From Escherichia phage vb_EcoM-VR5: DNA of 64,000 nt. The notes under the pieces were generated by a model. That model did no database searches, had not been told where the DNA came from, and was given only the letters and a program-made list of their open reading frames with translations. The DNA lies in sequence record NC_028881.1. The stretch is one strand, 5' to 3'. This document shows positions 1 through 64,000 of the stretch, one piece after another. How positions within the stretch are numbered: position 1 is the stretch's first letter; each line of letters starts with the position of its first letter. Position numbers and translations under genes: made by a program.

Positions 1-810
1 AACATTGTTAATACGGTTAACAGTCACATAATCAGTGAATTGCCACATCAGGTCCATGTCATCTTGGGACAATACTACTACAGCCTTGATAGGCTTATCG
101 GATTTTTTCTTCTCGCTGAATTTAGAGTTCTTACATTTAATCGCTACTCGATTTCCATTTGGAAGCCAGGTAGGAACATCAGGTTTCAGTACAAAGCCTT
201 CAGCCGTAAATACTTTGCCTTCAACCTTTGGAATAAAATCAGTCGAGTTTGCGATAGTCAGGCCTGCATTATCCACCGCAAAATTGTAATCAGGAACCAC
301 AGAATCAAAATCATTAGGGAGCTTAATAAGGTCTTCAAAGCTACCAGTAGCCAGACATGGAGCCACCTTAAACTTGTGGATAATACAGAAAGCTTCCATC
401 AATGTATCAGTCAGAACAGATTCTGTGCCGTCGTCTTTAGTAACGCGGATATCGAACACATAAAAATCTTTATCACCATAATCCACATTCTTCTGAATAC
501 CTGAACCGGCGAACTCGCCATAAATCTGGTACGACTGATAATCAATCGATTCAATTAGATGCTGAACAGATTTAATAGAATCAGCATAATTCTTTAAAAC
601 AATTTCATAACCATAAAAGTCTTCAGCAGGAAGAATAGGGCCTGTGCGCTTAGCGCATGTGACTGCGTCACGTTCAATAATTAAACTAAAGTTCGTACCA
701 TGAATCTTCTCACGTGCTACCCACTCACCATCGGTCATACCATGGGTACGGAGTTTTTCAATGAACTTATTGTTGTAGTGGTTTTCCAGACTGCTATATT
801 TCTTGAACAT
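1..810 (-). CDS. rnlB: RNA ligase 2 (Rnl2), 5' portion; 3' end lies beyond window start
   Basis: Minus-strand frame open from ATG at 808-810 to the window edge (270 codons, hence absent from ORF track); translation [19 protein letters not shown]...EKIHGTNFS matches T4 Rnl2 including the KxHGxN adenylation motif. Confidence 0.9.
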
Positions 811-896
811 AAATCACCATAATAAATATAATTAAATAGAAGAGCTAGTAATCTTCTGTCACCAAGCCAAATGGTTTAACGGAAGGACCTAGACCC

Positions 897-922
897 ATTA
901 TAACACACCTAAATTTAAAGCA
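897..922 (-). promoter_or_regulatory. MotA-box middle promoter-like element upstream of rnlB
   Basis: Minus strand reads TGCTTTA-(13 nt)-TATAAT, matching the T4 middle promoter architecture; core repeated at 28836. Confidence 0.45.
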
Positions 923-924
923 TA

Positions 925-1149
925 TTACTTTAGACAAAAAACGCGCTTAGCGCCGACCTTTTTATTAACCAAACGTTTACGATACACTACTTTTTCTCGT
1001 GCTTTAAATTTCTCTTTGGCATTTTCAACTTCAACCCAGGCCTTACCCATTTCTTTAGCAGTACCGCCTAAGAGCTTGGCTATTTCAATAAACGTCATAC
1101 CGGATTCATGTAAAAAATGTACTTTAACCTTATCCATAATGATTCCCAT
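925..1149 (-). CDS. hypothetical small basic protein, possible helix-turn-helix
   Basis: 74-aa ORF, Lys/Arg-rich; GMTFIEIAKLLGGTAKEMGKAW resembles an HTH; GTTTAC -35-like box upstream on minus strand. Confidence 0.45.
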   Translation of the reverse strand: MGIIMDKVKVHFLHESGMTFIEIAKLLGGTAKEMGKAWVEVENAKEKFKAREKVVYRKRLVNKKVGAKRVFCLK

Positions 1150-1287
1150 GTTGAGTTAGTGAAGCTATCTTAACATGGGATTTTTAACTTGTAAACAGGA
1201 GTTTTATGCCAGATATTCTTGAACGTAAAGATTTACTTTACATACCGCTAGTACCTTAATAAATATTAAATTAATAACGGGGGATTT

Positions 1288-2589
<1,302 letters not shown>

Positions 2590-2598
2590 GGACTACAA

Positions 2599-3417
2599 AT
2601 GGCTATTACATTAAGTCCATCTTCAATAGACGTAGAATACGGTGACTCTTATACAGTCACTGCTAATATTCCAGATATTAGCCCTGGTTCATCTATTGTG
2701 TATAACTGGACTAAGAATAAAAAATTTATTAGTTCCGGAACTAATGTATTCACTGAAATAGCATCATCGGTAGAAACATTCAGTATTGCGTGCCGAATTG
2801 AAATTATATCACCTGATAAAAACACTGAATATATTTTATCGGATTCTTGCTTGGTTAATGTTAGTAAAAACATAAAAGCGGACGGTATAAATTCTCAGCT
2901 AGTTTATTCACCGGATGTTCATAAAATAGGTGACCAAGTTATTCTTTCTGTAGAATCCCACCATGTAGACCCTGGCTATATTAAAGGAGTTATTTGGAAA
3001 GATCCATCGGGTAATGTCGTGTCAATTGGTAAAGAATATACGCATAAGATTAAGACGACAGAAGATGTTGTAGATGTAAAAATAGATTTGGCTTCTGAAA
3101 ATTATGCATATTACAATAAAACACTTCAAATTGTTCTTAAAGCTATTGAAGAAGATAATTCGGAGTGTAGTGTAAGATATATTCATCCTTTAGACCACAG
3201 GGATTCAGGATACATCTGGATGGGTTGGTGGGTTATGGACGAAATTGAAAGGGCTACGGTAGAAGGATTAAATTGGAAAGCGCCGGACGGTACTGACCTG
3301 AAGTATAAGTGCGACTTGAAAACTCTTTCTATAATGCTTGACTTATATAATAATGTTGAAGTACAAGAATCAAGGAATGGTTATATTCTAAACAGGGCAG
3401 ATTTACTTCCAAAATAA
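2599..3417 (+). CDS. Hoc-like protein: Ig-like N-terminal region plus Hoc-type C-terminal capsid-binding domain
   Basis: 272 aa; C-terminus YIHPLDHRDSGYIWMGWWVMDEIE...VEVQESRNGYIL aligns with Hoc C-terminus (YVHPLPVRSTAYIWCGWWVMDAIQ...VDVQESRNGRIV) encoded at 3442-4545. Confidence 0.75.
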   Translation: MAITLSPSSIDVEYGDSYTVTANIPDISPGSSIVYNWTKNKKFISSGTNVFTEIASSVETFSIACRIEIISPDKNTEYILSDSCLVNVSKNIKADGINSQLVYSPDVHKIGDQVILSVESHHVDPGYIKGVIWKDPSGNVVSIGKEYTHKIKTTEDVVDVKIDLASENYAYYNKTLQIVLKAIEEDNSECSVRYIHPLDHRDSGYIWMGWWVMDEIERATVEGLNWKAPDGTDLKYKCDLKTLSIMLDLYNNVEVQESRNGYILNRADLLPK

Positions 3418-3420
3418 AAA

Positions 3421-3434
3421 GGGCCGCAAGGCCC
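3421..3434. terminator. GC hairpin between convergent genes, likely bidirectional terminator
   Basis: gggcc-gcaa-ggccc flanked by A-run upstream and T-run downstream. Confidence 0.6.
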
Positions 3435-3441
3435 TTTATCA

Positions 3442-4545
3442 TTAATAGACGTAATCGTATATAATACCAGCTTCCAATGCCGAACGGTGGACGATACGAC
3501 CGTTACGAGATTCCTGTACATCAACTTCCGGGTAATCACTAAGCATTTTGGCTAATACCGCCAGATGACAATAATATGGTGTATTCTCTTTAGTGGCTTT
3601 TTTCCAATCTGTACTTTCAGATGTTAATTTCTGAATGGCGTCCATAACCCACCAACCACACCAAATATACGCAGTACTACGAACAGGAAGTGGATGTACA
3701 TAAATTAAAGGACATTCTTCTGGAACAACAGGCTCTGCTTCTGCCACCGTAACAGACTTATTACCTGATTTAACTGAATTTGTAAAGCCTGTTTGCGATG
3801 CTGTAACTTCACAAGTATATGACTTCAAGCCTTCAGTGGATTCCGTTATTGCTCTTGTTGCTTCTGTTGAGTTGTCGTCCCATTTATATGCAAGAGTAGC
3901 GCCAGGAATAGCAGGGGACACAGAAGCTGTCAAATTGAATGGAACATCAACCGTCGCAGTAGACGGGCCTGAAATCTCAACAGTGAACTCAGGAAATGTA
4001 TTGTTTTCGACCGTAACAACTACTGCATCAGGATTAATAACTTGATTGTCATAATCTGCCGCAGAAACGGTAATTTGGCAAGTTAAAGAAACCGGTCCTG
4101 CAACAGTAGCGGTACGAGTAATATCTTTAGTAGTTTCACCAGTAGACCACAAATATGCTATTGTAGCTCCACCTGGTTCACCTGTTACATTAGCCGAAGC
4201 GTTATATTCCTGACCAACTTTAACAGTAGGAGTGGAAGTTGTTAATGTTGCAGTTGCAGCCATAGTCTTATTATTAACCGTGATGGTTGTTTGAGCCTCT
4301 GCCGTTTCAGGCTCTCCTTCTTCCGGCGTTGTGGTGGCAACAACTTTAATTACTTTTGAACCTGCTGGCCCAGCTGCAATATAATCCATAGTAGCAATAA
4401 CAGAATCTTGTGGAACATCATCAACGGTCCATACAAAAGATTCGGTACCAGCGACAGCGGCTCCAGCTCCAGTGGCAGTAAAATTAGTTGTTGCACCTAT
4501 AACCGCTGTAGGTGTTAAAGGGGCAATTGATACAGTATAAGCCAT
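3442..4545 (-). CDS. hoc: Hoc, highly immunogenic outer capsid protein
   Basis: 367 aa; N-terminal Ig-like repeats and C-terminal ...HPLPVRSTAYIWCGWWVMD...YPEVDVQESRNG closely match T4 Hoc. Confidence 0.9.
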   Translation of the reverse strand: MAYTVSIAPLTPTAVIGATTNFTATGAGAAVAGTESFVWTVDDVPQDSVIATMDYIAAGPAGSKVIKVVATTTPEEGEPETAEAQTTITVNNKTMAATATLTTSTPTVKVGQEYNASANVTGEPGGATIAYLWSTGETTKDITRTATVAGPVSLTCQITVSAADYDNQVINPDAVVVTVENNTFPEFTVEISGPSTATVDVPFNLTASVSPAIPGATLAYKWDDNSTEATRAITESTEGLKSYTCEVTASQTGFTNSVKSGNKSVTVAEAEPVVPEECPLIYVHPLPVRSTAYIWCGWWVMDAIQKLTSESTDWKKATKENTPYYCHLAVLAKMLSDYPEVDVQESRNGRIVHRSALEAGIIYDYVY

Positions 4546-4571
4546 AAAATCTCCAAAAGGCCCTAGTGGCC

Positions 4572-5255
4572 TTAGTTTAAACGAATAAAAGATGAGTTAC
4601 GTGTTTCACGAATAAGAATGGAACCGTCACGATTGATATAGTAAATCAAACTAAACAATGTTTGGTGTGCGCTTGCATGAGTAAAAGAAGTAGGGCGTTC
4701 TTTCCAGTCCGGGGTCTCTTTAATCCACTGGTAAATCCACCAAGGAAGAGTACAATAACCTGGGGCTTTGCCCAGCATAAGCAGATTAGGACTAAAATTT
4801 TCAGGTAATTTAAATTTAGGGTTTTCAGATTCAACAATCTTAGATACCGCTTCTTCGAACTTCTCTTCAACAAAAGGAGTTTCAACAACAGCTATTTCAA
4901 CTGTTTCTGGGATATCTTTGATTTCAATAACTTCAACAGGTTCGGCAGGGGCCGTCGGAGCGTCAAATAATAATTTAGCTTCAATTTTAGATTCTTCAAC
5001 ATTTGCCAGGTGAGCATTAGTGCCCTGAAGCTCATCGTCGGCATCGATTAAATCAGTAATAGATAAACCTTCAGTTTCAGGTATAGGTTCATCTGCTATA
5101 GCCTTAAGGGCTTCAGCGATGTCTATTACCAAGTTGTCAAAACTTTTAGTTTTCTTAAGTTTTAAACCGAACTGTTCGCCGTATTCGATTAACTTAGCTT
5201 TAGCTTCTTTTTTATCTTCGAGTGAACGAAGCTCTTCAATATATTGAGTATCCAT
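4572..5255 (-). CDS. inh: Inh-like protein (inhibitor of prohead protease), by position and size
   Basis: 227-aa acidic ORF between hoc and uvsW as in T4 (Inh 226 aa); late promoter upstream; no motif-level confirmation. Confidence 0.5.
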   Translation of the reverse strand: MDTQYIEELRSLEDKKEAKAKLIEYGEQFGLKLKKTKSFDNLVIDIAEALKAIADEPIPETEGLSITDLIDADDELQGTNAHLANVEESKIEAKLLFDAPTAPAEPVEVIEIKDIPETVEIAVVETPFVEEKFEEAVSKIVESENPKFKLPENFSPNLLMLGKAPGYCTLPWWIYQWIKETPDWKERPTSFTHASAHQTLFSLIYYINRDGSILIRETRNSSFIRLN

Positions 5256-5274
5256 AATTAGTCTCTTGTTGGTG

Positions 5275-5282
5275 TATAAATA
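5275..5282 (+). promoter_or_regulatory. late promoter TATAAATA upstream of uvsW
   Basis: Exact TATAAATA 29 nt upstream of uvsW ATG. Confidence 0.6.
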
Positions 5283-5288
5283 TAACTA

Positions 5289-5296
5289 TATTTATA
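5289..5296 (-). promoter_or_regulatory. late promoter (TATAAATA on minus strand) upstream of inh
   Basis: TATTTATA on plus strand 34 nt upstream of the inh start; divergent from the uvsW promoter. Confidence 0.5.
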
Positions 5297-5310
5297 ACTG
5301 AGAATTAGAC

Positions 5311-6807
5311 ATGCAAATTCAAGTACATTTTGATAATTTTAGTCATGTTCGTATTGAGTGTGATGAATCCACATTCTACGAACTTAGAGACTATTTCAGT
5401 TTTGAAGCTGATGGATACAAATTTAACCCTAAATATCGTTATGGTCAATGGGACGGGAGAATTCGTCTTCTAGATTATAACCGTAAACTTCCATACGGTT
5501 TAGTCCCACAAATTAAAAAATTCGCTGACCAGTTTGAATACTCTCTTTGGATAGACCCTCGTATTCTTGAACAAGAAGATATTTCTCGTGAAGATTTTGA
5601 CTCATGGGTGGCTTCCCAGGAAATTTATTCGGGTTCTACCAAGATTGAGCCTCATTGGTATCAGAGTGAAGCAGTATACAACGGCCTGACAAAACGTCGT
5701 GCAATTCTGAATTTACCTACATCTGCAGGTAAATCATTGATTCAGGCGCTCCTGAGTCGATATTACGTTGAGAACTATGAAGGTAAAATTTTAATCCTTG
5801 TCCCAACTACTGCACTCGTCGACCAGATGATTAATGACTTCATCGATTATCGCTTGTTCCCTAAATCTGCTATGCTTGGTATTCGTTCAGGTACTGCACG
5901 TGATTCAGATGCAATGATTTATGTTTCAACTTATCAGACTGCTATTAAACAACCTAAAGAATGGTTTGCCCAGTTTGGTATGTTTATGAACGATGAATGT
6001 CATTTGGCTACAGGTAAATCAATTTCTACTATTATCGAAGGCCTTACCAATTGTATGTTTAAATTTGGTTTGTCTGGTTCTTTAAAAGATGGTAAAGCTA
6101 ACCTTATGCAATACATGGGTTTGTTTGGTGATATTTTTAAACCCGTTTCCACCTCCCAATTAATGGAAGAAGGACAGGTCACTGATTTAAAAATAAACAG
6201 TATTTTCCTTCGTTACCCTGATGAATTCACCATTAAGATGAAAGGTAAAGATTACCAATCAGAAATTAAAGTCATTACTAAGGCTACTCGTCGTAATAAA
6301 TGGGTTGCTAATTTAGCTGTTAAACTCGCTAAGAAAGAAGAGAATGTATTCTTGATGTTTAAAAACATCGAGCATGGTAAAACTCTTTTTGAAATGGTTA
6401 AAGAGCAACATAAAGAAGTTTATTACGTATCAGGCGAAGTTAATACAGAAACTCGTAATGCTCTTAAGTTAATGGCTGAAAATGGTAAGGGTATTATTGT
6501 TGTGGCAAGTTATGGTGTATTTTCTACAGGTATTTCTGTTAAGAATCTCCATCACGTAATATTTGCCCATCCTGTAAAATCTAAAATTATTGTGCTGCAA
6601 ACCATCGGTCGTGTACTTCGTAAACATGCATCCAAGACCACCGCACAGGTTTGGGATATTATAGACGACATGGGCGTTAAGCCTAAATCAGCAAATGCCA
6701 AAAAGAAGTATGTTCATTTGAATTATGCATTAAAACATGCCTTAGAACGTATTCAACGTTATGCTGACGAAAAATTTAATTACGTAATGAAACAGGTGGA
6801 TTTATGA
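5311..6807 (+). CDS. uvsW: UvsW RNA-DNA/DNA-DNA helicase
   Basis: 498 aa; near-identical stretches to T4 UvsW (HWYQ..., LPTSAGKS, MNDECHLATGKSIS, VASYGVFSTGISVKNLHHV). Confidence 0.95.
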   Translation: MQIQVHFDNFSHVRIECDESTFYELRDYFSFEADGYKFNPKYRYGQWDGRIRLLDYNRKLPYGLVPQIKKFADQFEYSLWIDPRILEQEDISREDFDSWVASQEIYSGSTKIEPHWYQSEAVYNGLTKRRAILNLPTSAGKSLIQALLSRYYVENYEGKILILVPTTALVDQMINDFIDYRLFPKSAMLGIRSGTARDSDAMIYVSTYQTAIKQPKEWFAQFGMFMNDECHLATGKSISTIIEGLTNCMFKFGLSGSLKDGKANLMQYMGLFGDIFKPVSTSQLMEEGQVTDLKINSIFLRYPDEFTIKMKGKDYQSEIKVITKATRRNKWVANLAVKLAKKEENVFLMFKNIEHGKTLFEMVKEQHKEVYYVSGEVNTETRNALKLMAENGKGIIVVASYGVFSTGISVKNLHHVIFAHPVKSKIIVLQTIGRVLRKHASKTTAQVWDIIDDMGVKPKSANAKKKYVHLNYALKHALERIQRYADEKFNYVMKQVDL

Positions 6808-7031
6808 AGTCCTTTAAAGAAGTTATCTATGAAGCCTCTATCGAGAGCTTCATGTCTAAAATTAGTTCTTGCCAAACCATGGACGGTTTGGAGGAATTGG
6901 AGAAGTATTACAAAACCCGAAGTAAAGAAGCCGAACTTCGTGATTCGGATGATATCAGTGTCCGTGATGCCCTAGCAGGTAAACGATCTGAATTAGAATC
7001 TATGGATGATGACGAAGAAGAAGAGTTCTAA
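6804..7031 (+). CDS. UvsW.1-like small acidic protein
   Basis: 75-aa ORF overlapping the uvsW stop, ending in an acidic tail (DDDEEEEF); position as T4 uvsW.1. Confidence 0.6.
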   Translation: MKSFKEVIYEASIESFMSKISSCQTMDGLEELEKYYKTRSKEAELRDSDDISVRDALAGKRSELESMDDDEEEEF

Positions 7032-7041
7032 AACAAAAAAA

Positions 7042-7063
7042 GGCCCAACCTTTCGGAAGGGCC
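7042..7063. terminator. GC hairpin between convergent uvsW.1 and the uvsY-side genes
   Basis: ggcccaacc-tttcgg-aagggcc with A-run on plus strand (T-run on minus). Confidence 0.5.
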
Positions 7064-7094
7064 AATAACCATAAAAATGGCTATACACACTAGA

Positions 7095-7262
7095 CTAAAG
7101 CAATAATTGTGTTTCGTTCAGCTGTTCTTCAGTGTTTTCCGTAACAGGCATGCTTTGAACGTAATTATAACATGGACCTGGATGAACCGGACCTTTTTCT
7201 GTTTCAACAACCAATGCAGCATCGATTGGAGTTTTACAGACAACGCAAATCTTATCTGACAT
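7095..7262 (-). CDS. small Cys-containing protein (uvsY.-2 position)
   Basis: 55-aa ORF below the ORF-track cutoff, MSDKICVVCKTPIDAALVVETEKGPVHPGPCYNY...; CxxC...C suggests a zinc ribbon. Confidence 0.5.
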   Translation of the reverse strand: MSDKICVVCKTPIDAALVVETEKGPVHPGPCYNYVQSMPVTENTEEQLNETQLLL

Positions 7263-7402
7263 GATTGTCTCCTTAGTTTATCTTACATATCTATTTATTA
7301 CTCTTCATAATAGCAGCACGAGCTTTCATCTCATTAACAATTTCGGTTATTCGGTTTGCAGAGATAACCATCTCGTCGAGAATCTTACTAATATTTTTTC
7401 AT

Positions 7403-7636
7403 TTAACTTTCCTTAAAGTATCTCATACCCGTATCTATCCCCATATTGTGAGAATAGAACGCATCATCGATGTATCCTGCAAATTTACCTTTAACATAGA
7501 TAACATCTTCACCACAAGGGTGGTCAGCGCAGATACGAATATCTGCACGATTCAATTTCCATTCCTTCATCATATACTTAATTTCTTCTTCGAACTCTTC
7601 GTCTTGGTTAAACGCATCGTCGATAGAATATCGCAT
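7403..7636 (-). CDS. hypothetical protein (uvsY.-1 position)
   Basis: 77-aa ORF immediately downstream of uvsY, ATG overlapping the uvsY stop. Confidence 0.5.
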   Translation of the reverse strand: MRYSIDDAFNQDEEFEEEIKYMMKEWKLNRADIRICADHPCGEDVIYVKGKFAGYIDDAFYSHNMGIDTGMRYFKES

Positions 7637-8070
7637 TACTTGCCTGCCTCAAATTGTCTCATCTCATGCATTGTCTTAAGGTTAAAACCCCGTGCCTTAA
7701 TAGCATCTAATGCCGAACTACAAAAGTCTTGTAATAAAGCCCAATACTGGATTGATGTATCGATTTTAATTACGCTTGAATCCGCAGCCATTACGGTCTT
7801 TAATTCCGACTTCTCGTACTGGTCCATACAAACCTCATCACCAGGCTCTCCACGTCCCGTGTAGAAATCTAATCTCTTCTTAAGAGAGGTCTTTTTCTGG
7901 ATTTCTAATCGCATTATCTCTTTCTTACAATTCGTATATAGTCTTAGCCATTTGCTGTGCAGCAAAACGTTGTTCTGTACTTCATACTGTAAACGAGTCC
8001 CATCAATCTTTAAATCTTCATCTAATGCATCTTGGAACGATTCTAATTTATATTCAATCTCTTTACTCAT
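7636..8070 (-). CDS. uvsY: UvsY recombination mediator
   Basis: ORF trimmed to internal ATG (MSKEIEYKLE...), 144 aa; strong match to T4 UvsY (TRLQYE..NNV.L.SKWL, LLQDFCSSALDAIKARGF, FEAGK terminus). Confidence 0.9.
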   Translation of the reverse strand: MSKEIEYKLESFQDALDEDLKIDGTRLQYEVQNNVLLHSKWLRLYTNCKKEIMRLEIQKKTSLKKRLDFYTGRGEPGDEVCMDQYEKSELKTVMAADSSVIKIDTSIQYWALLQDFCSSALDAIKARGFNLKTMHEMRQFEAGK

Positions 8071-8101
8071 AGCATGTTTCCTGTTGAATGACCGTAGGAC
8101 C

Positions 8102-8127
8102 ATTATACACCATTTGTTTGTACAGCA
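8102..8127 (-). promoter_or_regulatory. MotA-box middle promoter-like element upstream of uvsY
   Basis: Minus strand TGCTGTA-(13 nt)-TATAAT about 30 nt upstream of the uvsY ATG. Confidence 0.45.
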
Positions 8128-8128
8128 A

Positions 8129-8518
8129 TTAACCACTCTGTGAGAGCTGGATTCTAATTTGCTCTAATGTGTCCGGGTCGTCAACAATACTAAACTGGAC
8201 TGTTACTATAATAGAGTTGTCATCATAAACAGGGGTTACACCTACAGCAAGAGCAGAAATTCTGGGTTCGAAGTTCCGCACGGCGGAAACTATATTACGC
8301 TTAATGGTATCTGTTATTAATGGGGTAATATTCTCAAACAACTGATTGCTAATATCACATCCAAATTCAGGCATAAAAGGGCGAGAACCTTTACGAGTAG
8401 TAATAATGCCTAACAAACTATTTTTTACTGCACGGGACCCTGTAGCTTTAGCGACGTCTCTATTCCAAGACGTCCTCATTTCGGGGTCCAAATCTGAATA
8501 CATTTTATTGATATTCAT
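8129..8518 (-). CDS. 25: baseplate wedge subunit gp25
   Basis: 129 aa; matches T4 gp25 (LLGIITTRKGSRPF.PEFGCD, VRN.EPRI..LAV.V.PVYDD). Confidence 0.9.
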   Translation of the reverse strand: MNINKMYSDLDPEMRTSWNRDVAKATGSRAVKNSLLGIITTRKGSRPFMPEFGCDISNQLFENITPLITDTIKRNIVSAVRNFEPRISALAVGVTPVYDDNSIIVTVQFSIVDDPDTLEQIRIQLSQSG

Positions 8519-9141
8519 TACATCACCTTAAAGAACTCTTTAAGTCCCTCAATAACGTGGACGGTGTGCTCACCACATTCACAAGAAATAGGTATAGCCA
8601 AAATAGGCTTAGGGGCGACTAGAGCGTCATAAACTTCTTTTATATCTTTTTCTGTTATCACAGAATAAAGGTCATCTAGTTCCGCATCACTTAAATCGGA
8701 AAGAAGAAGCTTTTCGCCTGCAGAAGTTAAAATATAATCGATACACCCTGCGACCATCATAGCTCTATTTTTGTCTTCAAAGAGTTTAGGATATCTGAAC
8801 ACAATTTTAAAGTTACCAAAGTCCTTAATAACATCAGGCTCTTTACCTAATGTAGCGCGAGTTAATGTCATAGGGACAACCTGTGAGCGACCACAACTAC
8901 AAACCCACTCACGTTCTATATTCACTTCAGCTAATGAATGGGCCCACAGGTTTATCACCAGGAGATCAGATTCTTGCTTGTTTAAATCACGAGCATCTGT
9001 GCAATTCAAAATGAGTTCATTGATAAAGGACTCTATTCTGTCTTCTAATTTAGCTTGGAGCAAGTCCTTATACTCTCTGAGGGTAAATGCTCTGCATTTT
9101 ATAGTCTTGTTTTTAATTTTTACATCAAAAGTATAATTCAT
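8518..9141 (-). CDS. 26: baseplate hub subunit gp26
   Basis: 207-aa ORF in the T4 gp26 position between 25 and the divergent 51; size matches. Confidence 0.7.
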   Translation of the reverse strand: MNYTFDVKIKNKTIKCRAFTLREYKDLLQAKLEDRIESFINELILNCTDARDLNKQESDLLVINLWAHSLAEVNIEREWVCSCGRSQVVPMTLTRATLGKEPDVIKDFGNFKIVFRYPKLFEDKNRAMMVAGCIDYILTSAGEKLLLSDLSDAELDDLYSVITEKDIKEVYDALVAPKPILAIPISCECGEHTVHVIEGLKEFFKVM

Positions 9142-9158
9142 TGTCTTCTCCTTTAAGC

Positions 9159-9170
9159 TTATTTATAAAT
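9159..9170. promoter_or_regulatory. overlapping divergent late promoters (TATTTATAAATA)
   Basis: Contains TATAAATA on plus strand (for gene 51) and its reverse complement (for gene 26) in the 26/51 divergent intergenic region. Confidence 0.55.
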
Positions 9171-9191
9171 ACATCAATAAGAGGATACCTT

Positions 9192-9944
9192 ATGGCTAAT
9201 ATAGTACGTTGCGAAATGCCTGATGGAGTCCACCGATTTAAACCTTTTACCGTAGCTGATTATCGTGATTTTATTTTGATTCGAAATGATATGAATAACA
9301 AATCACCTGAAGAGCAAAAACAAATTTTAGATGAGTTACTAGAAGAATATTTCGGTGAGTACCCTATGTCATGGCGACCATACATGTTTATTGAACTGTA
9401 TACGTCATCTCTCGGCAAGACCAAAATTCCTATCCGTTACACTTGCAGTAAGTGTGAAAAAGATAGACAAGTTTTATTTAATTTGAAGCAGACTAAGTTA
9501 GATAACCCTACAATTGAAGTGGCTGGCTTGAAACTGACCTTCAAATTCCCTGAAATAGAATATCATGATAAATCTGAATTGATTTTGAATACCCTCCAAA
9601 CCGTAGAAGATGAAAACGGGGTTTATAATTGGGTAGACCTTTCTGAAGAGGACCAGTTAGCTGTAATAGATGCTATAGACTTATCTACTTTAGAGGATAT
9701 AGTCAAACAAACCAGCCCTATTCATTTCGAACTCAAGTATGGATGCTGTAATCGTAGAACAATTACGTATACCGATATTTTAGAAGTGTTTAAGCTTATA
9801 GTCAATCCGGATGAGATATTTTTATTTTACCAAATAAACCATTTACTGGTAAAGAACAATTATTCGTTAGAAAGCATTATGCAGATGATTCCAATCGAAC
9901 GCGGTATTGCTTTGTCTTTGGTTGAAAAGGACCTTAAGAAATGA
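9192..9944 (+). CDS. 51: baseplate hub assembly catalyst gp51
   Basis: ORF trimmed to ATG at 9192 ([12 protein letters not shown]...) preceded by AGGAT; 250 aa; position and size as T4 gp51. Confidence 0.7.
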
Positions 9945-11110
9945 GTTCAAAAACTATGCAGCGTGAAGGCTTTCCTAATATTAGTATACGCCTTTACGAA
10001 GATTATGACGCCTGGTTAGAGCATCGTTTTGTTGAACTAGGCGCGACATTTACTACCCTAACAATGCGAGACGGGCTTTACGGTAGTAATGAAGGATTGC
10101 TCCAGTTTTATGATGCAAAAAACCTTCATACCAAAATGGATGGTGAACAGATTATCCAAGTTTCCGTTAAGAACGCCAACTCAGAACGTACCCAATCAAG
10201 AATTTATGGAACCAAGCATTTTGCCGTAGGAGTGGATTCTAAGGGCGATAATATCATAACAATACAACTCGCCCCGATCCACTTTTTAGAAAATCTTAAA
10301 TTCGGACGTATGTTTTTCCCTAGTGTTCAAGAAACATTAACTGAAATGATTGGGGTTATTTACCAGGACCGACCGCTTCTTGCCCCACCACTGAACGGGA
10401 TAAACGTTTATGTTCCTAATGTCCCGTGGTGTGATTCTATGGATAGATATATGGAGTTTGTACGAGAAGTCGGTATGGCCGTTGAATCTGATAAATTTGT
10501 ATTTGTTTGGGAAGATATAGATGGTATTTCTATTATGGACTACGAATTTATGGTTAATCAAGAGCCGATCAATTTTGTAGTAGGTGAGCCTCGTTTAATA
10601 GGACAGTATGTCCAAGATATGGACACTCCTATTGCATTTGATTTTGAGTGGCTAACTAAAGCTAACCAACATAGCCGAAAACCATACGAAAACGCCACAG
10701 TATACGCCCATTCGTTCTTAGATAAAAACGCTACACGAATTACTTTTGGAGACGGGCAAAACAGTATATTAGTTTCTCGTTCCGGTGGATATTCTGATTA
10801 TACATATCGAAACGGATTTGAAGAAGCCGATAGATTAGTTACTATGGCCCAGTATGATGGATATGCTCATTGCAAGGTATACGGGAACTTTGAATTAACC
10901 CCAGGTGATAAGATTAATTTCTATGACCCTAAAAACCAATTCCAGTACGATTTTTATGTAGACGAAGTTATTCATGAAGTGAGTAACAATACATCAATTA
11001 CAAACCTTTATATGTTTACCAATGGTAAGCCTATTAAGATTGAAGAACCACCGAAGGTTAAAAATGAACTTAAAACTGATACTCCCGATCAAGAAAATAA
11101 CGCTGGGTGA
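9941..11110 (+). CDS. 27: baseplate hub subunit gp27
   Basis: 389-aa ORF, overlaps the gp51 stop; position and size as T4 gp27 (391 aa). Confidence 0.8.
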
Positions 11111-11585
11111 TAAAGAGATTTCTATTCCTAAATTAGGTCTTAAACACCAGAAATTGGTTAAAGATGAAAAGGACCCTTATAAAGCTCTTCATATATTAAT
11201 GGATTCCATTTATAAGGGTTTAACTGCAGCAGAAACTGATTTTGCTGCACTCCATCTTTTAGAATTCAACGGACGGCTAAAAGAAAAAGTAACCAAAGAC
11301 GGGTTTACATATAATCTAAATGACCTTTATATCTGTCAACGTCTTGAATTCCAATTCCAAGGTAAAACGTTTAAATTTAAATCACACAATCCATTCCAAA
11401 CATTTGGTCCTGTTGATAGTGTACTACAATCTCTTTATCTTGGTGATGATGTACCAGATTTTCTGGATATGCCTGCCTTTGTTGCGACATGGGCCGACGA
11501 TATAACTTCTACTGTAGCTATCCCTGGTCCTAATGGTCCTATTAAAGGATTGCTTAAAATCATGGATATCTTAAATGAAGAATGA
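11064..11585 (+). CDS. 28: baseplate hub distal subunit gp28
   Basis: ORF trimmed to ATG at 11064 ([11 protein letters not shown]...), 173 aa, overlapping the gp27 3' end as in T4. Confidence 0.7.
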
Positions 11586-13311
11586 ATCTAATCAGAATAG
11601 TTTTCGTCGCAATAAACTGATTGAAGAAATGGCTCCTCAGCGTCGTGCTGAGGCGCTAGCCCAAACTCAGAACGACGAATTAGGGAATATAACAGAAGCT
11701 TTATCAGAAACCCAGGCGACGTCTGAATTGCTCTCTGAAGTTGTTGAAACAAAGTCTAATCAGATTATTAGTTCTGTAGACCGAGTAGATAAAAGTGTCC
11801 AAGATGTTGTCGCCGGAACAGAATTAACAGCTGAAGCTATATCAGAACAGACCCAACAATCTAAAGCTCTTTCAGACGCATTAAACGAAAAGATTAATAA
11901 GCTTTCTAATATGTTGGAGGCTAAATTTTCTGGTATTTCTATACCTCCAGAAGGGAGCTCGCTAAAGGTTATTGAGGACTCTATTCCAGAAGAACCTAAG
12001 GCCGAAACTCCTAAAGTCCCGGCAGTTATTGAAGATATTCTCCCGCCGGAAGATAATAAACCTGATGCTGAATTTGTACCAGAGCCTCCTAAAAATTCGG
12101 ATGAAGGTGGAGAAGGTGGTAAGAGTTCTCTTTCTGATAAAATTGAAGCCCTTACAAAAATAACCGAAAAAGGATTTAAAGCTTCTGTAAGCGTAGCCGA
12201 TAGAATTTCAGGTATGCTTTTTAAGTATACCATTACTGCTGCCGCTGAAGCAGCTAAACTGGCCGCTGGTCTGGTCCTTTTAATATTTGGTATAGATGCC
12301 ATTAGAGTTTACTTCCAATATTTTATGAAGCAATTTGAAGCCGGTTGGAAAGAATTTAATGAAAAGTTTAAAGAGTGGGGACCCGTACTTGAAGGATTAA
12401 TGACTTGGGCCAAGAATGCTGAAGCCATGTTTAGTGAAGGAAATTGGCTAGGCCTGGCTGAAGCTATTATTCGTGGTATGGTTAATCTTACTAAAAATAT
12501 GGCACAACTTTTAATGCTTGGTATTTCTAAGTTGATTTCAGCTATTTTAAGTAAAATACCTGGTATGGGTGATTTAGCTGAAAATGTAGAGGCGTCCGCT
12601 TTAATGTCGTATCAACAAAATACAGGAGCCACTTTAGATGACGAAGACCAAACTAAAGTAGCCAAGTACCATGATAGACGTTCAGCAGAGGCTTTAGAAA
12701 CAGCCGAGAAAATGAATAAGAAGTATAAAGATAAACCTGAGCTTATAAACCAGGCAGAGAAATACGGTAACCTTACCAAAGAACAAGCTGACCAGTTACG
12801 TGCAGGTGGTATTGACACAAGCTTCCGCGATCTCCCTGAAGAAGAACGTTTGGACTATTTCAAGAAACGTGATAAAGCCCAGGCTGATATTATTCGTTTA
12901 ACCCAAACCGCTGATAATATAATGAAGCCTGATTCTAAAGATATCGAAAACGCTAAGGCATTTAAAGCGGATATCGAGAAACAATTAGCCGACCCTATTA
13001 TGGCTAAAGGTGGAGCACCCAAAGACCTTAATATTCAGCAATTACTTGATAAGATGAATAACTCTTTAGAGAAATTTAATGATGCTGAAAAGCCTAAACC
13101 TGCTTCTGTAGCTGAAGCCCCTGAAACAGCTCAAGCTAAAAAGGTTGACGAGCAAATGAGAGCAAAGGAAAATGCTAAATATAGTCAGCAAGCTCCAACT
13201 CAAATAAATCAGCAAACGAATATCAAGAAAACGAGTAAGACTAGTTATAATTTACCACCACAGTCTTCTACTCCTGCCCCTGGTATGCGTCAAGCTACTA
13301 AAGTTAATTAG
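11575..13311 (+). CDS. 29: baseplate hub subunit / tail length determinator gp29
   Basis: 578-aa ORF with coiled-coil-rich and hydrophobic central segments; position and size as T4 gp29. Confidence 0.8.
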   Translation: MKNESNQNSFRRNKLIEEMAPQRRAEALAQTQNDELGNITEALSETQATSELLSEVVETKSNQIISSVDRVDKSVQDVVAGTELTAEAISEQTQQSKALSDALNEKINKLSNMLEAKFSGISIPPEGSSLKVIEDSIPEEPKAETPKVPAVIEDILPPEDNKPDAEFVPEPPKNSDEGGEGGKSSLSDKIEALTKITEKGFKASVSVADRISGMLFKYTITAAAEAAKLAAGLVLLIFGIDAIRVYFQYFMKQFEAGWKEFNEKFKEWGPVLEGLMTWAKNAEAMFSEGNWLGLAEAIIRGMVNLTKNMAQLLMLGISKLISAILSKIPGMGDLAENVEASALMSYQQNTGATLDDEDQTKVAKYHDRRSAEALETAEKMNKKYKDKPELINQAEKYGNLTKEQADQLRAGGIDTSFRDLPEEERLDYFKKRDKAQADIIRLTQTADNIMKPDSKDIENAKAFKADIEKQLADPIMAKGGAPKDLNIQQLLDKMNNSLEKFNDAEKPKPASVAEAPETAQAKKVDEQMRAKENAKYSQQAPTQINQQTNIKKTSKTSYNLPPQSSTPAPGMRQATKVN

Positions 13312-13313
13312 GA

Positions 13314-14408
13314 TTGATAATGAAAGTAAAAGAAATTGACATTGACGTAGCCTCCTTATTTAAAGGAGGTTCAAAAACCTCCGCGGGACAATCTAAAGCT
13401 AAACCGGTCCAAACTACGGTAACAGCCCAGTATCCAGCAGAGAGGGCTTCCGGTAATGATACTTCTACAGATATGGTACTAAACGATTTATATAAAAATG
13501 GTTTACTTTTTACAGCATATAATTTTAGCTCTCGTGTATCACCCGATTTGCGTAATGACCGTTCGAGCCAAATGACTAAAAAGTTTTCAAAAGCCGCTAA
13601 TAAACTTACCGGTAATACTGGTGGGTTCAGTGCGGTTAAAAACTTGTTTAGTAGCAACTCTAAAGGAGTAAAATTTGATAGCCAGGCTTTAGCAAACATT
13701 TTACTCCCACGTTCCAAGTCTGATGTGGATTCGGTCACCCATAAATTTAATGATGTAGGCGAATCATTAATTACTAAAGGCGGTGGTACTGCTACAGGTA
13801 TTTTGAGTAACGTTGCTAGTACGGCGGTATTTGGTGCATTGGAATCTGTAACTAATGGGGTAATGGCTGATTCAGGAGAACAGATATATACCACAGCTCG
13901 TAGTATGTACGCAGGACCTGATAACCGTACTAAAGTATTTACTTGGGAAATGACCCCTAGAAATGCTCAGGACCTTATCCAGATTATCAAAATATACGAA
14001 ATCTTTAATTATTATTCTTATGGCGAAACAGGCAACTCCGCCTTCGCAGGTGAATTAAAAGAGAAGATTGACACATGGTACAGGTCTACATTTAAAAAAG
14101 AAGCTATTGATAACTTTGATGGTAAGCTATTAGGAGAAGGTATTACAAGTTTCCTTTCCAATGTTATTGTAGTAAGTAACCCAACCATTTGGTATATTCG
14201 AAACTTTGGCGATACAAGTTCATATGACGGGCGCGAAGATATTTTTGGGCCGTGTCAAATCCAGAGTATACGATTTGACAAAACTCCCGATGGGCATTTT
14301 AATGGTTTGGCTATTGCTCCTAACTTACCATCTACATTTAGTTTAGAAGTTACTTTCCGTGAAATCATTACTTTGAACCGTGGCTCACTTTATACGGAAG
14401 GATTCTAA
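13314..14408 (+). CDS. 48: baseplate tail tube cap gp48
   Basis: 364-aa ORF, identical length to T4 gp48, between 29 and 54. Confidence 0.8.
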   Translation: MIMKVKEIDIDVASLFKGGSKTSAGQSKAKPVQTTVTAQYPAERASGNDTSTDMVLNDLYKNGLLFTAYNFSSRVSPDLRNDRSSQMTKKFSKAANKLTGNTGGFSAVKNLFSSNSKGVKFDSQALANILLPRSKSDVDSVTHKFNDVGESLITKGGGTATGILSNVASTAVFGALESVTNGVMADSGEQIYTTARSMYAGPDNRTKVFTWEMTPRNAQDLIQIIKIYEIFNYYSYGETGNSAFAGELKEKIDTWYRSTFKKEAIDNFDGKLLGEGITSFLSNVIVVSNPTIWYIRNFGDTSSYDGREDIFGPCQIQSIRFDKTPDGHFNGLAIAPNLPSTFSLEVTFREIITLNRGSLYTEGF

Positions 14409-15361
14409 TGTATACTTTACAAGAATTTCAGAATCAGGCAATTAATATTGACCTACAAAGGAATAACCTGTTTAGCGTAGTATTTGCTACAGTTCCTTCT
14501 TCTAAATCCCAAGCGCTCCTCGACCAGTTCGGTGGAGCTTTATTTAACAACATCCCTTTAAATACAGATTTGTTGGGTATTACACAAGGAGAGTTGACTC
14601 AAGGTGTTACGACATTAGTGACAGCGGGCACTCAGAAGTTGATTCGTAAGTCAGGCATAAGTAAATATCTGATTGGTGCTATGTCATCCAGGGTTGTGCA
14701 GAGTTTACTAGGTGAGTTTGAAGTCGGGACTTATCTTATGGATTTTTTCAATATGGCTTATCCTACTGCAGGGCTTTTAGTCCATGCAGTTAAAATCCCG
14801 GATAACACGTTGAATTATGAAATGGACCTTAACCATAACTCTCCTAATATAAAAATCACCGGAAGAGAATATTCCCCATTAGTATTAAGCTTCCGTATGG
14901 ATTCTGAAGCTGCTAACTATCGTGCTTTTAATGATTGGGTCAATAGTGTCCAAGACCCTATTACGCAGCTAAGAGCATTACCTGAAGATGTTGAAGCTGA
15001 CATCCAAGTTAACCTTCATTCTCGTAATGGATTGCCGCATACGGTAGTAATGCTTAATGGATGCGTTCCTGTTAGTGTTTCATCACCGGAATTATCCTAC
15101 GACGGTGATAACCAAATTGCTTCGTTTGATGTTACATTTGCTTATAGAAGTATACAGACAGGTGCAGTTGGTAAACAAGCTGCTTACGAATGGTTGGAAG
15201 ATAAAGTCCTTAAAGGTGTAGCGGGTCTAAGTGAGAGTAACTCATTAAGTTCTTCTGTAGCTAAATTGAGTAGACTTTCAGGAGCTTCTAGTGGATTGAC
15301 TGGATTGGTTAATACATTTGGCGGGCGTGCTATCAATAACGGAATATCAAGGTTGTTATAA
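14408..15361 (+). CDS. 54: baseplate tail tube initiator gp54
   Basis: 317-aa ORF following gp48 with overlapping stop/start; size as T4 gp54. Confidence 0.8.
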   Translation: MYTLQEFQNQAINIDLQRNNLFSVVFATVPSSKSQALLDQFGGALFNNIPLNTDLLGITQGELTQGVTTLVTAGTQKLIRKSGISKYLIGAMSSRVVQSLLGEFEVGTYLMDFFNMAYPTAGLLVHAVKIPDNTLNYEMDLNHNSPNIKITGREYSPLVLSFRMDSEAANYRAFNDWVNSVQDPITQLRALPEDVEADIQVNLHSRNGLPHTVVMLNGCVPVSVSSPELSYDGDNQIASFDVTFAYRSIQTGAVGKQAAYEWLEDKVLKGVAGLSESNSLSSSVAKLSRLSGASSGLTGLVNTFGGRAINNGISRLL

Positions 15362-15368
15362 CAAAAAA

Positions 15369-15386
15369 GGAGAGCGTATGCTCTCC
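15369..15386. terminator. hairpin between convergent gp54 and the alt-side genes
   Basis: ggagagc-gtat-gctctcc preceded by A-run and followed by T-rich sequence. Confidence 0.6.
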
Positions 15387-15395
15387 TTTAGGGGT

Positions 15396-15686
15396 TTACT
15401 TACGGAACGAAATGAAACCTGCTGCAGTCATTAAGGGTTGCTTTTTAACAAATACAGTAACTGAAATAGGAGCTTCGGATTCAAGCTGACCTGTCACTAC
15501 ACCATTAAAGATGTTTTCGGTTTGCTCAGGTTGTGAAAAATTTTCAACCGGGCGTAAGTCGAACTGCTTGTCTTCACCGAAAACACGACGTAATTCATTA
15601 CCTACTGCACTGTCGAACTCTTCAGAAGCCGGGATAACGTTTTCAACTACCAGTTCTTGACCATTAAAGCGGAATGATGATTTCAT
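15396..15686 (-). CDS. hypothetical protein downstream of alt
   Basis: 96-aa ORF with GAGGAG RBS and an early-promoter cassette upstream. Confidence 0.55.
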   Translation of the reverse strand: MKSSFRFNGQELVVENVIPASEEFDSAVGNELRRVFGEDKQFDLRPVENFSQPEQTENIFNGVVTGQLESEAPISVTVFVKKQPLMTAAGFISFRK

Positions 15687-15714
15687 AATGTTCTCCTCAT
15701 GTTTGTGTAAGGTA

Positions 15715-15744
15715 ATAGTACCACATCCTTGTGGTGTTGTAAAC
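15715..15744 (-). promoter_or_regulatory. early promoter / PeSL-like cassette
   Basis: Minus strand GTTTAC-(18 nt)-TACTAT with inverted repeat; leader identical to the one upstream of alc (32257-32313). Confidence 0.55.
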
Positions 15745-15746
15745 TG

Positions 15747-17795
15747 TTATCTGAATTTTTCCGGAAGGGCATTGATATCAGTCAATGCACACAGGATTTT
15801 ATCAACTTCGTTATCTGAAGCTTCTTTAGATTCTGTAAGGAACCCAGAGAAAGATAATGTTTTGTTTACTGGTTCCAACTTACCGGATTCCAAGAACAAA
15901 TCACCGTCGTAAACTACTTCGCTTTCGGCGACGATACGGTCCAGGTCCATTACTTCACACTCTAACAAGAAACGGTTAAAGGATTTAGACAGGCTAGCCG
16001 TAGTGGTCTTGTTAACTCGCAGTGTAGTACCACGTGGCAACAGAACTTCAGCCTCTTCAGGGTATTCAGACAAACTACCTGGCATAATAACCTTAATCTT
16101 CTCAATACCACGAATAACAAATGAGATATCAATCTTAGAATTACCTTCGGTTTTCAGTGCATTAGTTACTGTCTGGTTAGCATCTTGTGAACGCCAATCA
16201 TCAGAGAATGCATGACCATCAGTATAAGTAGACGAGAAGTCATCTAATGTGATACCCATACCATTGCCGGACATTTGTCCAGGAACGTTACTAAAAATGT
16301 TAGGCTTCAACGAAGTAGAAACATAGTTACGGAAGTAGAATGTACGGCCTGTAATATTGCGACGAAGAGTATTAGAATCACCACCCTGACCACGATAAAC
16401 CGTAGTACCCTTAGGCAAAGTTACACCTTTAGAGAACGCGCTATCAAGTTTCTCAATTTCACCTTCAACAAACTTAATGGAAGTATCCTCATCAGGAGTA
16501 CCAAGCAAGAACGTGTTAATATCATAGAACGAGTTCATACAATATTCTGATACAGCCTGTTTTTCTTCCTTGGTAAGGTCTGCTTCTGGTTCAACGTTCT
16601 GGGCCACTTCATACGAATTGGTAAAAACATCATCAATCATCTGAGTAATAATAGCCATAGGACGTTGAAGAGCCTGGGCCTTAACATCTACATCTACCGA
16701 AGAACCTGCAGTAATTTCACGAACAATTCTTTGCATGATTTCGTACGAGTTTGTAGTATCAAGATTTTTAAATTCTTCAGCCATCAATCTAACGATGTCA
16801 GAAGGGTAATTTCTGGTACGTAGCTTACCTTTAGCTTCGGATAATGCATCCATTAAAGAAGATACTTGAGGTGATAAACCGGAACTAGACGAAATATTAA
16901 TATAAGCCAATTCAGATTGGGTTTTCTTAGCAAAGGTCTTCATAGAGGCTTCAAATGATTCGAATTCTTTAGATTTCTTACCATCTGATTTATATAAAGG
17001 AACTTCGTCATCATACTTAGCAAAGATTTTAGCAGTCTCTGCATCGGCCTCAATATTTTCAGGAGTAACTGCGTATTGAGCCGCAATAGTAGCACGAACG
17101 TTTAATTTAGTACGAGAGATAACAGCCTTATCGGTACGCTTTTCTTCAACCTGCGCTACAGAAGCTACAACGGCTTCAACCTTACTTACGGCTTGGCCAG
17201 TTTTCTTGGAAACATAAACTTCGCCAACTTTAGAATCAACTTTAGTATAAAGGTCAGCATCAATTTCCGGCATGCCTTTGATGTCTTCGATATTCGCACC
17301 ACGACGTACTAAAAGAACGTAAGTATGTTTACCGCTGAACTGGAACATATCATTAACAACTTTAAACTTACCACCTGTACGAGCCATGGCCAAACGAGCC
17401 AATACACGTTGTACAGTAGGACCCTTACCTTTCATTTTCTTAGTAGGGAAACGGAACAGAACTGCATCCATTTTAAGTTTATTTACTTGTTCATATACCG
17501 TATCGAAAATAGTATTCAATGCACCAAGTGGGTCAGAACCAAGTCCACCTTTGAGTTCAGCCGGGGCACCTTTGCTTGACAAACTCATTAGAATAACATG
17601 AACATATTTGTCACCTGGCTTAACCATTTTAACTGCGTCTCCTTGAGACGCATAAGATACCATACGAGCCACAAGGTTATCATTACCTGGTGCTTGGATA
17701 GAGAAAATCTGTGGGATACCGGAACCTGGTTTAAGATTTGTTACTGGATAGTTTTTAGCTGAATCACTATCAAAAACTTCGTTTAAATTTTCCAT
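15747..17795 (-). CDS. alt: Alt-type ADP-ribosyltransferase (paralog A)
   Basis: 682 aa (same as T4 Alt); C-terminal ART motifs present (YRGQ arginine, VSTSL, EAE); N-terminal LNE motif resembling prohead-protease processing sites. Confidence 0.85.
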   Translation of the reverse strand: MENLNEVFDSDSAKNYPVTNLKPGSGIPQIFSIQAPGNDNLVARMVSYASQGDAVKMVKPGDKYVHVILMSLSSKGAPAELKGGLGSDPLGALNTIFDTVYEQVNKLKMDAVLFRFPTKKMKGKGPTVQRVLARLAMARTGGKFKVVNDMFQFSGKHTYVLLVRRGANIEDIKGMPEIDADLYTKVDSKVGEVYVSKKTGQAVSKVEAVVASVAQVEEKRTDKAVISRTKLNVRATIAAQYAVTPENIEADAETAKIFAKYDDEVPLYKSDGKKSKEFESFEASMKTFAKKTQSELAYINISSSSGLSPQVSSLMDALSEAKGKLRTRNYPSDIVRLMAEEFKNLDTTNSYEIMQRIVREITAGSSVDVDVKAQALQRPMAIITQMIDDVFTNSYEVAQNVEPEADLTKEEKQAVSEYCMNSFYDINTFLLGTPDEDTSIKFVEGEIEKLDSAFSKGVTLPKGTTVYRGQGGDSNTLRRNITGRTFYFRNYVSTSLKPNIFSNVPGQMSGNGMGITLDDFSSTYTDGHAFSDDWRSQDANQTVTNALKTEGNSKIDISFVIRGIEKIKVIMPGSLSEYPEEAEVLLPRGTTLRVNKTTTASLSKSFNRFLLECEVMDLDRIVAESEVVYDGDLFLESGKLEPVNKTLSFSGFLTESKEASDNEVDKILCALTDINALPEKFR

Positions 17796-17798
17796 TAT

Positions 17799-19853
17799 TT
17801 ACCCTTGGATGAATTTTTCTGGCATATCATTAAGATTCATACATGATGCTAAAAGAGGTAGTACATCAAACTTAGTTGATTTTACAAATGAGTCAAAAGA
17901 TACAGGGTTTTCGGTAGTATCGAAATCATCTTGATACACAACCAATTCACCGGTTTCCATTAACATGTTTCCATCATATACTACTGACTCTTGAAGCTCA
18001 TCTGATGTCATAACTTCGGCTTGAACTAATTTATTATTAGTTTTAGAAGTACCGTCGTTATAAGAAGCATCTGTTATTTTATTAATTTTGAGCATTAACC
18101 CACGTGGAAGAATAATTTCCATTTCGTTAGAAGGAGCAAGACCTGCACCAGGGAACACCACGTTTATTTTGTGAGCACCTGAAATAGCCCAACCGATACC
18201 AACTTGGTCGTCATTAGACTTAACAAGTCCTTCATCCGATTTGTCTATGGAAACATCTAAACGGACTTCATCAGGCAGAGTACCTACTGAAGCATCTGTC
18301 ATCCAAGTACCAAAAATATTAGGATATAAAGATGTAGATACAAAGTTTCTGAAATAGAATACCTTGTTTTTAACCATTGCTTCGTAAATAGGTGGAATCA
18401 TTTTCTGGGAACGATACAGTGTAATTCCTTCTGGTAATCTATCACCATTTTTAAAAGCATCATCTAAGTTATCAATAGCTTTTTCGATTTCCGGGCCAGT
18501 CAAAATACTAGAACGAACTTCTGGATTGTATATACCTAAAAGTGCATTGTTCATATCTTCATAACCGGAACCAACATACTCACGGATACCACGTTTTTGT
18601 GCTGGAGTATACTGGGTTTCATCTCGGTTATCAACAATAGAGAACATTGTCCAACCGGCAGCCAATGCAAATCCACGAATTTCTTTTTTAATGACCTTAG
18701 TCTTAGCGACGTTCCAAGAGCTTTCAGACAATTCCATGGCTACAGTATAATCTAAATTAGAATGTTTAGCAAAGAATTTTCCTAACCAGGCACCTTTATA
18801 TTCTTCAAGAACTTCGTTTAGTACTGAAGCAAAACTGCTTAATGCATCCATAGACGTTATAGGCTTACCGTGGATTTTTTGGAATGCACGAACTTTAACA
18901 TCATGGTCGACTTCTTTTATTTTGCTTTTAGTTACTATTCCGCTATCGGCAAAGGCATCACCAACACCATTTATATTTGTAACTGTATTAAGAACACTTT
19001 CTAAAGAAAACGATGCGGTAGAAATAGTAGATAATTCGTTAGATTGTGGAATAAGTGGCGCGGTAGCAGGTTTACTTAATTCGGATGCAGAAGCTTCAAA
19101 TTTGGTAAACATAGGTGTTTCAAAACGCGCTGATTCTAAGGATTGCGACATAGCAATAGCACGTCGTGAAATCTTGGTCTTAGTAATAACGGTTTTATCT
19201 GTACGGCGTTCTTCAACCTTAGCAATACTACCTGCAATAGCGGTTTCTTTAGTAACCTGTACACCTTCTTTTTTGCTTACATAAACATCACCAACATCAG
19301 AATCAACTTTAGTATAAAGTTCAGCATTAATTTCTGGAATACCTTTGATGTCTTCAATATTAGCTTGTTTACGGACAACTAAAATATAAGTATGCTTGCC
19401 AGTGAATTCATACATGGCAGGAACTACTTTAAAACGGCCACCAGTTTTCTGTGCAACTAAACGTTGAATAAGGCGCTGTACGATAGGACCTTGTCCTTTC
19501 ATTTTCTTAGTAGGAAAACGGAACATAACCGCGTCCATACGAAGTTTTTTAACTTGCTCGTATACTACATCAAAAATGGTATTAATAGCATCAATAGGAG
19601 TTGCTCCTAAGCCACCTTTTAATTCGGCAGGGGCGCCTTTGGCTGACAGACTCATTAAAATAACGTGAGCATATTTGTCGCCTAATTTAACTTGTTTGAT
19701 AGCATCACCTTCAGATGAATATGACACCATACGTGCTACCAATTGAGACTCAACGCCGCCAATCTTCCAAATCTGTGGTACTTTAAGTTTCGGGTTCAAG
19801 TTTACAGTAGGTAATGTACCTTCAGACTCGAACACTTCATTTAATTGGGTCAT
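17799..19853 (-). CDS. Alt-type ADP-ribosyltransferase (paralog B)
   Basis: 684 aa; N-terminal 230 aa highly similar to paralog A, central region divergent, ART motifs retained (YRSQ, VSTSL, EME). Confidence 0.8.
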   Translation of the reverse strand: MTQLNEVFESEGTLPTVNLNPKLKVPQIWKIGGVESQLVARMVSYSSEGDAIKQVKLGDKYAHVILMSLSAKGAPAELKGGLGATPIDAINTIFDVVYEQVKKLRMDAVMFRFPTKKMKGQGPIVQRLIQRLVAQKTGGRFKVVPAMYEFTGKHTYILVVRKQANIEDIKGIPEINAELYTKVDSDVGDVYVSKKEGVQVTKETAIAGSIAKVEERRTDKTVITKTKISRRAIAMSQSLESARFETPMFTKFEASASELSKPATAPLIPQSNELSTISTASFSLESVLNTVTNINGVGDAFADSGIVTKSKIKEVDHDVKVRAFQKIHGKPITSMDALSSFASVLNEVLEEYKGAWLGKFFAKHSNLDYTVAMELSESSWNVAKTKVIKKEIRGFALAAGWTMFSIVDNRDETQYTPAQKRGIREYVGSGYEDMNNALLGIYNPEVRSSILTGPEIEKAIDNLDDAFKNGDRLPEGITLYRSQKMIPPIYEAMVKNKVFYFRNFVSTSLYPNIFGTWMTDASVGTLPDEVRLDVSIDKSDEGLVKSNDDQVGIGWAISGAHKINVVFPGAGLAPSNEMEIILPRGLMLKINKITDASYNDGTSKTNNKLVQAEVMTSDELQESVVYDGNMLMETGELVVYQDDFDTTENPVSFDSFVKSTKFDVLPLLASCMNLNDMPEKFIQG

Positions 19854-19889
19854 AATAATTCCTCTCTAATAACCTTATTTATGCCATAA

Positions 19890-19903
19890 AGGGCCCGAAG
19901 GCC
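19890..19903 (-). terminator. GC tetraloop hairpin upstream of Alt paralog B
   Basis: gggcc-cgaa-ggccc (UUCG loop in minus-strand RNA) followed by T-rich tract on minus strand. Confidence 0.5.
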
Positions 19904-19907
19904 CATA

Positions 19908-20114
19908 TCAGTATAGTGGAACAATAGGGACTAAAGTTCGATATAGCTCGAAATTATATCCTTTTTCATATTTTGATAACTTTCCTGCAAATACTTCAAA
20001 CTCATCACGCGAGTTGAAATCAAGGATAGTCGTTGTTACAGAGGTAGAAACTTCACCAGAGCCGTTACCACCTTGACGTTGTGCAATAATAACTAATTCT
20101 AAATAAGCTTTCAT
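19908..20114 (-). CDS. hypothetical protein downstream of DNA ligase
   Basis: ORF trimmed to internal ATG (MKAYLELVII...) so that it abuts rather than overlaps the ligase stop; 68 aa. Confidence 0.5.
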   Translation of the reverse strand: MKAYLELVIIAQRQGGNGSGEVSTSVTTTILDFNSRDEFEVFAGKLSKYEKGYNFELYRTLVPIVPLY

Positions 20115-20115
20115 A

Positions 20116-21639
20116 TTAAAGTCCTGTCTGAGACCAATCACCAAATACGTCTTCAAACGTATCAGCTTCTGTTTTATCAAATCGCCAACCTTTAATGATT
20201 GGAAGGAAAATACCTACAGTATCAGTACGTCCTTTAGAATGAACCCAACCATTGCATTCACAATCAGCAATACGTCCAATCAACTTACCTTCACGTGCTT
20301 GTTTCATAAGAAGTTCACGGTCTAAATCAGGACGGTCTTCCAATGGAATCAACACCTTTTTACCTGATTTATCTTTCTTATGGGTAGTATCTTTAAAGCC
20401 GGAACCACAGTCACTTGTAATTCGACGACAACGTGATACTAACTCGACACCACCAAGTTTGTTAGGGTCTTTAGAGTGTTCATAATAACCTACTACTTCT
20501 AAAGCGATATCGATTACTTCTTTGAACTTGATAAGATTCTTAGAACGGCGGTTTTCCCAGTAGGAGTCCATGTTCTTAAGGATAATACCTTCCAGACCTT
20601 GGTCGACGTATTTTTTATAAACGACTTTAGCTTCAGCCAAATTGTTAACCCATTGGTTTTCAATAGCTTCAACACGTGTTGTACCATGCAATACGACATT
20701 ATGAGCAACCATAAGTTCTAAGGCAGTAAAGCGTACATCATACTTATCGCCTTTAATTTTACCTTCAGAATACACTACATCTAACGGAACGTAATCCCAC
20801 GCCTGTAATACCATGCCAGCAGCTTCAGTAGCAGAAATAGTTCCTTGAAGAGCTTTGTTAGCCAAGCCGTTTGATGTAGAACGATCGGCGACGGTTTGGA
20901 ATTCCTTTGCCTTACTTAATTCAGGGACTTCTTCATCAAACATGCTAAACAAGTCATTGGATGTTTTAGGTTCAACCTTAGGGGTATGGTAAACTAATTC
21001 ACCATCAATCATAACACCATTAGGATGACGTTTACGAGCTTCTTCAGTCATCACCATTAATTCGGCTGCCAAAAGATTAAGTCCTTGGTATTCATTACCA
21101 CCACGGGTAAGGAATGTAACACCCGAATCACGTACTTCAGCAAAGCAACGGGCCCCATCAGCTTTTAATTGAGCAAATGCGGGCCATTTAATATTTTTCT
21201 TAATCAGAGCTTCATCATAAGAACTAGCCAACATCTGAGGTTGTTCAGGGATTAAACCTTTCCAAACCTTGTTGGCAATAGAAATCGATGCACCACATTC
21301 AAGGTCCCGCATCATTACTCGACGTAAAACCTCAGCATCCGGACCCTTGGCATCAGCAATAATTTGGGCAAGTTCTTCAATAGCCGCATTACCTGTAATC
21401 TTACGGGTGGCTAGTGTGAACTCAGCGAAATCAAGAAGGTCTTCAAGTGTAATCATACCAAAGGATTGAGACGTAAATCCAGGTTCTGGCCACTTTTTAA
21501 TACCGTAGTTTAATCGACGCGTATAAGCCATACGATAAACACGTTTAAGAAGCTCATTATCCTTTTCACGAGCAATAATAGCTTCTTTAGCTTTAGTAGA
21601 ATCAATAGCAGCAATTTCGTTTAAAATATCTAAAATCAT
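20116..21639 (-). CDS. 30: ATP-dependent DNA ligase gp30
   Basis: 507 aa; extensive identity to T4 DNA ligase including AQLKADGARCF (KxDG adenylation motif) and FLPI...DKT..TFEDVFGD..TGL C-terminus. Confidence 0.95.
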   Translation of the reverse strand: MILDILNEIAAIDSTKAKEAIIAREKDNELLKRVYRMAYTRRLNYGIKKWPEPGFTSQSFGMITLEDLLDFAEFTLATRKITGNAAIEELAQIIADAKGPDAEVLRRVMMRDLECGASISIANKVWKGLIPEQPQMLASSYDEALIKKNIKWPAFAQLKADGARCFAEVRDSGVTFLTRGGNEYQGLNLLAAELMVMTEEARKRHPNGVMIDGELVYHTPKVEPKTSNDLFSMFDEEVPELSKAKEFQTVADRSTSNGLANKALQGTISATEAAGMVLQAWDYVPLDVVYSEGKIKGDKYDVRFTALELMVAHNVVLHGTTRVEAIENQWVNNLAEAKVVYKKYVDQGLEGIILKNMDSYWENRRSKNLIKFKEVIDIALEVVGYYEHSKDPNKLGGVELVSRCRRITSDCGSGFKDTTHKKDKSGKKVLIPLEDRPDLDRELLMKQAREGKLIGRIADCECNGWVHSKGRTDTVGIFLPIIKGWRFDKTEADTFEDVFGDWSQTGL

Positions 21640-21923
21640 TTTACCGTCCTTACAGTTTGTGTACTTCTATTATAAGCTACTTCATCTAAAAGCTCATTTA
21701 AAGTTTTGTGGTACGATATAATACGCTTATCTTTAATATCGTATTCAGTAACATACATAAATCCACGCCGAACACATTGGATAAAGATATCTTCATCTTT
21801 GGCTTGGAAATATACAGGGTTCAATCGAAGGAATTGTCTAAGGTTTCCATAATCATGGGATTTAGGGGTTCCATCAGTAATAGTATGAACAACAAACATA
21901 TTAACCTCGAGCAACCCATTCAA
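21636..21923 (-). CDS. hypothetical protein
   Basis: 95-aa ORF in the 30.x position, ATG-overlap coupled to the ligase gene. Confidence 0.5.
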   Translation of the reverse strand: MNGLLEVNMFVVHTITDGTPKSHDYGNLRQFLRLNPVYFQAKDEDIFIQCVRRGFMYVTEYDIKDKRIISYHKTLNELLDEVAYNRSTQTVRTVK

Positions 21924-22539
21924 CAGCCGTATTATTACGAAGAGATTCGATAGCTGCTATATCGTCCCACGAATTAACCTTTACTGCTAAATTAGGTTTA
22001 AAGTCACGTTCACCACGGGCTAACCAATAAACTTGGATATCCATAAGAACATTAGATGCAGCATCACAGTGGTGAGCCAAATCATCGACATAAAACTTAA
22101 TACGCTTACCATATGTATTTTTAGCTCTTACGAACAGGTCTTCTTTTGATTCTGAATGGCCACACATCAGAATCTCCTTGAATGCACCAGGGAACAAAGC
22201 ATTCAAATTGAATTGTCTATTCAGCAGGGCATCAATTGAGTCGCCTAGCGCAGTCACGGCTACAAAATCGAAGTCTTTTTTGAGCTTGTTGATGTGTTTT
22301 AATGCGTCCATATAAGGAGACAGATAACGAATGAAATCTGACTGATTGTATTTCTCGATTAAACGAGCGCCTAATTCGTTGTCACAATTAAACAGCTCAC
22401 CTGGAGATAAGAAACGTTCGTCCTGAATCATATTCAAAATATGTTCTAAAGGCAAATTATATTTCTGAGCGAAATAAGGCAAGCCGGACTGCCAACTTAA
22501 ACATACTCCATCGATATCTGTTAAGATAACTGGTTTCAT
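21901..22539 (-). CDS. HAD-superfamily hydrolase-like protein
   Basis: 212 aa; N-terminal LTDIDGV matches HAD motif I (DxDG[TV]); later FYVDDLAHH consistent with the metal-binding motif. Confidence 0.55.
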   Translation of the reverse strand: MKPVILTDIDGVCLSWQSGLPYFAQKYNLPLEHILNMIQDERFLSPGELFNCDNELGARLIEKYNQSDFIRYLSPYMDALKHINKLKKDFDFVAVTALGDSIDALLNRQFNLNALFPGAFKEILMCGHSESKEDLFVRAKNTYGKRIKFYVDDLAHHCDAASNVLMDIQVYWLARGERDFKPNLAVKVNSWDDIAAIESLRNNTAVEWVARG

Positions 22540-23003
22540 AATAAATCTCTCAATTTGTTTAGGATGTCGATAAACTCTTTTTCAGTTAGTATTGTATCAC
22601 ATTCTGTAAGGTGGCTTGCCATAGAATGCTTTAAAACTTTACCTTTTGTAGCTTGTAAGGCGTCACGGAATCCTTTGTTTTGGAGCGCTGCTTCAAAATA
22701 TGCACTTGTATACAACTCTTTCCATGCTGCAGAGTATCTTGAAAAGGGAATTCCAAGCCAGAAAAGCGTCCCACGGTCCACAGCTCTTGCATAAGCTCTT
22801 CCAGTTTGTTGTGCGACCAGTCCGGACATCCCAAATATACGTTTTTGTTGTTCATAATTTCTCACCTTGCACCCTTGGAGGAAGCCTTCAAGACCTCCAA
22901 ACTGGATACCATCCATAACAAAAGGCCATTTGGCAAAGTTACTTAATGCACATGATGGCCACGGGAAATTGCTTCTGATTTCTAACTCAGACATCTTTGA
23001 CAC
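22536..23003 (-). CDS. YbiA/NADAR-like domain protein
   Basis: 155 aa; LSNFAKWPFVMDGIQFGGLEGFLQGCK resembles the conserved SNF..WP...DG core of the YbiA (NADAR) family. Confidence 0.5.
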   Translation of the reverse strand: MSKMSELEIRSNFPWPSCALSNFAKWPFVMDGIQFGGLEGFLQGCKVRNYEQQKRIFGMSGLVAQQTGRAYARAVDRGTLFWLGIPFSRYSAAWKELYTSAYFEAALQNKGFRDALQATKGKVLKHSMASHLTECDTILTEKEFIDILNKLRDLL

Positions 23004-23199
23004 TTATAATATCGATATCACACCAATGGCCATAACCTGGTAGACGGTCTTCAACAGATAAACCGCTGACATATTTGAGCATCGTTGTTTTCATTATAAC
23101 AGGTTCAATATCTTGACCGCCTGGGCGAACATCAGTCACACGATAAGTCACTTCGACCATTTCAGTACCTAACAATTTCTGAATCAGTTTCTTAAACAT
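22987..23199 (-). CDS. hypothetical protein
   Basis: 70-aa ORF in the packed minus-strand early cluster. Confidence 0.4.
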   Translation of the reverse strand: MFKKLIQKLLGTEMVEVTYRVTDVRPGGQDIEPVIMKTTMLKYVSGLSVEDRLPGYGHWCDIDIISVKDV

Positions 23200-23200
23200 A

Positions 23201-23395
23201 TTATCCTCGCTTTAAATATTTGATTACAGACAATTCTTGTCCCATGCGTACGTCTTCAGTTCCGTCAACCCACAGGACTGCATAGGCTTCTTTAATTACT
23301 TTACCGTTAATTTTAAAAGCAGGTAAAACCTTTGAAATCATTCCAGGAATACCTATGCCTTTTAACTGGACTGTTTGTGATAAAAATAATTTCAT
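23201..23395 (-). CDS. hypothetical protein
   Basis: 64-aa ORF preceded by the shared TGAGG junction sequence. Confidence 0.45.
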   Translation of the reverse strand: MKLFLSQTVQLKGIGIPGMISKVLPAFKINGKVIKEAYAVLWVDGTEDVRMGQELSVIKYLKRG

Positions 23396-23402
23396 GTTAG
23401 CC

Positions 23403-23705
23403 TCAATATTTCATTTGGAAGCAACGTGGCTCGTCACATTCAATAAAGAACTTACAGTCTGCAGCAGAAATAATGATTCGCTCATCTTGACGGGCATCTG
23501 TTTTGATAGATTTCATATCATAAGACACGTTATCATCTGGTATATAGATTTTATACACGTCGCCATTATGGGCGAAATCAACACGGAACAGCTCTAGACC
23601 TATTAAATCAGTCACAAGACTGTTTATAGCGTAGAACTCATCAAGCTGACTAGTAGGCAAACAATACCATTTACCTTCAGTAAACTCTAACATAATTAAC
23701 CTCAA
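23403..23705 (-). CDS. hypothetical protein with C-terminal FQMKY
   Basis: 100-aa ORF; its last codons plus stop plus SD are near-identical at DNA level to the 3' end of the upstream gene. Confidence 0.5.
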   Translation of the reverse strand: MRLIMLEFTEGKWYCLPTSQLDEFYAINSLVTDLIGLELFRVDFAHNGDVYKIYIPDDNVSYDMKSIKTDARQDERIIISAADCKFFIECDEPRCFQMKY

Positions 23706-23989
23706 TATTTCATTTGGAAGCCGTATGGCTTAACGTCACCGCCATCCATATTTGATGTATTAATTTCGCTGGCATCAACCATGGAAATATCAACATCATT
23801 GCGCAGTTTAACGATTGCTAGAGTATCGCGACCATTTACAGTGCGGAATTCTAGTGGACAAACTACATCAACATAGTTCTTAATGGAATCGCGTGTTGGT
23901 TCACACCCAGCAGGAACATTAGGGCCTTTTTTAGAGAAAACAACTTCACAGAAATTTTTACGAGTATCGAAATAAGTGGTCATAAACAT
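23702..23989 (-). CDS. hypothetical protein with C-terminal FQMKY
   Basis: 95-aa ORF; shares only the 3' terminal cassette with 23403-23705. Confidence 0.5.
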   Translation of the reverse strand: MFMTTYFDTRKNFCEVVFSKKGPNVPAGCEPTRDSIKNYVDVVCPLEFRTVNGRDTLAIVKLRNDVDISMVDASEINTSNMDGGDVKPYGFQMKY

Positions 23990-24003
23990 AATATTTTCCT
24001 CAA

Positions 24004-24019
24004 GGAGGCCGAAGCCTCC
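24004..24019 (-). terminator. GC tetraloop hairpin
   Basis: ggaggc-cgaa-gcctcc; identical 16-mer recurs at 62994-63009. Confidence 0.45.
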
Positions 24020-24027
24020 ATTTAAGA

Positions 24028-24393
24028 TTAGATATCAAACTCGTTAAGAACTACATCAAAGATTGCTTCAAGATGTTCAGGTTTAGCTCGGTTACTCAGA
24101 ATATGTCGAATCCAAGTTTTAACTAAGAGTTTACGATTATCACCGTTCCAACAAGGATGAGTGCCTAAATCGCGTTCACGGAAATCATCATCTAGAGCGA
24201 TTTTAAAGTTGGAACCTTCCTTAGTGATTGAAAGAGTGATACCGTTTTCAAATCGCATATAAACGTAGTTAGGAGTCATGCACTGCTCGATTTCACATAC
24301 TGAACCGTTTTCATGTTTCCACAGGCAAATAACTTCAGAAGAACCAGCGATACCATTAGAAACATATTTACGTTCGAAGTTGATGTAGTTCAT
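24028..24393 (-). CDS. hypothetical protein
   Basis: 121-aa ORF with upstream early-promoter cassette. Confidence 0.5.
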   Translation of the reverse strand: MNYINFERKYVSNGIAGSSEVICLWKHENGSVCEIEQCMTPNYVYMRFENGITLSITKEGSNFKIALDDDFRERDLGTHPCWNGDNRKLLVKTWIRHILSNRAKPEHLEAIFDVVLNEFDI

Positions 24394-24437
24394 TTTATTA
24401 TCCTTTGGTTTGTTTTCGTATTATTTGGTACAGGTCT

Positions 24438-24466
24438 ATAATAACACAACCTGTACCAAAGTAAAA
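24438..24466 (-). promoter_or_regulatory. early promoter / PeSL-like cassette
   Basis: Minus strand TTTTAC-(17 nt)-TATTAT embedded in inverted repeat ggtacagg...cctgtacc; 5' flank shared with the cassette at 24834. Confidence 0.5.
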
Positions 24467-24469
24467 CAT

Positions 24470-24802
24470 TTATTTCACAACATTCCAATTTTTCATATCA
24501 AGTTTACCAACTTTTTTCATCTGAGTAATCAGACGTTCGGCACGCTCACGAGCAGTAACATAATAGAATTCACCGATTTTGTTTTCTTCAATACGACCTG
24601 TAATTACAGTTTTCAGTTCGTAAATCCAACCTGTAAAGAAGTTGTGAAGCTCAATAGTAAAGGTGAAATCAGTACCCATACCTTCAGTGGTTTCAACTTC
24701 AATAATATCACCTTCAACTGCTGTCAGGACCCACATGGTTTCTTGATATTCACCGTTGAAACATTTAGCTTTAACAGATGCATTCAGGTTTACAGTTTTC
24801 AT
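24470..24802 (-). CDS. hypothetical protein
   Basis: 110-aa ORF, first gene after the terminator-proximal promoter cassette. Confidence 0.5.
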   Translation of the reverse strand: MKTVNLNASVKAKCFNGEYQETMWVLTAVEGDIIEVETTEGMGTDFTFTIELHNFFTGWIYELKTVITGRIEENKIGEFYYVTARERAERLITQMKKVGKLDMKNWNVVK

Positions 24803-24833
24803 TTTATTCTCCAGTTTGTTTTCGTATTATTTG

Positions 24834-24862
24834 GTACATGTCTATAGTATCATGCCTACCGG
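24834..24862 (-). promoter_or_regulatory. early promoter / PeSL-like cassette
   Basis: Minus strand GTGTAC-(17 nt)-TACTAT overlapping ctatagtatcatg core. Confidence 0.5.
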
Positions 24863-24901
24863 AGATGTACACCCTTTTTTTAAAGATTTAGAAACAAAAA
24901 T

Positions 24902-24919
24902 GGGACTCCGAAGAGTCCC
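24902..24919 (-). terminator. intrinsic terminator hairpin
   Basis: gggactc-cgaa-gagtccc followed on the minus strand by a T-rich tract. Confidence 0.6.
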
Positions 24920-24924
24920 ATAAC

Positions 24925-25086
24925 TTATGCAATCACTTTACCGAAGCAAGCAGCATCTGCACGCAATACTGCACGAGCACGAGCTTGAAGCTTATCAACT
25001 ACCTGATTGATACGCTTGTTGGACGCACGCTTGTAACCAGCGCGTTTAGAGGTCCCGTCAACTACTTTAACTTCTTTCTTAGCCAT
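24925..25086 (-). CDS. small highly basic protein
   Basis: 53-aa ORF (MAKKEVKVVDGTSKRAGYKRASNKRINQVV...), below the ORF-track cutoff; Lys/Arg-rich; terminator immediately downstream. Confidence 0.4.
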   Translation of the reverse strand: MAKKEVKVVDGTSKRAGYKRASNKRINQVVDKLQARARAVLRADAACFGKVIA

Positions 25087-25481
25087 TATAAAATCTCTTT
25101 AAATGAAAATGCAGGACTTATTGGCATTGCCTGCGCAAGCCCTCAAGGGGAACATAGGTTTTGGATATTTAACGACAGGATAACCATAAACCTCGTCATC
25201 ATACTTATAGCTCTTATCTGTTGCACACCGTTAGCTTAAAGGTTCCGGGTTCGATTTCTCGAGGATAAGATATATACTGATGGGTATATAGGCCTTGAGG
25301 CGTACTCCCGATTGGCCATCACCTCGGGGTAGCATGCACTTGCCGCTATAAAATAACATTCAAGAGGTACACCGTAAAACTGCCGGGGTCTTAAAACTAT
25401 AATGATTCTCAAATCATTAATCAGACAGTTCGACGGCTCCTCGATTTTCTAGCCGCACTAAGGTAGCGAATCACCTAAAAC
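25087..25481. other. ORF-free intergenic island with multiple predicted helices (candidate structured RNA or decayed gene)
   Basis: About 390 bp without a credible ORF in an otherwise tightly packed cluster; nested inverted repeats (cctcaagg 25141 / ccttgagg 25293; tcttatc 25213 / gataaga 25264; tatatac 25271 / gtatata 25284). Confidence 0.3.
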
Positions 25482-25730
25482 TTATTTAAGGGTAATAACA
25501 AAATGACGTACTGCTTTACGAGCTGCAGAAGCCAAAGGCTTAGCAAATTTCAGTTCATCTTTAGCTTCCAGCTCAGAAGCCAGGGCAGCCTGTACCGGGT
25601 TCAGATGTTTGAAATAACGCAGGATTTCCAGTGCTTCGGCTTCAACATCAATAGATGCGCCATAGTTTTCGTGACCGTTGTTCCAAGCGTTGCGTTGCAG
25701 TTCAAGAGCGTGATTCAGATGTTTGTTCAT
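25482..25730 (-). CDS. rIII: rIII lysis-inhibition accessory protein
   Basis: 82-aa ORF, same length as T4 rIII, directly downstream of gene 31. Confidence 0.65.
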   Translation of the reverse strand: MNKHLNHALELQRNAWNNGHENYGASIDVEAEALEILRYFKHLNPVQAALASELEAKDELKFAKPLASAARKAVRHFVITLK

Positions 25731-25876
25731 TTTAGTTTCTCAATTCGAGATAAAGATTGGTGGACACGTTCTTCTGAATTTCACTTCCTTTCGGCAAGTC
25801 TCTCAGTTGTAGTCCACCGCTTAGAATTGTTCGGTTAACTTATTATTCCGACACCCAATTCATATTATTATTTATA

Positions 25877-26200
25877 TCACTTATAAAGACACGGAATAGC
25901 TTTATAGTGACAAGTAACGAATTTCTGTTTAATTTCTTTAGGCTGTTTAATACCTAATGCAACTAATGGATGAGGCACGTTAGCAATCTTACCGACAGGA
26001 AGTGGGGTCAAATCACCTACTTCACAAAAATCTTCAGGGACATCAGGTCCTACAGAATAAACTTCACAGAGTTCAGGGATTTCACCTTGATGAAGTTTGC
26101 CAATAACGATACCTGATGCAGTAGTTTCTTCATCACCAGCTTGTTTTGGTTCGGAAACGAGAATAATATATTCTCCGACCGCTTTAATAGGAAGTTCCAT
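25877..26200 (-). CDS. 31: co-chaperonin gp31 (GroES analogue)
   Basis: 107 aa; strong match to T4 gp31 ([59 protein letters not shown]). Confidence 0.9.
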
Positions 26201-26231
26201 ATTTAATCCATGTTGTTTTGTTGATAAGATA

Positions 26232-26256
26232 ATATTATCACATTATTCTTAAAGCA
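26232..26256 (-). promoter_or_regulatory. MotA-box middle promoter-like element upstream of gene 31
   Basis: Minus strand TGCTTTA-(12 nt)-TAATAT; overlaps palindrome gataatattatc. Confidence 0.5.
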
Positions 26257-26258
26257 TA

Positions 26259-26558
26259 TTACATGACAAGCAGAGTTTCAGTCTGGAGCCCATTAACAGA
26301 AACCAGTTTATCGAAACGGAACGAGCGCCATTCGTTGAGCTTAGTATCAAATACCCTGATATAGCTAACAGGTTCTTTACTAGCTTCCGGCCTAGGGGCC
26401 TGGATTTCTTTATATGGGAGCAGGTCCAGGTCGCGAGTACAAGTCATACGACGGACACTGCCATCTGCTTTTTCAAACAGAACTTCATGAAAGCCGACAG
26501 ACAAGATAGTCTTGACTTTTTCACGAAGACGGATAGTTTCTTGTTCAGTTAAAATCAT
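26259..26558 (-). CDS. hypothetical protein (31.x position)
   Basis: 99-aa ORF. Confidence 0.5.
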   Translation of the reverse strand: MILTEQETIRLREKVKTILSVGFHEVLFEKADGSVRRMTCTRDLDLLPYKEIQAPRPEASKEPVSYIRVFDTKLNEWRSFRFDKLVSVNGLQTETLLVM

Positions 26559-26560
26559 AA

Positions 26561-26794
26561 TTATTCCAAGACAGTTTTAATAGTGGTTGCATTACGCTCT
26601 TTTAGAGCCCTTAATAGGTTATGGCAATTATCAAGAATAGGCACCGTTTTATATTTCATGTCGGCATAAACCCACTCAGATTTATAGTACGATTTCCACC
26701 GAGAGAAAAAGTACTTTTTGTATTCTACTGAAAAGGCTACTAAGCTTTCGCCTTTTGAGTTCAGACCTGAAAACTTAACTATTCGAAATTTCAT
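26561..26794 (-). CDS. hypothetical protein (31.x position)
   Basis: 77-aa ORF. Confidence 0.45.
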   Translation of the reverse strand: MKFRIVKFSGLNSKGESLVAFSVEYKKYFFSRWKSYYKSEWVYADMKYKTVPILDNCHNLLRALKERNATTIKTVLE

Positions 26795-27339
26795 TATTCA
26801 CCACAATAGTTTTGAATTGATTCCCAGTTCAGAGAACGGAGACCTGTACGGTTATACTGGATAACTTCAATCCCTGATTCACGGAGGATATCATCCCATC
26901 CTTCAGGATTTCGGTCATAGAGTTCAGCATAAACCAATGTTTTAATTCCGGACTGCGCAATAGACTTAGCACAATCTGCACACGGAGATAATGTCACGTA
27001 CATCGTAGCTCCGTCAATAGAACTTCCGGTACGGGCCGCAAACAAAATAGCGTTCAGTTCGGCGTGGATTTCATTTTTAGATGACCATGCGGCATGAGCC
27101 ATACGATGTTCTTTAAGAAGAATTGATTTATGCGACATTCGTGCCGTGTCATACACAACCCGAGTCCAGTCTTGTTCAGCCGCATGGTCACAACAGTTAA
27201 CACCACCGGAAGGCGAACCATTATACCCTGTAGAAATAATACGGCCATTCTTTTCGATAACTGCACCCACTTTCCATGAACAACATTTTGATTCTTGAGA
27301 AATCAGATATGCAATCTGAAGGTATGTGCTTGCTTTCAT
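26794..27339 (-). CDS. cd: dCMP deaminase
   Basis: 181 aa; cytidine/dCMP deaminase zinc motifs HAELNAILFAA and PCADC present. Confidence 0.85.
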   Translation of the reverse strand: MKASTYLQIAYLISQESKCCSWKVGAVIEKNGRIISTGYNGSPSGGVNCCDHAAEQDWTRVVYDTARMSHKSILLKEHRMAHAAWSSKNEIHAELNAILFAARTGSSIDGATMYVTLSPCADCAKSIAQSGIKTLVYAELYDRNPEGWDDILRESGIEVIQYNRTGLRSLNWESIQNYCGE

Positions 27340-27677
27340 TACATCACCATGATATAGGCAGATTTATCAGTTTCAACACGATATAATTCATGTCGCAATT
27401 TCGTGATTGATTTAACACGTGAGGTTAATATACCATAACCATCTTTAAAGCGTTTTTTCTTATCAAAGAATACCACGCCTGCTAATGAATTACCGATTTC
27501 AACTGGTAACATAGTCAACAACACGCCATCATAATCAGCTGGGCTAATGCTTTTAAACAAAGTATCATTCATCAACAAAGCCCGGATAAGTTGTATAGCA
27601 CCATCAGAGAGACCGCGATGGTCTCCATCCTTGTCTTCCTGTAATGCAGTGGTAATAGCTTCTACTAAACTAATCAT
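27339..27677 (-). CDS. hypothetical protein
   Basis: 112-aa ORF, start/stop coupled to neighbours. Confidence 0.5.
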   Translation of the reverse strand: MISLVEAITTALQEDKDGDHRGLSDGAIQLIRALLMNDTLFKSISPADYDGVLLTMLPVEIGNSLAGVVFFDKKKRFKDGYGILTSRVKSITKLRHELYRVETDKSAYIMVM

Positions 27678-27907
27678 TGAATGTACACTCGCTGAGCTTC
27701 GACCAAACCATCAGAACCGAGTTTCAACTGGGTAATCTGGTCGCCATCTTTAGGATTAACAATAACTAGTACTGCACGTGGTGATTCCTGGATTACACGC
27801 AGAGTCGCATCCGGAAAACGTACAGAAACCTTATTAATCAGGGCCTGAGCAAATTCTTTAACTTTAACGTGAAACTGCTCTACAGTAATAGGTTGTTCGC
27901 TCAGCAT
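27674..27907 (-). CDS. hypothetical protein
   Basis: 77-aa ORF. Confidence 0.45.
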   Translation of the reverse strand: MLSEQPITVEQFHVKVKEFAQALINKVSVRFPDATLRVIQESPRAVLVIVNPKDGDQITQLKLGSDGLVEAQRVYIQ

Positions 27908-28461
27908 CAGATAGTCTCCAACTTAAGTTGTCTTGTAGTGGTAGCTTGGGTAACGTCGCCTTTGACGATATAACACACTTGTTGGAACGAATTAATCAAA
28001 AGCTCCTCGGCTTGTCGATCAGCTTGTTCCTTTGTGTTATGGCGAGAATGAACTGTAATCTTACCATTTTTAACTACAAGCACTTTCCAGTCGGCAGTAG
28101 TTTTTACAGGTTTAGGCTCATCATTTTCAGGAATACTCACTGATGCCAATGGACGTACCACTTCAATAAAGCATTCAAATTCATGGCCAAAAAAGCCTGC
28201 TGAATTAAAAAGAATACTATTTGAATCATCAGGATTACCGGTGATTTTACTCAGGTCAACAAACATCATCTCATCATGTACACGAATTCGGCTTACACTT
28301 TCGCGACCATTATGATAATCAATTTCAACTTCAAATGGATTCATACCTACATACTTGGCAAAAGCAGTGTTAAGCCTGTAAGCACCGTTATTAGTGAATT
28401 TATTTTTATAATGCTCGCTTATAAATTTGTAAAACTTACGTTCTTCAAAGAACTTACCCAT
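27907..28461 (-). CDS. hypothetical protein
   Basis: 184-aa ORF with promoter cassette upstream. Confidence 0.5.
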   Translation of the reverse strand: MGKFFEERKFYKFISEHYKNKFTNNGAYRLNTAFAKYVGMNPFEVEIDYHNGRESVSRIRVHDEMMFVDLSKITGNPDDSNSILFNSAGFFGHEFECFIEVVRPLASVSIPENDEPKPVKTTADWKVLVVKNGKITVHSRHNTKEQADRQAEELLINSFQQVCYIVKGDVTQATTTRQLKLETI

Positions 28462-28489
28462 TTCGATTTCCTCATGTGTTGGTAGGACT

Positions 28490-28519
28490 ACTATACCACA
28501 GTCCTACCATGGTGTAAAC
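28490..28519 (-). promoter_or_regulatory. early promoter / PeSL-like cassette
   Basis: Minus strand GTTTAC at 28514-28519 and TATAGT-like -10 within inverted repeat ggtaggact...agtcctacc. Confidence 0.45.
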
Positions 28520-28521
28520 AC

Positions 28522-28800
28522 TTAAATTGCTTCGACAACTACCGTTTGTTTCTGGAAGTCCATTTTGCATGAAATAGCCAAAATATGGTCATCAATTTTA
28601 AATGGAACAATTGCAAATGCTGCACCTGGTGTGAGTTGAACAGTGATTGCATCAACTGCATCCGGGAACATGATTTCCAGAATAGCAGACAAACGACCAT
28701 GCACTTTTAGTTCAGTCGACACGTCTAGGCTTTCGTATAGATAATCAGATACAATCTGACTAAAAACTACTTTAACAATTTCAGAATATGTAGGAAACAT
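28522..28800 (-). CDS. hypothetical protein
   Basis: 92-aa ORF. Confidence 0.5.
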   Translation of the reverse strand: MFPTYSEIVKVVFSQIVSDYLYESLDVSTELKVHGRLSAILEIMFPDAVDAITVQLTPGAAFAIVPFKIDDHILAISCKMDFQKQTVVVEAI

Positions 28801-28846
28801 TTCTTTTCTCGCTCAGTTATTGGGGTTATTCAAAGGACCTAGACCC

Positions 28847-28871
28847 ATTATAACATAAAAGTTTTAAAGCA
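28847..28871 (-). promoter_or_regulatory. MotA-box middle promoter-like element
   Basis: Minus strand TGCTTTA-(12 nt)-TATAAT; 22-nt core aggacctagacccattataaca identical to 884-905. Confidence 0.5.
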
Positions 28872-29087
28872 TTAATGAACGGTATGCACCTTGACATTAA
28901 CGATAAATCGGTCGATGACTTCAGTCAGCGGAACGAATTCAACATAGTACTCGCCTTTATAACGTTCGTTCAAATCGTTACGCAGTGCAGCCAGGTTATT
29001 GATAAGAGCAGGAGACATATTCTGCCCTACCAGTTTCTGAAGCTCTTTATAAGCTTCTTCTTCAACTTCATGATGTTTATTATACAT
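28872..29087 (-). CDS. hypothetical protein
   Basis: ORF 28872-29162 trimmed to internal ATG (MYNKHHEVEEE...) giving the usual ATG/stop overlap with the upstream gene; 71 aa. Confidence 0.4.
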   Translation of the reverse strand: MYNKHHEVEEEAYKELQKLVGQNMSPALINNLAALRNDLNERYKGEYYVEFVPLTEVIDRFIVNVKVHTVH

Positions 29088-29276
29088 AATGTTCTTCCAA
29101 GAAGGCAAGGAGTTCAGGTGCGGATTTAAAAATACCACCATCCACCTTGTCTTCATTATCATAGTCCATTACATCCAGGCCAATACGTCCATCAGTTAAA
29201 GGCCATACGCCGAAGTAAAAGCATTTACGTTTTTCAATTTCTTCGATTGTACGAAAAATCTTTTCGATGTTATTCA

Positions 29277-29277
<1 letters not shown>
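29080..29277 (-). CDS. hypothetical protein
   Basis: 65-aa ORF directly downstream of pseT. Confidence 0.45.
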
Positions 29278-30477
<1,200 letters not shown>

Positions 30478-30481
<4 letters not shown>

Positions 30482-30996
30482 ACACCAAGCTCCTTATAAA
30501 GTTCTTCGCGACAGGTTTTAAGGATTTTACCAGTTTCATAAGCTGTGCTTTCAGAAACATCACCAAGTGCAGCGGCAGCTTGCATTTGGCCGTGGCGTTT
30601 AGCTGCGTATTCAAAACTTTTTACTAGCTCACGAATACGTTCTTTTTCATTGTACTCTTCAATGAATTCAGGGTATTCCCAAACCGGGCGCATCATACGA
30701 TACCACTGTTGGATGGTAATATAATTACTTCCATTCAAATTAATAATCTGTGAAGGCTCAATAGACCCTGGAGCATAAAAAGTTACCTGTCTTACTACAT
30801 CAATACCGTCTACAATAGCCCAAGCAAAATCGAAAGTTGCCTTCTTTTCAATCGGCGTGCTTGCACAGGACCCTAGTTTAAGGAGCTTTTGTAATACAGG
30901 AGATTTAATACTTGAAATGTATTCAGGCTTAGCCACAAAACTGTTATCACGTAATGTCATAATAATTTCCTCAATTTTTATAATCCGTAGGAGCAT
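30478..30996 (-). CDS. hypothetical protein (start uncertain: M1 or M13)
   Basis: 172-aa ORF; alternative ATG 12 codons downstream. Confidence 0.5.
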
Positions 30997-31127
30997 TATA
31001 CTCTGCTCCCAAGAGTTTGTAAACTACTTTCCAAAAAGACCGTGCATACACATGCTGAACACAATTCCGAAACAAAAGAATGCGGCGCCAAATCTAACAG
31101 CATCCCAACCACAAACACATGTCTCGA

Positions 31128-31418
31128 TCATTTACACCTCTCCTCTTTTAACCCAGAACGATAATAACATAACATAGATTTCTGGTCTTGTACATATCTT
31201 TTTACATCGTTTAACCAAATGCGATGTTCTTGGGAGTCTTCGAATGGCATTCCAACCCAAGCCTTACCATCGATTACCTTGACCTGCCATTTAACCGAAT
31301 GTTTGGTAATAGATTGTGGCCATGAAGGGTGTAGTTGTTGCTTAGGCGCCACAGGAATATCCTGAGCACACCCGACTAATAAGCCAATAGATAACATTAC
31401 TGCAGACAATTTAATCAT
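31128..31418 (-). CDS. outer-membrane spanin lipoprotein (o-spanin)
   Basis: 96 aa; signal peptide ending in lipobox LVGC; immediately downstream of the i-spanin, as the T4 pseT.2/pseT.3 pair. Confidence 0.7.
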   Translation of the reverse strand: MIKLSAVMLSIGLLVGCAQDIPVAPKQQLHPSWPQSITKHSVKWQVKVIDGKAWVGMPFEDSQEHRIWLNDVKRYVQDQKSMLCYYRSGLKEERCK

Positions 31419-31768
31419 TCTGTGATGCTCCTGAAGTCTTTGGCAAAGGAATCGAAGGAGTTGTTGATTTGTTTTTCGACCAATCCTGGCTTACTTGCCA
31501 CCACGTGCGCCTTCTTCGAATCTTTACGGAGCTTTTCATTTTCTACCTTAATTTTATCCATTCGGGCGTTCATTTCAGTAGTACGGAATTCAATATCAGC
31601 GTATTGGCCATGAAGGTCTTCTAAAGCTTCAGCGTTCTGTTTAGCTGTTTGCTGGGTTGTTTTCAGTTCTTCAGTTAGGGTATCAATACGGCTTGATTGA
31701 TACGAAATAAGACCGTAAGCACCTACTACAATGGCTCCGGCTAAAAGGTAAATACTTAATTTAGACAT
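31415..31768 (-). CDS. inner-membrane spanin (i-spanin)
   Basis: 117 aa; N-terminal TM segment (IYLLAGAIVVGAYGLI) followed by a charged coiled-coil-like region. Confidence 0.7.
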   Translation of the reverse strand: MSKLSIYLLAGAIVVGAYGLISYQSSRIDTLTEELKTTQQTAKQNAEALEDLHGQYADIEFRTTEMNARMDKIKVENEKLRKDSKKAHVVASKPGLVEKQINNSFDSFAKDFRSITE

Positions 31769-32256
31769 TTTGTAATAATCTCGATGATGTCATCACGTGA
31801 CAGGGAATTAATAAGAACCGTTTTAGGATTTTCACACTGAATTTTGTATGTTTCAAACATCACACACAATTCTTCAGAGGTATGGTAAGGACTTGAAATA
31901 CCGAGGCGATTAGTTTTATCACCCAGTGGGTCGCAAATCAAATAGAAAGTGATGCCATCGATTTTAACATTAGGTTGACTGATATTAATGAACACGTTGG
32001 CATCATATTTGGAAAGGTTGTTCTGAAGGAATTCGACCATAGCATTAACAGCTTCCGGCATGGCTTCACGTTTCTCTTCAGTATAACGAGTAGAATATTC
32101 TTTTTGTTTAATTTTCTTTTTAGCATTACGAGCCATCGTAACACGAAGGTCGGTGAGGTAACCAACTGCACGAGAACCTTTAAAAACTTGGATACCGTCA
32201 GTTGAGTCACCATAAGCCTTAACAATCATTTCGTTAGTGATAAGTTGCATGTTCAT
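31756..32256 (-). CDS. alc: Alc-like transcription termination factor, by position and size
   Basis: ORF trimmed to ATG at 32254-32256 (MNMQLITNEM...), placed 7 nt after GAGGAG and downstream of the promoter; 166 aa vs T4 Alc 167 aa. Confidence 0.6.
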   Translation of the reverse strand: MNMQLITNEMIVKAYGDSTDGIQVFKGSRAVGYLTDLRVTMARNAKKKIKQKEYSTRYTEEKREAMPEAVNAMVEFLQNNLSKYDANVFINISQPNVKIDGITFYLICDPLGDKTNRLGISSPYHTSEELCVMFETYKIQCENPKTVLINSLSRDDIIEIITKCLN

Positions 32257-32284
32257 AATGTTCTCCTCATGTTTGTGTAAGGTC

Positions 32285-32313
32285 ATACTATCACATCATG
32301 AGGAGATGTAAAC
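32285..32313 (-). promoter_or_regulatory. early promoter / PeSL-like cassette
   Basis: Minus strand GTTTAC-(17 nt)-TAGTAT with inverted repeat cctcatg...catgagg; same leader as 15687-15744. Confidence 0.55.
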
Positions 32314-33461
32314 TACTCTACCACAATTTCTTTCAAATATTTTTCAGGGATTTGAGCCTTATGATTTTTCAAGAACACAGAGTTAATCTGGTCCATGACT
32401 GTATCATAATTAATACCGCCTACGTACGCCTGCATAAGAATAGAGAACAAACCTGGGAAGTCTTTGAGGATTAACTGTCCGGTAACAGCATAGTCCTTAC
32501 GGTCGCGTCCCTTGAGTTGAGAATAAGCCGCTTCTAACAAGGCTAAAGATTGTTCTAAGTAGTCTAAATGGATACGTTCAAACGCATTGATTTTCTCGAT
32601 GGCAAATGAATCCGTACTGAACAACCCTCGGAGGTCATCAGTTCCACCAGCCACTACAACTTCAAACAAACGTTCGTTATTGTTAATGGAATCCTTAGTA
32701 TGATGCAGTGCACTATACCAAGCAGTTTTGAGTTTAAAGAACGTGCCATCTTTAAGCACAAAGATAAAGCCTTCAATACCCTCTTGTTTACGGATATCGC
32801 CAACAAAATCGCCTTCAGAGAGTTTGTAGCTTTTAACCAAATGCTTACGCAGAGCACCATCTTTAAACAGTTCAGCGTAAGGGATATACTCGCCTGTTTC
32901 GTTATTACGGACGTTCAGTAAGATAAGGTTTGTTTCTTGGTAAGCCAGCACAATACGGTTAGTAGGAGCGACGTACTCAAGGTTGCATGTATATCCTGCT
33001 TTAGTAATTTCTTCTAAACGGGCCGCGAAGGCTTCGTTTTCAGGGAGACGAAGGAAACGTAAAGAATCATACACCATCGACGAATGGATGGAGCCTTTAG
33101 ATTTAACAGAAAGATACTGCCGGTCCATGAAGGTAGAAATCAAGGAACCATCTTCCTTAGCCATAACCAAGTCAATATTTTCTGGCGATAAATCCAGACC
33201 AATGGTCATAGGGTTTTCATCGAGATTAAAGAACTTTTGCATAGGACGAGCCGCAATACGTACAGGACCTTGTTCGTCCATTTCAAACATGATGCCTCTG
33301 CATTCCAGGGCATCGTCCTCCAACCAATCAGAGTATGAGGCATAGTTATAACTAAAGATGCGATAATTGACTCCTAGCGCACTCTGGAAGTCTTTAAAGA
33401 AGAACTTAGATTTAGTTGAGTTTTTAACCAAAGTCATCAAGTTATTATATAATTCAATCAT
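32313..33461 (-). CDS. rnlA: RNA ligase 1
   Basis: 382 aa; matches T4 Rnl1 (YRIFSYNYASYSDWL, ALECRGIMFEMD, KFFNL.ENP, VAPTNRIVLAYQE..IILLNVR.NETGEYI). Confidence 0.9.
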   Translation of the reverse strand: MIELYNNLMTLVKNSTKSKFFFKDFQSALGVNYRIFSYNYASYSDWLEDDALECRGIMFEMDEQGPVRIAARPMQKFFNLDENPMTIGLDLSPENIDLVMAKEDGSLISTFMDRQYLSVKSKGSIHSSMVYDSLRFLRLPENEAFAARLEEITKAGYTCNLEYVAPTNRIVLAYQETNLILLNVRNNETGEYIPYAELFKDGALRKHLVKSYKLSEGDFVGDIRKQEGIEGFIFVLKDGTFFKLKTAWYSALHHTKDSINNNERLFEVVVAGGTDDLRGLFSTDSFAIEKINAFERIHLDYLEQSLALLEAAYSQLKGRDRKDYAVTGQLILKDFPGLFSILMQAYVGGINYDTVMDQINSVFLKNHKAQIPEKYLKEIVVE

Positions 33462-33871
33462 TGCTTTATCCTATGTTGGGTATTCCAAGGTGGATTAAAT
33501 TTCTTTATGAACATTGGCTCTTCAAGAGACATGGTCTCAACTGACATAGTTCCAAGTTCGTTAGTCATTGACAGATTAAAGCACTGCCGTGCATAGAACT
33601 CTACCTTTTTACCCGCCATTAATGCTTCATGAATCAGAATGGACTTAGTCGAATCCGACGTTTGGTCCTTACGATTAATAGCCGTACGATAGTAGTTAAT
33701 ACGCTTACGAAGATTTTTAGTCTTCCCGATGTAGACTAGTATATCATCAACAGCTATAGCATATATGACATTTTGTTTATTTGGAACCGTGATAGGGGCT
33801 ATAGTAGCATCTGTTTGGAGCTCTAGTGTAACGTACTTGATAAAGCTAAATTCATCTGCGATTTCTTTCAT
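33458..33871 (-). CDS. denA: endonuclease II (GIY-YIG family)
   Basis: ORF trimmed to ATG at 33869-33871 (MKEIADEFSFIKY...), 137 aa; near-identical to T4 EndoII incl. NVIYAIA..D.LVYIGKTKNLRKRINYYRTAINRKD. Confidence 0.9.
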   Translation of the reverse strand: MKEIADEFSFIKYVTLELQTDATIAPITVPNKQNVIYAIAVDDILVYIGKTKNLRKRINYYRTAINRKDQTSDSTKSILIHEALMAGKKVEFYARQCFNLSMTNELGTMSVETMSLEEPMFIKKFNPPWNTQHRIKQ

Positions 33872-33879
33872 AGCAATAA

Positions 33880-33893
33880 GGGGCCGAAGCCCC
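33880..33893 (-). terminator. GC tetraloop hairpin between nrdB and denA
   Basis: ggggc-cgaa-gcccc. Confidence 0.45.
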
Positions 33894-33898
33894 ATTCC

Positions 33899-35107
33899 TT
33901 AAAAATATTTCTTGTATGATGCCATTACTTTTTCATCGACATCATTATCAATTTGTGCTACTAAGTAAGAACTGATTTCCACTTCCTGAGGAGCTGCCTG
34001 TACTGCATCAGAGTTCAGATATTCACGAATCCAAGGGTAAGGATGTCGAGTAGGGGCATCAGTAATTGGACACGGTAATCCACACTGCTTCATACGCGAA
34101 ACAGTCAAGTAATCGACAAAAGCACCCATGTTCTGGGTATTTAATCCTGGGCAGGTACCATCTTTGAATAGGTGAGCGGCCCATTCTTTTTCTTGTCGGT
34201 TAACTTCCATGAAAATATCAACTGCTTCTTGTTCAAGCTCTTGAGCAATTTTAACCCATTCATCACCGTCGGTACCAAGTTGGAGTTGACGAATAATGTA
34301 TTGGGTACCCTTAAGGTGAAGCTGTTCATCACGTGCGATGAACTTCATAATCTTGGCATTACCTTCCATGATTTCCATATTCTTGTGGAAGTTAAAGGTG
34401 CATGCGAAAGATACGTAAAAACGAATAGCTTCCAATGCATTGATTACGTGGAGGCAGAGATAAAGAGATTTCATCAATGCTCGTTTAGCAATAGCTTCTT
34501 GTTTGATAGCTCGTTCCAAACGTTGGTCCGCTTCGGGAGTTTCTTTAGCTAGTTCAATAAAAGCAATTTGGTTTTGCCATTGACGTGTTTTCTCAAGAAC
34601 ATCATCATAATAACGACCGATAGATTCGGCGCGTTTCATAATTGCATCATCTAACAGAATTTCATCAAATACCTTAGATGGGTCTGTATAGAGGTTACGC
34701 ATGATATGGGTATACGAACGAGAGTGGATAGTTTCACTAAAGGTCCATGTAGCAACCCATGTATCAAGGCTGGGGTCTGAAATCAATGCTTGGAGTGCAG
34801 CAGACGGTGCACGACCCTGAATACTATCCAGAAGCGATTGGTACTTCAGGTTATTAGTAAAAATATTTTGCTGGAATTGCGGAAGCTTATTAAACTGAGC
34901 GGCATCCATCATCAAGTTAACTTCTTCTGGGCGCCAGAAAAAACTCAACTGCTTTTCACAAAGCTCTTCGAATACTTTATGACGCTGGATATCGTAACGA
35001 GCAATACCCAATCCTGAACCAAAGAACATCGGTTCGACTAAAACATCAACTGGGGTGGTATTAAAAACTGTAGACATATTATTCTCATTTGTTAGTGACT
35101 CATCCAT
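33899..35107 (-). CDS. nrdB: ribonucleotide reductase small subunit
   Basis: 402-aa uninterrupted ORF in the T4 nrdB position (T4 NrdB about 388 aa); no intron-sized interruption. Confidence 0.85.
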   Translation of the reverse strand: MDESLTNENNMSTVFNTTPVDVLVEPMFFGSGLGIARYDIQRHKVFEELCEKQLSFFWRPEEVNLMMDAAQFNKLPQFQQNIFTNNLKYQSLLDSIQGRAPSAALQALISDPSLDTWVATWTFSETIHSRSYTHIMRNLYTDPSKVFDEILLDDAIMKRAESIGRYYDDVLEKTRQWQNQIAFIELAKETPEADQRLERAIKQEAIAKRALMKSLYLCLHVINALEAIRFYVSFACTFNFHKNMEIMEGNAKIMKFIARDEQLHLKGTQYIIRQLQLGTDGDEWVKIAQELEQEAVDIFMEVNRQEKEWAAHLFKDGTCPGLNTQNMGAFVDYLTVSRMKQCGLPCPITDAPTRHPYPWIREYLNSDAVQAAPQEVEISSYLVAQIDNDVDEKVMASYKKYF

Positions 35108-35130
35108 GAGTCAATTATAATCAGATTTTC

Positions 35131-37386
35131 TTAAAGCTTACATGCTGCGCAATCATCGGCTTTAGGAGTTTCGATTTCGTAATCGTCAGTACCAGAGCCA
35201 TCACGGGTATTATGATAATAGAGGTTTTTTCCGCCATAATACCAGAAGTACATCAAGTCGTCAAGCATTACCGACATAGGAACTTTTCCTTTTGGAAAAA
35301 TCTGTGGGTCGTAATATGTATTAGCTGACGCAGATTGGCATACCCATTTCAACATAATCGCTACCTGAGTCAGATAAGGTTTATTACCTTTCTTAACCAG
35401 GGTCCAAGCGTAATCATACAATCCTTGGTTATGTTCTACATTAGGAACTACCTGACGGAAGTTACCTTCTTTAGATTCTTTAATACTTACTGGGCCACGC
35501 GGAGGTTCGATACCGTTGGTAGAGTTTGAAACCTGGCTGCTTGACTCACATGGCATGAGTGCTGATAATGTGCTATTACGGATGCCATGTGCAGATAAGT
35601 CTTCCCGCAACTGCGACCAGTCACAAACGTATTTTGGAGCTGCGATTTGGTCAATCTTTTTATTGTACCAGTCGATAGGAAGCTCGCCTCGAGACCATTT
35701 AGTGTCTGAATAATACTCGCAAGGTCCTTTTTCTTTGGCGAGCTTGATTGATGCTCGGATAAGGCCATACTGTAATCTCTCAAATAATTCATGGGTTAAA
35801 TCATTAGCATCTTCATAAGAAGCAAAGTTGCTTGCCAACCAAGCGGCATAGTTCGTAACACCGACACCCAGGTTACGGCGCTTCTTAGCCTTCAGAGCTT
35901 CAGGAACAGGATAGCTTTGATAATCTAATAGGTTATCCAGTGCTCGCACTTGTACTTCAGCGAGTTCGTTAATCTTGTCTTGGTCTTGCCAATCAAAGTT
36001 ATCCAATACGAATGCAGACAGAGTACATAACCCGATTTCAGCTTCAGGGCTATTTACGTCATTAGTCGGGATTGCAATTTCACAACACAAGTTGCTCTGA
36101 CGAATAGGAGCACGTTCACGAATAAATGGGGTGAAGTTGTTAGTGTTATCTACGAACTGAGGATAAATTCGAGCTGTTCCTGAACGTTCAGTCATGAACA
36201 ATTCGAAGAGGTCACGTGCTTTAATACGTTTCTTACGAATACTAGGGTCTTTTTCAGCCGCTTCATACAATTCGCGGAAACGGTCTTGGTCTTCAAAATA
36301 AGAATAATAAAGCTCACCGCTCATTTCATGAGGACTGAATAACGTGATGTAATCATTTTTACCGAAACGTTCCATCATAAGGTCGTTCAACTGGATTCCG
36401 TAGTCCATATGACGAATACGGTTCTCATCAACGCCTTTGTTGTTTTTCAGAACGAGCAGATTTTCAACTTCCAAATGCCAAATAGGATAATAAGCAGTAG
36501 CAGCGCCGCCACGGATTCCACCTTGTGAACATGATTTAACTGCAGTCTGGAAATGCTTCCAGAATGGAATAACACCGGTATGTTTGACTTCACCCATACC
36601 AATACGAGAACCTTCAGCACGAATCATACCAACGTTGATACCAATACCTGCACGTTTAGAAATATACTCGATTATTGAGTTAGCAGTTTTATTAATTGAT
36701 TTCAGCGAGTCACCTGCTTCAATAACAACGCAAGAACTAAACTGACGGGTCGGGGTACGAGCACCAGCCATAATAGGAGTAGGCAATGAAATCTGACGGG
36801 TGCTAACAGCATCATAAAAACGAATAATATGTGCTAAACGATTACCCGGTTCTTCTTGGTGAAGAGCCATACCAATACACATGATAGAGAATTGAGGGGT
36901 TTCGTAGATTTTACCTGTAGTCTTATCTTTAACCAAGTATTTCTCTTTCAGCTGCATCGCACCAGCGTAGGTCAATTCGAAATCACGCTCATGCTTAATA
37001 TGCGATTCTAAAAAAGTAATCTCTTCTGCAGAATATCGAGACAACAATTCAGGGTCATATTTGCCTTCGTTAACGCAATAGGAAATATGGTCAATAAAAC
37101 TACGAGGTTCAAACTGACCGTAAACTTCTTTACGCAGGGCAAACATCAATTCCTTTGCAGCTACATACTGGTAATCAGGTTCTTCAACCGAAATAAGGTT
37201 GGCTGCAACTTTTACAGTAAGATTCTGGATATCTTTGGTGGTCATACCATCACGAAGATGTGGTTTAATTTCTTCGTATAATTCGTAGGGATCGATTTGG
37301 GTTCCTTCACATCCCCAAGTCAAAACTTTAATAATTTTTTGTGAGTCAAAATCTTGGGATACACCACTACTCTTTTGTACTTGCAT
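35131..37386 (-). CDS. nrdA: ribonucleotide reductase large subunit
   Basis: 751 aa (T4 NrdA 754 aa); class I RNR large-subunit size and position upstream of nrdB. Confidence 0.9.
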   Translation of the reverse strand: MQVQKSSGVSQDFDSQKIIKVLTWGCEGTQIDPYELYEEIKPHLRDGMTTKDIQNLTVKVAANLISVEEPDYQYVAAKELMFALRKEVYGQFEPRSFIDHISYCVNEGKYDPELLSRYSAEEITFLESHIKHERDFELTYAGAMQLKEKYLVKDKTTGKIYETPQFSIMCIGMALHQEEPGNRLAHIIRFYDAVSTRQISLPTPIMAGARTPTRQFSSCVVIEAGDSLKSINKTANSIIEYISKRAGIGINVGMIRAEGSRIGMGEVKHTGVIPFWKHFQTAVKSCSQGGIRGGAATAYYPIWHLEVENLLVLKNNKGVDENRIRHMDYGIQLNDLMMERFGKNDYITLFSPHEMSGELYYSYFEDQDRFRELYEAAEKDPSIRKKRIKARDLFELFMTERSGTARIYPQFVDNTNNFTPFIRERAPIRQSNLCCEIAIPTNDVNSPEAEIGLCTLSAFVLDNFDWQDQDKINELAEVQVRALDNLLDYQSYPVPEALKAKKRRNLGVGVTNYAAWLASNFASYEDANDLTHELFERLQYGLIRASIKLAKEKGPCEYYSDTKWSRGELPIDWYNKKIDQIAAPKYVCDWSQLREDLSAHGIRNSTLSALMPCESSSQVSNSTNGIEPPRGPVSIKESKEGNFRQVVPNVEHNQGLYDYAWTLVKKGNKPYLTQVAIMLKWVCQSASANTYYDPQIFPKGKVPMSVMLDDLMYFWYYGGKNLYYHNTRDGSGTDDYEIETPKADDCAACKL

Positions 37387-37416
37387 AATTTCCTCAATAT
37401 GTTAGGTTCTACATCT

Positions 37417-37441
37417 ATAATAACATAGAACCTGTTAAGCA
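37417..37441 (-). promoter_or_regulatory. MotA-box middle promoter-like element upstream of nrdA
   Basis: Minus strand TGCTTAA-(12 nt)-TATTAT overlapping inverted repeat ggttctac...tagaacc. Confidence 0.45.
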
Positions 37442-37514
37442 TGGACTGATATTTATAGAATGAAATTCAGCCCAATCATAATAATCAAAAATAAGGTACC
37501 TATGATTTGAATTT

Positions 37515-39290
<1,776 letters not shown>

Positions 39291-39291
<1 letters not shown>

Positions 39292-39482
39292 TATAATTTC
39301 CTCAAATATTTTTTAACCATGTAATATTGAAATTCAAACATTCTGGAATCAATTACCCAAATCTGACGTTCAGGACACTCATTCAAACGCACCGCAGAAC
39401 ACCCAAAAGAAAGGAACGAATACTGTTTCTTTTCTGTTTCGGAAAGGCCCGTTCTTAAAAAGCGGAAAAATAAATCATGCAT
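39291..39482 (-). CDS. hypothetical protein
   Basis: ORF 39291-39614 trimmed to internal ATG (MHDLFFRF...) giving an ATGCATGA start/stop overlap with the upstream gene; 63 aa. Confidence 0.4.
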
Positions 39483-39723
39483 TTTTATTTGCCTTAACGA
39501 TTTTCCAATCAGCTTTGAACTGGTCGACATCCGAGTGATAAATCCAGAATCCGGATGATATACCGTCTTCGTAAAGAGGGCAACCGTCACATTCATCTTT
39601 CCAACCCATATCACACAAAGCTTGTTCAGCTTTTTCTAGAGCTTCCGGGTTGTTACCTTGGATTGTGAAGTACCATTTGCCTTTAACTTCAGAATCGTTG
39701 ATTGATTCACGTTGTAATTTCAT
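39475..39723 (-). CDS. hypothetical protein
   Basis: 82-aa ORF directly downstream of a promoter cassette. Confidence 0.5.
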   Translation of the reverse strand: MKLQRESINDSEVKGKWYFTIQGNNPEALEKAEQALCDMGWKDECDGCPLYEDGISSGFWIYHSDVDQFKADWKIVKANKNA

Positions 39724-39749
39724 TTTATTCTCCTCAAGTTGATAAGGCT

Positions 39750-39779
39750 ATAGTATCACTACCATAGCCTGGTGTAAAC
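39750..39779 (-). promoter_or_regulatory. early promoter / PeSL-like cassette
   Basis: Minus strand GTTTAC-(18 nt)-TACTAT; variant core ggctatagtatc. Confidence 0.5.
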
Positions 39780-39781
39780 AT

Positions 39782-40009
39782 TTATTTTTGAATTAAGCCC
39801 ATATAAAATTCAGCATCTTCAGCATGCATACCATCACAATACTCGTCAGCCATAAAACGAGTCAGGTCTTCAAGAGGGCCTTGGATTTCAATTTGGATAC
39901 TAAAGAATTGAGTATCTTTGATGTAAGCCATACTCAAAGAAGGATAACGATTACGGATAACTTCGTAAGTGTATTCAAAATCAACGATATCAATATTAAC
40001 ATTAGCCAT
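39782..40009 (-). CDS. hypothetical protein
   Basis: 75-aa acidic ORF flanked on both sides by promoter cassettes. Confidence 0.5.
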
Positions 40010-40038
40010 TTTATTTTCCTCATGTAGTTGATAGGTCT

Positions 40039-40067
40039 ATAGTATCATGTTTAAAGATATTGTAAAC
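40039..40067 (-). promoter_or_regulatory. early promoter / PeSL-like cassette
   Basis: Minus strand GTTTAC-(17 nt)-TACTAT within gataggtctatagtatcatg core. Confidence 0.55.
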
Positions 40068-40071
40068 TACT

Positions 40072-40341
40072 TTATGAAATTTTATCGAGCCATTTACCAA
40101 GTTTAATCATTTCTTTGGTGGCCTTTTCCATACTTCTGAACTTAACTAATAAAGGATAAGTATCTACACCCATAACTAAAGTGGTTACAAGACTATGCTC
40201 ACCTACAAGCCATAGAGAATACGTTTGAATATCAAGTCCGTAATTTCGGTCTTTATGAACACGTACACCCATCACTTCAAACTGTTTACTGGCTTTTTCT
40301 ACTGCATCCAGGAAATCATCTTTAGTCATATTAAATTCCAA
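40072..40341 (-). CDS. hypothetical protein
   Basis: 89-aa ORF. Confidence 0.5.
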   Translation of the reverse strand: MEFNMTKDDFLDAVEKASKQFEVMGVRVHKDRNYGLDIQTYSLWLVGEHSLVTTLVMGVDTYPLLVKFRSMEKATKEMIKLGKWLDKIS

Positions 40342-40696
40342 AGGTAGCTTTAATCAGGGCAATGACTTCAGCCGCATTTTTATGATTTACCTGCACATGA
40401 ATGGTTTGCGTGTCAACAACAGGAGCATCTTCATCAACTTCCAGGAAGTGACGGAATTCACCTTCAGCGAGTTCAAAGTACTCATCAGCATCATCCATAC
40501 TATCCAGGATGGTGCCATCTTTCATTTCAACTTTTTCGACAAAATAATCGCCATCAATATAGCACATATCCAGGACTTTGAAGGAACTGCCATGCTGTTC
40601 CATCAGCTTGACCATGCGCGAATTATCATCTGGACAGTCGGCGATGAAACGTTTTTTAGCAGCAGGGTCTAATACGTAAGTTTTACCAGTTTCCAT
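40331..40696 (-). CDS. hypothetical acidic protein
   Basis: 121-aa ORF, Asp/Glu-rich. Confidence 0.5.
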   Translation of the reverse strand: METGKTYVLDPAAKKRFIADCPDDNSRMVKLMEQHGSSFKVLDMCYIDGDYFVEKVEMKDGTILDSMDDADEYFELAEGEFRHFLEVDEDAPVVDTQTIHVQVNHKNAAEVIALIKATFGI

Positions 40697-40724
40697 TTTT
40701 ATTTCCTCATGTTTTGATAGGTCT

Positions 40725-40753
40725 ATAGTATCATGTTCCTAGAGGGTGTAAAC
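40725..40753 (-). promoter_or_regulatory. early promoter / PeSL-like cassette
   Basis: Minus strand GTTTAC-(17 nt)-TACTAT within gataggtctatagtatcatg core. Confidence 0.55.
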
Positions 40754-40805
40754 CATTAAATGCCAAAAAGGGAAGACCGAAGTCTTCCCATTATAAATCA
40801 ATAAC

Positions 40806-41717
40806 TTATAGACCAGCTAACAGGTCGTCCAGACCATCGTCATCAGAAGGACTTACTGACGGCTCAGGAGTAGTGGAACGAGCTGGGGTAGACGGTTTAG
40901 AATCATATGCATCAAGGTCTGCACTGAATGCGTCTAGGTCATCACCGATCTTATCAGCGGCAGCAGAAGCTTTAGCGGCAGCACCACCAAGAGCAGCTGT
41001 ACCAACAACTTTCTTAAACTTGGCTTCATTAGTTTCAAAGGATTTGAATTCGAGCAGTTTAGAAAGGTCGTGCATTTCTTCCATCAATTTAGCTTGGTAA
41101 GCTTCGTCATTGATGTTAGGAATTTCGGACTGGTTCATGAACTTGGAATCATCATAGTTCTTGAAGTCGCCAACTTTCTTAGATTTCAGTACGAAGTTCG
41201 CGCCATCAAACGGACAGGTAACATCAATTGGCGTTTCACCAATATCAGTGTCAACTTCAACCATCTGGTTGATTTTATCCATGATTTTCTGACCGAAACG
41301 GAATTTAAACACTTTACCTTCGTTAGCAGGCACTGCACTATCCTTAATAACAAGGATGTTAGCCCAGAAGGAAGTTTTACGTTTCATCAGTTTGTATTCA
41401 GCGTTATTAGTATTAAAGCTGTCGTTCTGGTTCATGTATTTACATACAGGACATGAATCGAAATCACCGTGAGTAGACGTACATGATTCAATATACCATT
41501 GACCATTTTTCTTAAAGCCATGATTAACAAGCTTAACAAATGGTGATGGATTAGCTTCGTCTTTCGAAGGAAGGAATCTAATAACTGCGGTCCCTACGCC
41601 ATTGTCGTCTTTCAATTTCCACTCTGATTTATCGTCGGAAGAGAAAGAACTACCGCCTTTAAGGGCATTAAGCTGAGCGGCAAGTTGAGAAGGATCGCGA
41701 CGTTTAAACATAGACAT
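40806..41717 (-). CDS. 32: single-stranded DNA-binding protein gp32
   Basis: 303 aa; matches T4 gp32 ([33 protein letters not shown] zinc site, TSYWANILV, VTCP..GANFVLK, acidic DLDDLL tail). Confidence 0.95.
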
Positions 41718-41815
41718 ATTATTTACCTTATTTGATATATTTAATTATTAACAGTTGGTGTTATCACATTTACCTTGATAACTAGGTTTTGTTGATGAAG
41801 TAATTATATACTACT
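41718..41815 (-). promoter_or_regulatory. gene 32 5' leader; candidate autoregulatory translational operator
   Basis: A/U-rich unstructured tract (ttaataattaaatatatcaaataaggtaaataat) directly 5' of the ATG, as in the T4 gene 32 operator. Confidence 0.4.
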
Positions 41816-42445
41816 TCATGTTAAGCATTTTAATTTAATAAACTCAGGGTCTTCATTAGGAATCCATCCTTTATTAAATTGCTTAATCATACTTTTAGCT
41901 GTTGTTTCGCTAACAGAAATACCGGAACCTATAAGACGGCGCCAGCCACACGTTCTTCCTTGTGAATTTATTATAATATATTTATTATAAGCAATATCAC
42001 TAAGCTTCCAATCATTAGGATTTGCTCTAGAAGTTTTCCAAGGGCGATAATCAGGTTGATTCATGTAATTAGAAGCTTTCATATTAGCTCTAACTTCAGG
42101 GCGTTTAGCCGGATGGGTATGTCCGAAGACTCCAAATCCTCCGCCAGCATAAACCAAATTAAAATAATCATCGTTATCTCTAGCTTGAACTTTCAATTGT
42201 TCAGAACGTTCAATATTGATAACAATATCAAATGGCGTTATAGCCAAAATTTCGACAATAGGCTTTTCTTCTTCAATGGCTCTTTTAAATCTAGGCTGTT
42301 CGCAAGAAGTCCAGTACTCTTTACCTTTACAATCAAACATTACACCATTTTCAAAAGTACAATTAGTTTTAGAACCTATATATAAAAATGGTTTAATGTT
42401 ATTACTTTGCCTCTTAGGCCATAGCATTTTATATACTATATTCAA
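41816..42445 (-). CDS. putative homing endonuclease (SegG position; weak GIY-YIG-like N-terminus)
   Basis: 209-aa basic ORF between 59 and 32; N-terminus IVYKM...(11 aa)...LYIGSKT loosely fits GIY...YIG spacing. Confidence 0.45.
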   Translation of the reverse strand: MNIVYKMLWPKRQSNNIKPFLYIGSKTNCTFENGVMFDCKGKEYWTSCEQPRFKRAIEEEKPIVEILAITPFDIVINIERSEQLKVQARDNDDYFNLVYAGGGFGVFGHTHPAKRPEVRANMKASNYMNQPDYRPWKTSRANPNDWKLSDIAYNKYIIINSQGRTCGWRRLIGSGISVSETTAKSMIKQFNKGWIPNEDPEFIKLKCLT

Positions 42446-43095
42446 AATTTACAACCCTTAATTGTTTCAATGAACAATTTACGAGCTTCTAAATTATCGA
42501 TTATAAGAATTTTCTTATAAGCATTTAATTTAGTTGAATACTTAGACCAAACCAAGTCGTTGGTTTGGTCATCATGTTTATTTATTATGTCCATAAATGA
42601 ATCAAGCAAAATAAACGTTTCGAACGAAATAACATTCGATTGAAGGAGCTTAAAAATATAGCTCGAGTTAACTTTTTTATTATAATCAAAAATTTCAGAA
42701 AGCGCTTGAACTTCCACTTTCTTACTGAAATAATAGATGTTTTTGATATCATCCTCAAAAACTTGTTTTATTCTTTTAAGCCTACCAATATATTCTCGGT
42801 AAAAGACTAAGGCGTCAGCATCACTGATGTCGCCAATCCATGCGTCTTGGTTAGCCACCAAGTTACTCATGAAGATAAGAGCAAGCTCTTTCAAAGTGTA
42901 TTTATCACTCAATTTCTCAAAGAAATATTTGTCACGACGTTTTTGGTAAGCCGTATCAGAGATTCGCATGACCCAGTTATATTTTATAACGTCGTATTTG
43001 GCATTGAAGTGATGTTTGAGCATTAAGTATAATGAATATACGCTCTTACCATTCACCATACGATTATTGTTTGGTGGCATGCGAATCTTAATCAT
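42442..43095 (-). CDS. 59: helicase loader gp59
   Basis: 217 aa, same length as T4 gp59 with long identical runs (KYDVIKYNW, AYQKRRDKYFF, LALIF.SNLVANQDAWIGDISDADALVFYREYIGRLK, SSYIFKLLQSN.ISFETFILLDSF). Confidence 0.95.
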   Translation of the reverse strand: MIKIRMPPNNNRMVNGKSVYSLYLMLKHHFNAKYDVIKYNWVMRISDTAYQKRRDKYFFEKLSDKYTLKELALIFMSNLVANQDAWIGDISDADALVFYREYIGRLKRIKQVFEDDIKNIYYFSKKVEVQALSEIFDYNKKVNSSYIFKLLQSNVISFETFILLDSFMDIINKHDDQTNDLVWSKYSTKLNAYKKILIIDNLEARKLFIETIKGCKF

Positions 43096-43394
43096 AACAA
43101 GAAATCCAGAGTATTAGTTTTTTGCGTTCGTGCCATTGAAGGACGAAGCAAGTTATCATCAATGGCTTCGTTCATAATTTTATCAATAATTCCTGCAGGC
43201 AAATAACGAGCAAAGTTACCTTCAGGGATGCTGTTCTCTTCCAACCATGCAGTAGCCGCTTCGAGATAGCTACATCCTTCAGACTCAACAAAGGCCTCAA
43301 TATCAAGACCATTTTGTTGCTTGTTCACCAATACATGGACCGGTTCGGAAGCGGTATTAACCGCTCCATCAAAATCATTCAAAGATTGTGTCAT
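43092..43394 (-). CDS. 33: late transcription accessory protein gp33, by position
   Basis: 100-aa acidic ORF between dsbA and 59 (T4 gp33 112 aa). Confidence 0.6.
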   Translation of the reverse strand: MTQSLNDFDGAVNTASEPVHVLVNKQQNGLDIEAFVESEGCSYLEAATAWLEENSIPEGNFARYLPAGIIDKIMNEAIDDNLLRPSMARTQKTNTLDFLL

Positions 43395-43644
43395 ACAGTT
43401 CTACCACTTCAGTTTTCTCATCTTCGAAACGTTCACGAGTACCTTTATGATACAGAGAGAACAGTTGATTAAACATTTTACCATCGACACCAAGTTCGGT
43501 CTTGGCACGATCTTTGATATCTTTAATTTCATCGCCGTATGCTTCCATTTTTAATTTAGTATCGGAAGCGGTTTTAATCAACTGGGCCAGGGTATTACCA
43601 TGTTCTTCTTGATTGAATTCAACTTTCACTTTTTCTTTAGCCAT
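43375..43644 (-). CDS. dsbA: dsDNA-binding protein DsbA
   Basis: ORF trimmed to fourth ATG (MAKEKVKVEF...), 89 aa = T4 DsbA length; matches T4 (ELGVDGKMFN.L..LYHK, EVVELYDT.F). Confidence 0.8.
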   Translation of the reverse strand: MAKEKVKVEFNQEEHGNTLAQLIKTASDTKLKMEAYGDEIKDIKDRAKTELGVDGKMFNQLFSLYHKGTRERFEDEKTEVVELYDTIFE

Positions 43645-43654
43645 TATATTCACC

Positions 43655-44602
43655 TTAATAGAAATCAGCTACTGTAGCGGTTAGTTTAGACAAACCTGAT
43701 TTAACGAAATAAGGATAAACTTTAGATTTCGAAGGTTTGATGTAGTTATTATATCTTTCAGTAATTAAAGCAACAATATCATCTGGGATAAAGTCCATAT
43801 CAATTAAGATTTGGTTTTCGCAGAAACGTTCATATTGTTCTTCAGTAAGAAGTGTTTTAATTATATCATGGTCGTAATAATTCAGAGCAATTGCTTCAAG
43901 TTCTTTAGCACGAGTACTTGGAGTACGTTCGCCTTCAACCATGGTCAACCAATAATCACCGCGAACTTTAATACTTGCGACGTTATCCTTGCGGTCGCCT
44001 TTAACAACTTTAGTTACACAATCAAGCAACGAGTCACCGGATTTAGTTTTGACGAATTTTTTCTGCATTGGTGACCATTGTTTTACCCCAGGGAATTTAT
44101 GAAGTTGGGTAAAGTCACCGTCAGAAGAACCAATCATTACAGGGTGACCTAAAGCAGTGAGGATTCGAGTCAAAACAGCAATATGGTCATCAGCCTCGAT
44201 TGTATCGATATTCATAACAATATAAGGCATGTTTTGTTCTAGTTCATCCACAATAATATGCATTGCAGTAAATAGACCTTCCCAATCAAATGGCGATTCA
44301 TCACGTGCCTTAGCACGGTTTTTCTTATAATAAGAAGAATAACGACGTCGCCAATACCCTGATTTAGAGTTATCAACGCAAACGATTAATTGGTTGTAAC
44401 CTTGTTTTTTAAAGTCTTTAATATTTTTCTTAATTGAGTTCAGCACGAGGTGCCGAAGCATTGCTGTAGTTACTTTAGGAAATCCAGCGTTTTCACCGAA
44501 TTCTTGGAAGGCCGCAGCCATAATGATTTGGCTAAAGTCTAACAATAAAAATCCGTCTTTTTGTCGTTCTTCTTCAGGAAGTAAAAAATCTAAATCGTTC
44601 AT
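43655..44602 (-). CDS. rnh: RNase H (5'-3' exonuclease / flap endonuclease)
   Basis: ORF trimmed to ATG at 44600-44602 (MNDLDFLLP...) with GAGG RBS; 315 aa; matches T4 RNase H (GYWRR, YYKKNR.KAR.ES, YIVM.ID..EADDHIAVL, SSDGDFTQLHK.P.VKQWSPM). Confidence 0.9.
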   Translation of the reverse strand: MNDLDFLLPEEERQKDGFLLLDFSQIIMAAAFQEFGENAGFPKVTTAMLRHLVLNSIKKNIKDFKKQGYNQLIVCVDNSKSGYWRRRYSSYYKKNRAKARDESPFDWEGLFTAMHIIVDELEQNMPYIVMNIDTIEADDHIAVLTRILTALGHPVMIGSSDGDFTQLHKFPGVKQWSPMQKKFVKTKSGDSLLDCVTKVVKGDRKDNVASIKVRGDYWLTMVEGERTPSTRAKELEAIALNYYDHDIIKTLLTEEQYERFCENQILIDMDFIPDDIVALITERYNNYIKPSKSKVYPYFVKSGLSKLTATVADFY

Positions 44603-44669
44603 ATGAACCTCTGTCCAATTAGTGTAGGAGTTCATTATATCATGGCCCTAGAAGAAGTAAACACTTTGC

Positions 44670-44677
44670 TATAAATA
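44670..44677 (+). promoter_or_regulatory. late promoter TATAAATA upstream of gene 34
   Basis: Exact TATAAATA 32 nt upstream of the gp34 ATG. Confidence 0.6.
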
Positions 44678-44709
44678 GTTCTATACCCTGAAAACGAAAA
44701 GGAAATAAA

Positions 44710-47700
44710 ATGGCTGATATTTTAAAACCTGCATTCCGTGCTACATCCGGACTCGATGCTGCGGGCGAGAAAGTTATCAATGTTGCCAAAGCCGATTACA
44801 ATGTACTAGATGATGGCGTCAACGTTGAATTCTTTATAGATGAGAACACCATCCAGGCGTACGACGAGACGCGCGGATATAAGAAAGGGTTTGCAGTAAT
44901 CCATGACCAACGTATTTGGGTTGCTCAACGTGATATTGATGCCCCTGCTGGAACTTTTGTACCTGGTTATTGGACTGCCACTCGTACCGACCCTAAGTGG
45001 ATTACTGTGGCATCTCCTACGCGCCAGTTGGCTTCCGGTGAATATATTGCTGTTGATTCAGCTGCAAGCTTTACTACATTTACGTTACCTCCGAATCCTA
45101 CAGATGGTGATACCGTCGTAATAAAAGATATTGGTGGACGTGTAGGTTATAATGAAATAAAGGTCCAATCTAGTTCTGCTCCGGGTGGTGGTAACCAGAA
45201 AATTGTTCGATTTGGCAATCAGTTCGCTGAAACCCTAATTACGAAACCTTTTTCTTATAACATGATTATCTTTGCCAACCGTTTATGGCATTTCTGGGAA
45301 GCAGGTAACGAAGAACGCGGTGTTCGTGTAGAACCTAACACGGCCCAGTTCCAGGCCCAAGCAGGTGATAATGTTCTCCGTCGTTATACTTCAGGTGCGG
45401 TAATTAAGTTTACTCTTCCTAAGTATGCGAACCAAGGTGATATGATTAAAACCGTTGATATCGATGGCCTTGGAAGTAAGTTCCATTTAATCGTTGAAAC
45501 ATTCGATGCTTCGTCTGCTTTAGGTAAACAAGGTCAGCATAGCATGGAATTCCGTACCTCTGGTGATGGATTCTTCGTTTATAACTCTACAGAAAAATTA
45601 TGGTATGTTTGGGATGGTGATCGTCAAACTCGTCTGCGTGTTATTCGTGATGACGTAGAACTATTGGCTAACGAAAGTATTATTGTTTTTGGTCCTAATA
45701 ACACGACTCCTCAGACAATTAATATTACATTACCTACTGGTGTAGCCCAAGGTGATACGGTTAAAATTGCTCTGAACTATCTTCGTAAAGCGCAGACGGT
45801 AAATATTAAAGCTGCTGTAGGAGATAAGATTGCTTCTTCTGTTCAATTGCTCCAGTTCCCTAAACGTTCAGAATATCCACCTGATACTGAATGGGTGTTA
45901 AATGATGTACTAACCTTCAATGGTAATTTGAGCTATACCCCGGTTATTGAACTGAGTTATATCGAAGACATCACTACAGGTGGAAAATATTGGGTTGTTG
46001 CTCAGAACGTTCCTACTGTAGAGCGTGTAGATTCTAAGGACGATTTAACTCGTGCTCGTCTTGGTGTTATTGCCCTTGCGTCTCAGACCCAGGCAAACGT
46101 AGACCATGAAAATAACCCTGAAAAAGAATTGGCTATTACTCCACAGACTTTGGCCAACCGTGTAGCGACTGAATCACGTCGTGGTATTGCTCGTATTGCT
46201 ACAACGACTCAGGTGAACCAAGACACAACTTTCGCTTTCCAGGATGATTTGATTATTTCTCCTAAGAAATTAAACGAACGTACTGCAACCGAAACCCGTC
46301 GTGGTGTAGCTGAAATTGCTACGCAACAGGAAACTGATTCAGGTGTTGACGATACCACCATTATCACTCCTAAGAAGCTACAAGAGCGCCAGGGCTCTGA
46401 AAGTCTTTCAGGTATTGTAAAATATACTTCTACGGTAGGCACTACTCCTGCGACTGCTAGGGACACTGTAGGTACTAACGTTTATAATAAGAACGTAAAT
46501 AACCTTGTTATTTCTCCTAAAGCTTTAGACCAATATAAAGCTACTCAAGCTCAACAAGGTACGGTATATCTTTCTAATCAATCTGAAGTTAATACAGGAC
46601 AATCCGCGAGTGGATTCTCTAACAGCGCTGTTTCTCCGGAAACATTACATGCTCGTGTGGCTCTTGATACTCGTACTGGGTTAATTGAAATTGCTACGCA
46701 AGCAGAGACTGATGCCGGAACAGATTATACTCGTGCGGTAACGCCTAAGACGTTAAATGATAGGAAAGCTACGGAAGGACTAACTGGTATTGCTAGAATT
46801 GCAACACAGGTAGAATTTGATGCAGGTACGTTAGATAATGTTATTTCAACTCCGTTGAAAGTTAAAACTCGTTTTAATGATACTGCTAGAACTTCTGTCT
46901 CAGCAGCCAGTGGTTTGGTTGAATCAGGAACCTTATGGAACCATTATACACTAGATATCCGTGAAGCAAATGAGACTCAACGTGGTACTGCTCGCCTGGC
47001 AACCCAGACCGAAGTCAATGTTGGCACTGATGACAAAACCATCATCACTCCTTTGAAATTGCATTCTAAAAAATCTACCGAAAGTTCTGAAGGTATTATT
47101 CGTGTTGCAACGAATGCTGAAACCACCGCAGGAACTTCTAAAGTTCTAGCTATAAGTCCTTCTGGTTTAAAATATGTAGTACAGACCGAAACCACTTGGG
47201 AATCCACCGCCCTTCGTCGTGGATTTGTTAAATTGACTGAAGGCGCTTTGACTTACTCAGGAAATAAAGTTACTGGTTCTGGTGTTAAATTTAACCCAGG
47301 TACAGGCCTTTATGAGAATGATGATGACATTCTGGGTGCAGCGAACTACCCTAAAACGGGTTATGCTGTTTCATCTTACGAGATGAATAAAACTTTACAG
47401 AACTTTTTACCTATAAATGCTACGGCAGTGAACTCCGAGAAATTGGATGGCCTGGATTCACTTCAGTTCATTCGTAGGGACGTCGATCAAACGGTTAATG
47501 GTTCTTTAACCCTAACCAAACAATTGAATCTAGCGGCCCCTCTGGTGTCTTCTAGTACCGCTACATTTACAGATGTTACGGCTACGAATTCCACCTTCGG
47601 TACAGTGTACGTTGTTAATGGAACCAACAAGTGGAAAATCACTGCTCCTTCCACCGGAACGACAATGACTATTGGCGATACGACTAACGTATTGACATTA

Positions 47701-48678
47701 AACACCGCCTCGGGTAATGTTGCTGTATTGAACAACCTTAGTGCCGGAAACGATGTTCAAGCCAAAAATAATTACGTTCTAAACGGTCGTACTATTGCTA
47801 CCACGACGGGTGAAGTTTCTGGTGCTACATTATCTTTAGGCGATAATTCGCAGAATTTGGTGCTCAAAACTCTTGATGCTGGTAATATCATAGCAAATGG
47901 TGGCGGTGCATTTAAAGTCCTGACCGAGAAAAACGCTGTTGAGATTGTTGATAGAAACTTTGTTAATCAGGCCGGTGATACAATGTCTGGTGTGCTCCGT
48001 GTGAATGCTCCGGTCCGTGTATTCGGTACTAAGCCTACATTAGCATCACAGGTTCCTACTGCAGAAACTGTCGGCTTCTGGTCTGTTGATATCAATGATG
48101 AACTGACTTATAGTAAGTTCCCTGGTTATTGGACTATGAAAACCAAACGCCAAGTTAATATTGACACGACTCAAACTAAACCTACCGGCGTTTCTGATGA
48201 AGTGTGGAATGCTTCCGGTTGGTTAACGGAAACTGGTGCCTTTAGTTCTCCGGCCATCAGATATCGTAATGAAGACGGTAGTTTTGGCGATGAAGTTCTT
48301 GGTACGACTGGACAGAAATTACGTGGTACTTGGTTTGATTATTCTGTTCGTGATAAGGAAGTTAAATATCCAGGTACATTAACCCAGTTTGGTAATACTC
48401 TGGATTCATGTTATCAGGATTGGGTGTGTTATCCTACAGGACTGAATGGTGGTACTATCCGTTATACCCGCACCTGGCAGAAAAATAAAAGCGCATGGAC
48501 TACGTTCTCAATGGTCTATACGGCAGATAACCCTCCTTCTGCAGAAGACGTTGGCGCACTACCGGCAGATAACGCTACGATGGGTAATATTACAATCCTT
48601 GATTGGTTACGTATTGGTAACGTTCGTGTTATTCCCGACCCAGTCACTAAATCCGTTAAGTTTGAGTGGATTGAATAA
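44710..48678 (+). CDS. 34: long tail fibre proximal subunit gp34
   Basis: 1322 aa; long identical runs to T4 gp34 (ASSVQLLQFPKRSEYPP, YWVV.QNVPTVERVDS, TRARLGVIALA, TETRRGVAEIATQQET, C-terminal SDNATMGN.TI.D.LRIGNVR..PDPV.K.VKFEW). Confidence 0.95.
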   Translation: MADILKPAFRATSGLDAAGEKVINVAKADYNVLDDGVNVEFFIDENTIQAYDETRGYKKGFAVIHDQRIWVAQRDIDAPAGTFVPGYWTATRTDPKWITVASPTRQLASGEYIAVDSAASFTTFTLPPNPTDGDTVVIKDIGGRVGYNEIKVQSSSAPGGGNQKIVRFGNQFAETLITKPFSYNMIIFANRLWHFWEAGNEERGVRVEPNTAQFQAQAGDNVLRRYTSGAVIKFTLPKYANQGDMIKTVDIDGLGSKFHLIVETFDASSALGKQGQHSMEFRTSGDGFFVYNSTEKLWYVWDGDRQTRLRVIRDDVELLANESIIVFGPNNTTPQTINITLPTGVAQGDTVKIALNYLRKAQTVNIKAAVGDKIASSVQLLQFPKRSEYPPDTEWVLNDVLTFNGNLSYTPVIELSYIEDITTGGKYWVVAQNVPTVERVDSKDDLTRARLGVIALASQTQANVDHENNPEKELAITPQTLANRVATESRRGIARIATTTQVNQDTTFAFQDDLIISPKKLNERTATETRRGVAEIATQQETDSGVDDTTIITPKKLQERQGSESLSGIVKYTSTVGTTPATARDTVGTNVYNKNVNNLVISPKALDQYKATQAQQGTVYLSNQSEVNTGQSASGFSNSAVSPETLHARVALDTRTGLIEIATQAETDAGTDYTRAVTPKTLNDRKATEGLTGIARIATQVEFDAGTLDNVISTPLKVKTRFNDTARTSVSAASGLVESGTLWNHYTLDIREANETQRGTARLATQTEVNVGTDDKTIITPLKLHSKKSTESSEGIIRVATNAETTAGTSKVLAISPSGLKYVVQTETTWESTALRRGFVKLTEGALTYSGNKVTGSGVKFNPGTGLYENDDDILGAANYPKTGYAVSSYEMNKTLQNFLPINATAVNSEKLDGLDSLQFIRRDVDQTVNGSLTLTKQLNLAAPLVSSSTATFTDVTATNSTFGTVYVVNGTNKWKITAPSTGTTMTIGDTTNVLTLNTASGNVAVLNNLSAGNDVQAKNNYVLNGRTIATTTGEVSGATLSLGDNSQNLVLKTLDAGNIIANGGGAFKVLTEKNAVEIVDRNFVNQAGDTMSGVLRVNAPVRVFGTKPTLASQVPTAETVGFWSVDINDELTYSKFPGYWTMKTKRQVNIDTTQTKPTGVSDEVWNASGWLTETGAFSSPAIRYRNEDGSFGDEVLGTTGQKLRGTWFDYSVRDKEVKYPGTLTQFGNTLDSCYQDWVCYPTGLNGGTIRYTRTWQKNKSAWTTFSMVYTADNPPSAEDVGALPADNATMGNITILDWLRIGNVRVIPDPVTKSVKFEWIE

Positions 48679-48686
48679 GAGGTATT

Positions 48687-49811
48687 ATGGAAAGATTTAT
48701 GGCAGAATTTGGACAAGGATATGTCCAGGTTCCTACATTATCTGAAAACAATGCTGTAAGGTATAAACTTAGTATAGCTGGTAGTTGTACTAAGTCTACC
48801 AAAAAAGCATATGTTAAATTTCAAGATGGGGACTTTGGTCCCCAGAATTTTCAAAATGGATTAAATCTTATAGAAATAGATGTTAGTGCTGAACCTAAAA
48901 TAGTAGCTAACAAAACATATAGTTTTACAAAAGATTTTGATGTTATATCTGAAGCTTTTATAACGTATATAACTTCAATACCGGCAAACAGAATAGTTTG
49001 TTTAGTATCTTCAGGCAGATTAAATGCTTCACAGAAGCTTATTGACTGGTTCCACGCCGCAGGAAGTACTGCATTTCCATCTAAATGGTTAATAGACCGA
49101 TTTGAACCGTCTTATTCCGCCTTTTATGTTTCTGGTAGAAATACAATAGTAATGGAACACGTCCTTTATAATGACGGAGTGTTTGTTGAAGATGTTTCTA
49201 CCCCATTAGAAGTTGTTTTTGACGATATCAGTGATGTTGGTGGTACCGGATATCCTATAAGAATAGTAGAAGATGAAAGTACTTATCTAAGTAATGGAGG
49301 GGAGGAAATAAAACGGTTCCCTACGGAGTCTCCTACTACCCCTTGTGCTGATTATAATATGAAGCCTGGAGAGTTCTTTTATCTTAAATTCCAAATGATG
49401 CGCGACCAGGAATTAAAAGATTTAGCAGGGACTTCTCAAATGTCTGTTAGATTTTTTGATTCTAATAGTGCTTTGACGGGTACTGTAAATATGGAAATCC
49501 CGACTAATTTCCCTGCCGGGTCTTGGATGACTTTTGAGCGAGTAATTGAAGTTCCTGCTAATACAGAAACATTTACATTATACGCAAGAAAAACGGTGGC
49601 AAATGGAGTTGGTGGTGTGCGTAATGTGATGTTTGGGGAAGTATCTGAGCCAGAATCACAGCCTAAGTCAGCCGAATTTGGTGTAAATGGTATTCGTATG
49701 AATTTTGGTACTGAAACTGAGAATATGGGTACTACTATAGCCCAGTTATATGATAAAACCGGTAAGAAACCTGGACAGGTCTGGGTTGCTGAATTTAGAG
49801 AAAAATATTAA
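48687..49811 (+). CDS. 35: long tail fibre hinge connector gp35
   Basis: 374 aa; N-terminus MERFMAEFGQGYVQVP..SE.N.VRYK.SIAGSC and PAEFGVNGIR match T4 gp35. Confidence 0.9.
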   Translation: MERFMAEFGQGYVQVPTLSENNAVRYKLSIAGSCTKSTKKAYVKFQDGDFGPQNFQNGLNLIEIDVSAEPKIVANKTYSFTKDFDVISEAFITYITSIPANRIVCLVSSGRLNASQKLIDWFHAAGSTAFPSKWLIDRFEPSYSAFYVSGRNTIVMEHVLYNDGVFVEDVSTPLEVVFDDISDVGGTGYPIRIVEDESTYLSNGGEEIKRFPTESPTTPCADYNMKPGEFFYLKFQMMRDQELKDLAGTSQMSVRFFDSNSALTGTVNMEIPTNFPAGSWMTFERVIEVPANTETFTLYARKTVANGVGGVRNVMFGEVSEPESQPKSAEFGVNGIRMNFGTETENMGTTIAQLYDKTGKKPGQVWVAEFREKY

Positions 49812-49832
49812 GGAACCTTCGGGTTCCTTTTT
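49812..49832 (+). terminator. intrinsic terminator after gene 35
   Basis: ggaacc-ttcg-ggttcc hairpin followed by TTTTT. Confidence 0.7.
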
Positions 49833-49886
49833 CGTTTTCTACAGCCATAAATATATAAAAGGCTATAACTCCCAAAGGAAACTCAA

Positions 49887-50534
49887 ATGGCAGATTTAAA
49901 ATTAGGTTCTACAGCAGGAGGTTCAGTATTATGGCACCAAGGTAATTTTCCCTTGACGCCTGTATCAAATGACCTTCTTTACAAAACATATAAAGTTTAC
50001 ACCGAATATAATAAACCTCAAGCTACTGATAACGACTTTGTTTCAAAAGCTAATGGCGGTAATTATCAGAACAACGTGTATTTTGAAAAAGGTTTAACCT
50101 TTAATGATACTAACGGATATGGTATTAAATTAGGAGCAAGAGCCGGCGGAGCCCCGTTCACTGCTTCTTTCCGTATTAAAGGTGCTTTTGGATATGAAAC
50201 GGAAAACGGTACTCCGTTTATAATATTTGACCCAAGTACAGCAGTAGGTGCTAAACGCCTTACAGTAATGGGTGATTCATTATTCCGTCAGGTATACGAT
50301 GAATCAGGTCGCGTATTCAGCCCTGGCAACACCCCTACTAAAGCCCAAGTTGGATTGTCATTAGTAGATAATGCAAAACAGGTCCAAATAAATAATACTA
50401 ATATGCAAACAATGACTGGGGTACTTTCTGCTCCTAACTTCATTTCATTAAATCCGGCCTCTGACGCAGGACATGTTCCGCGTTTTGACCAGATTGTTAT
50501 TAAAGATTCTATCCAAGATTTTGGTTATTATTAA
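49887..50534 (+). CDS. 36: long tail fibre distal connector gp36
   Basis: 215 aa; MADLK.GST.GGSV.WHQGNFPL, NDFVSKANGG, C-terminal VKDS.QD.GYY match T4 gp36. Confidence 0.9.
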   Translation: MADLKLGSTAGGSVLWHQGNFPLTPVSNDLLYKTYKVYTEYNKPQATDNDFVSKANGGNYQNNVYFEKGLTFNDTNGYGIKLGARAGGAPFTASFRIKGAFGYETENGTPFIIFDPSTAVGAKRLTVMGDSLFRQVYDESGRVFSPGNTPTKAQVGLSLVDNAKQVQINNTNMQTMTGVLSAPNFISLNPASDAGHVPRFDQIVIKDSIQDFGYY

Positions 50535-50542
50535 GAGGCATT

Positions 50543-53500
50543 ATGGCTACTTTAAAACAGATACAATTTAAAAGAAGTAAAGTAGCTGGTGTACGTCCTA
50601 CGCCAGCACAGTTGGCTGAAGGTGAGCTGGCTATTAACTTAAAGGACCGTTTACTTTTTACTAAAGACGACTCTGGCGCTATCATCGACCTTGGCTTTGC
50701 TAAGGGCGGTAATATTGATGGTAATGTTATTCACAAAGGTAATTATAACCAAACCGGTAATTATACTTTAAATGGTACCTTTACTCAGACAGGTAATTAT
50801 ACGACAACCGGAAGTGTAACGGCCAACGGTGATGTTACAGCGAAATCTCGTCTAATGACAGATAATGGTGAAGTTCTTGTACGGGGTGCAGGAACCGCCC
50901 ACGTTCGATTCCAGGATTTGGCTGATGCGCGTGAAAGAGGCATAATTTATTCACAATCACGCCCAGGAAATACCAAGCAAATCTTGAACGTTCGTGTCCA
51001 GGATTATACTAATTCAACATCTAATATTTTTGCATTCAATGGTGACGGTTTATTTTATGCTCCATCTATTTCCGGTGGAACATCGATAAAATCTCCGGTA
51101 ATTTATACTAATACCGTTGATACCGGTAATAAATCAGCTCTTGATTATGATATATCTTCATTGGCAAATAATAATTCTAACACAGATAAAAATAATTTGC
51201 GCGTTGTACGTACTGATGCAACCGCCGCAATGCTCCATGAAATTTGTGAAAATAACGGTATCAGTTGGTATTCTGGTTCAACCCCTACTGATTATATATT
51301 ATCTTTTGCTTATTCGGGTGGTTTTCAAGCAGGCCATTCGATTGCAGTAGGTATGGAATCAGGGCCTATGACATATTCAGCCTTAGGTAAAGGTTCTATT
51401 GCTTTAGGTGATAATGATACCGGCTTAAAATGGCATCAAGATGGATATTTTCATACAGTAAACAACGGCACTAGAACTTTCATCTACGGTCCAGAAGAAA
51501 CCGCTAGCCTTAGAAAAATGGTTATAGGTTATTCTGTAAATGGTACTGATTTAACTACGCCGCCGACAGAAAACTATGCGCTTGGTACCGTTGTTACTTA
51601 TCATGATAATAACGCCTTCGGTGATGGACAAACTCTTTTAGGATATTATCAAGGTGGAGCATACCACCACTATTTTCGTGGTAAAGGCACTACAAACATT
51701 AACACCGCGGGTGGTTTGTTAGTTACTCCAGGCAATATCGACGTGATTGGCGGTTTAATTAATATCGACGGTCGCAGTAATGCTTCAACCTTACTGTTTA
51801 GTAGCTATACTTCTGGTCAAAGCTCTGTCGATAATATGAATATACGCGTTTGGGGCGATACTTTTGCTACTGTAGGTGGTACTCGCAAAAACGTAATGGA
51901 AATATCTGATGCCACTAGCTGGATGCACTATATTCAACGAACTACAGCAGGTAAAGTCGAATCTTATTTAAACGGCGCGATGAACATCGTCGAAGGATTG
52001 TCTGTCGGTCAAGATGCATCCTTAAAACGCAATCTGTACGTTTCCAATGAAATTAAAGTTCGCGGTTCTAGTGGACTTCGTATTTGGAACGATAAGTATG
52101 GTGTTATTTTCCGAAATTCAGAAGACCAGCTGCATATTATCCCAACCAATATTAATGCCGGCGAAAGTGGCGGATTAGGCCCATTACGCCCATTAAGTAT
52201 TACGTTAGACACGGGCCGGGTTAAAATCCCTAACTTAGAAGCAGACCAGGTTTATTTTAGGGGTAATGGTGCATTGGAATTCCCTAATAGTAACGGTGCA
52301 TCTTATGCCAACCAGAACACGACTAAAGCTCTGTTGTATCAAACGCTCGATGCTGCAACTCAAGCATTTTATCCTATTACTAAGCAGAAAAATATCGATT
52401 CGAATGTAACTGTTACTCAAGGTATGGACCGCGCTACGAGCGAATACCGAATTGTTGCTCAAGGTGATTTGCTTGGTGATGGTGATGCTACAGGATTAAA
52501 ATACTGGCGCTTTACTAAAGAAGGTAACTTCATAACTCAGAACCACTTATATGCCGGTACAGCCTTCTTGGACACTGAAGGTAACATTTCTGGTTCTATC
52601 TGGAACAAATACTCTGGCGCCACTAACCTTGATGCAGCGGTGAATACCCGTGTCGGTAAAAGCGGTGATACAATGACCGGAAAATTGACTATTGAGGCTC
52701 CGGGTGATGCATTAGTATTAAGAACAACCACAGGTAATAGCTCGCATATCCGTTCTGATGTAAATGGTACGGGCAACTGGTACGTTGGTAAAGGTGGCGA
52801 TGATAACGGGATAGCCCTTTATAGTTATGCTACCAATTCTGGTATGTACATCACTAATAGCGGCGCTTTCAACGTAGAACTTTCCGGCTCCGGCTTAGCA
52901 ATGCAGATGAATTATTATCGCATGTATGTTAATGGTCGCCAATGGGTTGCTTCACAGGGTCATGGTTATGGAAACCAATGGCAAACCGAAGCTCCTTATT
53001 TCGTTGACTTTGGCGAGGCTGTTCCTAAAGATAGTTATATGCCGATTATCAAAGGAAGAAGCACTCTAATTACCGATGGATATTCTACTAAAGCAGACTT
53101 CGGTATTATTCGAAGCGCTGGAGCATCTACATGGGGTTCTGCTGTTATTCGTGTGGGTTCTGCTGAAAGCGGTGATGCAAGTCATCCTAATGCTATATAC
53201 GTTTTTGGCGCCGACGGCACCTTAACCGCTCCCAATGCTGTGAATGCCGCATCTAGAATGGGTGTCGGTACATCATGTTCATTACCAAATGCTTCTATTG
53301 CTATTGGCGATAACGATACAGGTCTTTCCACTAGAGGTGATGGTAGTCTAGGCGCGTATGCTAATGCTCAGAGTGTATTTTTCTGGGAAGCGGGTGGTAT
53401 TACGACCGAGCAAAACAAATTCTTAAACGTTAACGCAGGGATGTATGTTCGTGATAACATTGATGTTAACGACGTTTATATCCGTTCTGATATTCGTTGT

Positions 53501-53803
53501 AAGTCAGAAATTAAGCTTATTGAGAACGCTCAAGAGAAATCTAAACTCTTAGGCGGCTATACTTATCTGCTTAAAAACTCTGTTACAGACGAAGTTAAAC
53601 CATCTGCAGGTTTAATTGCTCAGGAAGTTCAAGAAGTATTGCCTGAACTTGTTTCTGAAGATAAAGAGACCGGACTGCTTCGTTTGAACTATAACGGTAT
53701 TATTGGTTTAAATACAGCTACTATCAACGAGCATACAGATGAAATCAAGGAATTGAAATCTGAAATTGCTGAGTTGAAAGCATTAATTAAATCATTATTA
53801 TAA
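50543..53803 (+). CDS. 37: long tail fibre distal subunit gp37 with C-terminal intramolecular-chaperone (peptidase S74-like) domain
   Basis: 1086 aa; N-terminus [17 protein letters not shown]...[30 protein letters not shown] as T4 gp37; C-terminal 110 aa [12 protein letters not shown]...LLGGYTY.LK...[15 protein letters not shown] has the SD.R.K / GxIAQEV pattern of autoproteolytic chaperone domains. Confidence 0.85.
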
Positions 53804-53807
53804 GAAA

Positions 53808-53821
53808 GGGCCTTCGGGCCC
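53808..53821 (+). other. GC tetraloop hairpin between genes 37 and 38
   Basis: gggcc-ttcg-ggccc with no T-run after it; sits just 5' of the gp38 GGAGG RBS. Confidence 0.4.
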
Positions 53822-53832
53822 TGGAGGTTTAT

Positions 53833-54612
53833 ATGGCAGTAGTAGGAATTCCTGGTTGGATTGGAACTTCAGCGGTTGCTGAAACGGGCCAGCGTTGGAT
53901 GTCCGCAGCCTCTAGAGAATTACGTCTAGGGAACCCGTCTTGGATGTCCCAATTCGCGGGCCGCTCAAGAGAAATTATTCACACACTTGGAGCAGACCAT
54001 AACTTTAATGGTCAATGGTTCCGTGACCGTTGTTTTGAAGCCGGCGGTGCTCCTATAGTGTTTAATATCACAGGCAACTTGGTATCATATACTAAAGATG
54101 TTCCATTGTTCTTTATGTACGGTGATACCCCTAACGAATATGTTACTTTGAATATTCATGGCAACGTTCATATGTGGGGCCGAGGTGGTAATGGTAGCGT
54201 AAATGGAAGCCCAGGCACTAATGGTGGCGACGTAATCCAGAATGATATTGGTGGACGACTTCGCATTTGGAATTACGGTGTGATAGCCTCCGGCGGCGGC
54301 GGCGGTGGTGCAGTATCATTACAGAATAGTTGGGCTGCAAATGCTACAGCAGGTGGCGGCGGCGGACGACCATTTGGTCTCGGCGGTGGTGGCGTTAATT
54401 GGCCCGGCGGCAATGCTAGTTATGATGGTCCAGGTGGTGGTGGTAATACAAGTCAATTTGGCGGTGGTAATGGAGGTGATGCAGGTGGCGCTGGAGGCGA
54501 CGGATGGGGTAATCACTTATCTAGATCTGGGGGTGGTGCTCCTGGTAGAGCAGTATTCGGAAGTTCACCGACATGGGGTGCTACAGGCGCAATCTACGGC
54601 TCCTGGATATAA
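53833..54612 (+). CDS. 38: T2-type receptor-recognising tail fibre adhesin gp38 with glycine-rich motifs
   Basis: 259 aa; N-terminal [11 protein letters not shown]...RWMS...[22 protein letters not shown] block followed by several poly-Gly tracts (GGGGGG, GGGGG, GGGG) separated by short variable segments. Confidence 0.8.
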
Positions 54613-54628
54613 TACGAAAGTATTAAAT

Positions 54629-54636
54629 TATAAATA
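54629..54636 (+). promoter_or_regulatory. late promoter TATAAATA upstream of holin gene t
   Basis: Exact TATAAATA 18 nt upstream of the t ATG. Confidence 0.6.
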
Positions 54637-54654
54637 TCTTTAAAGGAGAAAAGT

Positions 54655-55308
54655 ATGGAACCAAAAGTAGGATTTTCATTAACAGACCTACTTTTTGGAC
54701 TTCTTGATAGAATTTTTAAAGATACTACTTCCGGGAAAGTAGTTTTTTCCCGGGTCCTAGTCGTAATATTATTGTTCTTTATGACATTGATTTGGTATAA
54801 AGGCGAGTATATTCTAAACTTTTATAAAGAGACTACTTATGCCTCTTATACTGAAATGATTAGACAAGACCAGGACAATAGATTTAAAATTGCGGCTATC
54901 GAGCAGCTCCGAATAGTGCATTCTTCTTCAGGCGCAGACTTCACAGCAGTATATTCTTTTAGACCTACCAACATGAATTATTTTGTGGATATGGTGGCTT
55001 ATGAGGGTAAATTACCGGAAACGGTAGACGCAAAAAATACGGGAGGGTTTCCGATTGACAAAACGTCAGTAGAGTATATGGCGGGAGTTAACGGGAACTA
55101 TTTTGAATCATCTACTGAATCAGTGTTTCTCCCTACAAAAGAGAAAACTTATTTCACTTATATGTTTTCGTGCCCGTTTTTTAATTTGGATAACATCTAT
55201 GCCGGTTCGATATCATTATACTGGTATGACATCAAACCGGATTTAGGATTTCCTAGACTTTCGTCTATGTGTGGTCAGGCCGGGAGGACATTAGGTCGAA
55301 CTCGTTAA
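54655..55308 (+). CDS. t: holin T
   Basis: 217 aa (T4 T 218 aa); matches T4 holin (LFG.LDR.FKD...GKV, SRV.VVILLF, SAVYSFRP.N.NYFVD..AYEGKLP, YM.SCP.FNLDNIYAG.I..YWY). Confidence 0.9.
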   Translation: MEPKVGFSLTDLLFGLLDRIFKDTTSGKVVFSRVLVVILLFFMTLIWYKGEYILNFYKETTYASYTEMIRQDQDNRFKIAAIEQLRIVHSSSGADFTAVYSFRPTNMNYFVDMVAYEGKLPETVDAKNTGGFPIDKTSVEYMAGVNGNYFESSTESVFLPTKEKTYFTYMFSCPFFNLDNIYAGSISLYWYDIKPDLGFPRLSSMCGQAGRTLGRTR

Positions 55309-55580
55309 AAATTGGAGGTATACATCATTAAGTAACGGTGTATATCTTCATACCCTTCATTAAATTGCTCAATAAGAGTATCACGTTCATCTTCAGTTAA
55401 AGACTTAAAGAGTTTATTAAAAGATAGACCATTAAGTTCCTTTCCATGTTCATTACGAATACCTAGCTCGTTCAAAAAGGCAATAAACTCATCACGACGT
55501 TGCATGATGTCTTCACAATCCGTTTTAATTAAAATAGAAACAATAGTAGCAATTTCAGAAACGATTTCAATTTTAGTCAT
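55305..55580 (-). CDS. asiA: anti-sigma70 protein AsiA
   Basis: 91 aa; matches T4 AsiA (A.IVSILIK...EDI...R..FIAFLNE.G, L.QNSF.K, LT.ED...LIE.FNEG.E...RYL.MYT). Confidence 0.85.
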   Translation of the reverse strand: MTKIEIVSEIATIVSILIKTDCEDIMQRRDEFIAFLNELGIRNEHGKELNGLSFNKLFKSLTEDERDTLIEQFNEGYEDIHRYLMMYTSNF

Positions 55581-55629
55581 TTTAATTTACTCAAGTATTC
55601 AATAGGACGTTCATTTATTCAGTAAGAAT

Positions 55630-55659
55630 ATTGTAACACTATTCTTCTGGGTTGTACAC
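55630..55659 (-). promoter_or_regulatory. early promoter upstream of asiA
   Basis: Minus strand GTGTAC-(18 nt)-TACAAT with inverted repeat aagaata...tattctt. Confidence 0.45.
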
Positions 55660-55904
55660 ATGATTTTTCATCCGTACAACATATTCCTGGTATATCTCTT
55701 CTACTGGTTCCTGGAACTTAAAATCAGCTCCCAGGAATTCCTCAAAGCACTCCTGCTCACGTGTACGTTGACCGGTAACAGTATTCTCTAAGTTATGACT
55801 CATAGCCTTTACCCTTATGTTTCTGTTTACGCTTAGACTCTTTAAAGTTTTTCTTCTTGTCCTTATGGACAGATGCCTTATTGAAATCGTGCTTAGCTAC
55901 TAGA

Positions 55905-56102
55905 TTATTCATAATGTGCAATTACCTCTCTTAAACATCCACCTGTAAGACTGAAACGCTTGGCTACCCCACACTCAATGATATGTTCTGAAAGCATATT
56001 CATATCAGTATAACCCAGCTCGACGATGAAGTATTTTATAGTTTCCTTATCACGAGAATTTAAACTATTGAAATACTCTGATTTTGAATTAAGAGTCTTC
56101 AT
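55905..56102 (-). CDS. hypothetical protein (arn region)
   Basis: 65-aa ORF. Confidence 0.45.
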   Translation of the reverse strand: MKTLNSKSEYFNSLNSRDKETIKYFIVELGYTDMNMLSEHIIECGVAKRFSLTGGCLREVIAHYE

Positions 56103-56364
56103 GTAATTTCCTTAATTGATATTCTAAAGAGCTAATAATTTCTTTATTAGTTGCTATATACATATCACGTAGGAATGGCTTAAGGCCTTCCATATTCCCA
56201 TGAATGGTCTTAGAACTAATATTCTTTATATATTCATGGTCTAAAGCGTCCCATGCCGGTTGGTTGACATAAGTACCCCAGTTATCTTCCATCATAGCAT
56301 TCAGGCGTTTGATATGATTAATGTGGGCTTCAATAGCATCAATCTGGAGTTGTTTAAGATTCAT
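56089..56364 (-). CDS. hypothetical protein (arn region)
   Basis: 91-aa ORF. Confidence 0.5.
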   Translation of the reverse strand: MNLKQLQIDAIEAHINHIKRLNAMMEDNWGTYVNQPAWDALDHEYIKNISSKTIHGNMEGLKPFLRDMYIATNKEIISSLEYQLRKLHEDS

Positions 56365-56861
56365 TAGTAAAGGTCCTCAGAGTAAAGTTCTTTTTCACTA
56401 CCACCGCGTTCAATACGTACTTGATTAGCATAAGTCGCAATAATCATTGCTTCTTCACGTGTCCAGTAATTGCTGTACTGGTCAATGAATCCTTGATTAT
56501 CACCACAAACATGGTCTGACACAAGTTTATCACTTACCTGGTCAAGAACTTCGGCCATATCTTTAGAATAATGGCGAGCACCTGGAATAACAAGTGTTCC
56601 GCCGTCCTTCAGTTTAAAACGGTTGGCTGCGCATACAATCCTGCGCTGATATTTTTCATTGTTATTCCAATGTGCAATCTGCCAACAGATTTCTGGGACT
56701 TCATTCAAAACATCTTGTTCCGAATATTCGGTGTAGTCACCATAGGCCTGTAATTTAGCAGCAAGACTTTCAGGGGTCTCACGAGAAAGAGCTTTATCCA
56801 ATAAGGCCATACGGTCTTTAAAGGATAATTCTTTACCTTTTAATGGATTCATTTGAACCAT
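56364..56861 (-). CDS. hypothetical protein
   Basis: 165-aa ORF, ATG-overlap coupled to neighbours. Confidence 0.5.
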
Positions 56862-57178
56862 CCTTTAACACGTTGCCAGAGGCTTTTCTGTTGAGCTTTA
56901 TTGACACCAATCGAGCGAATAACCGGTTGTGATTCCTGGTATTCTTTATAGTCTGCCATATATACTTCATAAGCCGCTGGAACAAAGGTGCTGATAGCAG
57001 CCATAAAGTTTTTACGGATTCCCATAGAGGCTTCAGAACCACCACGGATGATTAAATATTTACCTGCTTTAACCTTGACGATAGTTCCAAGATAAGCACC
57101 GTGATACCAAATGTCCCAACCTTCTTGAGTAGGTTCTGCACAACGACGAAGTTCATTAACAATATTCAGCTTGTTCAT
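56849..57178 (-). CDS. hypothetical protein
   Basis: 109-aa ORF directly downstream of motA. Confidence 0.5.
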
Positions 57179-57196
57179 AATAATTTCCTCAGTCAG

Positions 57197-57829
57197 TTAA
57201 ATTGCGTTAGTTACGGTTTTGATAACTTCAGATGATACGTTTTGGAAGTCAATATAAGTATTCTTACCACCAGTCTTAATCTTAACATCAAGGTTCAAGG
57301 ATGTAAACACTTGTTTTTCTTTATCAGTCATATTATAACCGAAGATGCGCATCATTCCATCACGGCGAACTTCAATTTGACGAATACCGTTGGTACGTTT
57401 TGCGAATCGAACTTCAAGATTACTACGGTTTTCAGCGATTTCACGAATCTCAATACGTTCTTCTAACAAAGCTTTGACTTCATCAGCCAGTGCCACCATT
57501 TCAGGAGTAACACCACGTGAACTGCGTGTTTTACGTTTTTCCAACATCTCTGGGGCATTTTCAGAAGCGAACAAATCAGCAGCTTTTTGAACAAGGTCCA
57601 TTGCTTCACCTGTAGCTACTAAACCATCACCTGATTTTTCGATGAATCCTTTCTTAATCAATACACCAATGTTAGAGTTAACTACCGCAGCACTAAATTG
57701 CTCACTCAGGGCTTCACGGACTTCGCCTGAAGTGATAAAGTTATGCTTGATGATATGTACTAAGATCGAAGCAGTTTTTTCATTCAGGGCGTCTTCAGAA
57801 GCTTTGATGATATAAGTAATTTTAGACAT
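57197..57829 (-). CDS. motA: middle-transcription activator MotA
   Basis: 210 aa; matches T4 MotA (MSK.TYIIKAS.D.LNEKTA.IL, AEVRE, VVNSNIGVLIKKG..EKSGDGL..TGEA, EKRTNGIR, MRIFGY.M). Confidence 0.9.
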   Translation of the reverse strand: MSKITYIIKASEDALNEKTASILVHIIKHNFITSGEVREALSEQFSAAVVNSNIGVLIKKGFIEKSGDGLVATGEAMDLVQKAADLFASENAPEMLEKRKTRSSRGVTPEMVALADEVKALLEERIEIREIAENRSNLEVRFAKRTNGIRQIEVRRDGMMRIFGYNMTDKEKQVFTSLNLDVKIKTGGKNTYIDFQNVSSEVIKTVTNAI

Positions 57830-57863
57830 TTTAATCTCCGATAACCATTTATTTGATAGGTCT

Positions 57864-57892
57864 ATAGTATCATGTTTAAAGCATAAGTAAAC
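57864..57892 (-). promoter_or_regulatory. early promoter / PeSL-like cassette upstream of motA
   Basis: Minus strand GTTTAC-(17 nt)-TACTAT; 40-nt block identical to the cassette at 58188. Confidence 0.6.
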
Positions 57893-57933
57893 TTTATTTT
57901 GAGCTCTTTTTCAAGAGCCCTGGTAAAAATTAC

Positions 57934-58167
57934 TTAGATTGATAGGTCTTTAATCTTGGCTATTAAAACAGCTTTTCCTTCACGAAGTTTTTCCAGTTCA
58001 CGACCATTAGGGCCGCGAACTACTAAGGAATTTATCTCTACTTCCATCCAATTTAGTTTTTCAACTAGTTCTTTACGTTTAGCATTCATGCCGGGTTTAA
58101 CTTTACCGAAACGGATGGTAGCGTTTTGGGTATTTTTCATCTTATTCATTTTGTATCTCCATTTCAC
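57934..58167 (-). CDS. hypothetical basic protein (motA.1 position)
   Basis: 77-aa ORF between two identical promoter cassettes. Confidence 0.5.
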   Translation of the reverse strand: MKWRYKMNKMKNTQNATIRFGKVKPGMNAKRKELVEKLNWMEVEINSLVVRGPNGRELEKLREGKAVLIAKIKDLSI

Positions 58168-58187
58168 TCTGTTGTTTTGATAGGTCT

Positions 58188-58216
58188 ATAGTATCATGTT
58201 TAAAGCATAAGTAAAC
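58188..58216 (-). promoter_or_regulatory. early promoter / PeSL-like cassette
   Basis: Minus strand GTTTAC-(17 nt)-TACTAT; tttgataggtctatagtatcatgtttaaagcataagtaaac identical to 57853-57892. Confidence 0.6.
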
Positions 58217-58240
58217 ACTTTTTGCACTAAACCCAAAAAA

Positions 58241-58256
58241 GGAACCCTAAGGTTCC
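58241..58256. terminator. hairpin with flanking A/T runs, likely bidirectional terminator downstream of gene 52
   Basis: aaaaaa-ggaacc-ctaa-ggttcc-ttacttttt. Confidence 0.55.
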
Positions 58257-58357
58257 TTACTTTTTAAAGTGAGCTGCTATTAAACCTATAGCTAGACCTG
58301 TTGCCAGGCCTAGAATAACGGCAAAGATGCAGAGTAACAAGAACTCTACTCCGAAGC

Positions 58358-59737
58358 TCATAGAGCCTCCAAATCTTTAGCATACTCAGTTACAACATCA
58401 GTGGTTTTCCAGTATTGGTGCTCTTCTTTTTTAGCCTTGGCTTCCAAAGCCAGTTTCTTGGCTTCGTCAGATGTGATGTGGAAAATATTCATTGCCACTA
58501 GTTTGTCAGCGTATTCACCATAGACTTTATTACTAGCCAATTCCTCAGTTAAAACTTTGCGAGTTTTACCTTGGATAACTACTACACCATCAATAACATC
58601 TTTAATGAATGTGGCTTTAGCCAGTGCCAGTTTAAATGCCTGTTCGGTTTCGATGATTTTACCATCAATACGTTTTTGTACAAAGGTCTTACGGACCTCA
58701 ACGAAATCACGAATCAGTTCAACTGCATCTTCGTAAACCTTGAGCTTACCTTTCTCATTAATAACTGTCAAGTTTTGTGAACGACGTTCGATTAACCCGA
58801 AGTCCTTCATAATTTTTTCGTGCTTCTTATTTTCTTCAGTAGGTAATTCGTATTCTTTACGAATTTTTACCTTGAAGCCGAAACCATTCTCATCACAGTC
58901 GTCATCATACGTGATATAGCCCTTATCTTCTAGAGGGTCCAGCACCTTAGCCACGTATGTTTCACGGTCGTATTTGTATGGGATTTCTGTGATATGCATT
59001 TGGGTTCGGGATGTGAACTTATACGTACCACGTAGTTCATAACTTCCAGGTTCAATCTCAATCACGTCTCCGCGGAATTCCGGGTAAGCCACTTTAGGCT
59101 TAGTTACGCGTTTTTCTTGAAGAACCTGCAATACAGCTTTCTTAACAGAATCAAAACTATGAGGAAGAATATTAGTTGCATAACCAGTTGCAATACCGGA
59201 AATACCATTAAGAAGAACAGTAGGAATAATAGGCAGATAAAAAGCTGGTGGCTTATGTTCGACGTCCGCATGAACCGGCGCATATTCTGTATCCTTATAA
59301 ACCTTTGCGAAATTAGTTCCAATCCGCGCGAAAATATAACGAGATGCCGCAGCCTTTTGAACTAAACGAGAACCGAAGTTACCTTGACCATCTAACAATG
59401 GGAAGTTATTGTTCCATGTGTTGGCCATCAAAGCCCCAGCTTCCTGGGCAGAGCCTTCACCGTGGTGGTATCCAAGGTCGGCTACACCACCTGCAATAGA
59501 AGCCAGTTTGTGGAATTTTTCTTTATTACCACGGGCCATATCAAGACATCGAGCAACTACAAAACGTTGTACAGGTTTAAAGCCATCAATCATATTTGGA
59601 ATGGCGCGGTTTTCGACAGTATACATTGCGTAAGCCAGCGCTTCATTGTCGATAATGCTTTTTAAGTCACGACGAGTAAAAGCATCATCGTAAACATCTA
59701 AGGCTTGTTTAAAAAGAGTATCAATTACATCAGCCAT
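58358..59737 (-). CDS. 52: DNA topoisomerase II medium subunit gp52
   Basis: 459 aa; GyrA-like N-terminal region (NRAIPNMIDGFKPVQRFV, active-site Tyr region) in the T4 gene 52 position. Confidence 0.85.
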   Translation of the reverse strand: MADVIDTLFKQALDVYDDAFTRRDLKSIIDNEALAYAMYTVENRAIPNMIDGFKPVQRFVVARCLDMARGNKEKFHKLASIAGGVADLGYHHGEGSAQEAGALMANTWNNNFPLLDGQGNFGSRLVQKAAASRYIFARIGTNFAKVYKDTEYAPVHADVEHKPPAFYLPIIPTVLLNGISGIATGYATNILPHSFDSVKKAVLQVLQEKRVTKPKVAYPEFRGDVIEIEPGSYELRGTYKFTSRTQMHITEIPYKYDRETYVAKVLDPLEDKGYITYDDDCDENGFGFKVKIRKEYELPTEENKKHEKIMKDFGLIERRSQNLTVINEKGKLKVYEDAVELIRDFVEVRKTFVQKRIDGKIIETEQAFKLALAKATFIKDVIDGVVVIQGKTRKVLTEELASNKVYGEYADKLVAMNIFHITSDEAKKLALEAKAKKEEHQYWKTTDVVTEYAKDLEAL

Positions 59738-59741
59738 AATT

Positions 59742-59882
59742 TTACCATACTAGTGAATGAATAACCATAATAACATCGGAAATAAAAAGCACAACTTGGA
59801 TAAGCCCGAATATTACTCCATAATACAGTGCTACCAATAAAGCAGCAAGGGCTAACGAGTAGCCCAGGATTTGTTTAATCAT
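59742..59882 (-). CDS. small hydrophobic membrane protein
   Basis: 46-aa ORF (MIKQILGYSLALAALLVALYYGVIFGLIQVVLF...), one predicted TM span; below ORF-track cutoff. Confidence 0.4.
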   Translation of the reverse strand: MIKQILGYSLALAALLVALYYGVIFGLIQVVLFISDVIMVIHSLVW

Positions 59883-60043
59883 TTCTTGACCAATGCTTCC
59901 AGAAATTTAACGATTGCATCAATTACGAACCAAGTGCAAATAAATCCAACAGCGAAAGGACCTGGAACCCACACACCAGCAGCAAAAAGGGATACCCACA
60001 CAATAACAATCACGAGCCAGATAAAAGTATAAATCGGTTGCAT
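59879..60043 (-). CDS. small hydrophobic membrane protein
   Basis: 54-aa ORF (MQPIYTFIWLVIVIVWVSLFAAGVWVPGPFAVGFIC...), ATGA-overlap coupled to the downstream ORF. Confidence 0.4.
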   Translation of the reverse strand: MQPIYTFIWLVIVIVWVSLFAAGVWVPGPFAVGFICTWFVIDAIVKFLEALVKK

Positions 60044-60050
60044 AATTTCC

Positions 60051-60230
60051 TCACTTAATAAAACCTACCAAACCGCAAATACGTTCAAAACTAATGAAAG
60101 CTACACACCACGCTATCACAGTACCAACATTATCATTCAATGGTAAATCCAGTGACATAAAGGTCGCCAGGCCGATTAATACAGTTAAAGCCATAATAAT
60201 CAGGTGGCCCATTAAAAAGAAATTTTTCAT
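60051..60230 (-). CDS. small hydrophobic membrane protein
   Basis: 59-aa ORF (MKNFFLMGHLIIMALTVLIGLATFMSLDLPL...), abuts ndd stop. Confidence 0.4.
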   Translation of the reverse strand: MKNFFLMGHLIIMALTVLIGLATFMSLDLPLNDNVGTVIAWCVAFISFERICGLVGFIK

Positions 60231-60231
60231 A

Positions 60232-60681
60232 TTAATAGCTCTGTAGGATGAATTTAAAGTTATCAGCCAACATACGGTTCATTTCTTCCAGCGTCTGGAG
60301 GTCTGAACTATGATTACGAGTGAAAGCCATTGCAATTTGGCCTTTACCAAAACCTGTAGTCAGAGGTTTCATTTTAGAAGCCGGTACATAAAGAACTTCA
60401 TACAGAACATTGTTAGTTTTCATGGTACGGTTGGCTTGAGAACGAGCTGAACGAATATTCTTAAGAACACCATCCAGACCTTGTCCTGAGCGCTGGTTAC
60501 CTACATAGAAGCGAGCAGCTACGATACGGTTTTCACCAACACCTTTAACAAAGAAATAGAAGCCTGGTTGGGCTGCCGTTTCTTTAGAAGGCCGGCCAAT
60601 TTTGTATTCGCCATTCATAACGTAAGCAACGGTAGTAGCACCAGCGGACAGAACGTTACGGCGAGTCATATAAGTAGTCAT
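60232..60681 (-). CDS. ndd: nucleoid disruption protein Ndd
   Basis: 149 aa; C-terminal half near-identical to T4 Ndd ([56 protein letters not shown]). Confidence 0.9.
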
Positions 60682-60730
60682 ATCAATTTCCTCAGTAGAT
60701 TAATGTTTTGTTATCCAGTCAACGAGAACC

Positions 60731-60759
60731 ATTATAACATGATTCTCGAGGTTGTAAAC
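60731..60759 (-). promoter_or_regulatory. early promoter upstream of ndd
   Basis: Minus strand GTTTAC-(17 nt)-TATAAT overlapping inverted repeat cgagaa...ttctcg. Confidence 0.6.
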
Positions 60760-61100
60760 TATTTTTGTAGCTGTTCTAAAATAAATCCAGACGTATAATA
60801 AGTAGCATTATAAACCTTATTAAGAGGGTTCAAAGCACGTCCGTAGGTATCACGCAATTCTTTGATGACGTTTTCATAACTTACATAGAAAGCGCTGCGA
60901 TAGTCGGGGTCCATGCTCATACGGAATTTGATGAATCGATAGAAGCCTGTTTCAGGGTCTTGAATGAAAACAAAATCAGAACTCATCACAGTTTTTAGTT
61001 GTAACCCTGGAATCTGTCCTTGATTACATAACGATGCGTCTTGAAGGCTGAGCTGTTTAAAGAACATCACCTTAGAGTTACCAAAAAAGACTTTAGACAT
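60759..61100 (-). CDS. hypothetical protein (ndd.x position)
   Basis: 113-aa ORF. Confidence 0.5.
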   Translation of the reverse strand: MSKVFFGNSKVMFFKQLSLQDASLCNQGQIPGLQLKTVMSSDFVFIQDPETGFYRFIKFRMSMDPDYRSAFYVSYENVIKELRDTYGRALNPLNKVYNATYYTSGFILEQLQK

Positions 61101-61114
61101 AATATTTTCCTCAA

Positions 61115-61408
61115 TTATTCAGGGTCTACAGCGCCATCCCATGGGTCAACTTCTTCAGATGATTCCATAAGTTCATCAACTGTAAAGCACTCGGTATTAT
61201 TTTCAATAGCAAAACGTTTTTGATAAAAAGGATAATCCAAACAATTTTCAGTACGTACAGGACGTTCACTAGAATCCATCAGAGGAGAAATACGAATCAG
61301 CTGCTGACCGTTACTAAGAACAAATTTCTCACCAACTTCAACGTCTTTAAAAAGTTTCATAATGTTATCCTCAGAAGAAATAGTTAAAGTATACACGTAC
61401 ATGGTCAA
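61115..61408 (-). CDS. hypothetical acidic protein
   Basis: 97-aa ORF. Confidence 0.5.
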   Translation of the reverse strand: MTMYVYTLTISSEDNIMKLFKDVEVGEKFVLSNGQQLIRISPLMDSSERPVRTENCLDYPFYQKRFAIENNTECFTVDELMESSEEVDPWDGAVDPE

Positions 61409-61513
61409 TCATAAAAGCGATTGGGAAAATGCATAATACCATAAACAGAATAAACATGTTCCAAATAGCTTTAAGTAACTTTTTCATAATCATCTCCATT
61501 AGTTGATAGGTCT

Positions 61514-61542
61514 ATAGTATCATGTCTAATGGAGATGTAAAC
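61514..61542 (-). promoter_or_regulatory. early promoter / PeSL-like cassette
   Basis: Minus strand GTTTAC-(17 nt)-TACTAT with inverted repeat catctccatt...aatggagatg. Confidence 0.55.
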
Positions 61543-61632
61543 TGTTTTATGCAAGTTTTAACAACAATAAACTGAAGCATACACAAATAATTGGAATACA
61601 CAACATCCAGATAAGGCACCACATTTTGCTGC

Positions 61633-61938
61633 TCAAAATATCACCTCTTTGATTTCAATCAATCCATCAGACAATGCGGTGCGGAGGTCATAAAGAATAT
61701 CTATACCATCAATATTGTCCAGCTTACCATCAATAAGCTTTTTTAAATCACGCTTTGAGGCAACTAGTGGGCGAAGAAATTTACAATCAGAAAGAGATAA
61801 CTCTGTAGTAACATCATCACCATCACCTGACGCATCATACATAGCGGCAACAACCATACCTGTAACTTTGTGTTTGGCGTAGTATAATTTAATATCCATT
61901 TTGTTTTCCTCTCGTAGTTGATAGGAAGATAGTAACAC
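61633..61938 (-). CDS. hypothetical protein
   Basis: 101-aa ORF downstream of a promoter cassette. Confidence 0.5.
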   Translation of the reverse strand: MLLSSYQLREENKMDIKLYYAKHKVTGMVVAAMYDASGDGDDVTTELSLSDCKFLRPLVASKRDLKKLIDGKLDNIDGIDILYDLRTALSDGLIEIKEVIF

Positions 61939-61957
61939 CGTCCTTGGTGTATGTAAA
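61928..61957 (-). promoter_or_regulatory. early promoter / PeSL-like cassette (diverged copy)
   Basis: Minus strand GTTTAC-(18 nt)-TACTAT; core gataggaagatagtaac. Confidence 0.45.
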
Positions 61958-61973
61958 CTGATTTATGAAAAAA

Positions 61974-62531
61974 TTATAAGGCGAGATACCAGCCGTTGTA
62001 ATTACTCTTACGGACTAGCTTTTTGATGGATTCTCTGTCACCGGAGAACTTAGGAGTGAACAGGACGTCGCCTGCCTCATTTACCGAAGTGTCGAATATG
62101 ATTATACAGTCTGCAACTTTGTGATTCAAGAGCGGGCCCAGGTTAATCCCTGTTCCATAAGGGAAGTCACCGGAGTATCCTGTAGTGCAGGAAATCCACT
62201 TAGAATCAGATTGGTGGGTCTTAACCTCTACACGTAGTCCACAATACATAGGATGAGCTAAAACATCCCAGGCATAGGTATAAGGGTCGTCATGGTCTTC
62301 CAGGCCACTGTTGACGTATCCGTTCAACCAATCAGCAACCATGTACTCCGCGTACGTTGCGATGACACACCGATTCAATACCTCTTTCTTATCTTGGGAC
62401 GGGTCTTGACTTAAAGAATACAATACTGTATCCTTAATCTTAACCTTCATTTCGCCTGTCAAATCAGTTGTCTTCAGGGTAAATGTCGGCATCTTCGACA
62501 GTCGGACTAGTCCCGGATTTGACGGATTCAT
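61974..62531 (-). CDS. denB: possible endonuclease IV (DenB), by position and size; start uncertain
   Basis: ORF 61974-62594 trimmed to ATG at 62529-62531 giving 185 aa (T4 DenB 185 aa); lies between the ndd cluster and rIIB as in T4; no motif confirmation. Confidence 0.4.
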   Translation of the reverse strand: MNPSNPGLVRLSKMPTFTLKTTDLTGEMKVKIKDTVLYSLSQDPSQDKKEVLNRCVIATYAEYMVADWLNGYVNSGLEDHDDPYTYAWDVLAHPMYCGLRVEVKTHQSDSKWISCTTGYSGDFPYGTGINLGPLLNHKVADCIIIFDTSVNEAGDVLFTPKFSGDRESIKKLVRKSNYNGWYLAL

Positions 62532-62781
62532 AATCACCACCAATATACAATTCTTCGACGTGAACATTACCAAAATAGATACGAGAGTTTTCACTCAATT
62601 TACTGTGGTCTAATTTTTTAAGGTTTTCAACTGAATCGAAAATCACATCTGTTGCAAAAAGATGGCCTGTAGCTTTATCAGATTTGATTACATCTACGCA
62701 ATAAACCTTATCGACCACATGATTACCTTGGAGATAACTATCTTTGATATCTTCGTCGCCGACGTTCATGTAATTAATCAT
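62464..62781 (-). CDS. hypothetical acidic protein
   Basis: 105-aa ORF; 3' end overlaps the DenB candidate. Confidence 0.45.
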   Translation of the reverse strand: MINYMNVGDEDIKDSYLQGNHVVDKVYCVDVIKSDKATGHLFATDVIFDSVENLKKLDHSKLSENSRIYFGNVHVEELYIGGDYESVKSGTSPTVEDADIYPEDN

Positions 62782-62783
62782 TT

Positions 62784-62981
62784 TTACTCACCGAAATAAG
62801 AAATACGAACCTCTAAACAATGAGCGTATGCACCCATCGCATCCAGTTGTGCAATCAGTAACCCTTGTTGACGGATATCAAGAGTTTCAAAAACACCACC
62901 TTTAATAAACTCTTCAAGAGCATTAATTTTCAAGACCAATTGGTCATATTCTTCGATTACACGTGCTTGAAAACCTAACAT
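62784..62981 (-). CDS. hypothetical protein
   Basis: 65-aa ORF directly downstream of rIIB. Confidence 0.45.
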   Translation of the reverse strand: MLGFQARVIEEYDQLVLKINALEEFIKGGVFETLDIRQQGLLIAQLDAMGAYAHCLEVRISYFGE

Positions 62982-62993
62982 AATTCCTCATTA

Positions 62994-63009
62994 GGAGGCC
63001 GAAGCCTCC
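62994..63009 (-). terminator. GC tetraloop hairpin downstream of rIIB
   Basis: ggaggc-cgaa-gcctcc, identical to the hairpin at 24004-24019. Confidence 0.45.
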
Positions 63010-63019
63010 ATTTATTGAT

Positions 63020-63988
63020 TTAGTATTTGTATTCGTTTGCGAACTGTTCAGTGACGTCTTCCAGAACTTCATAATAACATACACGCATTTTAGCATCACC
63101 ATAATCAACTGGGATACTAACAACATCACGTGGGTTAACTTTACACGAAACCACTTTACAGCTTGAGCTACCAAAGTGGCCGATATAACTACGAGAGCAA
63201 ACGTGTAGACCGCGTGAACAAGTTACTTCGTCGTCATCATTAACACGCGAACGTGGCATTTTAACGGGTTTGCCTGGTGAGTTATCAAACGTACCAGTGC
63301 GACAGTCGGTGTAATCAGCGTTAACTACTTTCCATGTGATAAAGTGGCCGTCTTCAGTGATTTTGATATCGTTCGCTACAAGGAAGTCGAACAGGCGTTG
63401 TACAGCTTTTTCACTTGGGTTTTCTAACAGGTTCTCAAGGAACGGCAGGTAGAATTCGAAGTCTTCGCCGTTTTCCATTGAAGCAATAATACGGTCAATA
63501 AGACCGGAACGGAGTTCTATACCTTGATAAACCAGACGGCCACCTTCAATACGAACGTTACCTTTAACGAAAGCCTTAACAGCTTCTTTAATAGAAATCA
63601 GTTTAATCGCATCATCAAAACGGGATTCTTTAAGAGCCTGCACGATGGTATCAAAGTGTTTGTTCTTATTAGTGGTATTCCATACTGTACGACCTTCAGT
63701 GATGGATACAAATTTAGAACTCGCGTTCCAAATAATTTCGGGACGAGAGCCGCCAATGGTAACTTCAACCGGAACAACTCTCGGCTCATTAGGAACTGTT
63801 ACGGTAATATTTCCGGTAATAACCACTTGTGAACGTTTAGCTTCTTCAGAATTTTTCAGGACTTTACGGACGGTATCAACTGAAACACTATACCACTCAG
63901 CCAGTTCTTGCTGAGTATAATTACCTGTGGCATAAAGGTCAACGATATCGGTTTGTTCGGATTTAGACAAACATTTAATATTGTACAT
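63020..63988 (-). CDS. rIIB: rIIB membrane-associated rapid-lysis protein
   Basis: 322 aa; long identical runs to T4 rIIB (MYNIKCL.K.EQ, GNYTQQELA.W, IELRSGL.DRI, FEFY.PFLENLLENPS.KAV.RLFDFLVANDI.ITEDG, TCSRGLHVCS.SYI.HFGSS). Confidence 0.9.
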   Translation of the reverse strand: MYNIKCLSKSEQTDIVDLYATGNYTQQELAEWYSVSVDTVRKVLKNSEEAKRSQVVITGNITVTVPNEPRVVPVEVTIGGSRPEIIWNASSKFVSITEGRTVWNTTNKNKHFDTIVQALKESRFDDAIKLISIKEAVKAFVKGNVRIEGGRLVYQGIELRSGLIDRIIASMENGEDFEFYLPFLENLLENPSEKAVQRLFDFLVANDIKITEDGHFITWKVVNADYTDCRTGTFDNSPGKPVKMPRSRVNDDDEVTCSRGLHVCSRSYIGHFGSSSCKVVSCKVNPRDVVSIPVDYGDAKMRVCYYEVLEDVTEQFANEYKY

Positions 63989-64000
63989 AATATTTCCTAA

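Follow-up and report, generated by a model that had tools for sequence, protein, structure and literature searches.

A probable second, shorter Hoc protein encoded by an exchangeable cassette facing hoc in Escherichia phage vb_EcoM-VR5

Hoc fibres mediate the adherence of phages to mucus and cell surfaces, and Hoc is the main antigen-display platform of T4. In Escherichia phage vb_EcoM-VR5, the canonical hoc gene is faced by a convergent ORF whose product also resembles Hoc, which raises the question of whether this phage makes a second Hoc protein and whether such a protein would occupy the same positions on the capsid. We analysed a stretch of 64,000 nucleotides of this phage (NC_028881.1; hereafter the window), in which an initial annotation, made by reading the letters, had reported the two convergent ORFs. 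Both were found exactly where it had placed them, with 24 nt between their stop codons (Table 1). Their products are called short Hoc and long Hoc below. Homology, fold, contact residues, purifying selection, cassette mosaicism and translation signals were computed, and they make it likely that the shorter ORF is a genuine second Hoc, encoded by a cassette and docking on the capsid; from the same data we infer that it is expressed late and present in the virion.

Table 1 Features of the hoc region of Escherichia phage vb_EcoM-VR5, in coordinates of the window
Feature	Coordinates	Strand	Evidence or remarks
17-codon upstream ORF	1206..1259	+	strong Shine-Dalgarno sequence (AGGAG)
AATAAATA, putative cassette promoter	1258..1265	+	matches the T4 late promoter TATAAATA at 7 of 8 positions; first ATG of the cassette 22 nt downstream
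Collagen-like fibre gene, first gene of the accessory cassette	1288..2589	+	433 aa; Pfam Collagen E 4e-36; PHROG 5073 'tail fiber' E 1.5e-111
Shine-Dalgarno sequence AAGGA of short Hoc	2588..2592	+	6 nt before the ATG; read from the sequence
Short Hoc ORF	2599..3417	+	272 aa
Short Hoc, N-terminal display part	2599..3156	+	two Ig-like beta-sandwich domains (aa 1-93 and 94-186)
Short Hoc, C-terminal capsid-binding domain and stop	3157..3417	+	aa 187-272; HPL..R, GWW, QESRNG loop
Perfect hairpin between the two stop codons	3418..3437	both	AAAGGGCC-GCAA-GGCCCTTT
Canonical (long) hoc	3442..4545	-	367 aa
Canonical hoc, stop and C-terminal capsid-binding domain	3442..3723	-	aa 275-367
Canonical hoc, three Ig-like domains	3724..4545	-	aa 1-274
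inh (prohead protease inhibitor)	4572..5255	-	upstream of hoc, same late transcription unit; PHROG 1051 E 5.5e-90
Exact T4-type late promoter TATAAATA	5289..5296	-	33 nt upstream of inh

Short Hoc and long Hoc are 29% identical over 258 aa (BLASTP, E 8e-32), and their last 95 aa are 48% identical (E 9e-29). Homology of the two C-termini had first been proposed from a shared motif. The alignment is significant over the whole domain and so extends beyond this motif, which is present in both proteins, although the residues quoted as R.S. are RSTA in long Hoc. Both proteins matched PHROG 1149 'Hoc-like head decoration' (E 1.8e-57 for short Hoc and 2e-115 for long Hoc). Long Hoc is 45.6% identical to T4 Hoc over the full length (E 1e-86), and a phmmer search matched short Hoc to T4 Hoc in the PDB (5vf3_Z; E 3.9e-29), the best stretch being residues 163-268 against 262-366. 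The N-terminal regions had been described as different, which holds for the number and the sequence of their domains; they nevertheless belong to the same Ig-like family and are homologous (22% identity, E 6e-6).

The AlphaFold2 model of short Hoc (pLDDT 85.9) shows two beta-sandwiches, with strands spanning residues 4-89 and 98-183, followed by an alpha/beta C-terminal domain (C-domain). The Pfam Ig_2 match in the N-terminal part was weak, and the best Foldseek matches of this part were tandem-Ig receptors (E 1e-8). The two Ig domains align with Ig domains 2-3 of long Hoc and of T4 Hoc. The modelled C-domain matches the structure of gp23*-bound T4 Hoc (8t1x_X; Foldseek TM 0.74, rmsd 2.0 Å, 52% identity). 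Short Hoc lacks the last ~8 residues (the E.G.IY tail) found in most Hocs, and S16-like and dhabil-type accessory Hocs end in the same way.

In T4 Hoc, the residues reported to contact the capsid or to stabilise a loop are Y293, H295, H299, R300, Y304, W306, W309, W310, D313, Q354, the ESRNG segment and Y360 (PMC10385173). Identical residues are found at 16 of the 16 positions in short Hoc and at 14 of the 16 in long Hoc. The two C-domains are thus distinguished by two of the contact positions (H299/V and Y360/R) and also by the C-terminal tail. ESRNG forms a loop between the last two beta-strands, where mutations in T4 affect capsid binding (PMC10385173); QESRNGY occurs at aa 256-262 of short Hoc and also in long Hoc. 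On the capsid side, the docking loop of gp23 (residues 326-344) is identical between VR7 and T4 at 18 of 19 positions, with D336 and R344 kept (the gp23 gene of vb_EcoM-VR5 is not within the window). That both proteins are built for docking on the same capsid site, as the initial annotation had suggested, is therefore well supported by the contact residues and the C-domain model. Its further suggestion that the two might share these sites is unlikely, since a single Hoc C-domain at the centre of the hexamer touches every one of the six gp23 subunits (PMC10385173), which should make occupancy mutually exclusive. Short Hoc probably competes with long Hoc for the same sites. Its C-domain would dock at the centres of gp23* hexamers after capsid expansion, as that of T4 Hoc does, and each of the ~155 hexamers would hold either a three-Ig Hoc or a two-Ig Hoc, never both. 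The capsid would then carry, as a mosaic, two kinds of fibre that differ in length and in Ig surface, their proportions depending on expression and affinity, and a wider adhesion range of the head might follow, for example towards mucin glycans or cell surfaces. A literature search found no case in which mass spectrometry or cryo-EM had addressed two Hocs in the same particle.

The two genes belong to different Hoc lineages. Their C-domains fall in different clades, that of long Hoc lying with T4 in the canonical clade (bootstrap 99). The C-domain of short Hoc is 61-73% identical to those of the sole Hocs of Serratia 92A1, Proteus, Morganella and Winklervirus phages and 48% identical to that of its own neighbour. 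A local tandem duplication was therefore rejected as the origin of short Hoc, which is closer to Hocs of other genera. These sole Hocs share with short Hoc the motif RYIHPLDHR...KYKCDL...NVEVQESRNGYILN. They differ from it in that they follow inh, without a collagen-like partner and with no second Hoc in the loci examined. Since so similar a type serves as the only Hoc, in the canonical position, the short Hoc type of C-domain evidently works as a Hoc elsewhere. Long Hoc also has the canonical position, directly downstream of inh on the same strand. Short Hoc does not, and instead lies on the strand opposite to inh and hoc, within the cassette. The canonical position is a typical feature of the Hoc family, not a functional requirement.

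The lineage also bears on whether short Hoc might be confined to some of the capsomers, for instance the vertex-proximal or cap hexamers or those influenced by a gp24 paralogue, with no global competition with long Hoc. The differences between the C-domains at H299/V, Y360/R and the tail would fit such a division of sites. T4 Hoc is described as behaving differently on vertex-proximal hexamers (PMC10385173), and there are two gp24 genes in phages of this group. However, JS98 has two gp24 genes and no cassette, which shows that gp24 duplication and the cassette are not linked, and we rejected that connection. In addition, the use of the same C-domain type as the only Hoc of other phages implies general hexamer binding, and there is one gp23 only, with one conserved docking loop. 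A restriction to some capsomers is therefore unlikely, and we retain competition over the hexamers as the preferred reading.

Short Hoc is encoded by the second of two genes, both read towards hoc, inserted between 24.3 and hoc. The first gene encodes a collagen-like protein whose N-terminus is conserved and whose C-terminal domain is a near-orphan; it contains two Gly-X-Y blocks. The C-terminal 139 aa of this protein had one match, to a fragment, among 5.8 billion proteins, and a single-sequence AlphaFold2 model of the domain was unusable (pLDDT 52.7). Orthologues of the collagen-like gene precede short Hoc in VR7, VR26, KIT01, dhabil, Kosakonia phage 305, contig L009 and an Aeromonas phage. 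The two genes have been exchanged together as one mosaic block, and the cassette is an accessory, horizontally exchanged two-gene unit.

This conserved partnership raises the alternative that short Hoc is the capsid anchor or partner of the collagen-like fibre. The cassette would then be a mobile head-fibre module, in which the C-domain tethers the fibre directly or via the Ig domains. The joint exchange of the two genes speaks for this, as does their order, which is kept with a spacing of 9-10 nt or a 4-nt overlap in Gaprivervirus, Dhakavirus, Kanagawavirus, a metagenomic contig and an Aeromonas T4-like phage. Moreover, in a 175.8-kb contig (L056) a fibre gene of the same type is followed by a near-bare Hoc C-domain of 122 aa without Ig domains, which does not easily fit a display protein. 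The first 25 residues of the fibre, however, stay identical while the paired Hoc alleles diverge to 41%, that is, the two do not co-vary. The N-terminus of the fibre is also found in tail-fibre or neck modules of Vequintavirinae, with no Hoc annotated in the surrounding 8.8 kb. Furthermore, rnlB and 24.3 lie between the two genes in IME08, and some accessory Hocs, such as that of Muldoon, are not accompanied by a collagen gene. We therefore regard an anchoring role as improbable. If it were true, some T4-like phages would carry a second, exchangeable head adhesin system in the form of a trimeric collagen-like fibre.

A second Hoc acting in its own right would have to be made, and several observations suggest that it is. 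The dN/dS ratio of short Hoc was 0.076 between VR26 and KIT01 (dS 0.47) and 0.09 between the window and VR7, compared with ~0.12 for hoc. Across comparisons it ranged from 0.08 to 0.25, indicating purifying selection. The ORF was intact in every allele examined, though the alleles are only ~40% identical in amino acids. The AGGA core of its Shine-Dalgarno sequence is kept in VR7, VR26 and dhabil, and the overlap of this sequence with the stop codon of the collagen-like gene suggests translational coupling. A pseudogene or untranslated ORF was rejected on the basis of the dN/dS ratios, the intact ORFs in such divergent alleles and the Shine-Dalgarno sequence.

The hairpin between the two stop codons is predicted to be a bidirectional intrinsic terminator shared by short Hoc and hoc. 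Its RNA folding energy is -14.4 kcal/mol on the plus strand and -15.6 kcal/mol on the minus strand, and none of 200 shuffles was equally stable. The U-tract is stronger on the hoc (minus) side and weak on the plus strand. The hairpin is kept in VR7, VR26 and dhabil and coincides with the right-hand mosaic boundary.

In the window, exact TATAAATA boxes precede inh, uvsW and some further genes by 18-33 nt. The count of all exact boxes in the window (8 observed against 7.2 expected) is uninformative by itself, and only positions relative to start codons were therefore used. The box upstream of inh likely drives transcription of inh and hoc, whose synteny is the same as in T4. Upstream of the cassette there is no exact TATAAATA, only the 7/8 match AATAAATA. 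This box is identical in VR7 and VR26 and is a putative promoter of the cassette. A scan of the region for sigma-70 promoters found 17, against 12.2 +/- 2.9 in shuffled sequences, which is not above expectation, and these were not used.

The promoter data leave some room for short Hoc being a silent or decaying hitch-hiker from which no virion protein is made. Hoc is dispensable in T4, so that retention of the gene is no proof of what short Hoc does. No proteomic, transcript or cryo-EM evidence for short Hoc was found in the literature searched, the VR7 genome paper lying outside it. Nevertheless, decay is at odds with the strong purifying selection, with an ORF that stays intact despite ~60% amino-acid divergence, with the retention of all contact residues and with the Shine-Dalgarno sequence and terminator. 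In addition, Kosakonia phage 305 has kept short Hoc while its canonical hoc has decayed to a remnant, the cassette Hoc being its only intact Hoc. A silent passenger is thus very unlikely, and expression of short Hoc as a virion protein is the reading that we favour.

The closest counterpart of short Hoc is VR7ORF197w/gp197 of phage VR7 (YP_004063878.1), which is 99.3% identical and has the same locus architecture. It is annotated as 'similar to bacteriophage T4 Hoc head outer capsid protein' in GenBank and as 'Hoc-like head decoration' in RefSeq. Like T4 Hoc, short Hoc is acidic (pI 4.9 vs 4.7), but it has two Ig domains rather than three and ~30% overall identity to T4 Hoc. Whereas T4 hoc follows inh, the short Hoc gene lies on the opposite strand in an inserted cassette, besides a canonical hoc. 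The Hocs of PNJ-9 (283 aa; PMC11853027) and JS98 (282 aa) have the same architecture of two Ig domains and a C-domain, though each is the only Hoc of its phage and lies in the canonical position after inh. In PNJ-9, such a sole two-Ig Hoc is experimentally functional: it binds MUC2 via Ig domain 2 and mediates mucus adherence (PMC11853027). A second, shorter Hoc (314 aa) is known from Serratia phage Muldoon, and two Hoc-like proteins from Enterobacter phage PG7 (Fokine et al. 2023, PMC10385173). Like short Hoc, the Muldoon protein is the product of a second gene and accompanies a longer Hoc; it has fewer Ig-like domains (two) on the same capsid-binding domain. The Muldoon genes, however, are in tandem on one strand, and their C-domains are 70% identical and cluster together, pointing to a recent local duplication there. 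In vb_EcoM-VR5, in contrast, the genes are convergent, their C-domains come from different clades and share 48% identity, and the shorter gene travels with a collagen-like gene.

A search of a phage genome collection located 1515 Hoc C-domains in 1342 records, and 7 of 60 evenly sampled records had at least two. About 1 in 8 (~12%) of the Hoc-bearing phage genomes in this collection thus carry at least two Hoc C-domain genes. Since second Hoc genes are already annotated (VR7 gp197), published (Muldoon and PG7) and common, the presence of one here is well supported but ordinary, without novelty in itself. What is added is that short Hoc belongs to a different Hoc lineage, keeps every known capsid-contact residue and is encoded together with a collagen-like fibre gene in a cassette that recombines. 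The C-domain has already been proposed as a means of functionalising the capsid with other ligands (PMC10385173). Two Hocs loaded on ~155 sites could broaden or tune head adhesion and would offer a natural model for two-ligand display.

The Shine-Dalgarno sequence and first codons of the 17-codon upstream ORF align with the start of gene dhabil_240, and this ORF has probably been left over from the 5' end of a different, 'type B' (dhabil-like) allele of the cassette. In the dhabil-type allele, the intergenic region is short and contains no late-promoter box. The VR7 annotation makes the collagen-like gene that precedes gp197 shorter by 127 nt.

The two Hoc-like proteins of the window, the canonical 367-aa hoc product (long Hoc) and a 272-aa protein (short Hoc), are encoded by convergent genes in a T4-type head-gene neighbourhood. 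The collagen-like gene and the short Hoc gene together are referred to here as the cassette. The IMG/VR contig UViG_2706795356_000001 (170,473 bp) was 100% identical to the window over the 7.4 kb compared, and Escherichia phage vB_EcoM_VR7 showed 96-100% identity at the hoc locus. The best backbone match was ESCO10, filed under Dhakavirus (94.7%, for window 30,001-42,000 only). The hoc locus is thus VR7-like (Gaprivervirus), whereas the single 12-kb backbone stretch compared is ESCO10-like.

Features of the hoc region and nearby regulatory elements in the window
Feature	Position	Strand	Family assignment
24.3 (DUF2774)	925-1149	-	Pfam/PHROGs
17-codon upstream ORF	1206-1259	+	
Collagen-like gene, 433 aa	1288-2589	+	Pfam/PHROGs
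Short Hoc ORF, 272 aa	2599-3417	+	Pfam/PHROGs
Hairpin	3418-3437		
hoc, 367 aa	3442-4545	-	Pfam/PHROGs
inh	4572-5255	-	Pfam/PHROGs
Late promoter boxes, inh/uvsW	5275-5296		
Late promoter for inh-hoc	5296-5289		
uvsW	5311-6807	+	Pfam/PHROGs
Second pair of late promoter boxes	9160-9171		

The two proteins aligned over 258 aa (E = 8e-32, 29% identity) and both matched PHROG 1149, "Hoc-like head decoration"; short Hoc also matched the solved T4 Hoc (E = 3.9e-29). Their C-terminal 95 residues were 48% identical (E = 9e-29), confirming the proposal of the initial annotation that the Hoc capsid-binding domain (C-domain) occurs twice in convergent genes. The N-terminal regions had been described as different. 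This holds in that short Hoc has only two Ig-like domains, which align to Ig domains 2-3 of long Hoc and T4 Hoc, but these parts are not unrelated, as homology between them is still detectable (22% identity, E = 6e-6).

An AlphaFold2 model of short Hoc (18-sequence alignment, mean pLDDT 85.9) showed a pair of beta-sandwich domains, with strands at 4-89 and 98-183, and then an alpha/beta domain at 203-269. In Foldseek searches against the PDB, the N-terminal part matched tandem-Ig receptors, and the C-terminal part matched 8t1x_X, the T4 Hoc C-domain in complex with the gp23* capsomer (TM 0.74, rmsd 2.0 Å, 52% identity). Fokine et al. 2023 (PMC10385173) name the T4 Hoc residues in contact with gp23* or supporting the binding loop: Y293, H295, H299, R300, Y304, W306, W309, W310, D313, Q354, E355-S-R-N-G359 and Y360. 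When aligned with MAFFT, short Hoc was identical at all 16 and long Hoc at 14 of 16. Short Hoc is acidic (pI 4.88; T4 Hoc, 4.74), and its C-terminus is about eight residues shorter than that of most Hocs ("...NRADLLPK" versus "...ALEAGIIYDYVY"), with similar endings in other accessory Hocs. The Hoc-docking loop of gp23 (residues 326-344) was compared in VR7, the gp23 gene of the source phage lying outside the window; 18 of 19 residues were identical to T4, including D336 and R344.

The fold and the retained residues argue strongly for binding competence, which partly supports the earlier suggestion that the two proteins could compete for or share the same capsid sites. In the middle of the hexamer, a single C-domain touches all six gp23* subunits (PMC10385173). 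Because of this geometry, the contact residues kept in both proteins and the single conserved docking loop, short and long Hoc would probably compete for the same ~155 sites, one per hexamer. The capsid would then bear mixed three-Ig and two-Ig fibres with differing surfaces; short Hoc would be present in virions and may have its own ligand specificity. We consider this the most likely mechanism, and confinement of short Hoc to a subset of capsomers improbable.

Strong purifying selection acts on the short Hoc gene. Its dN/dS was 0.076 (dN 0.036, dS 0.47) for VR26-KIT01, the informative pair, and 0.09 for window-VR7, compared with ~0.12 for long hoc. The ORF is intact even between alleles with 39-46% amino-acid identity, and a Shine-Dalgarno sequence (AAGGA) lies 6 nt 5' of its ATG, overlapping the stop codon of the collagen-like gene. 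That the ORF is silent thus seems very unlikely. Between the convergent genes lies a perfect hairpin (AAAGGGCC-GCAA-GGCCCTTT; dG -14.4 kcal/mol on the plus and -15.6 kcal/mol on the minus strand), which none of 200 shuffles matched in folding and which VR7, VR26 and dhabil have retained. On the plus strand its U-tract is weaker than toward hoc, where it is canonical. Upstream of inh-hoc lies an exact T4 late promoter, TATAAATA. The cassette has only AATAAATA, a 7/8 match located 22 nt 5' of the first ATG, a distance typical for late promoters in the window; late expression of the cassette is therefore plausible. The 55-nt inh/uvsW intergenic region holds two exact TATAAATA boxes back to back on opposite strands, one toward inh-hoc and the other toward uvsW, and the second divergent pair of boxes overlaps.

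In a neighbour-joining tree of C-domains, T4 Hoc, long Hoc and both Hocs of phage Muldoon formed one clade (bootstrap 99), and short Hoc grouped elsewhere. Its C-domain shared 61-73% identity with the only Hoc found in each of the Serratia 92A1, Proteus, Morganella and Winklervirus phages, in which the short-Hoc-type gene occupies the canonical position after inh. Local duplication of hoc is ruled out, since the two C-domains fall in different groups and short Hoc is closer to Hocs of other phages. Judging from these comparisons, short Hoc came with a mobile cassette from a different Hoc lineage. Kosakonia phage 305 retains only a decayed canonical hoc on the minus strand (L005 4862-5196): past the terminator, the final 11 codons ("LEAGTIYSYVY*") and interrupted stretches of Ig-like sequence are left, none with the GWW/ESRNG core, and the cassette supplies the one intact Hoc of this phage.

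In T4 and JS98, 24.3 is directly followed by hoc. The cassette is inserted between them in the window, VR7, VR25, VR26, ESCO10, KIT01, dhabil, Kosakonia phage 305, a 173-kb metagenomic contig and Aeromonas phage GomatiRiver_11 (genes overlapping by 4 nt). In a sliding comparison of the window with VR26, identity was ~95% up to about position 1400, 41-76% (mostly 44-64%) over 1400-3400, and 91-100% from the terminator through hoc. Therefore, exchange involved the cassette body as a single block, and the alleles of short Hoc reassort independently of those of long Hoc. The whole 900-5400 locus is strongly mosaic relative to loci L001 (VR7), L003, L004 and L007, inh alleles also reassorting: window inh is 98% identical to ESCO10 and ~71% to VR7, and window hoc 97-98% identical to VR7, VR26 and ESCO10. 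The 17-codon ORF has a strong Shine-Dalgarno sequence (AGGAG). This sequence and the first codons align to where the dhabil-type cassette gene begins, and the ORF looks like a scar of recombinational cassette replacement. IME08 carries a rearranged version (L016 3432-4619, 6133-6999), with the collagen-like gene between 24b and rnlB and short Hoc apart, after 24.3, still convergent with hoc. Tandem paralogues of the vertex protein gp24 were seen in four loci (L001 1-1582, L015 4205-6769, L016 646-3210, L062 2968-5531); a link to the cassette is ruled out, as JS98 and S16 have tandem gp24 without it.

The collagen-like "tail fiber" gene always lies directly 5' of short Hoc, the two genes being 9-10 nt apart or overlapping by 4 nt, in the window, L001-L005, L009 and L017, spanning Gaprivervirus, Dhakavirus, Kanagawavirus, a metagenomic contig and an Aeromonas T4-like phage. 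Short Hoc might be an anchor or partner of the collagen-like fibre, given how deeply the pair is conserved and one lineage whose partner is reduced to a bare 122-aa C-domain. However, the fibre N-terminus also occurs in Vequintavirinae tail modules without a nearby Hoc, fibre and Hoc do not co-vary, and the genes are apart in IME08, so we regard this role as doubtful, and a mobile head-fibre module joining the two proteins as equally so. The fibre N-terminus is of two types, A and B (MSDNPLYGHDGRG...), and the distal 139 aa of the fibre protein are near-orphan (one match in 5.8 billion proteins). In VR7, ORF196w is annotated to end 127 nt 5' of ORF197w (L001 4560-4745 versus window 2460-2600), and the ~100 nt directly 5' of ORF197w, all that were compared, match the 3' end of the window gene at every position, suggesting a frameshift, indel or sequencing error in the VR7 gene.

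Short Hoc is already known at the annotation level: GenBank describes its 99.3% identical orthologue, VR7 gp197, as "similar to bacteriophage T4 Hoc", and RefSeq names it "Hoc-like head decoration". A second Hoc is also known in kind. Fokine et al. 2023 (PMC10385173) report two Hoc-like proteins in PG7 and, in Muldoon, a second, shorter Hoc of two Ig-like domains and a C-domain, and propose the C-domain as a means of equipping the capsid with other ligands. Short Hoc shares this Muldoon architecture. The sole Hoc of PNJ-9, naturally two-Ig, binds MUC2 and mediates mucus adherence (PMC11853027). Added here for short Hoc are the origin in a different lineage, the finding that no contact residue has been lost, the terminator hairpin shared with hoc, and the mosaic structure of the cassette that also holds the collagen-like gene. 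Multiple Hoc C-domain genes are common: 1515 C-domain places were found in 1342 phage records, and 7 of 60 evenly sampled records had at least two such genes, some genomes having three or more. Three C-domain proteins are encoded in the metagenomic contig L009 (5001-9462; 282, 960 and 185 aa) and in L037 (3944-8536; 279, 944 and 285 aa). On a 175.8-kb contig, the gene after a type-B fibre gene encodes 122 aa that make up a Hoc C-domain only (L056), and the canonical locus (L053) holds several further C-domain ORFs.

Follow-up and report, generated by a model that had tools for sequence, protein, structure and literature searches.

The repeated elements on the minus strand of the window, the whole 64,000-nucleotide stretch analysed here, are by their sequence strong early promoters of a T4-type, JS98-like coliphage and belong to a kind of element that is already known. 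It is likely that these early promoters double as linkers for recombination and as insulators that would limit translation to promoter-proximal transcripts, a reading in three layers. The window, running from gene 24 to rIIB, makes up the last 64 kb of the genome of a Dhakavirus, a T4-type coliphage like JS98, and the Dhakavirus genomes ESCO10, JS98, JS10 and IME08 are colinear with it at 88-94% nucleotide identity. In the first layer, the elements would act as sigma-70-dependent T4-type early promoters fused to a short 5'UTR with the Shine-Dalgarno sequence (SD) of the first gene, each cassette opening a putative early transcription unit, as suggested by the agreement of sequence and position with T4.

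A position-weight matrix scan of the window identified 17 sites on the minus strand, with no further sites on that strand and none on the plus strand. All of them lie on the early-gene strand in the correct orientation 5' of an early gene and share the anatomy GTTTAC-N17/18-(TGn)TAnnAT, followed by an SD and an ATG at a distance of 26-49 nt. The -35 hexamer is exactly GTTTAC in 14 sites and carries a single mismatch in the other three; a GTTTAC-like -35, a spacer of 17±1 nt and a TAnnAT hexamer are present in 17/17, and the extended -10 TGn in 16/17. The consensus additionally includes an A-rich, UP-like tract 5' of the -35 (A.AaAa) and a CCTAYCAA box around +1, and it spans about 46 bits across the 17 aligned sites. 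Only 18.4 of its 45.9 bits fall in the two hexamers and 27 lie outside them, so that in multiple alignment the copies match well beyond the hexamers.

A first-pass annotation had reported about a dozen copies between 15715 and 61957, and its 12 sites are real: each coordinate coincides with the -10 hexamer of a promoter-like site on the minus strand (for 61928, with an offset of one base) with the layout GTTTAC (GTGTAC or TTTTAC in two), 17-18 nt, TAnnAT, SD and ATG. The count itself was too low, the total being 17; the sites with a -35 G at 1196, 31024, 44662, 55659 and 60759 were absent from that list, the first of them lying outside its range. The proposal that the copies bracket most of the small ORFs did not hold, as cassettes head only 16 of about 72 early genes (22% of early gene junctions), and most of them precede T4 orthologues (alt.-3, 30.7, 30.8, alc, frd.1/.2/.3, rnh, asiA, motA and ndd). 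In the list below, each cassette is named P plus the coordinate of its -35 G (e.g., P1196); the 5' arm of a hairpin is promoter spacer and its 3' arm lies either just past the -10 (type I) or over the SD (type II).

P1196, 1135..1196, minus strand: 5' of a gp24.3-like ORF; -35 at 1196-1191, -10 at 1172-1167, ATG at 1137; type II hairpin over the SD, arms 1181-1173 / 1152-1143, duplex -12.5 kcal/mol.
P15744, 15684..15744, minus strand: 5' of alt.-3; -35 at 15744-15739, -10 at 15720-15715; small hairpin within the spacer, CCACA..TGTGG.
P24466, 24391..24466, minus strand: 5' of 30.7; -35 TTTTAC; type I hairpin TTTGGTACAGGT/ACCTGTACCAAA flanking the -10, -20.1 kcal/mol, MFE z=-3.3.
P24872, 24800..24872, minus strand: 5' of 30.8; -35 GTGTAC; type II stem UCUCCGGU/ACUGGAGA over the SD.
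P28519, 28459..28519, minus strand: 5' of an orf212-like gene; type I hairpin GGTAGGACT/AGTCCTACC flanking the -10, -17.4 kcal/mol.
P31024, 30958..31024, minus strand: -10 TATAAT; type I hairpin GGGAGCA/TGCTCC flanking the -10, z=-2.4.
P32313, 32254..32313, minus strand: 5' of alc; type II hairpin AUCUCCUCAUG/CAUGAGGAGA, spacer arm 32307-32291, SD arm 32278-32261.
P39779, 39721..39779, minus strand: 5' of frd.1; type I stem AGGCTAT/ATAGCCT around the -10, z=-2.3.
P40067, 40007..40067, minus strand: 5' of frd.3; in the group with an identical 23-nt core; no significant stem.
P40753, 40694..40753, minus strand: 5' of frd.2; identical-core group.
P44662, 44600..44662, minus strand: 5' of rnh, divergent from late gene 34.
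P55659, 55578..55659, minus strand: 5' of asiA; -35 GTGTAC; type I stem AGAATA/TATTCT around the -10.
P57892, 57827..57892, minus strand: 5' of motA; 41-nt exact repeat of P58216.
P58216, 58147..58216, minus strand: 5' of a 71-aa ORF (phrog_6200, function unknown).
P60759, 60679..60759, minus strand: 5' of ndd; -10 TATAAT; type I stem CGAGAATC/GGTTCTCG around the -10, z=-2.0, -11.6 kcal/mol.
P61542, 61485..61542, minus strand: 5' of a 38-aa ndd.4-like ORF; identical-core group; type II hairpin CAUCUCCAUUAG/CUAAUGGAGAUG over the SD, z=-5.1, -19.2 kcal/mol.
P61958, 61897..61958, minus strand: 5' of an orf262-like gene; spacer hairpin ACACC..GGTGT.

These sites agree with published descriptions of the T4 early promoters (PMC1524935, PMC2988021) in GTTTAC, the 17-18 nt spacer, TGn, TAnnAT, the A-rich upstream tract, the C-rich bases before +1 and the position directly 5' of early genes. 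Promoters of the same form precede the T4 orthologues alt.-3, 30.7, 30.8, alc, rnh (at 150763, just 5' of the gene) and motA and also occupy the cd.2-cd.3 gap, where the T4 record places the early promoter Pe133295 in a stretch of gene order matching P28519. The Dhakavirus copies differ from the T4 promoters in favouring TACTAT and a CATGA-TACTAT-AGACCTATCAA core.

The inverted repeats of the cassettes are real. A stem embracing the -10 was found in 10 of the 17 cassettes, a hairpin inside the spacer in two and an upstream hairpin in four. P24872 is counted both for its upstream hairpin and for its embracing stem, and neither P40067 nor P44662 has any of these. Pairing between a spacer and its own downstream sequence averaged -10.8 kcal/mol, compared with -7.0 kcal/mol for mismatched partners (permutation p<2e-5), and the same cognate-pairing test gave p=0.0005 in T4, p=0.004 in a Mosigvirus and p=0.008 in a Kanagawavirus. 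An overlapping inverted repeat had been ascribed to every copy; it is strong in about 10/17, and of the five copies with the greatest identity four show it weakly or not at all. Because those four cassettes are without a meaningful hairpin, the repeat property and the hairpin property are partly separate.

The promoter sits between the two arms. Transcription is expected to start some 7 nt past the -10, and the 5' arm, in the spacer upstream of the -10, precedes this start; the hairpin would therefore form only on RNA reading through from an upstream promoter. In the third layer, spacer sequence complementary to the sequence downstream of the -10 (about 10/17 cassettes) would place a 3' arm over the SD in four cassettes and possibly six, predicted for P1196, P24872, P32313 and P61542 and, less strongly, for P44662 and P61958. 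The predicted probability that the SD is unpaired was 0.09 on read-through RNA vs. 0.52 on the own transcript for P1196, 0.27 vs. 0.82 for P24872, 0.11 vs. 0.56 for P32313 (whose hairpin has z=-3.9 and -20.7 kcal/mol) and 0.00 vs. 0.59 for P61542, and mean predicted SD accessibility was 0.44 vs. 0.64 (Wilcoxon p=0.001). The ORF with the gp24.3-like product, 30.8, alc and the ndd.4-like ORF would therefore be translated from their own immediate-early transcript and not from read-through RNA. In many cassettes, a conserved hairpin thus probably hides the following gene's ribosome-binding site on read-through RNA, an insulation step that we infer from geometry, predicted accessibility, covariation and analogy to T4 e, soc, 49 and I-TevI. 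In other cassettes the stem just brackets the -10, with attenuation, a pause or RNA-end structure as candidate roles. Neither the reach of several 3' arms over the downstream SD nor the covariation of the pairing across genera had been noticed in the first-pass annotation.

The pairing recurs beyond the window, in part with altered bases. In the P1196 stem, the window's TCCC:GGGA corresponds to TTCT:AGAA in JS98 and to TTCTC:GAGAA in IME08, changes that are compensatory; the P24466 stem is also present in T4 and a Mosigvirus, and the counterparts of the P28519 stem in T4 (GGTAGAGTT/AGCTCTACC) and a Mosigvirus (GGTGGAGTT/AACTCTACC) differ from it by compensatory pairs, as read by eye. Across diverse T4-like phages, a duplex of -15 kcal/mol or lower was found in 19 of 23 distinct alc promoters vs. 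5% of the distant non-cognate pairs; among the 19 are at least three whose stem flanks the -10 and does not cover the SD. In eight sequences chosen for aligning in register, the 14-bp alc helix was 94.6% paired with four pairs altered on both sides, compared with only 31-53% and 0-1 double-changed pairs in slid controls. An SD-covering stem was absent from the Mosigvirus alc promoters and from one other. Judging from these alignments, compensatory changes have maintained the SD-covering alc helix across T4-like genera. That T4-like phages broadly have many early promoters built inside such a spacer:SD hairpin, as a general and evolutionarily maintained insulator, is a tentative extension that we put at somewhat below an even chance.

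The stem-loops could alternatively be transcription terminators or attenuators that shield the cassettes from upstream transcription, as in the original papers on promoter-early stem-loop (PeSL) elements, which we hold to be unlikely. An RB49 PeSL stem-loop cut lacZ expression as much as rrnB T1 did (PMC2839356), the outcome would equal that of the insulator reading in leaving the downstream gene dependent on its own promoter, and just upstream of P24872, P40753 and P58216 there is in each case a canonical hairpin followed by a T-run. These three belong to the four separate hairpins upstream of cassettes:

24900..24921, minus strand: canonical terminator hairpin, ATGGGACTCTTCGGAGTCCCAT then TTTTT; upstream of P24872.
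40770..40789, minus strand: terminator hairpin, GGGAAGACTTCGGTCTTCCC then TTTTT; upstream of P40753.
57901..57921, minus strand: stem-loop, GAGCTCTTGAAAAAGAGCTC, with no clear U-tract; upstream of P57892.
58239..58258, minus strand: terminator hairpin, AAGGAACCTTAGGGTTCCTT then TTTT; after gene 52 and upstream of P58216.

Only the hairpins at 24921-24900, 40789-40770 and 58258-58239 combine a GC-rich stem with a U-tract, as expected of an intrinsic terminator. No T-run, judged by eye, follows any of the stems that embrace the -10, so these are not classical terminators; their loops are 10-25 nt long, and the 3' arm of the type II stems tracks the SD exactly, which a terminator would have no reason to do.

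Turning to the second layer, recombination between copies, the resemblance among the cassettes is due mostly to the long shared promoter consensus, with longer identity confined to subsets. The copies had been described as near-identical, which fits those with exact runs of 41 nt (P57892/P58216, including identical 17-nt spacers), 32 nt (P15744/P32313, in the 5'UTR) and 23-29 nt (among P40067, P40753, P57892, P58216 and P61542); the rest share the extended consensus only. Likewise, the core GATAGGTCTATAGTATCATG given as common to all copies occurs five times exactly and once with three mismatches (0.02 expected from shuffles), and five sites have a 23-nt core in common. Genome comparison shows that homologous recombination between copies with 23-41 nt of exact identity, including spacer bases unconstrained by promoter function, has deleted, replaced or inserted intervening ORFs and has converted promoter/UTR modules between distant loci.

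The motA-52 locus offers the clearest comparison. The window has P58216, an ORF and P57892; ESCO10 has a single cassette (deletion), JS10 an unrelated ORF between the same two cassettes (replacement) and IME08 three cassettes (insertion). All three changes are bounded exactly by the repeated promoters with junctions within the shared core, and P57892 is the crossover partner in each. At the 30.7/30.8 locus, JS10 is without 30.7 and 30.8, the deletion junction lying inside P24872, and in IME08 the 30.8 coding sequence has been replaced between P24466, its left boundary, and P24872, inside which the replacement ends. Elsewhere, the upstream edge of P15744 is the boundary of a 1.35-kb replaced alt segment in 4/4 relatives, JS98 and JS10 have a replacement of the ORF downstream of P31024 that is bounded by the 3' edge of the cassette, and the replacement of the frd.2 coding sequence in IME08 ends 13 nt from P40753. 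At several loci a promoter resembles a non-orthologue more closely than its own orthologue: the JS98 and JS10 cores at the P40753 locus are closer to P40067 than to P40753, and the IME08 orthologue of P40067 has a motA-type spacer. A different promoter core is found at the orthologue of P28519 in IME08 and at the P55659 locus in JS10 and IME08, the module CACCAAGGACGGTG of P61958 recurs at the IME08 orthologue of P28519, and in T4 the promoters of alt.-3 and alc, although almost the same as one another, are unlike the window pair P15744/P32313. From these sequences, several copies are similar enough to have recombined, swapping genes between them, and recombination between cassettes that deletes, inserts or exchanges intervening ORFs is seen at motA-52 and 30.7/30.8.

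These events make up a minority of the changes in gene content. Eight of 28 early-region indels (29%) touch a cassette, vs. 2.9 expected under uniform placement (p=0.007), and the other 20 have no cassette at either end, one of them being a homing-endonuclease gene. Compared with gene junctions, there was no enrichment of indels at cassettes (29% of indels vs. 22% of junctions), and most indels either involve a homing endonuclease or fall at junctions that have no promoter and are translationally coupled. The share of indels explained by the PeSL mechanism is only about one quarter. The proposed modular shuffling, for which a comparison of flanking gene content with related genomes had been suggested as a check, is thus seen in the four Dhakavirus genomes as cassette crossovers at the motA-52 and 30.7/30.8 loci, with most indels arising elsewhere.

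That the copies are promoters only, alike solely through a long T4-type consensus and taking no part in recombination, appears distinctly unlikely to us. The size of the shared consensus (45.9 bits), its presence in T4 and other genera, the additional consensus regions beyond the standard promoter elements reported in reviews (PMC2988021) and the 20 indels that avoid cassettes would all be expected if this were so, as would the absence of enrichment over gene junctions. Promoter function, however, does not need the identical 17-nt spacers of P57892 and P58216 or the 32-nt UTR shared by distant cassettes; the junctions of the ESCO10 deletion, JS10 replacement and IME08 insertion lie in the shared core, and cores have been swapped between genomes at orthologous positions.

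It is very unlikely that the inverted repeats act as DNA, either as recombination-stimulating cruciforms or hairpins (e.g., endonuclease VII targets) or as dyads for an early-promoter shut-off protein. The PeSL authors speculated on a stem-binding protein (PMC2839356), the mechanism of early-promoter shut-off is unexplained in the literature (PMC2988021, PMC3014915), and the wobble statistics are compatible with selection on DNA, the counts of G:U vs. A:C pairs being too few to separate RNA-level from DNA-level selection. However, the stem sequences are wholly different between promoters and genera with pairing preserved, which speaks against one sequence-specific protein binding them all; cruciform extrusion is disfavoured by loops of 20-25 nt, and the cassettes that most clearly recombine (P57892/P58216) have no stem. 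That a dedicated recombinase or nuclease moves the cassettes as autonomous mobile elements is hardly credible, since, despite modules that recur at different loci and genera (e.g., GGTAGGACT..AGTCCTACC at P28519 and in the alc promoter of the phages L044 and L047), there is no associated recombinase, target-site duplication or terminal repeat, the junctions lie within shared homology, and the sole clearly mobile insert nearby is the homing-endonuclease gene, which has no cassette.

The reading of the cassettes as promoters that also serve as linkers and insulators can be set against two known systems. PeSL elements, which consist of an AT-rich region, a sigma-70-type promoter, a stem-loop, an SD and an ATG (PMC2839356, PMC4122927), have been described in RB49/phi1, T4/PST and KVP40/nt-1 (Arbiol 2010, PMC2839356; Comeau 2014, PMC4122927), and PeSL-like sequences of JS98 were already mentioned in 2010 (PMC2839356). 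The resemblance to PeSL elements noted in the first-pass annotation stands for this anatomy, which the window cassettes share, and for the crossovers inside cassettes at indels and replacements; a terminator role is not evident from the sequence of stems around the -10. The placement of stems, either between the -35 and -10 or overlapping the -10, is that of RB49/phi1. Unlike the PeSL stems, those of the window are not G4..C4 and have no U-tracts, and several pair with the SD; searching the 2010 PeSL paper (PMC2839356) for translation or sequestration turned up nothing. Additionally, most window cassettes precede conserved T4 orthologues and not ORFans, and most indels here do not involve cassettes. 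In the second system (T4 e, soc, 49 and I-TevI), long transcripts fold the SD into a helix whose arms enclose a promoter, and this nested promoter is late (or middle), delaying translation (PMC3014915). The predicted window helices likewise bury the SD on long RNA, and the own transcript is without the 5' arm; the nested promoter here is a sigma-70 early one and not a late (gp55) one. The window hairpins would be a variant of this principle and not a member of the described set, and no description of a spacer:SD insulator at early promoters was found in the papers searched.

Overall, the result adds one Dhakavirus to the phages with T4-type early promoters and PeSL cassettes, and the two 41-nt promoter repeats 5' of motA provide a clean natural case of deletion, replacement and insertion. 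The PeSL model is tempered at the same time, as gene-content differences in these regions mostly arise outside the cassettes. The covarying spacer:SD helix offers a testable reason for the conservation of a supposedly unconstrained spacer and suggests how T4-type phages may tie translation (e.g., of alc) to one transcript class; where promoters or leaders are reused in engineered phages, spacer and SD would have to be regarded as coupled. If the general insulator is true, such genes would be translated only from the immediate-early transcript and be silent on delayed-early or middle read-through RNA, which would carry the e/soc/49/I-TevI principle over from late promoters to early ones and could add to the abrupt fall in the synthesis of some early proteins after early-promoter shut-off.

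Across the window, nucleotide identity to Dhakavirus (JS98-like, T4-type) coliphages is 88-94%, with vB_EcoM_ESCO10 as the nearest relative and matches to about 365 GenBank records. The window and the final 64 kb of JS98, JS10, IME08, and ESCO10 are colinear from gene 24 to rIIB. Gene names were taken from JS98; the ESCO10 annotation is shifted, unreliable, and unusable for names, its record (L001/L002, OM386655.1) carrying product names out of step with the genes (nrdA as 'thioredoxin', alt.-3 as 'endonuclease V'). Early and middle genes occupy two regions:

15.4-44.7 kb, minus strand: region 1, with alt, 30.x, cd, pseT, alc, nrd, td, frd, 32, 59, and rnh
55.3-64 kb, minus strand: region 2, with asiA, motA, 52, ndd, denB, and rIIB

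The first-pass annotation had described about a dozen near-identical early promoter and stem-loop cassettes here. All 12 of its coordinates fall on the -10 hexamer of a minus-strand promoter-like site, in which GTTTAC (or a one-mismatch variant) is followed after 17-18 nt by TAnnAT and then by a Shine-Dalgarno (SD) sequence and ATG 26-49 nt on; the quoted core, a 20-mer, occurs exactly five times versus 0.02 expected. The dozen are real but an undercount: a loose pattern search followed by a two-block weight matrix recovered 17 minus-strand sites, and the same matrix found none on the plus strand of the window. The cassettes (early promoter, short 5' UTR with SD, and ATG) are named by the coordinate of the -35 G, and those added by the pattern and matrix scan are:

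1196, minus strand: P1196, upstream of a gp24.3-like ORF
31024, minus strand: P31024
44662, minus strand: P44662, upstream of rnh
55659, minus strand: P55659, upstream of asiA
60759, minus strand: P60759, upstream of ndd

The information common to the 17 copies amounts to 45.9 bits, of which the two hexamers give only 18.4; the copies therefore do align beyond the -35 and -10 hexamers, the rest of the shared information residing in an A-rich upstream tract, TGn (16/17), and a start-spanning CCTAYCAA box. Near-identity holds for subsets but not for the whole set, exact shared runs being confined to P57892/P58216 (upstream of motA and a 71-aa ORF; 41 nt), P15744/P32313 (alt.-3 and alc; 32 nt), and the group of P40067 (frd.3), P40753 (frd.2), P57892, P58216, and P61542 (an ndd.4-like gene), with runs of 23-29 nt. 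Generic scans were uninformative, with 54 promoter-like sites versus 56.9 in shuffles for sigma-70 and 13 terminator-like sites versus 13.6; the latter scan was useful solely for a terminator at 24921-24900.

Judged by their consensus, the sites are T4-type early promoters. In the T4 consensus, GTTTAC lies at -36 to -31 and is accompanied by an UP-like A tract; the -10 is preceded by a GT-rich stretch containing TGn, and +1 by C-rich bases (PMC1524935). Hinton describes T4 early promoters as the UP/-35/TGn/-10 type with additional consensus regions (PMC2988021). In the homologous 50 kb of T4, the promoters of the window form that the same pattern detects include those in the cd.2-cd.3 gap and ahead of alt.-3, 30.7, 30.8, alc, rnh, and motA; the T4 record itself lists Pe133295 as an early promoter of the cd.2-cd.3 gap, which in gene order corresponds to P28519 (upstream of an orf212-like gene).

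The elements are of a known kind, already mentioned in passing for JS98. The original definition of promoter-early stem-loops (PeSLs), from RB49/phi1, combines an AT-rich tract, early promoter, stem-loop, SD, and ATG, with the stem-loop mostly over the -10 or between the -35 and -10, and with recombination between copies leading to indels and mini-circles (PMC2839356); the concept was later widened to T4/PST and KVP40/nt-1 (PMC4122927). A different promoter form, AAAAAGGGGTGTACAAGCCCCTTC, lies ~60-90 nt upstream of alc in three IMG/VR loci (L038, L040, and L050); its G4..C4 stem encloses a -35-like GTGTAC and resembles the RB49/phi1 PeSL type. The earlier reading of the window sites as early promoters of PeSL type was largely right, with their uniformity and coverage overstated: the proposal that most of the small unknown-function ORFs lie between such sites was too strong, since 16 of ~72 early genes are headed by a cassette and most of these have T4 orthologues.

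Of the early-region intergenic gaps of at least 55 nt, nearly all are occupied by a cassette from the set of 17. Among the exceptions, two contain MotA-box middle promoters and others contain hairpins; the rIII-flanking gaps and the gap preceding gene 32 contain no cassette, MotA-box promoter, or hairpin. Other intergenic features were as follows:

26201-26258, minus strand: gap without early cassette; MotA-box-like middle promoter ATGCTTTAAG..TAATAT, whose start-region box, CTTATCAAC, is also that of the early cassettes
28801-28871, minus strand: gap without early cassette; MotA-box-like middle promoter AATGCTTTAAA..TATAAT
24004-24019 and 62994-63009, minus strand: identical UUCG-tetraloop hairpin GGAGGCTTCGGCCTCC, directly 5' of the SD upstream of 30.6 and denB.1, respectively; a second kind of repeated intergenic element
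25087-25481 and 25731-25876, minus strand: unusually long non-coding gaps flanking rIII, with no Rfam or tRNA matches; 25204-25347, within the first, is replaced in ESCO10 and IME08

The overlapping inverted repeat attributed to the copies was recovered by folding as a stem enclosing the -10 in about 10 of the 17 cassettes, but a real stem is absent from four of the five most identical cassettes, so that sequence identity and hairpin are separable. Six cassettes have MFE z-scores in the range -2.0 to -2.4, and another three reach -3.3, -3.9, and -5.1. When each spacer was paired with its own downstream region versus those of the other 16, a control that keeps composition and shared motif, the mean duplex was -10.8 kcal/mol for cognate versus -7.0 kcal/mol for mismatched pairs (permutation p<2e-5), and duplexes of -12 kcal/mol or stronger were formed by 7/17 cognate versus 5% of non-cognate pairs. 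The stems fall into two types:

Type I, 3' arm beginning immediately after the -10: P24466 (30.7), P28519, P31024, P39779 (frd.1), P55659, P60759
Type II, 3' arm over the SD: P1196, P24872 (30.8), P32313, P61542

By eye, no T-run follows the -10-enclosing stems, and separate canonical terminators occur only upstream of P24872, P40753, and P58216. Rfam (gathering thresholds) and tRNA scans of the whole window gave no matches, placing the hairpins in no curated RNA family.

The cognate versus non-cognate test gave p=0.0005 in T4 (n=8), p=0.004 in a Mosigvirus (n=7), and p=0.008 in a Kanagawavirus (n=5). For the alc promoter, six genomes and 29 IMG/VR loci supplied 23 distinct sequences; in most of the 23, the SD region is complementary to the spacer stretch immediately following GTTTAC, with sequences that differ by lineage:

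Arms of the alc stem (5' arm in the spacer; 3' arm in the SD region)
Window: 5' UCUCCUCAUG; 3' CAUGAGGAGA
T4: 5' AAGUCCCUCGUGUU; 3' AACAUGAGGACUU
Kanagawavirus: 5' CUCCAUUUCGUU; 3' AACGAAAUGGAG
Klebsiella phage: 5' CCUCGUUUGUU; 3' AACAAACGAGG
Gelderlandvirus: 5' AUCUCCGUUUAGUU; 3' AACUAAACGGAGAU

In an alignment-free test, a duplex of -15 kcal/mol or stronger was formed by 19/23 cognate versus 5% of distant non-cognate pairs, a count that takes in any spacer-downstream stem, at least three of the 19 being type I. A MAFFT alignment of all 23 promoters left the 3' arms out of register from loop indels, and column-based pair counting was therefore confined to an in-register subset of eight. Within this subset, the 14-bp helix is 94.6% paired, with four pairs changed on both sides (12 cells), versus 31-53% paired and 0-1 such pairs when the partner was slid by 1-3 columns; because the eight sequences were picked for alignability, the covariation count is illustrative rather than unbiased. 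The exceptions at alc are two Mosigvirus sequences with a hairpin inside the spacer instead and one sequence without a stem, and a few have a type I stem, including a GGTAGGACT..AGTCCTACC module that is that of window P28519. Type I stems covary as well, with three versions, compared by eye, at the P28519 position:

Window: GGUAGGACU/AGUCCUACC
T4: GGUAGAGUU/AGCUCUACC
Mosigvirus: GGUGGAGUU/AACUCUACC

Hairpin covariation is evidence for the overlapping inverted repeat as a selected structure that would couple the promoter spacer to the SD.

All mechanistic steps beyond the sequence and comparative evidence are ones that we infer. With the 5' arm placed upstream of the -10, RNA from the cassette's own promoter could not contain it, and the stem would form only in RNA reading through from an upstream promoter. 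Partition-function folding predicted SD accessibilities in read-through versus own transcripts of 0.09 vs 0.52 for P1196, 0.27 vs 0.82 for P24872, 0.11 vs 0.56 for P32313, and 0.00 vs 0.59 for P61542, and means of 0.44 vs 0.64 over all 17 cassettes (Wilcoxon p=0.001). T4 read-through (delayed-early/middle) RNA arises by extension of early transcripts (PMC2988021). We infer a restriction of alc, 30.8, and a few small ORFs to immediate-early translation, in which these genes would be translated from immediate-early transcripts only. The architecture is known from T4: at e, soc, 49, and I-TevI, an SD-sequestering hairpin contains a late promoter (PMC3014915), whereas the nested promoter in the window is early. 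The PeSL paper (PMC2839356) makes no mention of translation or sequestration, and a literature search found no description of early promoters inside SD-sequestering stems, although older T4 literature may mention such. For the type I stems, attenuation, pausing, or RNA-end structure is possible. Action of the hairpins at the DNA level is less likely, given that the loops are long and a common stem sequence is completely absent; the alc G:U and A:C counts (2 vs 2) are too few to separate RNA- from DNA-level selection.

On comparison of the genomes, the motA-52 interval is a textbook case of recombination between PeSL cassettes. In the window and JS98 the order is terminator, P58216, 71-aa ORF, stem-loop, P57892, motA; ESCO10 has no ORF and a single cassette that aligns to both window copies, JS10 has the same two cassettes with an unrelated ORF between them, and IME08 has three cassettes and two ORFs. 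The nine motA loci sampled in IMG/VR are too few for a broad survey. Elsewhere, JS10 lacks 30.7 and 30.8; one junction falls within P24872, between its -10 and +1, and the other at the 30.6 SD. In IME08 the 30.8 coding sequence is replaced precisely between P24466 and P24872. As aligned, the promoter cores themselves are mosaic across Dhakavirus genomes: the core differs in IME08 at P28519 and in JS10 and IME08 at the asiA promoter, and at the P40753 position the JS98 and JS10 cores are closer to P40067 than to their own orthologue. P15744 and P32313, 16.5 kb apart, have a 32-nt UTR in common, and in T4 the alt.-3 and alc promoters match each other almost completely from end to end but differ from the window pair, a pattern that we read as conversion-driven concerted evolution.

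When BLAST alignments to the four relatives were chained, the early regions showed 28 distinct indels or replacements. A cassette lies within 25 nt of one or both boundaries in eight events (both in three), versus 2.9 expected under uniform placement (p=0.007). A cassette is present at 22% of early gene junctions, and an event with two junction boundaries would touch one ~39% of the time; there is therefore no excess of cassette-touching events (8/28) over gene junctions in general. The 20 non-cassette events form three groups: insertions of ORFs where genes adjoin tightly and no promoter intervenes (23395-23710, 27340-27674, and 55906-56099), divergent segments inside genes such as alt, and a single homing-endonuclease gene between 32 and 59. 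Two inserted ORFs had PHROGs family matches, and a Pfam search of the inserted small ORFs, that at 41816-42445 included, gave no matches:

41816-42445, minus strand: 209-aa ORF between genes 32 and 59, homing-endonuclease family phrog_7504 (E=7e-112); absent from ESCO10, JS98, JS10, and IME08; T4 carries SegG at this position
55905-56102, minus strand: Arn-like 65-aa ORF, anti-restriction family phrog_4452 (E=1.5e-33); in the window and ESCO10, not JS98, JS10, or IME08; inserted at a promoter-less junction

Two further variable segments were observed:

1288-3417, plus strand: 2.2-kb segment beside the hoc region, encoding a 433-aa protein with collagen triple-helix repeats (PF01391, E=4e-36) and also holding a 272-aa ORF whose Ig-like match is weak; absent from JS98, replaced in JS10 and IME08; boundary at the upstream edge of P1196
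15747-19853, minus strand: alt present as two paralogues in tandem; in the first, the 3' part (15758-17107) is replaced by comparison with each of the four relatives, with further divergent patches at 18119-18310 and 18479-19153

Cassette recombination is real here, yet it is one of several shuffling routes. What this analysis adds is a natural and clean series of recombinants at motA, covariation evidence for the spacer-SD coupling, and a quantitative limit on the share of shuffling that cassettes explain.

Follow-up and report, generated by a model that had tools for sequence, protein, structure and literature searches.

The Alt protein of phage T4 is a textbook case of a phage-injected enzyme. 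It is made late in infection, about 40 copies are packaged in the head and are injected with the DNA, and in an NAD+-dependent reaction it ADP-ribosylates Arg265 of the RNA polymerase alpha subunit as well as other host proteins. T4 has one functional alt copy together with alt.-1/alt.-2, the relic of a second copy. Tandem copies are annotated in many T4-like phages, as alta/altb in JS98, JS10 and IME08 and as alt/alt' in Bp7, the number of annotated copies rises to three in some Dhakaviruses, and the duplication of alt is mentioned in the literature (PMC4177764). The tandem arrangement is already known from the annotation of related phages and from publications, and both genes of the phage studied here are already annotated as Alt. 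As a finding the pair is ordinary, and its value is that of a lead.

We analysed a window of 64,000 nucleotides from Escherichia phage vB_EcoM-VR5 (NC_028881.1), a T4-like Dhakavirus. By ORF calling the alt locus holds two intact Alt-family genes that lie head to tail on the minus strand. The upstream, ligase-proximal gene AltA (17799..19853) encodes an Alt ADP-ribosyltransferase of 684 aa that is identical to YP_009205892.1, and the downstream, gp54-proximal gene AltB (15747..17795) encodes one of 682 aa that is identical to YP_009205891.1. The gap between the AltA stop codon and the AltB ATG is 3 nt. A sequence-only reading of this window had described a tandem pair of full-length Alt-like ORFs of these lengths, and the two ORFs lie exactly where it had placed them. 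The pair is situated between DNA ligase (gene 30)/alt.1 and alt.-3/gp54, which is the site of the single T4 alt, and on the strand opposite to the baseplate genes. The final gene in the minus-strand unit is an alt.-3 homologue (DUF5498; minus strand, 15396..15686), and a terminator-like hairpin (15366..15389, given without strand) lies between it and the convergent gp54. At the loci that we examined alt.-3 was kept regardless of the payload (centre plus ART domain, see below) of the neighbouring Alt.

Upstream of AltA we found a T4 late-promoter-like element, cATAAATA (19876..19883, 23 nt upstream of the ATG), a GAGAGG ribosome-binding site (19861-19866) and, after alt.1, the hairpin GGGCCTTCGGGCCC (19891..19904), all on the minus strand. 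The hairpin matches the one preceding the T4 alt late promoter, and cATAAATA occupies the position that TATAAATA has upstream of T4 alt, with C and not T at its first position. The exact TATAAATA consensus was not found upstream of AltA or AltB, and the sigma-70 and terminator scans remained at background level. From the T4-like layout of promoter element, hairpin and ribosome-binding site we infer late expression of the alt genes, and both genes probably belong to one late transcription unit.

Both proteins matched PF03496 (E = 1e-22 and 2e-31) and, over their full length, PHROG 802 'Alt-like' (AltB aa 1-681, E = 2e-224; AltA aa 1-683, E = 4e-253). PF26846 (Tevenvirinae_ADPRT) has been assigned in precomputed form to relatives, among them P0109, which is identical to AltA. 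This full-length collinear profile similarity places both VR5 proteins among the T4 Alt-like ADP-ribosyltransferases, a group for which our searches located ~1,800 Alt loci. The C-terminal domain has the features of the R-S-E clade mono-ART fold (C3/VIP2-like). Its motif residues are R481, S506-T-S508 and E577-M-E579 in AltA and R468, S493-T-S495 and E581-A-E583 in AltB, and across 83 aligned homologues the Arg, S-T-S and E-x-E columns are invariant or at least 90% conserved. The ART signature that had been described as retained is thus intact in AltA and AltB alike; disrupted catalytic residues in one copy, which would have spoken against the sequence-only reading, were not found. The E-x-E motif in both proteins predicts arginine specificity, and both are presumably active enzymes. 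A sequence search of PDB chains with both proteins gave 0 matches at E ≤ 0.01, the N-terminal and central segments had no match in a local Pfam copy even at E ≤ 10, and the NCBIfam search gave no match.

These motifs bear on the possibility that one copy is redundant or decaying towards the alt.-1/alt.-2 state and is functionally idle. T4 has exactly such a second-copy relic, and Alt is non-essential in T4 (PMC9026906). However, both VR5 ORFs are of full length and contain all catalytic and family-invariant residues, and dN/dS for AltB and its metagenomic relatives was 0.03-0.21 in every segment; the relatives of the AltB payload are under purifying selection. Furthermore, every multi-copy locus that we looked at, across three genera, has two to three annotated full-length copies, with an exception in length for the third copy of phage 04086, which is shorter (608 aa). 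Decay is already disfavoured, and we consider it very improbable.

Each Alt has four parts: an alpha/beta domain of ~225 aa at the N terminus is followed by a centre of ~180 aa that is all-helical, by the ART domain and by a tail of ~60 aa. T4 Alt (NP_049811) shares the locus, the length, this four-part architecture, the R / S-T-S / E-x-E residues and the N-terminal L/I-x-E-6 motif, whereas identity to T4 is only 40-42% for the VR5 N domains and 14-37% for the AltB payload. Compared with each other, AltA and AltB show 38% identity overall (BLASTP, E = 1e-139), which is distributed very unevenly: the N-terminal residues 1-225 share 65.8%, the centres 12-13%, the ART domains 34.5% and the C-terminal tails 32%. 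An N-terminal part of about 230 shared residues with LNE at residues 4-6 had been read from the letters, and the identity over this segment and the LNE in both proteins agree with it. As the ART domains are only ~35% identical, the divergence extends beyond residues 230-450. The residues directly before E-x-E differ as well (GLAPSNEME in AltA vs LSEYPEEAE in AltB), and AltB carries a different insert of ~40 aa between S-T-S and E-x-E, which appears in the structure model as a long low-confidence stretch at aa 506-546.

For the central regions we detected no pairwise similarity between AltA and AltB (BLASTP; local-alignment z = 0.66 against shuffles). On the other hand, hhalign aligned a merged profile of AltB-type and E33_c1-type centres in collinear order to the T4/AltA-type centre, along 157 columns (94.6% probability, E = 6e-8), with conserved segment edges contributing part of the score. 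Structure models predict both centres to be all-helical. In the BFVD comparison one SP18 Alt model was matched by both the AltA and the AltB model at a TM of 0.67, which is a proxy for direct superposition and could be supplied for the most part by the N and ART domains alone. Profiles and models together suggest that the two centres are very divergent, collinear all-helical domains and probably remote homologues. The sequence-only reading had called them unrelated, which holds for the pairwise comparison but is overstated in view of this remote kinship. Given the profile match and the shared SP18 superposition, both centres do align weakly, at the hhalign profile level only, to the same T4 Alt segment, an outcome that had been named as evidence against that reading.

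We compared each part with the corresponding parts of T4 and other Dhakaviruses (all coordinates on the minus strand). The 'A-type' N domain of AltA (aa 1-225, 19179..19853, with the LNE-6 protease motif) is 92-93% identical to Dhakavirus alta and 42% to T4. The class I centre (aa 226-420, 18594..19178) shows 53% identity to T4 Alt vs 31-42% to other Dhakavirus alta, and the ART domain (aa 421-622, 17988..18593) 80% vs 59-66%. In the tail (aa 623-684, 17799..17987), the equivalent of the T4 Alt C-terminal propeptide, the relation is reversed with 82-85% to Dhakavirus alta and 51-53% to T4. The 'B-type' N domain of AltB (aa 1-228, 17112..17795, also with LNE-6) is 96% identical to Dhakavirus altb. 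Its class III centre (aa 229-405, 16581..17111) reaches 21-24% to JS98-type altb and 12-15% to AltA and T4. The ART domain (aa 406-624, 15924..16580) of this payload lineage, beta2, is 39-40% identical to that of JS98-type altb, and the tail comprises aa 625-682 plus the stop (15747..15923). Overall the first ~225 aa group by phage genus and by position in the array, with 92-96% identity to the A- and B-type N domains of the Dhakavirus alta/altb phages, which share the tandem arrangement with VR5, and the AltA tail also tracks lineage and position. Unlike other Dhakavirus alta, VR5 AltA has a T4-type payload in place of the usual one.

What we add to the known arrangement is that the alt locus is probably a mosaic, built by the exchange of cassettes with the enzymatic parts on N-terminal domains that are themselves conserved. 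One indication comes from ESCO10, the closest sequenced relative, with a genome backbone that is ~95% identical. The AltB segment 15759..17106 (minus strand) has no nucleotide similarity to ESCO10, and its flanks are 89-97% identical. Identity falls from 93-100%, the level over most of the N domain, to background within ~200 nt, and no more than about 60 nt from the AltB stop codon it has recovered to 93-100%; background in this forced global alignment is ~40-60%. AltA contains a divergent, T4-like cassette (aa ~269-578; 18120..19047, minus strand) that has 40-78% nucleotide identity to ESCO10, with flanks at ~88-89% (BLASTN). Among 50,697 phage records megablast returned no full-length match to the locus (best cover 55%; the record of VR5 was not among the hits), and the last ~450 aa of AltB had no match above 35% in any sequenced phage of this set. 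Metagenomic relatives of this part are 81-94% identical. The conserved N module is joined to several non-orthologous C-terminal payloads: alpha1, alpha2 and T payloads occur behind A-type N domains, and behind B-type N domains there are beta1, beta2 and T as well as the payloads of P0004 and P0005. The B-type N domains are 75-98% identical to each other and 86-96% to that of VR5 AltB, except for the third copy of 04086 (82%).

A simple duplication in place, followed by ordinary divergence in which the centre changed most quickly and cassettes were never exchanged, would account for the tandem, collinear genes and their common four-part architecture, for the probable remote homology of the centres and for the overall correlation of N-domain and payload identities (r = 0.78). 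It is hard to reconcile with the sharp breakpoints against a ~95% identical backbone, with an AltA payload that is nearer to T4 than to any Dhakavirus alta inside an N domain and tail of 82-93% Dhakavirus identity, and with the same T-type payload on the B-type N domains of Bp7 and FB. We therefore regard divergence in place as unlikely and the VR5 genes as probable mosaics, although the correlation indicates that cassette exchange is occasional and not the rule. Genus-specific N domains could also have arisen by concerted evolution rather than payload transfer. We rejected a recent gene conversion of the two VR5 N domains: they are 66% identical in amino acids and ~71% in nucleotides, as in every other Dhakavirus. 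On the mosaic reading the payloads would be old, deeply divergent allelic lineages that recombined onto lineage-specific N domains. AltA would be a Dhakavirus frame with a T4-type payload, and AltB a Dhakavirus B-type N domain with a payload lineage otherwise known only from metagenomes.

T4 Alt is cleaved by gp21 at ITE-6 and LTE-619 (PMC5694885). LNE-6 is an L-x-E prohead-protease motif in both VR5 proteins, and at the end of the ART domain AltA has LQE-622, aligned with LTE-619, and AltB has VAE-624, with a Glu that is invariant in the family and a P3 Val instead of Leu/Ile. At the motif level these are predicted gp21 sites, and packaging of both copies, which the sequence-only reading had suggested as potential, is a plausible inference. 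Both proteins would be synthesised late and enter the prohead core, gp21 would cut them at L-x-E-6 and close to residue 620, and they would be injected together with the DNA. In the cell they may modify arginines in different sets of host proteins by ADP-ribosylation, with takeover targets of the RNA polymerase alpha type and/or defence or toxin proteins as candidates, and two payloads would widen the target range of VR5. The scheme as a whole, with two intact late genes, N domains that track the lineage, recombined payloads, joint packaging and injection and different targets, is in our judgement likely.

Distinct targets, which the sequence-only reading had also proposed, are plausible from sequence divergence alone, including the loop before E-x-E and the AltB insert. 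Both enzymes might instead share the principal target, Arg265 of RNA polymerase alpha, so that the duplication serves dosage or packaging stoichiometry. E-x-E and Alt family membership in both are compatible with this, as is the promiscuity of T4 Alt (Depping et al. 2005, as cited in PMC5512222). Set against it are the low identity of the ART domains, centres without pairwise similarity, the differing residues before E-x-E and the AltB insert. In addition, T4 Alt reportedly counters the Mokosh type I defence in an allele-specific manner, and the T4 and Bas37 Alt orthologues are not interchangeable against Mokosh (2025 preprint). A shared principal target is improbable in our view, and we favour different targets. 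More tentatively, and with somewhat less conviction than doubt, the Tevenvirinae alt locus may be a combinatorial array of injected effectors. The genus-specific N domain and the C-terminal propeptide would together serve as an adaptor for packaging and ejection that fits the head core of their own phage, ancient cassettes of helical centre plus ART would be shuffled between array positions and phage genera, and host defence systems would select for payload diversity, as the payload-specific action of T4 Alt on Mokosh type I suggests. If so, the AltB payload lineage would have a new host target. A catalogue of shuffled payloads on constant N domains would provide a panel for separating the part that chooses the target from the part that serves packaging, and VR5 AltB is a good candidate for it because its payload is conserved in metagenomes and has no other occurrence in the 50,697 phage records.

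Among known systems the R-S-E toxins C3, VIP2, iota and Vis lack the large N-terminal domain and the helical centre, and they are secreted, whereas Alt is expected to enter the cell via the phage head. Polymorphic toxin systems reportedly join a constant delivery module to variable effectors that are exchanged by recombination. [quoted passage not shown] By analogy only, Alt resembles both in combining a constant N-terminal delivery or packaging module with variable, recombining effector parts. Unlike for polymorphic toxins, no cognate immunity gene or silent cassette array is annotated at the Alt loci examined. The conserved module of Alt is a folded domain of 225 aa compared to the 10 aa of the CTS, and, in contrast to polymorphic toxins and internal proteins, its variable part always keeps the ART chemistry.

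AltA, the upstream, ligase-proximal gene (17799..19853, minus strand, 684 aa; named after 'alta' of JS98), and AltB, the downstream, gp54-proximal gene (15747..17795, minus strand, 682 aa), lie exactly where the sequence-only reading had placed a tandem pair of Alt genes, with 3 nt between the AltA stop and the AltB ATG. The two proteins are 38% identical (BLASTP, E 1e-139). Both matched PF03496 (ADP-ribosyltransferase exoenzyme) in Pfam and, over their whole length, PHROG 802 ('Alt-like RNA polymerase ADP-ribosyltransferase'), and the alignment bore out that the catalytic Arg, S-T-S and E-x-E are intact in each. The neighbouring genes are also those of the T4 alt locus: the plus strand carries gp29, gp48 and gp54, and the minus strand alt.-3, alt.1 and gp30, the DNA ligase. 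Upstream of AltA a GC hairpin is followed by cATAAATA and then by a GAGAGG ribosome-binding site, which matches the order in front of T4 alt (hairpin, TATAAATA, GAGAGG). At 15366-15389, between the convergent gp54 and alt.-3, a strong hairpin with a 10-bp stem and with A and T runs on either side looks like a bidirectional terminator following alt.-3. Given the T4-like upstream elements and this hairpin, the late promoter, AltA, AltB and alt.-3 likely form one transcription unit.

Alignment with T4 Alt and the Dhakavirus copies, and with 83 homologues, divided each protein into four segments: an N domain (AltA 1-225, AltB 1-228) predicted to be alpha/beta, a centre (AltA 226-420, AltB 229-405) predicted to be all-helical, an ART domain (AltA 421-622, AltB 406-624) with a predicted ART fold and a C-terminal tail (AltA 623-684, AltB 625-682) predicted to be part helical, mostly with low confidence. 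The mean pLDDT of the AF2 models was 83.7 for AltA and 77.6 for AltB. Centre and ART domain together are called the payload here. The prohead protease cleaves T4 Alt at ITE-6 and LTE-619 (PMC5694885). As sequence motifs, both VR5 proteins carry LNE-6, and at the presumed C-terminal site AltA has an aligned LQE-622 and AltB has VAE-624; across the 83 sequences the Glu never varies at either site. At the NAD-binding motif, the altb payload that is common in Dhakavirus reads S-A-S in place of S-T-S (FVSASL in JS98_altb, ESCO10_down and E33_c3; comparison loci L001, L003 and L002), unlike VR5 AltB, which retains S-T-S.

The observation itself was confirmed, and its reading was partly supported. 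The centres had been called unrelated. Pairwise they do appear so, with 12-13% identity and a local alignment score at the shuffle mean (z = 0.66). However, when the centres of 130 Alt proteins were grouped by BLAST links into class I (93 sequences of the T4/AltA type), class II (22 of the E33_c1/SP18 type) and class III (10 of the altb type, AltB among them), profile-profile comparison linked class III strongly to class II (98.5%, E 4e-15, 170 columns). The merged II+III profile matched class I collinearly over 157 columns (94.6%, E 6e-8), with conserved segment edges giving part of the score. The AltA and AltB models also each superpose on one BFVD model, SP18 Alt (TM 0.67, about 650 columns). 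The profile links and the common superposition make it most likely, if not proven, that extremely divergent homologues of the same helical architecture, rather than unrelated insertions, form the centres.

Segment by segment, the identities show the locus to be a mosaic. For AltA the identities to the Dhakavirus counterpart and to T4 Alt were 92-93% and 42% in the N domain, 31-42% and 53% in the centre, 59-66% and 80% in the ART domain and 82-85% and 51-53% in the tail. The AltB N domain is 96% identical to its Dhakavirus counterpart and about 40% to T4 Alt, and everything after about aa 230 is at most 43% identical to the former and 14-37% to the latter; tblastn against 50,697 phage records gave no match above 35% identity for AltB residues 236-682. 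Dhakavirus vB_EcoM_ESCO10 is the nearest sequenced relative that the collection contains (~95% nucleotide identity across the neighbouring 24 kb). Against it, AltB shows 93-100% nucleotide identity through most of the N domain; between about 17083 and 15786 the identity drops to background (about 40-60% when alignment is forced), and it is 93-100% again in the first full window past the stop codon. The alt.1 homologue between ligase and AltA (~19908-20114, minus strand) has only 52-67% nucleotide identity to ESCO10 and its neighbouring sequence 90-97%, so the mosaic zone reaches past the alt genes.

Dhakavirus N domains are of types A (alta-like), B (altb-like) and C, with about 60-68% mutual identity and only 40-46% to T4; within other genera the N domains of the copies likewise share 67% (AR1_1 and AR1_2) and 59% (Merlin_1 and Merlin_2). 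Payload affinities cross genera, VR5 AltA going with T4 and AR1_1, and JS98 altb with AR1_2 (centre 47%, ART 57%). In VR5 the T4-type payload is joined to an A-type N domain, in Bp7 and FB to a B-type one. The identity of the N domain was correlated with that of the payload (r = 0.78, 7,503 protein pairs). Payload identity was below 45% in 55 of the 889 pairs with at least 85% N-domain identity, and all 5 pairs with at most 50% N-domain and at least 60% payload identity were T4 against Dhakavirus proteins with the T4-type payload. Either payload cassettes were exchanged or N domains were homogenised within a lineage; under both options the boundary at about residue 225-270 is a recombination joint. 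In ZZ1 the N domain and payload are separate proteins (PMC4177764). The split Alt of the Acinetobacter phages ZZ1 and Henu6 (BFVD I3WW50, A0A410T5F4, A0A410T542; N domain ~229 aa, payload ~463 aa) offers a natural test of how independent the modules are.

The AltB payload lineage recurs in metagenomes: a 3-kb ENA contig encodes a protein with 94% identity, and a 173-kb Dhakavirus-like contig, which has the two-gene arrangement of VR5, encodes one with 81%. Because dN/dS against these relatives was 0.03-0.21 in every AltB segment, AltB is a working gene under purifying selection.

About 40 copies of T4 Alt enter the prohead core, are trimmed by gp21 and are injected with the DNA, and the enzyme ADP-ribosylates the RNA polymerase alpha subunit and other host proteins (PMC9026906, PMC5512222). 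Judging by their homology, their conserved motifs and the late-promoter context, both VR5 proteins probably act likewise: AltA and AltB would be incorporated into the prohead core, trimmed by gp21 and injected with the DNA, and would ADP-ribosylate host proteins. Distinct target sets are likely since the proteins differ in their helical centres, in what is inserted between S-T-S and E-x-E (AltB aa 506-546, low confidence) and in the residues directly before E-x-E (GLAPSNEME in AltA, LSEYPEEAE in AltB). According to a 2025 preprint, T4 Alt aids evasion of Mokosh type I and Bas37 Alt is no substitute, so payload identity matters functionally.

Both proteins match existing records of Escherichia phage vB_EcoM-VR5 exactly (AltA, AIZ01985.1/YP_009205892.1; AltB, AIZ01984.1/YP_009205891.1), already named as Alt-like ADP-ribosyltransferases. 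With tblastn, alt matched at 1,788 places in 1,221 phage records. Tandem 'alta' and 'altb' are annotated in JS98, JS10 and IME08, a pair 'alt'/'alt'' in Bp7, three copies in E33 and 04086 and two each in Tequatrovirus AR1 and Moonvirus Merlin. In phage 04086 (L007) a 740-nt unannotated gap at 7753-8491, followed by a shortened third copy (608 aa), could reflect gene disruption or else an error of annotation or assembly. A 2014 paper (PMC4177764) notes that Alt is duplicated in Ac42, JS98 and Bp7 and split in ZZ1. Given these annotations and this paper, the tandem alt finding as stated is already known. What is added is the documented mosaic structure and an AltB payload lineage seen otherwise only in metagenomes, which are leads rather than surprises. 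According to the T4 record, alt.-1 and alt.-2 stem from an old duplication of the first part of alt. The alt.-1 gene (L004, the T4 locus, 5066-5451) starts with MELITELFDGASAP, and the identical start in the second full-length alt of AR1 (L010, 3531-5588) shows alt.-1/alt.-2 to be what remains of a downstream copy of the AR1 type.

Follow-up and report, generated by a model that had tools for sequence, protein, structure and literature searches.

Duplicated 30.6 gene end around a GoF-type domain gene in a T4-like phage, probably left by short-homology capture at the 30.6/30.5 boundary

Deletions between short repeats are known from T4 rII. The promoter-early stem-loop (PeSL) cassettes of T4-type phages are ORFans flanked by repeated promoter/stem-loop motifs, with an SD site and a start codon at the motif's end, and it is recombination by the phage itself that shuffles them (Arbiol et al. 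2010, PMC2839356; Comeau et al. 2014, PMC4122927). For events outside the PeSL system, namely short-repeat indels and short-homology or illegitimate recombination, Albertini et al. (1982) is the work cited in Comeau 2014 (PMC4122927). The GoF family, in turn, combines an N-terminal LSm-like domain (GoF residues 1-91) with a flexible linker and variable C-terminal domains (PMC12152347). A literature search found no paper on the particular junction described here, which lies between genes 30.6 and 30.5 of Escherichia phage vb_EcoM-VR5 (NC_028881.1). The window, that is, the whole 64-kb stretch of DNA analysed, belongs to the Tevenvirinae and is of Dhakavirus type: over bases 1-25000 it aligns to ESCO10 with 95% identity and 79% coverage, and in that part its identity to JS98 and JS10 is about 91%.

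The genes of this region run on the minus strand in the order 30.8 (24470-24802), 30.7 (24028-24393), ORF A (30.6), ORF B, 30.5, 30.4 (22987-23199) and 30.3 (22536-23003), with 30.8, 30.7, 30.4 and 30.3 named from Pfam/PHROG matches and from the annotation of related records. ORF A (23702-23989, 95 aa) is the gp30.6 homologue (phrog_2153, E=3e-43; PF26902 Phage_T4_Y12K, an assignment taken from precomputed tables). It shows full-length homology to that family and keeps its position between 30.7 and 30.5, and a tblastn search with it returned 741 near-full-length matches in phage records, annotated as 30.6. The gp30.5 homologue (23201-23395, 64 aa; phrog_1690) is the usual direct neighbour of 30.6. 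On the coding strand, promoter-like sites were observed upstream of 30.8 and 30.7 and a terminator after 30.9. No minus-strand promoter-like site or terminator was found between 30.7 and 30.4, and 30.6, ORF B and 30.5 would thus share one early transcription unit. In the 30.7/30.6 interval, the minus strand carries at 24004-24019 a UUCG-tetraloop hairpin, GGAGGCUUCGGCCUCC, followed by UUGAGGAAAAUAUUAUG; contig L009 has, at bases 611-650, a closely similar hairpin plus SD site ahead of the gene for protein P0002, described below.

A PeSL-like direct repeat of 49 nt (86% identical) also occurs on the minus strand upstream of 30.7 and 30.8, at 24398-24446 and 24804-24852, and holds an early-promoter-like site and the inverted repeat GGTACAGGT...ACCTGTACC. 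The metagenomic contig L023 has neither 30.8 nor 30.7 and carries a single promoter directly ahead of 30.6, an arrangement which, with these repeats, fits PeSL-mediated gain or loss of 30.8 and 30.7.

ORF A and the adjoining ORF B both terminate in F-Q-M-K-Y and TGA, with a GAGG that overlaps the stop. This common end had been picked out in a sequence-only reading of the locus, which proposed a reused 3' linker or a recombination junction, and the ORF ends, a repeat search and shuffled controls all bear out the observation. The direct-repeat search paired 23397-23431 with 23696-23730 at a spacing of 299 nt; when the two gene ends are aligned, 30 of the 35 bases are identical and 22 form an exact run, the 22-mer GCTTCCAAATGAAATATTGAGG, found on the minus strand at 23422->23401 and 23721->23700. 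Copy 1 (23696-23730, minus strand; exact core 23700-23721) is the 3' end of 30.6 itself and contains the TGA at 23702-23704, the GAGG at 23700-23703 and the spacer preceding the ATG of ORF B. Copy 2 (23397-23431, minus strand; exact core 23401-23422) contains the TGA at 23403-23405, the GAGG at 23401-23404 and the spacer preceding the ATG of 30.5. The distance from GAGG to ATG is 6 nt for ORF B and 5 nt for 30.5. Outside the exact core, the copies diverge (GAGGTTAATT vs GAGGCTAAC).

A chance likeness of two gene ends has the AT-rich composition in its favour, and nothing else. A 20-mer from the 22-nt core, searched with up to 3 mismatches, has only two sites in the 64 kb; shuffled sequences are expected to hold 0.03 matches, and none of 100 shuffles contained two. 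Since the same duplicated structure is present in three other sequences as well, coincidence is extremely improbable. No other junction of this type was detected within the 64-kb window.

The window holds further repeats of other kinds. At 1360-2154 there is a long run with a 9-nt period (GGN-NNN-NNN), which is collagen-like (Gly-X-Y) coding sequence with many overlapping repeat families. The segments 17202-17672 and 19269-19739, located 2067 nt apart, are about 75% identical, and in the 17202-19739 region the annotation of related records shows two alt (ADP-ribosyltransferase) paralogues side by side. Four 48-nt repeats (40027-40074, 40713-40760, 57852-57899 and 58176-58223), 71-94% identical to the reference copy, contain TATAGACCTATC... 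and GTTTAC on the minus strand and are probably repeated early promoters.

As to what the shared element does, a promoter or terminator role was rejected, neither signal being present at the junctions, and a role in RNA structure was rejected as well, the fold at the two junctions being not significant (z = +0.24 and -1.08). With these signals absent, the shared element is read as a translational junction.

The same earlier reading had regarded the remainder of the two proteins as different, and had opposed to this a homology along their whole length, which would make the pair an ordinary tandem duplication. The difference was confirmed. BLASTP of A against B gave E=13, the profile-profile comparison (hhalign) of gp30.6 (alignment of 10 members) with the B family (7 members) gave a probability of 0.4%, and the two proteins match different PHROGs. 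By these comparisons, A and B are not homologous. The AF2 models of A (pLDDT 52.5) and of B (pLDDT 61.5) are too weak for a fold comparison, so that the lack of a shared fold is argued from sequences and profiles. A tandem duplication of 30.6, whose second copy has diverged everywhere except at its end, would account for the similar lengths of the ORFs (95 and 96 aa) and for the 299-nt spacing, which is about one gene length. It is nevertheless very unlikely in the light of the BLASTP and hhalign results and of the assignment of B to another family (94% hhalign probability with GoF, distinct PHROGs), and an exact 22-mer beside total divergence is a poor fit to uniform decay.

ORF B (23403-23693, minus strand) encodes 96 aa when read from its ATG. 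The mechanical ORF list places its start at a TTG at 23705; the start is most likely the ATG at 23693 (MLEF...), as in its relatives. The body of the gene, codons 1-89 (23427-23693, minus strand), corresponds to a GoF-type N-terminal LSm-like domain. ORF B matches phrog_28157 with E=4e-66 and phrog_622 with E=6e-5 over residues 2-91, with phrog_3710 and phrog_5804 among the weaker hits, and phrog_622 is also the best PHROG of the Tequatrovirus GoF protein (4e-40). A direct hhalign comparison of the B-family alignment with the GoF protein yielded a probability of 94% and E=9e-8 over B residues 3-93. The GoF-type fold is a bent five-stranded antiparallel beta-sheet; the weak AF2 model of ORF B shows a helix and four strands, its pLDDT falling below 50 at residues 84-96. 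Foldseek with this model mainly returned an identical (100%) 96-aa protein from phage vB_EcoM-VR5, with weak hits to T4-like proteins including GoF (E 0.04-0.3). One further candidate relative, P0003 (2027 aa, with 19 GC-rich tandem repeats), was dismissed as a spurious match of the exhaustive HMMER search: its E=2e-17 against B arises from repeated weak matches to ..DERIIISAAD..., and targets with many repeats inflate the E-value in this way.

All relatives of B are longer than B itself: P0002 has 170 aa, P0005 171 aa and GoF 139 aa, the PHROG profiles span 132-193 positions, and the paralogous neighbours of P0002 in L009 have 180 and 156 aa. ORF B is 55% identical to the first 96 residues of P0002, through ...IISAA..FFIECDEP, and P0002 runs about 70 residues past the point where ORF B ends in R-C-F-Q-M-K-Y. 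The relatives align to B residues 1 to about 91 only. Together with the domain layout of GoF, this limit indicates that B comprises nothing but the N-terminal domain and was cut where domain and linker meet; neither a linker nor a C-terminal domain is present in ORF B, which stops 7 residues past the N-terminal domain. In the L009 contig, which comes from a more distant T4-like phage, bases 639-2791 carry three paralogous two-domain GoF-like genes (170, 180 and 156 aa) with 30.8 and 30.7 lying among them, and no recognisable 30.6 is present in the contig; the GoF-like family seems to be expanding in the 30.x hyperplastic region. A dN/dS of about 0.1 in the first 88 codons, calculated over four copies, indicates that ORF B is a real gene whose body is under purifying selection.

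The tail of ORF B has a different origin. The last B codon that can be aligned with the GoF-like relatives is Pro89 (23427-23429), and the exact repeat begins 4 nt further on, at 23422. Codons 90-96 (R-C-F-Q-M-K-Y) and the TGA (23403-23426, minus strand), which lie mostly within repeat copy 2, have no counterpart in the aligned GoF-like relatives. ORF A ends in G-F-Q-M-K-Y-TGA, and in the gp30.6 family G90 and F91 are invariant, Q92 is almost so, and M follows in nearly all members, so that the G-F-Q-M part of the tail belongs to 30.6 by its conservation. As this pattern indicates, the F-Q-M codons belong to 30.6 by origin and not to the GoF family. Copy 2 is accordingly described as a duplicated 30.6 tail: judged from the family alignments and from the searches of the window, the shared end is the 3' end native to gp30.6, which was duplicated once, and not a genome-wide linker.

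The distribution of ORF B was followed through several collections. Among 50,697 phage records it was found in QL01 only, and protein databases comprising billions of proteins contributed a 90% cluster and, beyond it, a 50% cluster. No B came from JGI metagenomes or GTDB genomes, and a profile scan of IMG/VR gave nothing beyond QL01. Four carriers are known, namely QL01 and the window together with two contigs, L010 from ENA and L024 from Logan. The 30.6 gene directly abuts 30.5 in about 700 T4-like phages. In T4, ECML-359, ESCO10 and 11 IMG/VR loci, all without B, 30.6 ends in GF(Q/L)(M/T)RF and its stop overlaps the start of 30.5 as T(A/G)ATG. These comparisons show an ancestral order in which 30.6 is followed directly by 30.5.

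The KY-type junction, ...GGCTTCCAAATGAAATAYTGAGG-5 nt-ATG(30.5), was encountered only in a small group of phages, which includes all B carriers. In the window, L023 and L027 it exceeds the common type by 8-9 nt (..ATGA[AATAYTGA]GG.. vs ..ATGAGGTTCTAATG), and the extra nucleotides set the 30.6 stop apart from the 30.5 start. A comparison with related genomes, a check that had been suggested, uncovered two single-copy empty sites in the metagenomic contigs L023 and L027, where a KY-type 30.6 ending occurs once and 30.5 follows directly, without B. The junction reads ...TTCCAAATGAAATACTGAGGTTAATATG-30.5 in L023 (longer: ...GGCTTCCAAATGAAATACTGAGGTTAATATG) and ...TTCCAAATGAAATACTGAGGCTAGCATG-30.5 in L027 (longer: ...GGCTTCCAAATGAAATACTGAGGCTAGCATG). 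The pattern scan of JGI metagenomes gave L027 as the one true empty site plus three chance matches, and the same scan of IMG/VR gave QL01 only, plus three unrelated chance matches. L027 (OERM01002507.1) has a window-type 30.6 allele without B; its 30.6 is frameshifted and called as the 56-aa protein P0022, which reflects an assembly error or a pseudogene.

When L027 is compared with the window by BLAST, the same 22 nt (L027 bases 619-640) align to both 23700-23721 and 23401-23422, the classical pattern of a 299-bp indel with a direct repeat at either end. The segment of presence or absence may be given as 23401-23699, without strand, its edges being free to slide inside the 22-nt repeat. The single junction of L027 is nearly identical to copy 2 and resembles its flank also, and the spacer of L023 resembles copy 1. 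Both contigs could represent either pre-insertion or post-deletion sites. Thus the reused linker or recombination junction that had been suspected gains support from three sides: A and B are non-homologous, the repeat flanks a 299-bp segment, and the empty sites are single-copy.

The explanation that we consider probable is a capture by short homology of a goF-like 5' fragment at the 30.6/30.5 boundary, by which the junction was duplicated. A KY-type 30.6/30.5 background would have received some 267 nt from the 5' part of a goF-family gene, encoding the N-terminal LSm-like domain only. The joining may have occurred by short-homology (illegitimate or unequal) recombination or by template switching, probably between co-infecting T4-like genomes, and staggered joints would have left the last 22-27 nt of 30.6, with stop and SD, on both sides of the fragment. 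Copy 1 would still end 30.6, its GAGG now serving the ATG of B; copy 2 would give B about six in-frame codons (C-F-Q-M-K-Y) and a stop, and would restore the GAGG for 30.5. With stop and GAGG supplied by both copies, 30.6, B and 30.5 are all predicted to stay translatable in one early transcript. A subsequent recombination or short gene conversion within the tail of B probably raised the identity of the copies, and repeat-mediated deletion should permit the loss of B. It counts against this explanation that the nearest full-length goF-like gene is 55% identical. As a candidate microhomology joint, the AGCCA match in the window immediately 5' of the exact repeat is unsupported, as the other B copies differ there.

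The differences just outside the core, together with the existence of both flank types as empty-site alleles in L023 and L027, would also be expected if the event had taken two steps. In a donor with a goF-like gene upstream of 30.6, a deletion would have fused the goF-like N-terminal domain to the last codons of 30.6, and a later unequal recombination would have inserted this fusion, along with the 30.5 start, downstream of an intact 30.6, so that the repeat copies would derive from two different parental genomes. The full-length B relative in L009 sits in the same 30.x hyperplastic region, which suits this course of events; yet L009, the only known context of the long relative, lacks a recognisable 30.6, the intermediate arrangement appeared in no genome found by the phage, protein, metagenome and IMG/VR searches, and the number of illegitimate events needed is at least that of the one-step capture. 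A two-step origin is rather unlikely.

The four B copies differ in their endings, which read KY* in the window, KYRG* in QL01, KYPGLT* in L024 and KCPGLT* in L010. In L024 and L010, GGGG stands in place of GAGG and the B stop overlaps the 30.5 start as ATGA. The stop and SD part is the most variable stretch among the B copies, the stop being lost in three of the four, and these differing endings solve the same coupling problem, which points to selection for a stop and a start signal rather than for an exact peptide. At the same time, none of the four copies departs from C-F-Q-M-K or from the 16 nt TGCTTCCAAATGAAAT, which leaves room for some selection on the tail itself. The latter invariance, and the position of GAGG 5-6 nt ahead of the next start in each copy, are what would be expected of a selected module whose identity is kept by selection and which would act as a C-terminal peptide signal or as a portable element of translational coupling. 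Against such a module stand the variability of exactly the stop/SD part, with the stop lost in three copies, two of which have GGGG and the ATGA overlap, the insignificant RNA fold (z = +0.24, -1.08), the different junction of most 30.6 genes, and the exact nucleotide identity, which argues for common descent instead of convergence. Maintenance by selection alone is quite unlikely as the source of the shared end, and descent from the captured junction remains the preferred reading.

Comparison of the carriers with their relatives reveals a mosaic. Identity between the window and ESCO10 amounts to 97-100% in 30.7, 30.5, 30.4 and the 30.7/30.6 spacer but to only 74% in the body of 30.6, and the B body of the window agrees with that of L010 at 261 of 262 positions. 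ESCO10-like flanks around a divergent 30.6 and an L010-like B suggest that a patch consisting of the KY allele of 30.6 plus B entered an ESCO10-like backbone; as the identity pattern places it, the right-hand crossover of this patch lies within the first ~25 nt of 30.5. In QL01, the 30.6 body is ESCO10-like (92% identical) and the tail is a hybrid, TTTCAGATGAG joined to ATATTGAGG, from which its left joint would fall inside the repeat.

The differences between the window and L010 are unevenly spread, with 1/262 in the B body and 7/37 in the tail and junction (Fisher p=1.9e-6). The state of the B tail in the window, TATTGAGG, is exactly that of its own 30.6 tail, where L010 and L024 have CCCGGGG and QL01 has CCGAGG. 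From these four sequences (n=4), the near-perfect identity of the copies in the window was probably helped by a short conversion of the B tail by the upstream copy; as an alternative, recombination between phages at a point between B body and tail could have produced the same state.

Two features, the hybrid tail of 30.6 in QL01 and the reset tail of B in the window, hint at a more active role, in which the 22-27 nt tail-stop-SD unit is a reusable recombination site, the intra-operon counterpart of PeSLs. Such a site is unlikely. If it did exist, T4-like phages would repeatedly capture, convert, excise and transfer ORFs or domain fragments with translational coupling kept, and B would be a mobile cassette moving between 30.6 alleles.

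Taken as a single capture, the locus would offer a base-resolved case of how a T4-like phage adds a gene to a tightly packed early operon with translation unbroken. The capture would be one at the level of a domain, and the chimeric gene has been kept under purifying selection. A measurable instability of B, through repeat-mediated loss, is predicted for laboratory-cultivable phages (QL01, VR5).

Among described systems, transposon target-site duplication bears a formal likeness to this locus, as in both the inserted DNA stands between short direct copies of the site that it entered. However, 22-27 nt exceeds the typical length of such duplications and the insert is a gene fragment; a transposon-like insertion was rejected, with no Pfam/PHROG transposase and no terminal inverted repeats, but one weak internal one. 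With the GoF/MotB.1/Frd.2 family (PMC12152347), ORF B shares homology over residues 1 to ~91 and the condition of an early-region Tevenvirinae gene. Unlike all characterised members, it has no linker or C-terminal domain, and it ends in about seven residues taken from gp30.6.

With the short-repeat indels the locus has in common that direct repeats bound the variable segment and that the empty sites have one copy, which aligns to both. The classical cases are deletions, whereas the present repeats most likely arose with an insertion, and their predicted functional consequence, a stop for the new gene and an SD for the next, sets them further apart. The described system nearest to this locus is the PeSL cassette. 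Like it, the locus has a single small hyperplastic-region gene between two copies of a motif ending in SD and start codon, is present or absent among close relatives, and could be gained or lost by phage recombination between the copies. In contrast to PeSLs, the repeat carries no early promoter and no stem-loop (z = +0.24, -1.08); it consists of a coding 3' end, a stop and an SD, is much shorter (22-nt exact core), and the inserted gene sits within a transcription unit, its foreign codons joined to a tail that is borrowed. In essence, this is a known type of event, a repeat-flanked gene gain in the T4-like hyperplastic region, and no new kind of system, by which the PeSL picture of modular shuffling would be extended to junctions without promoter or hairpin.
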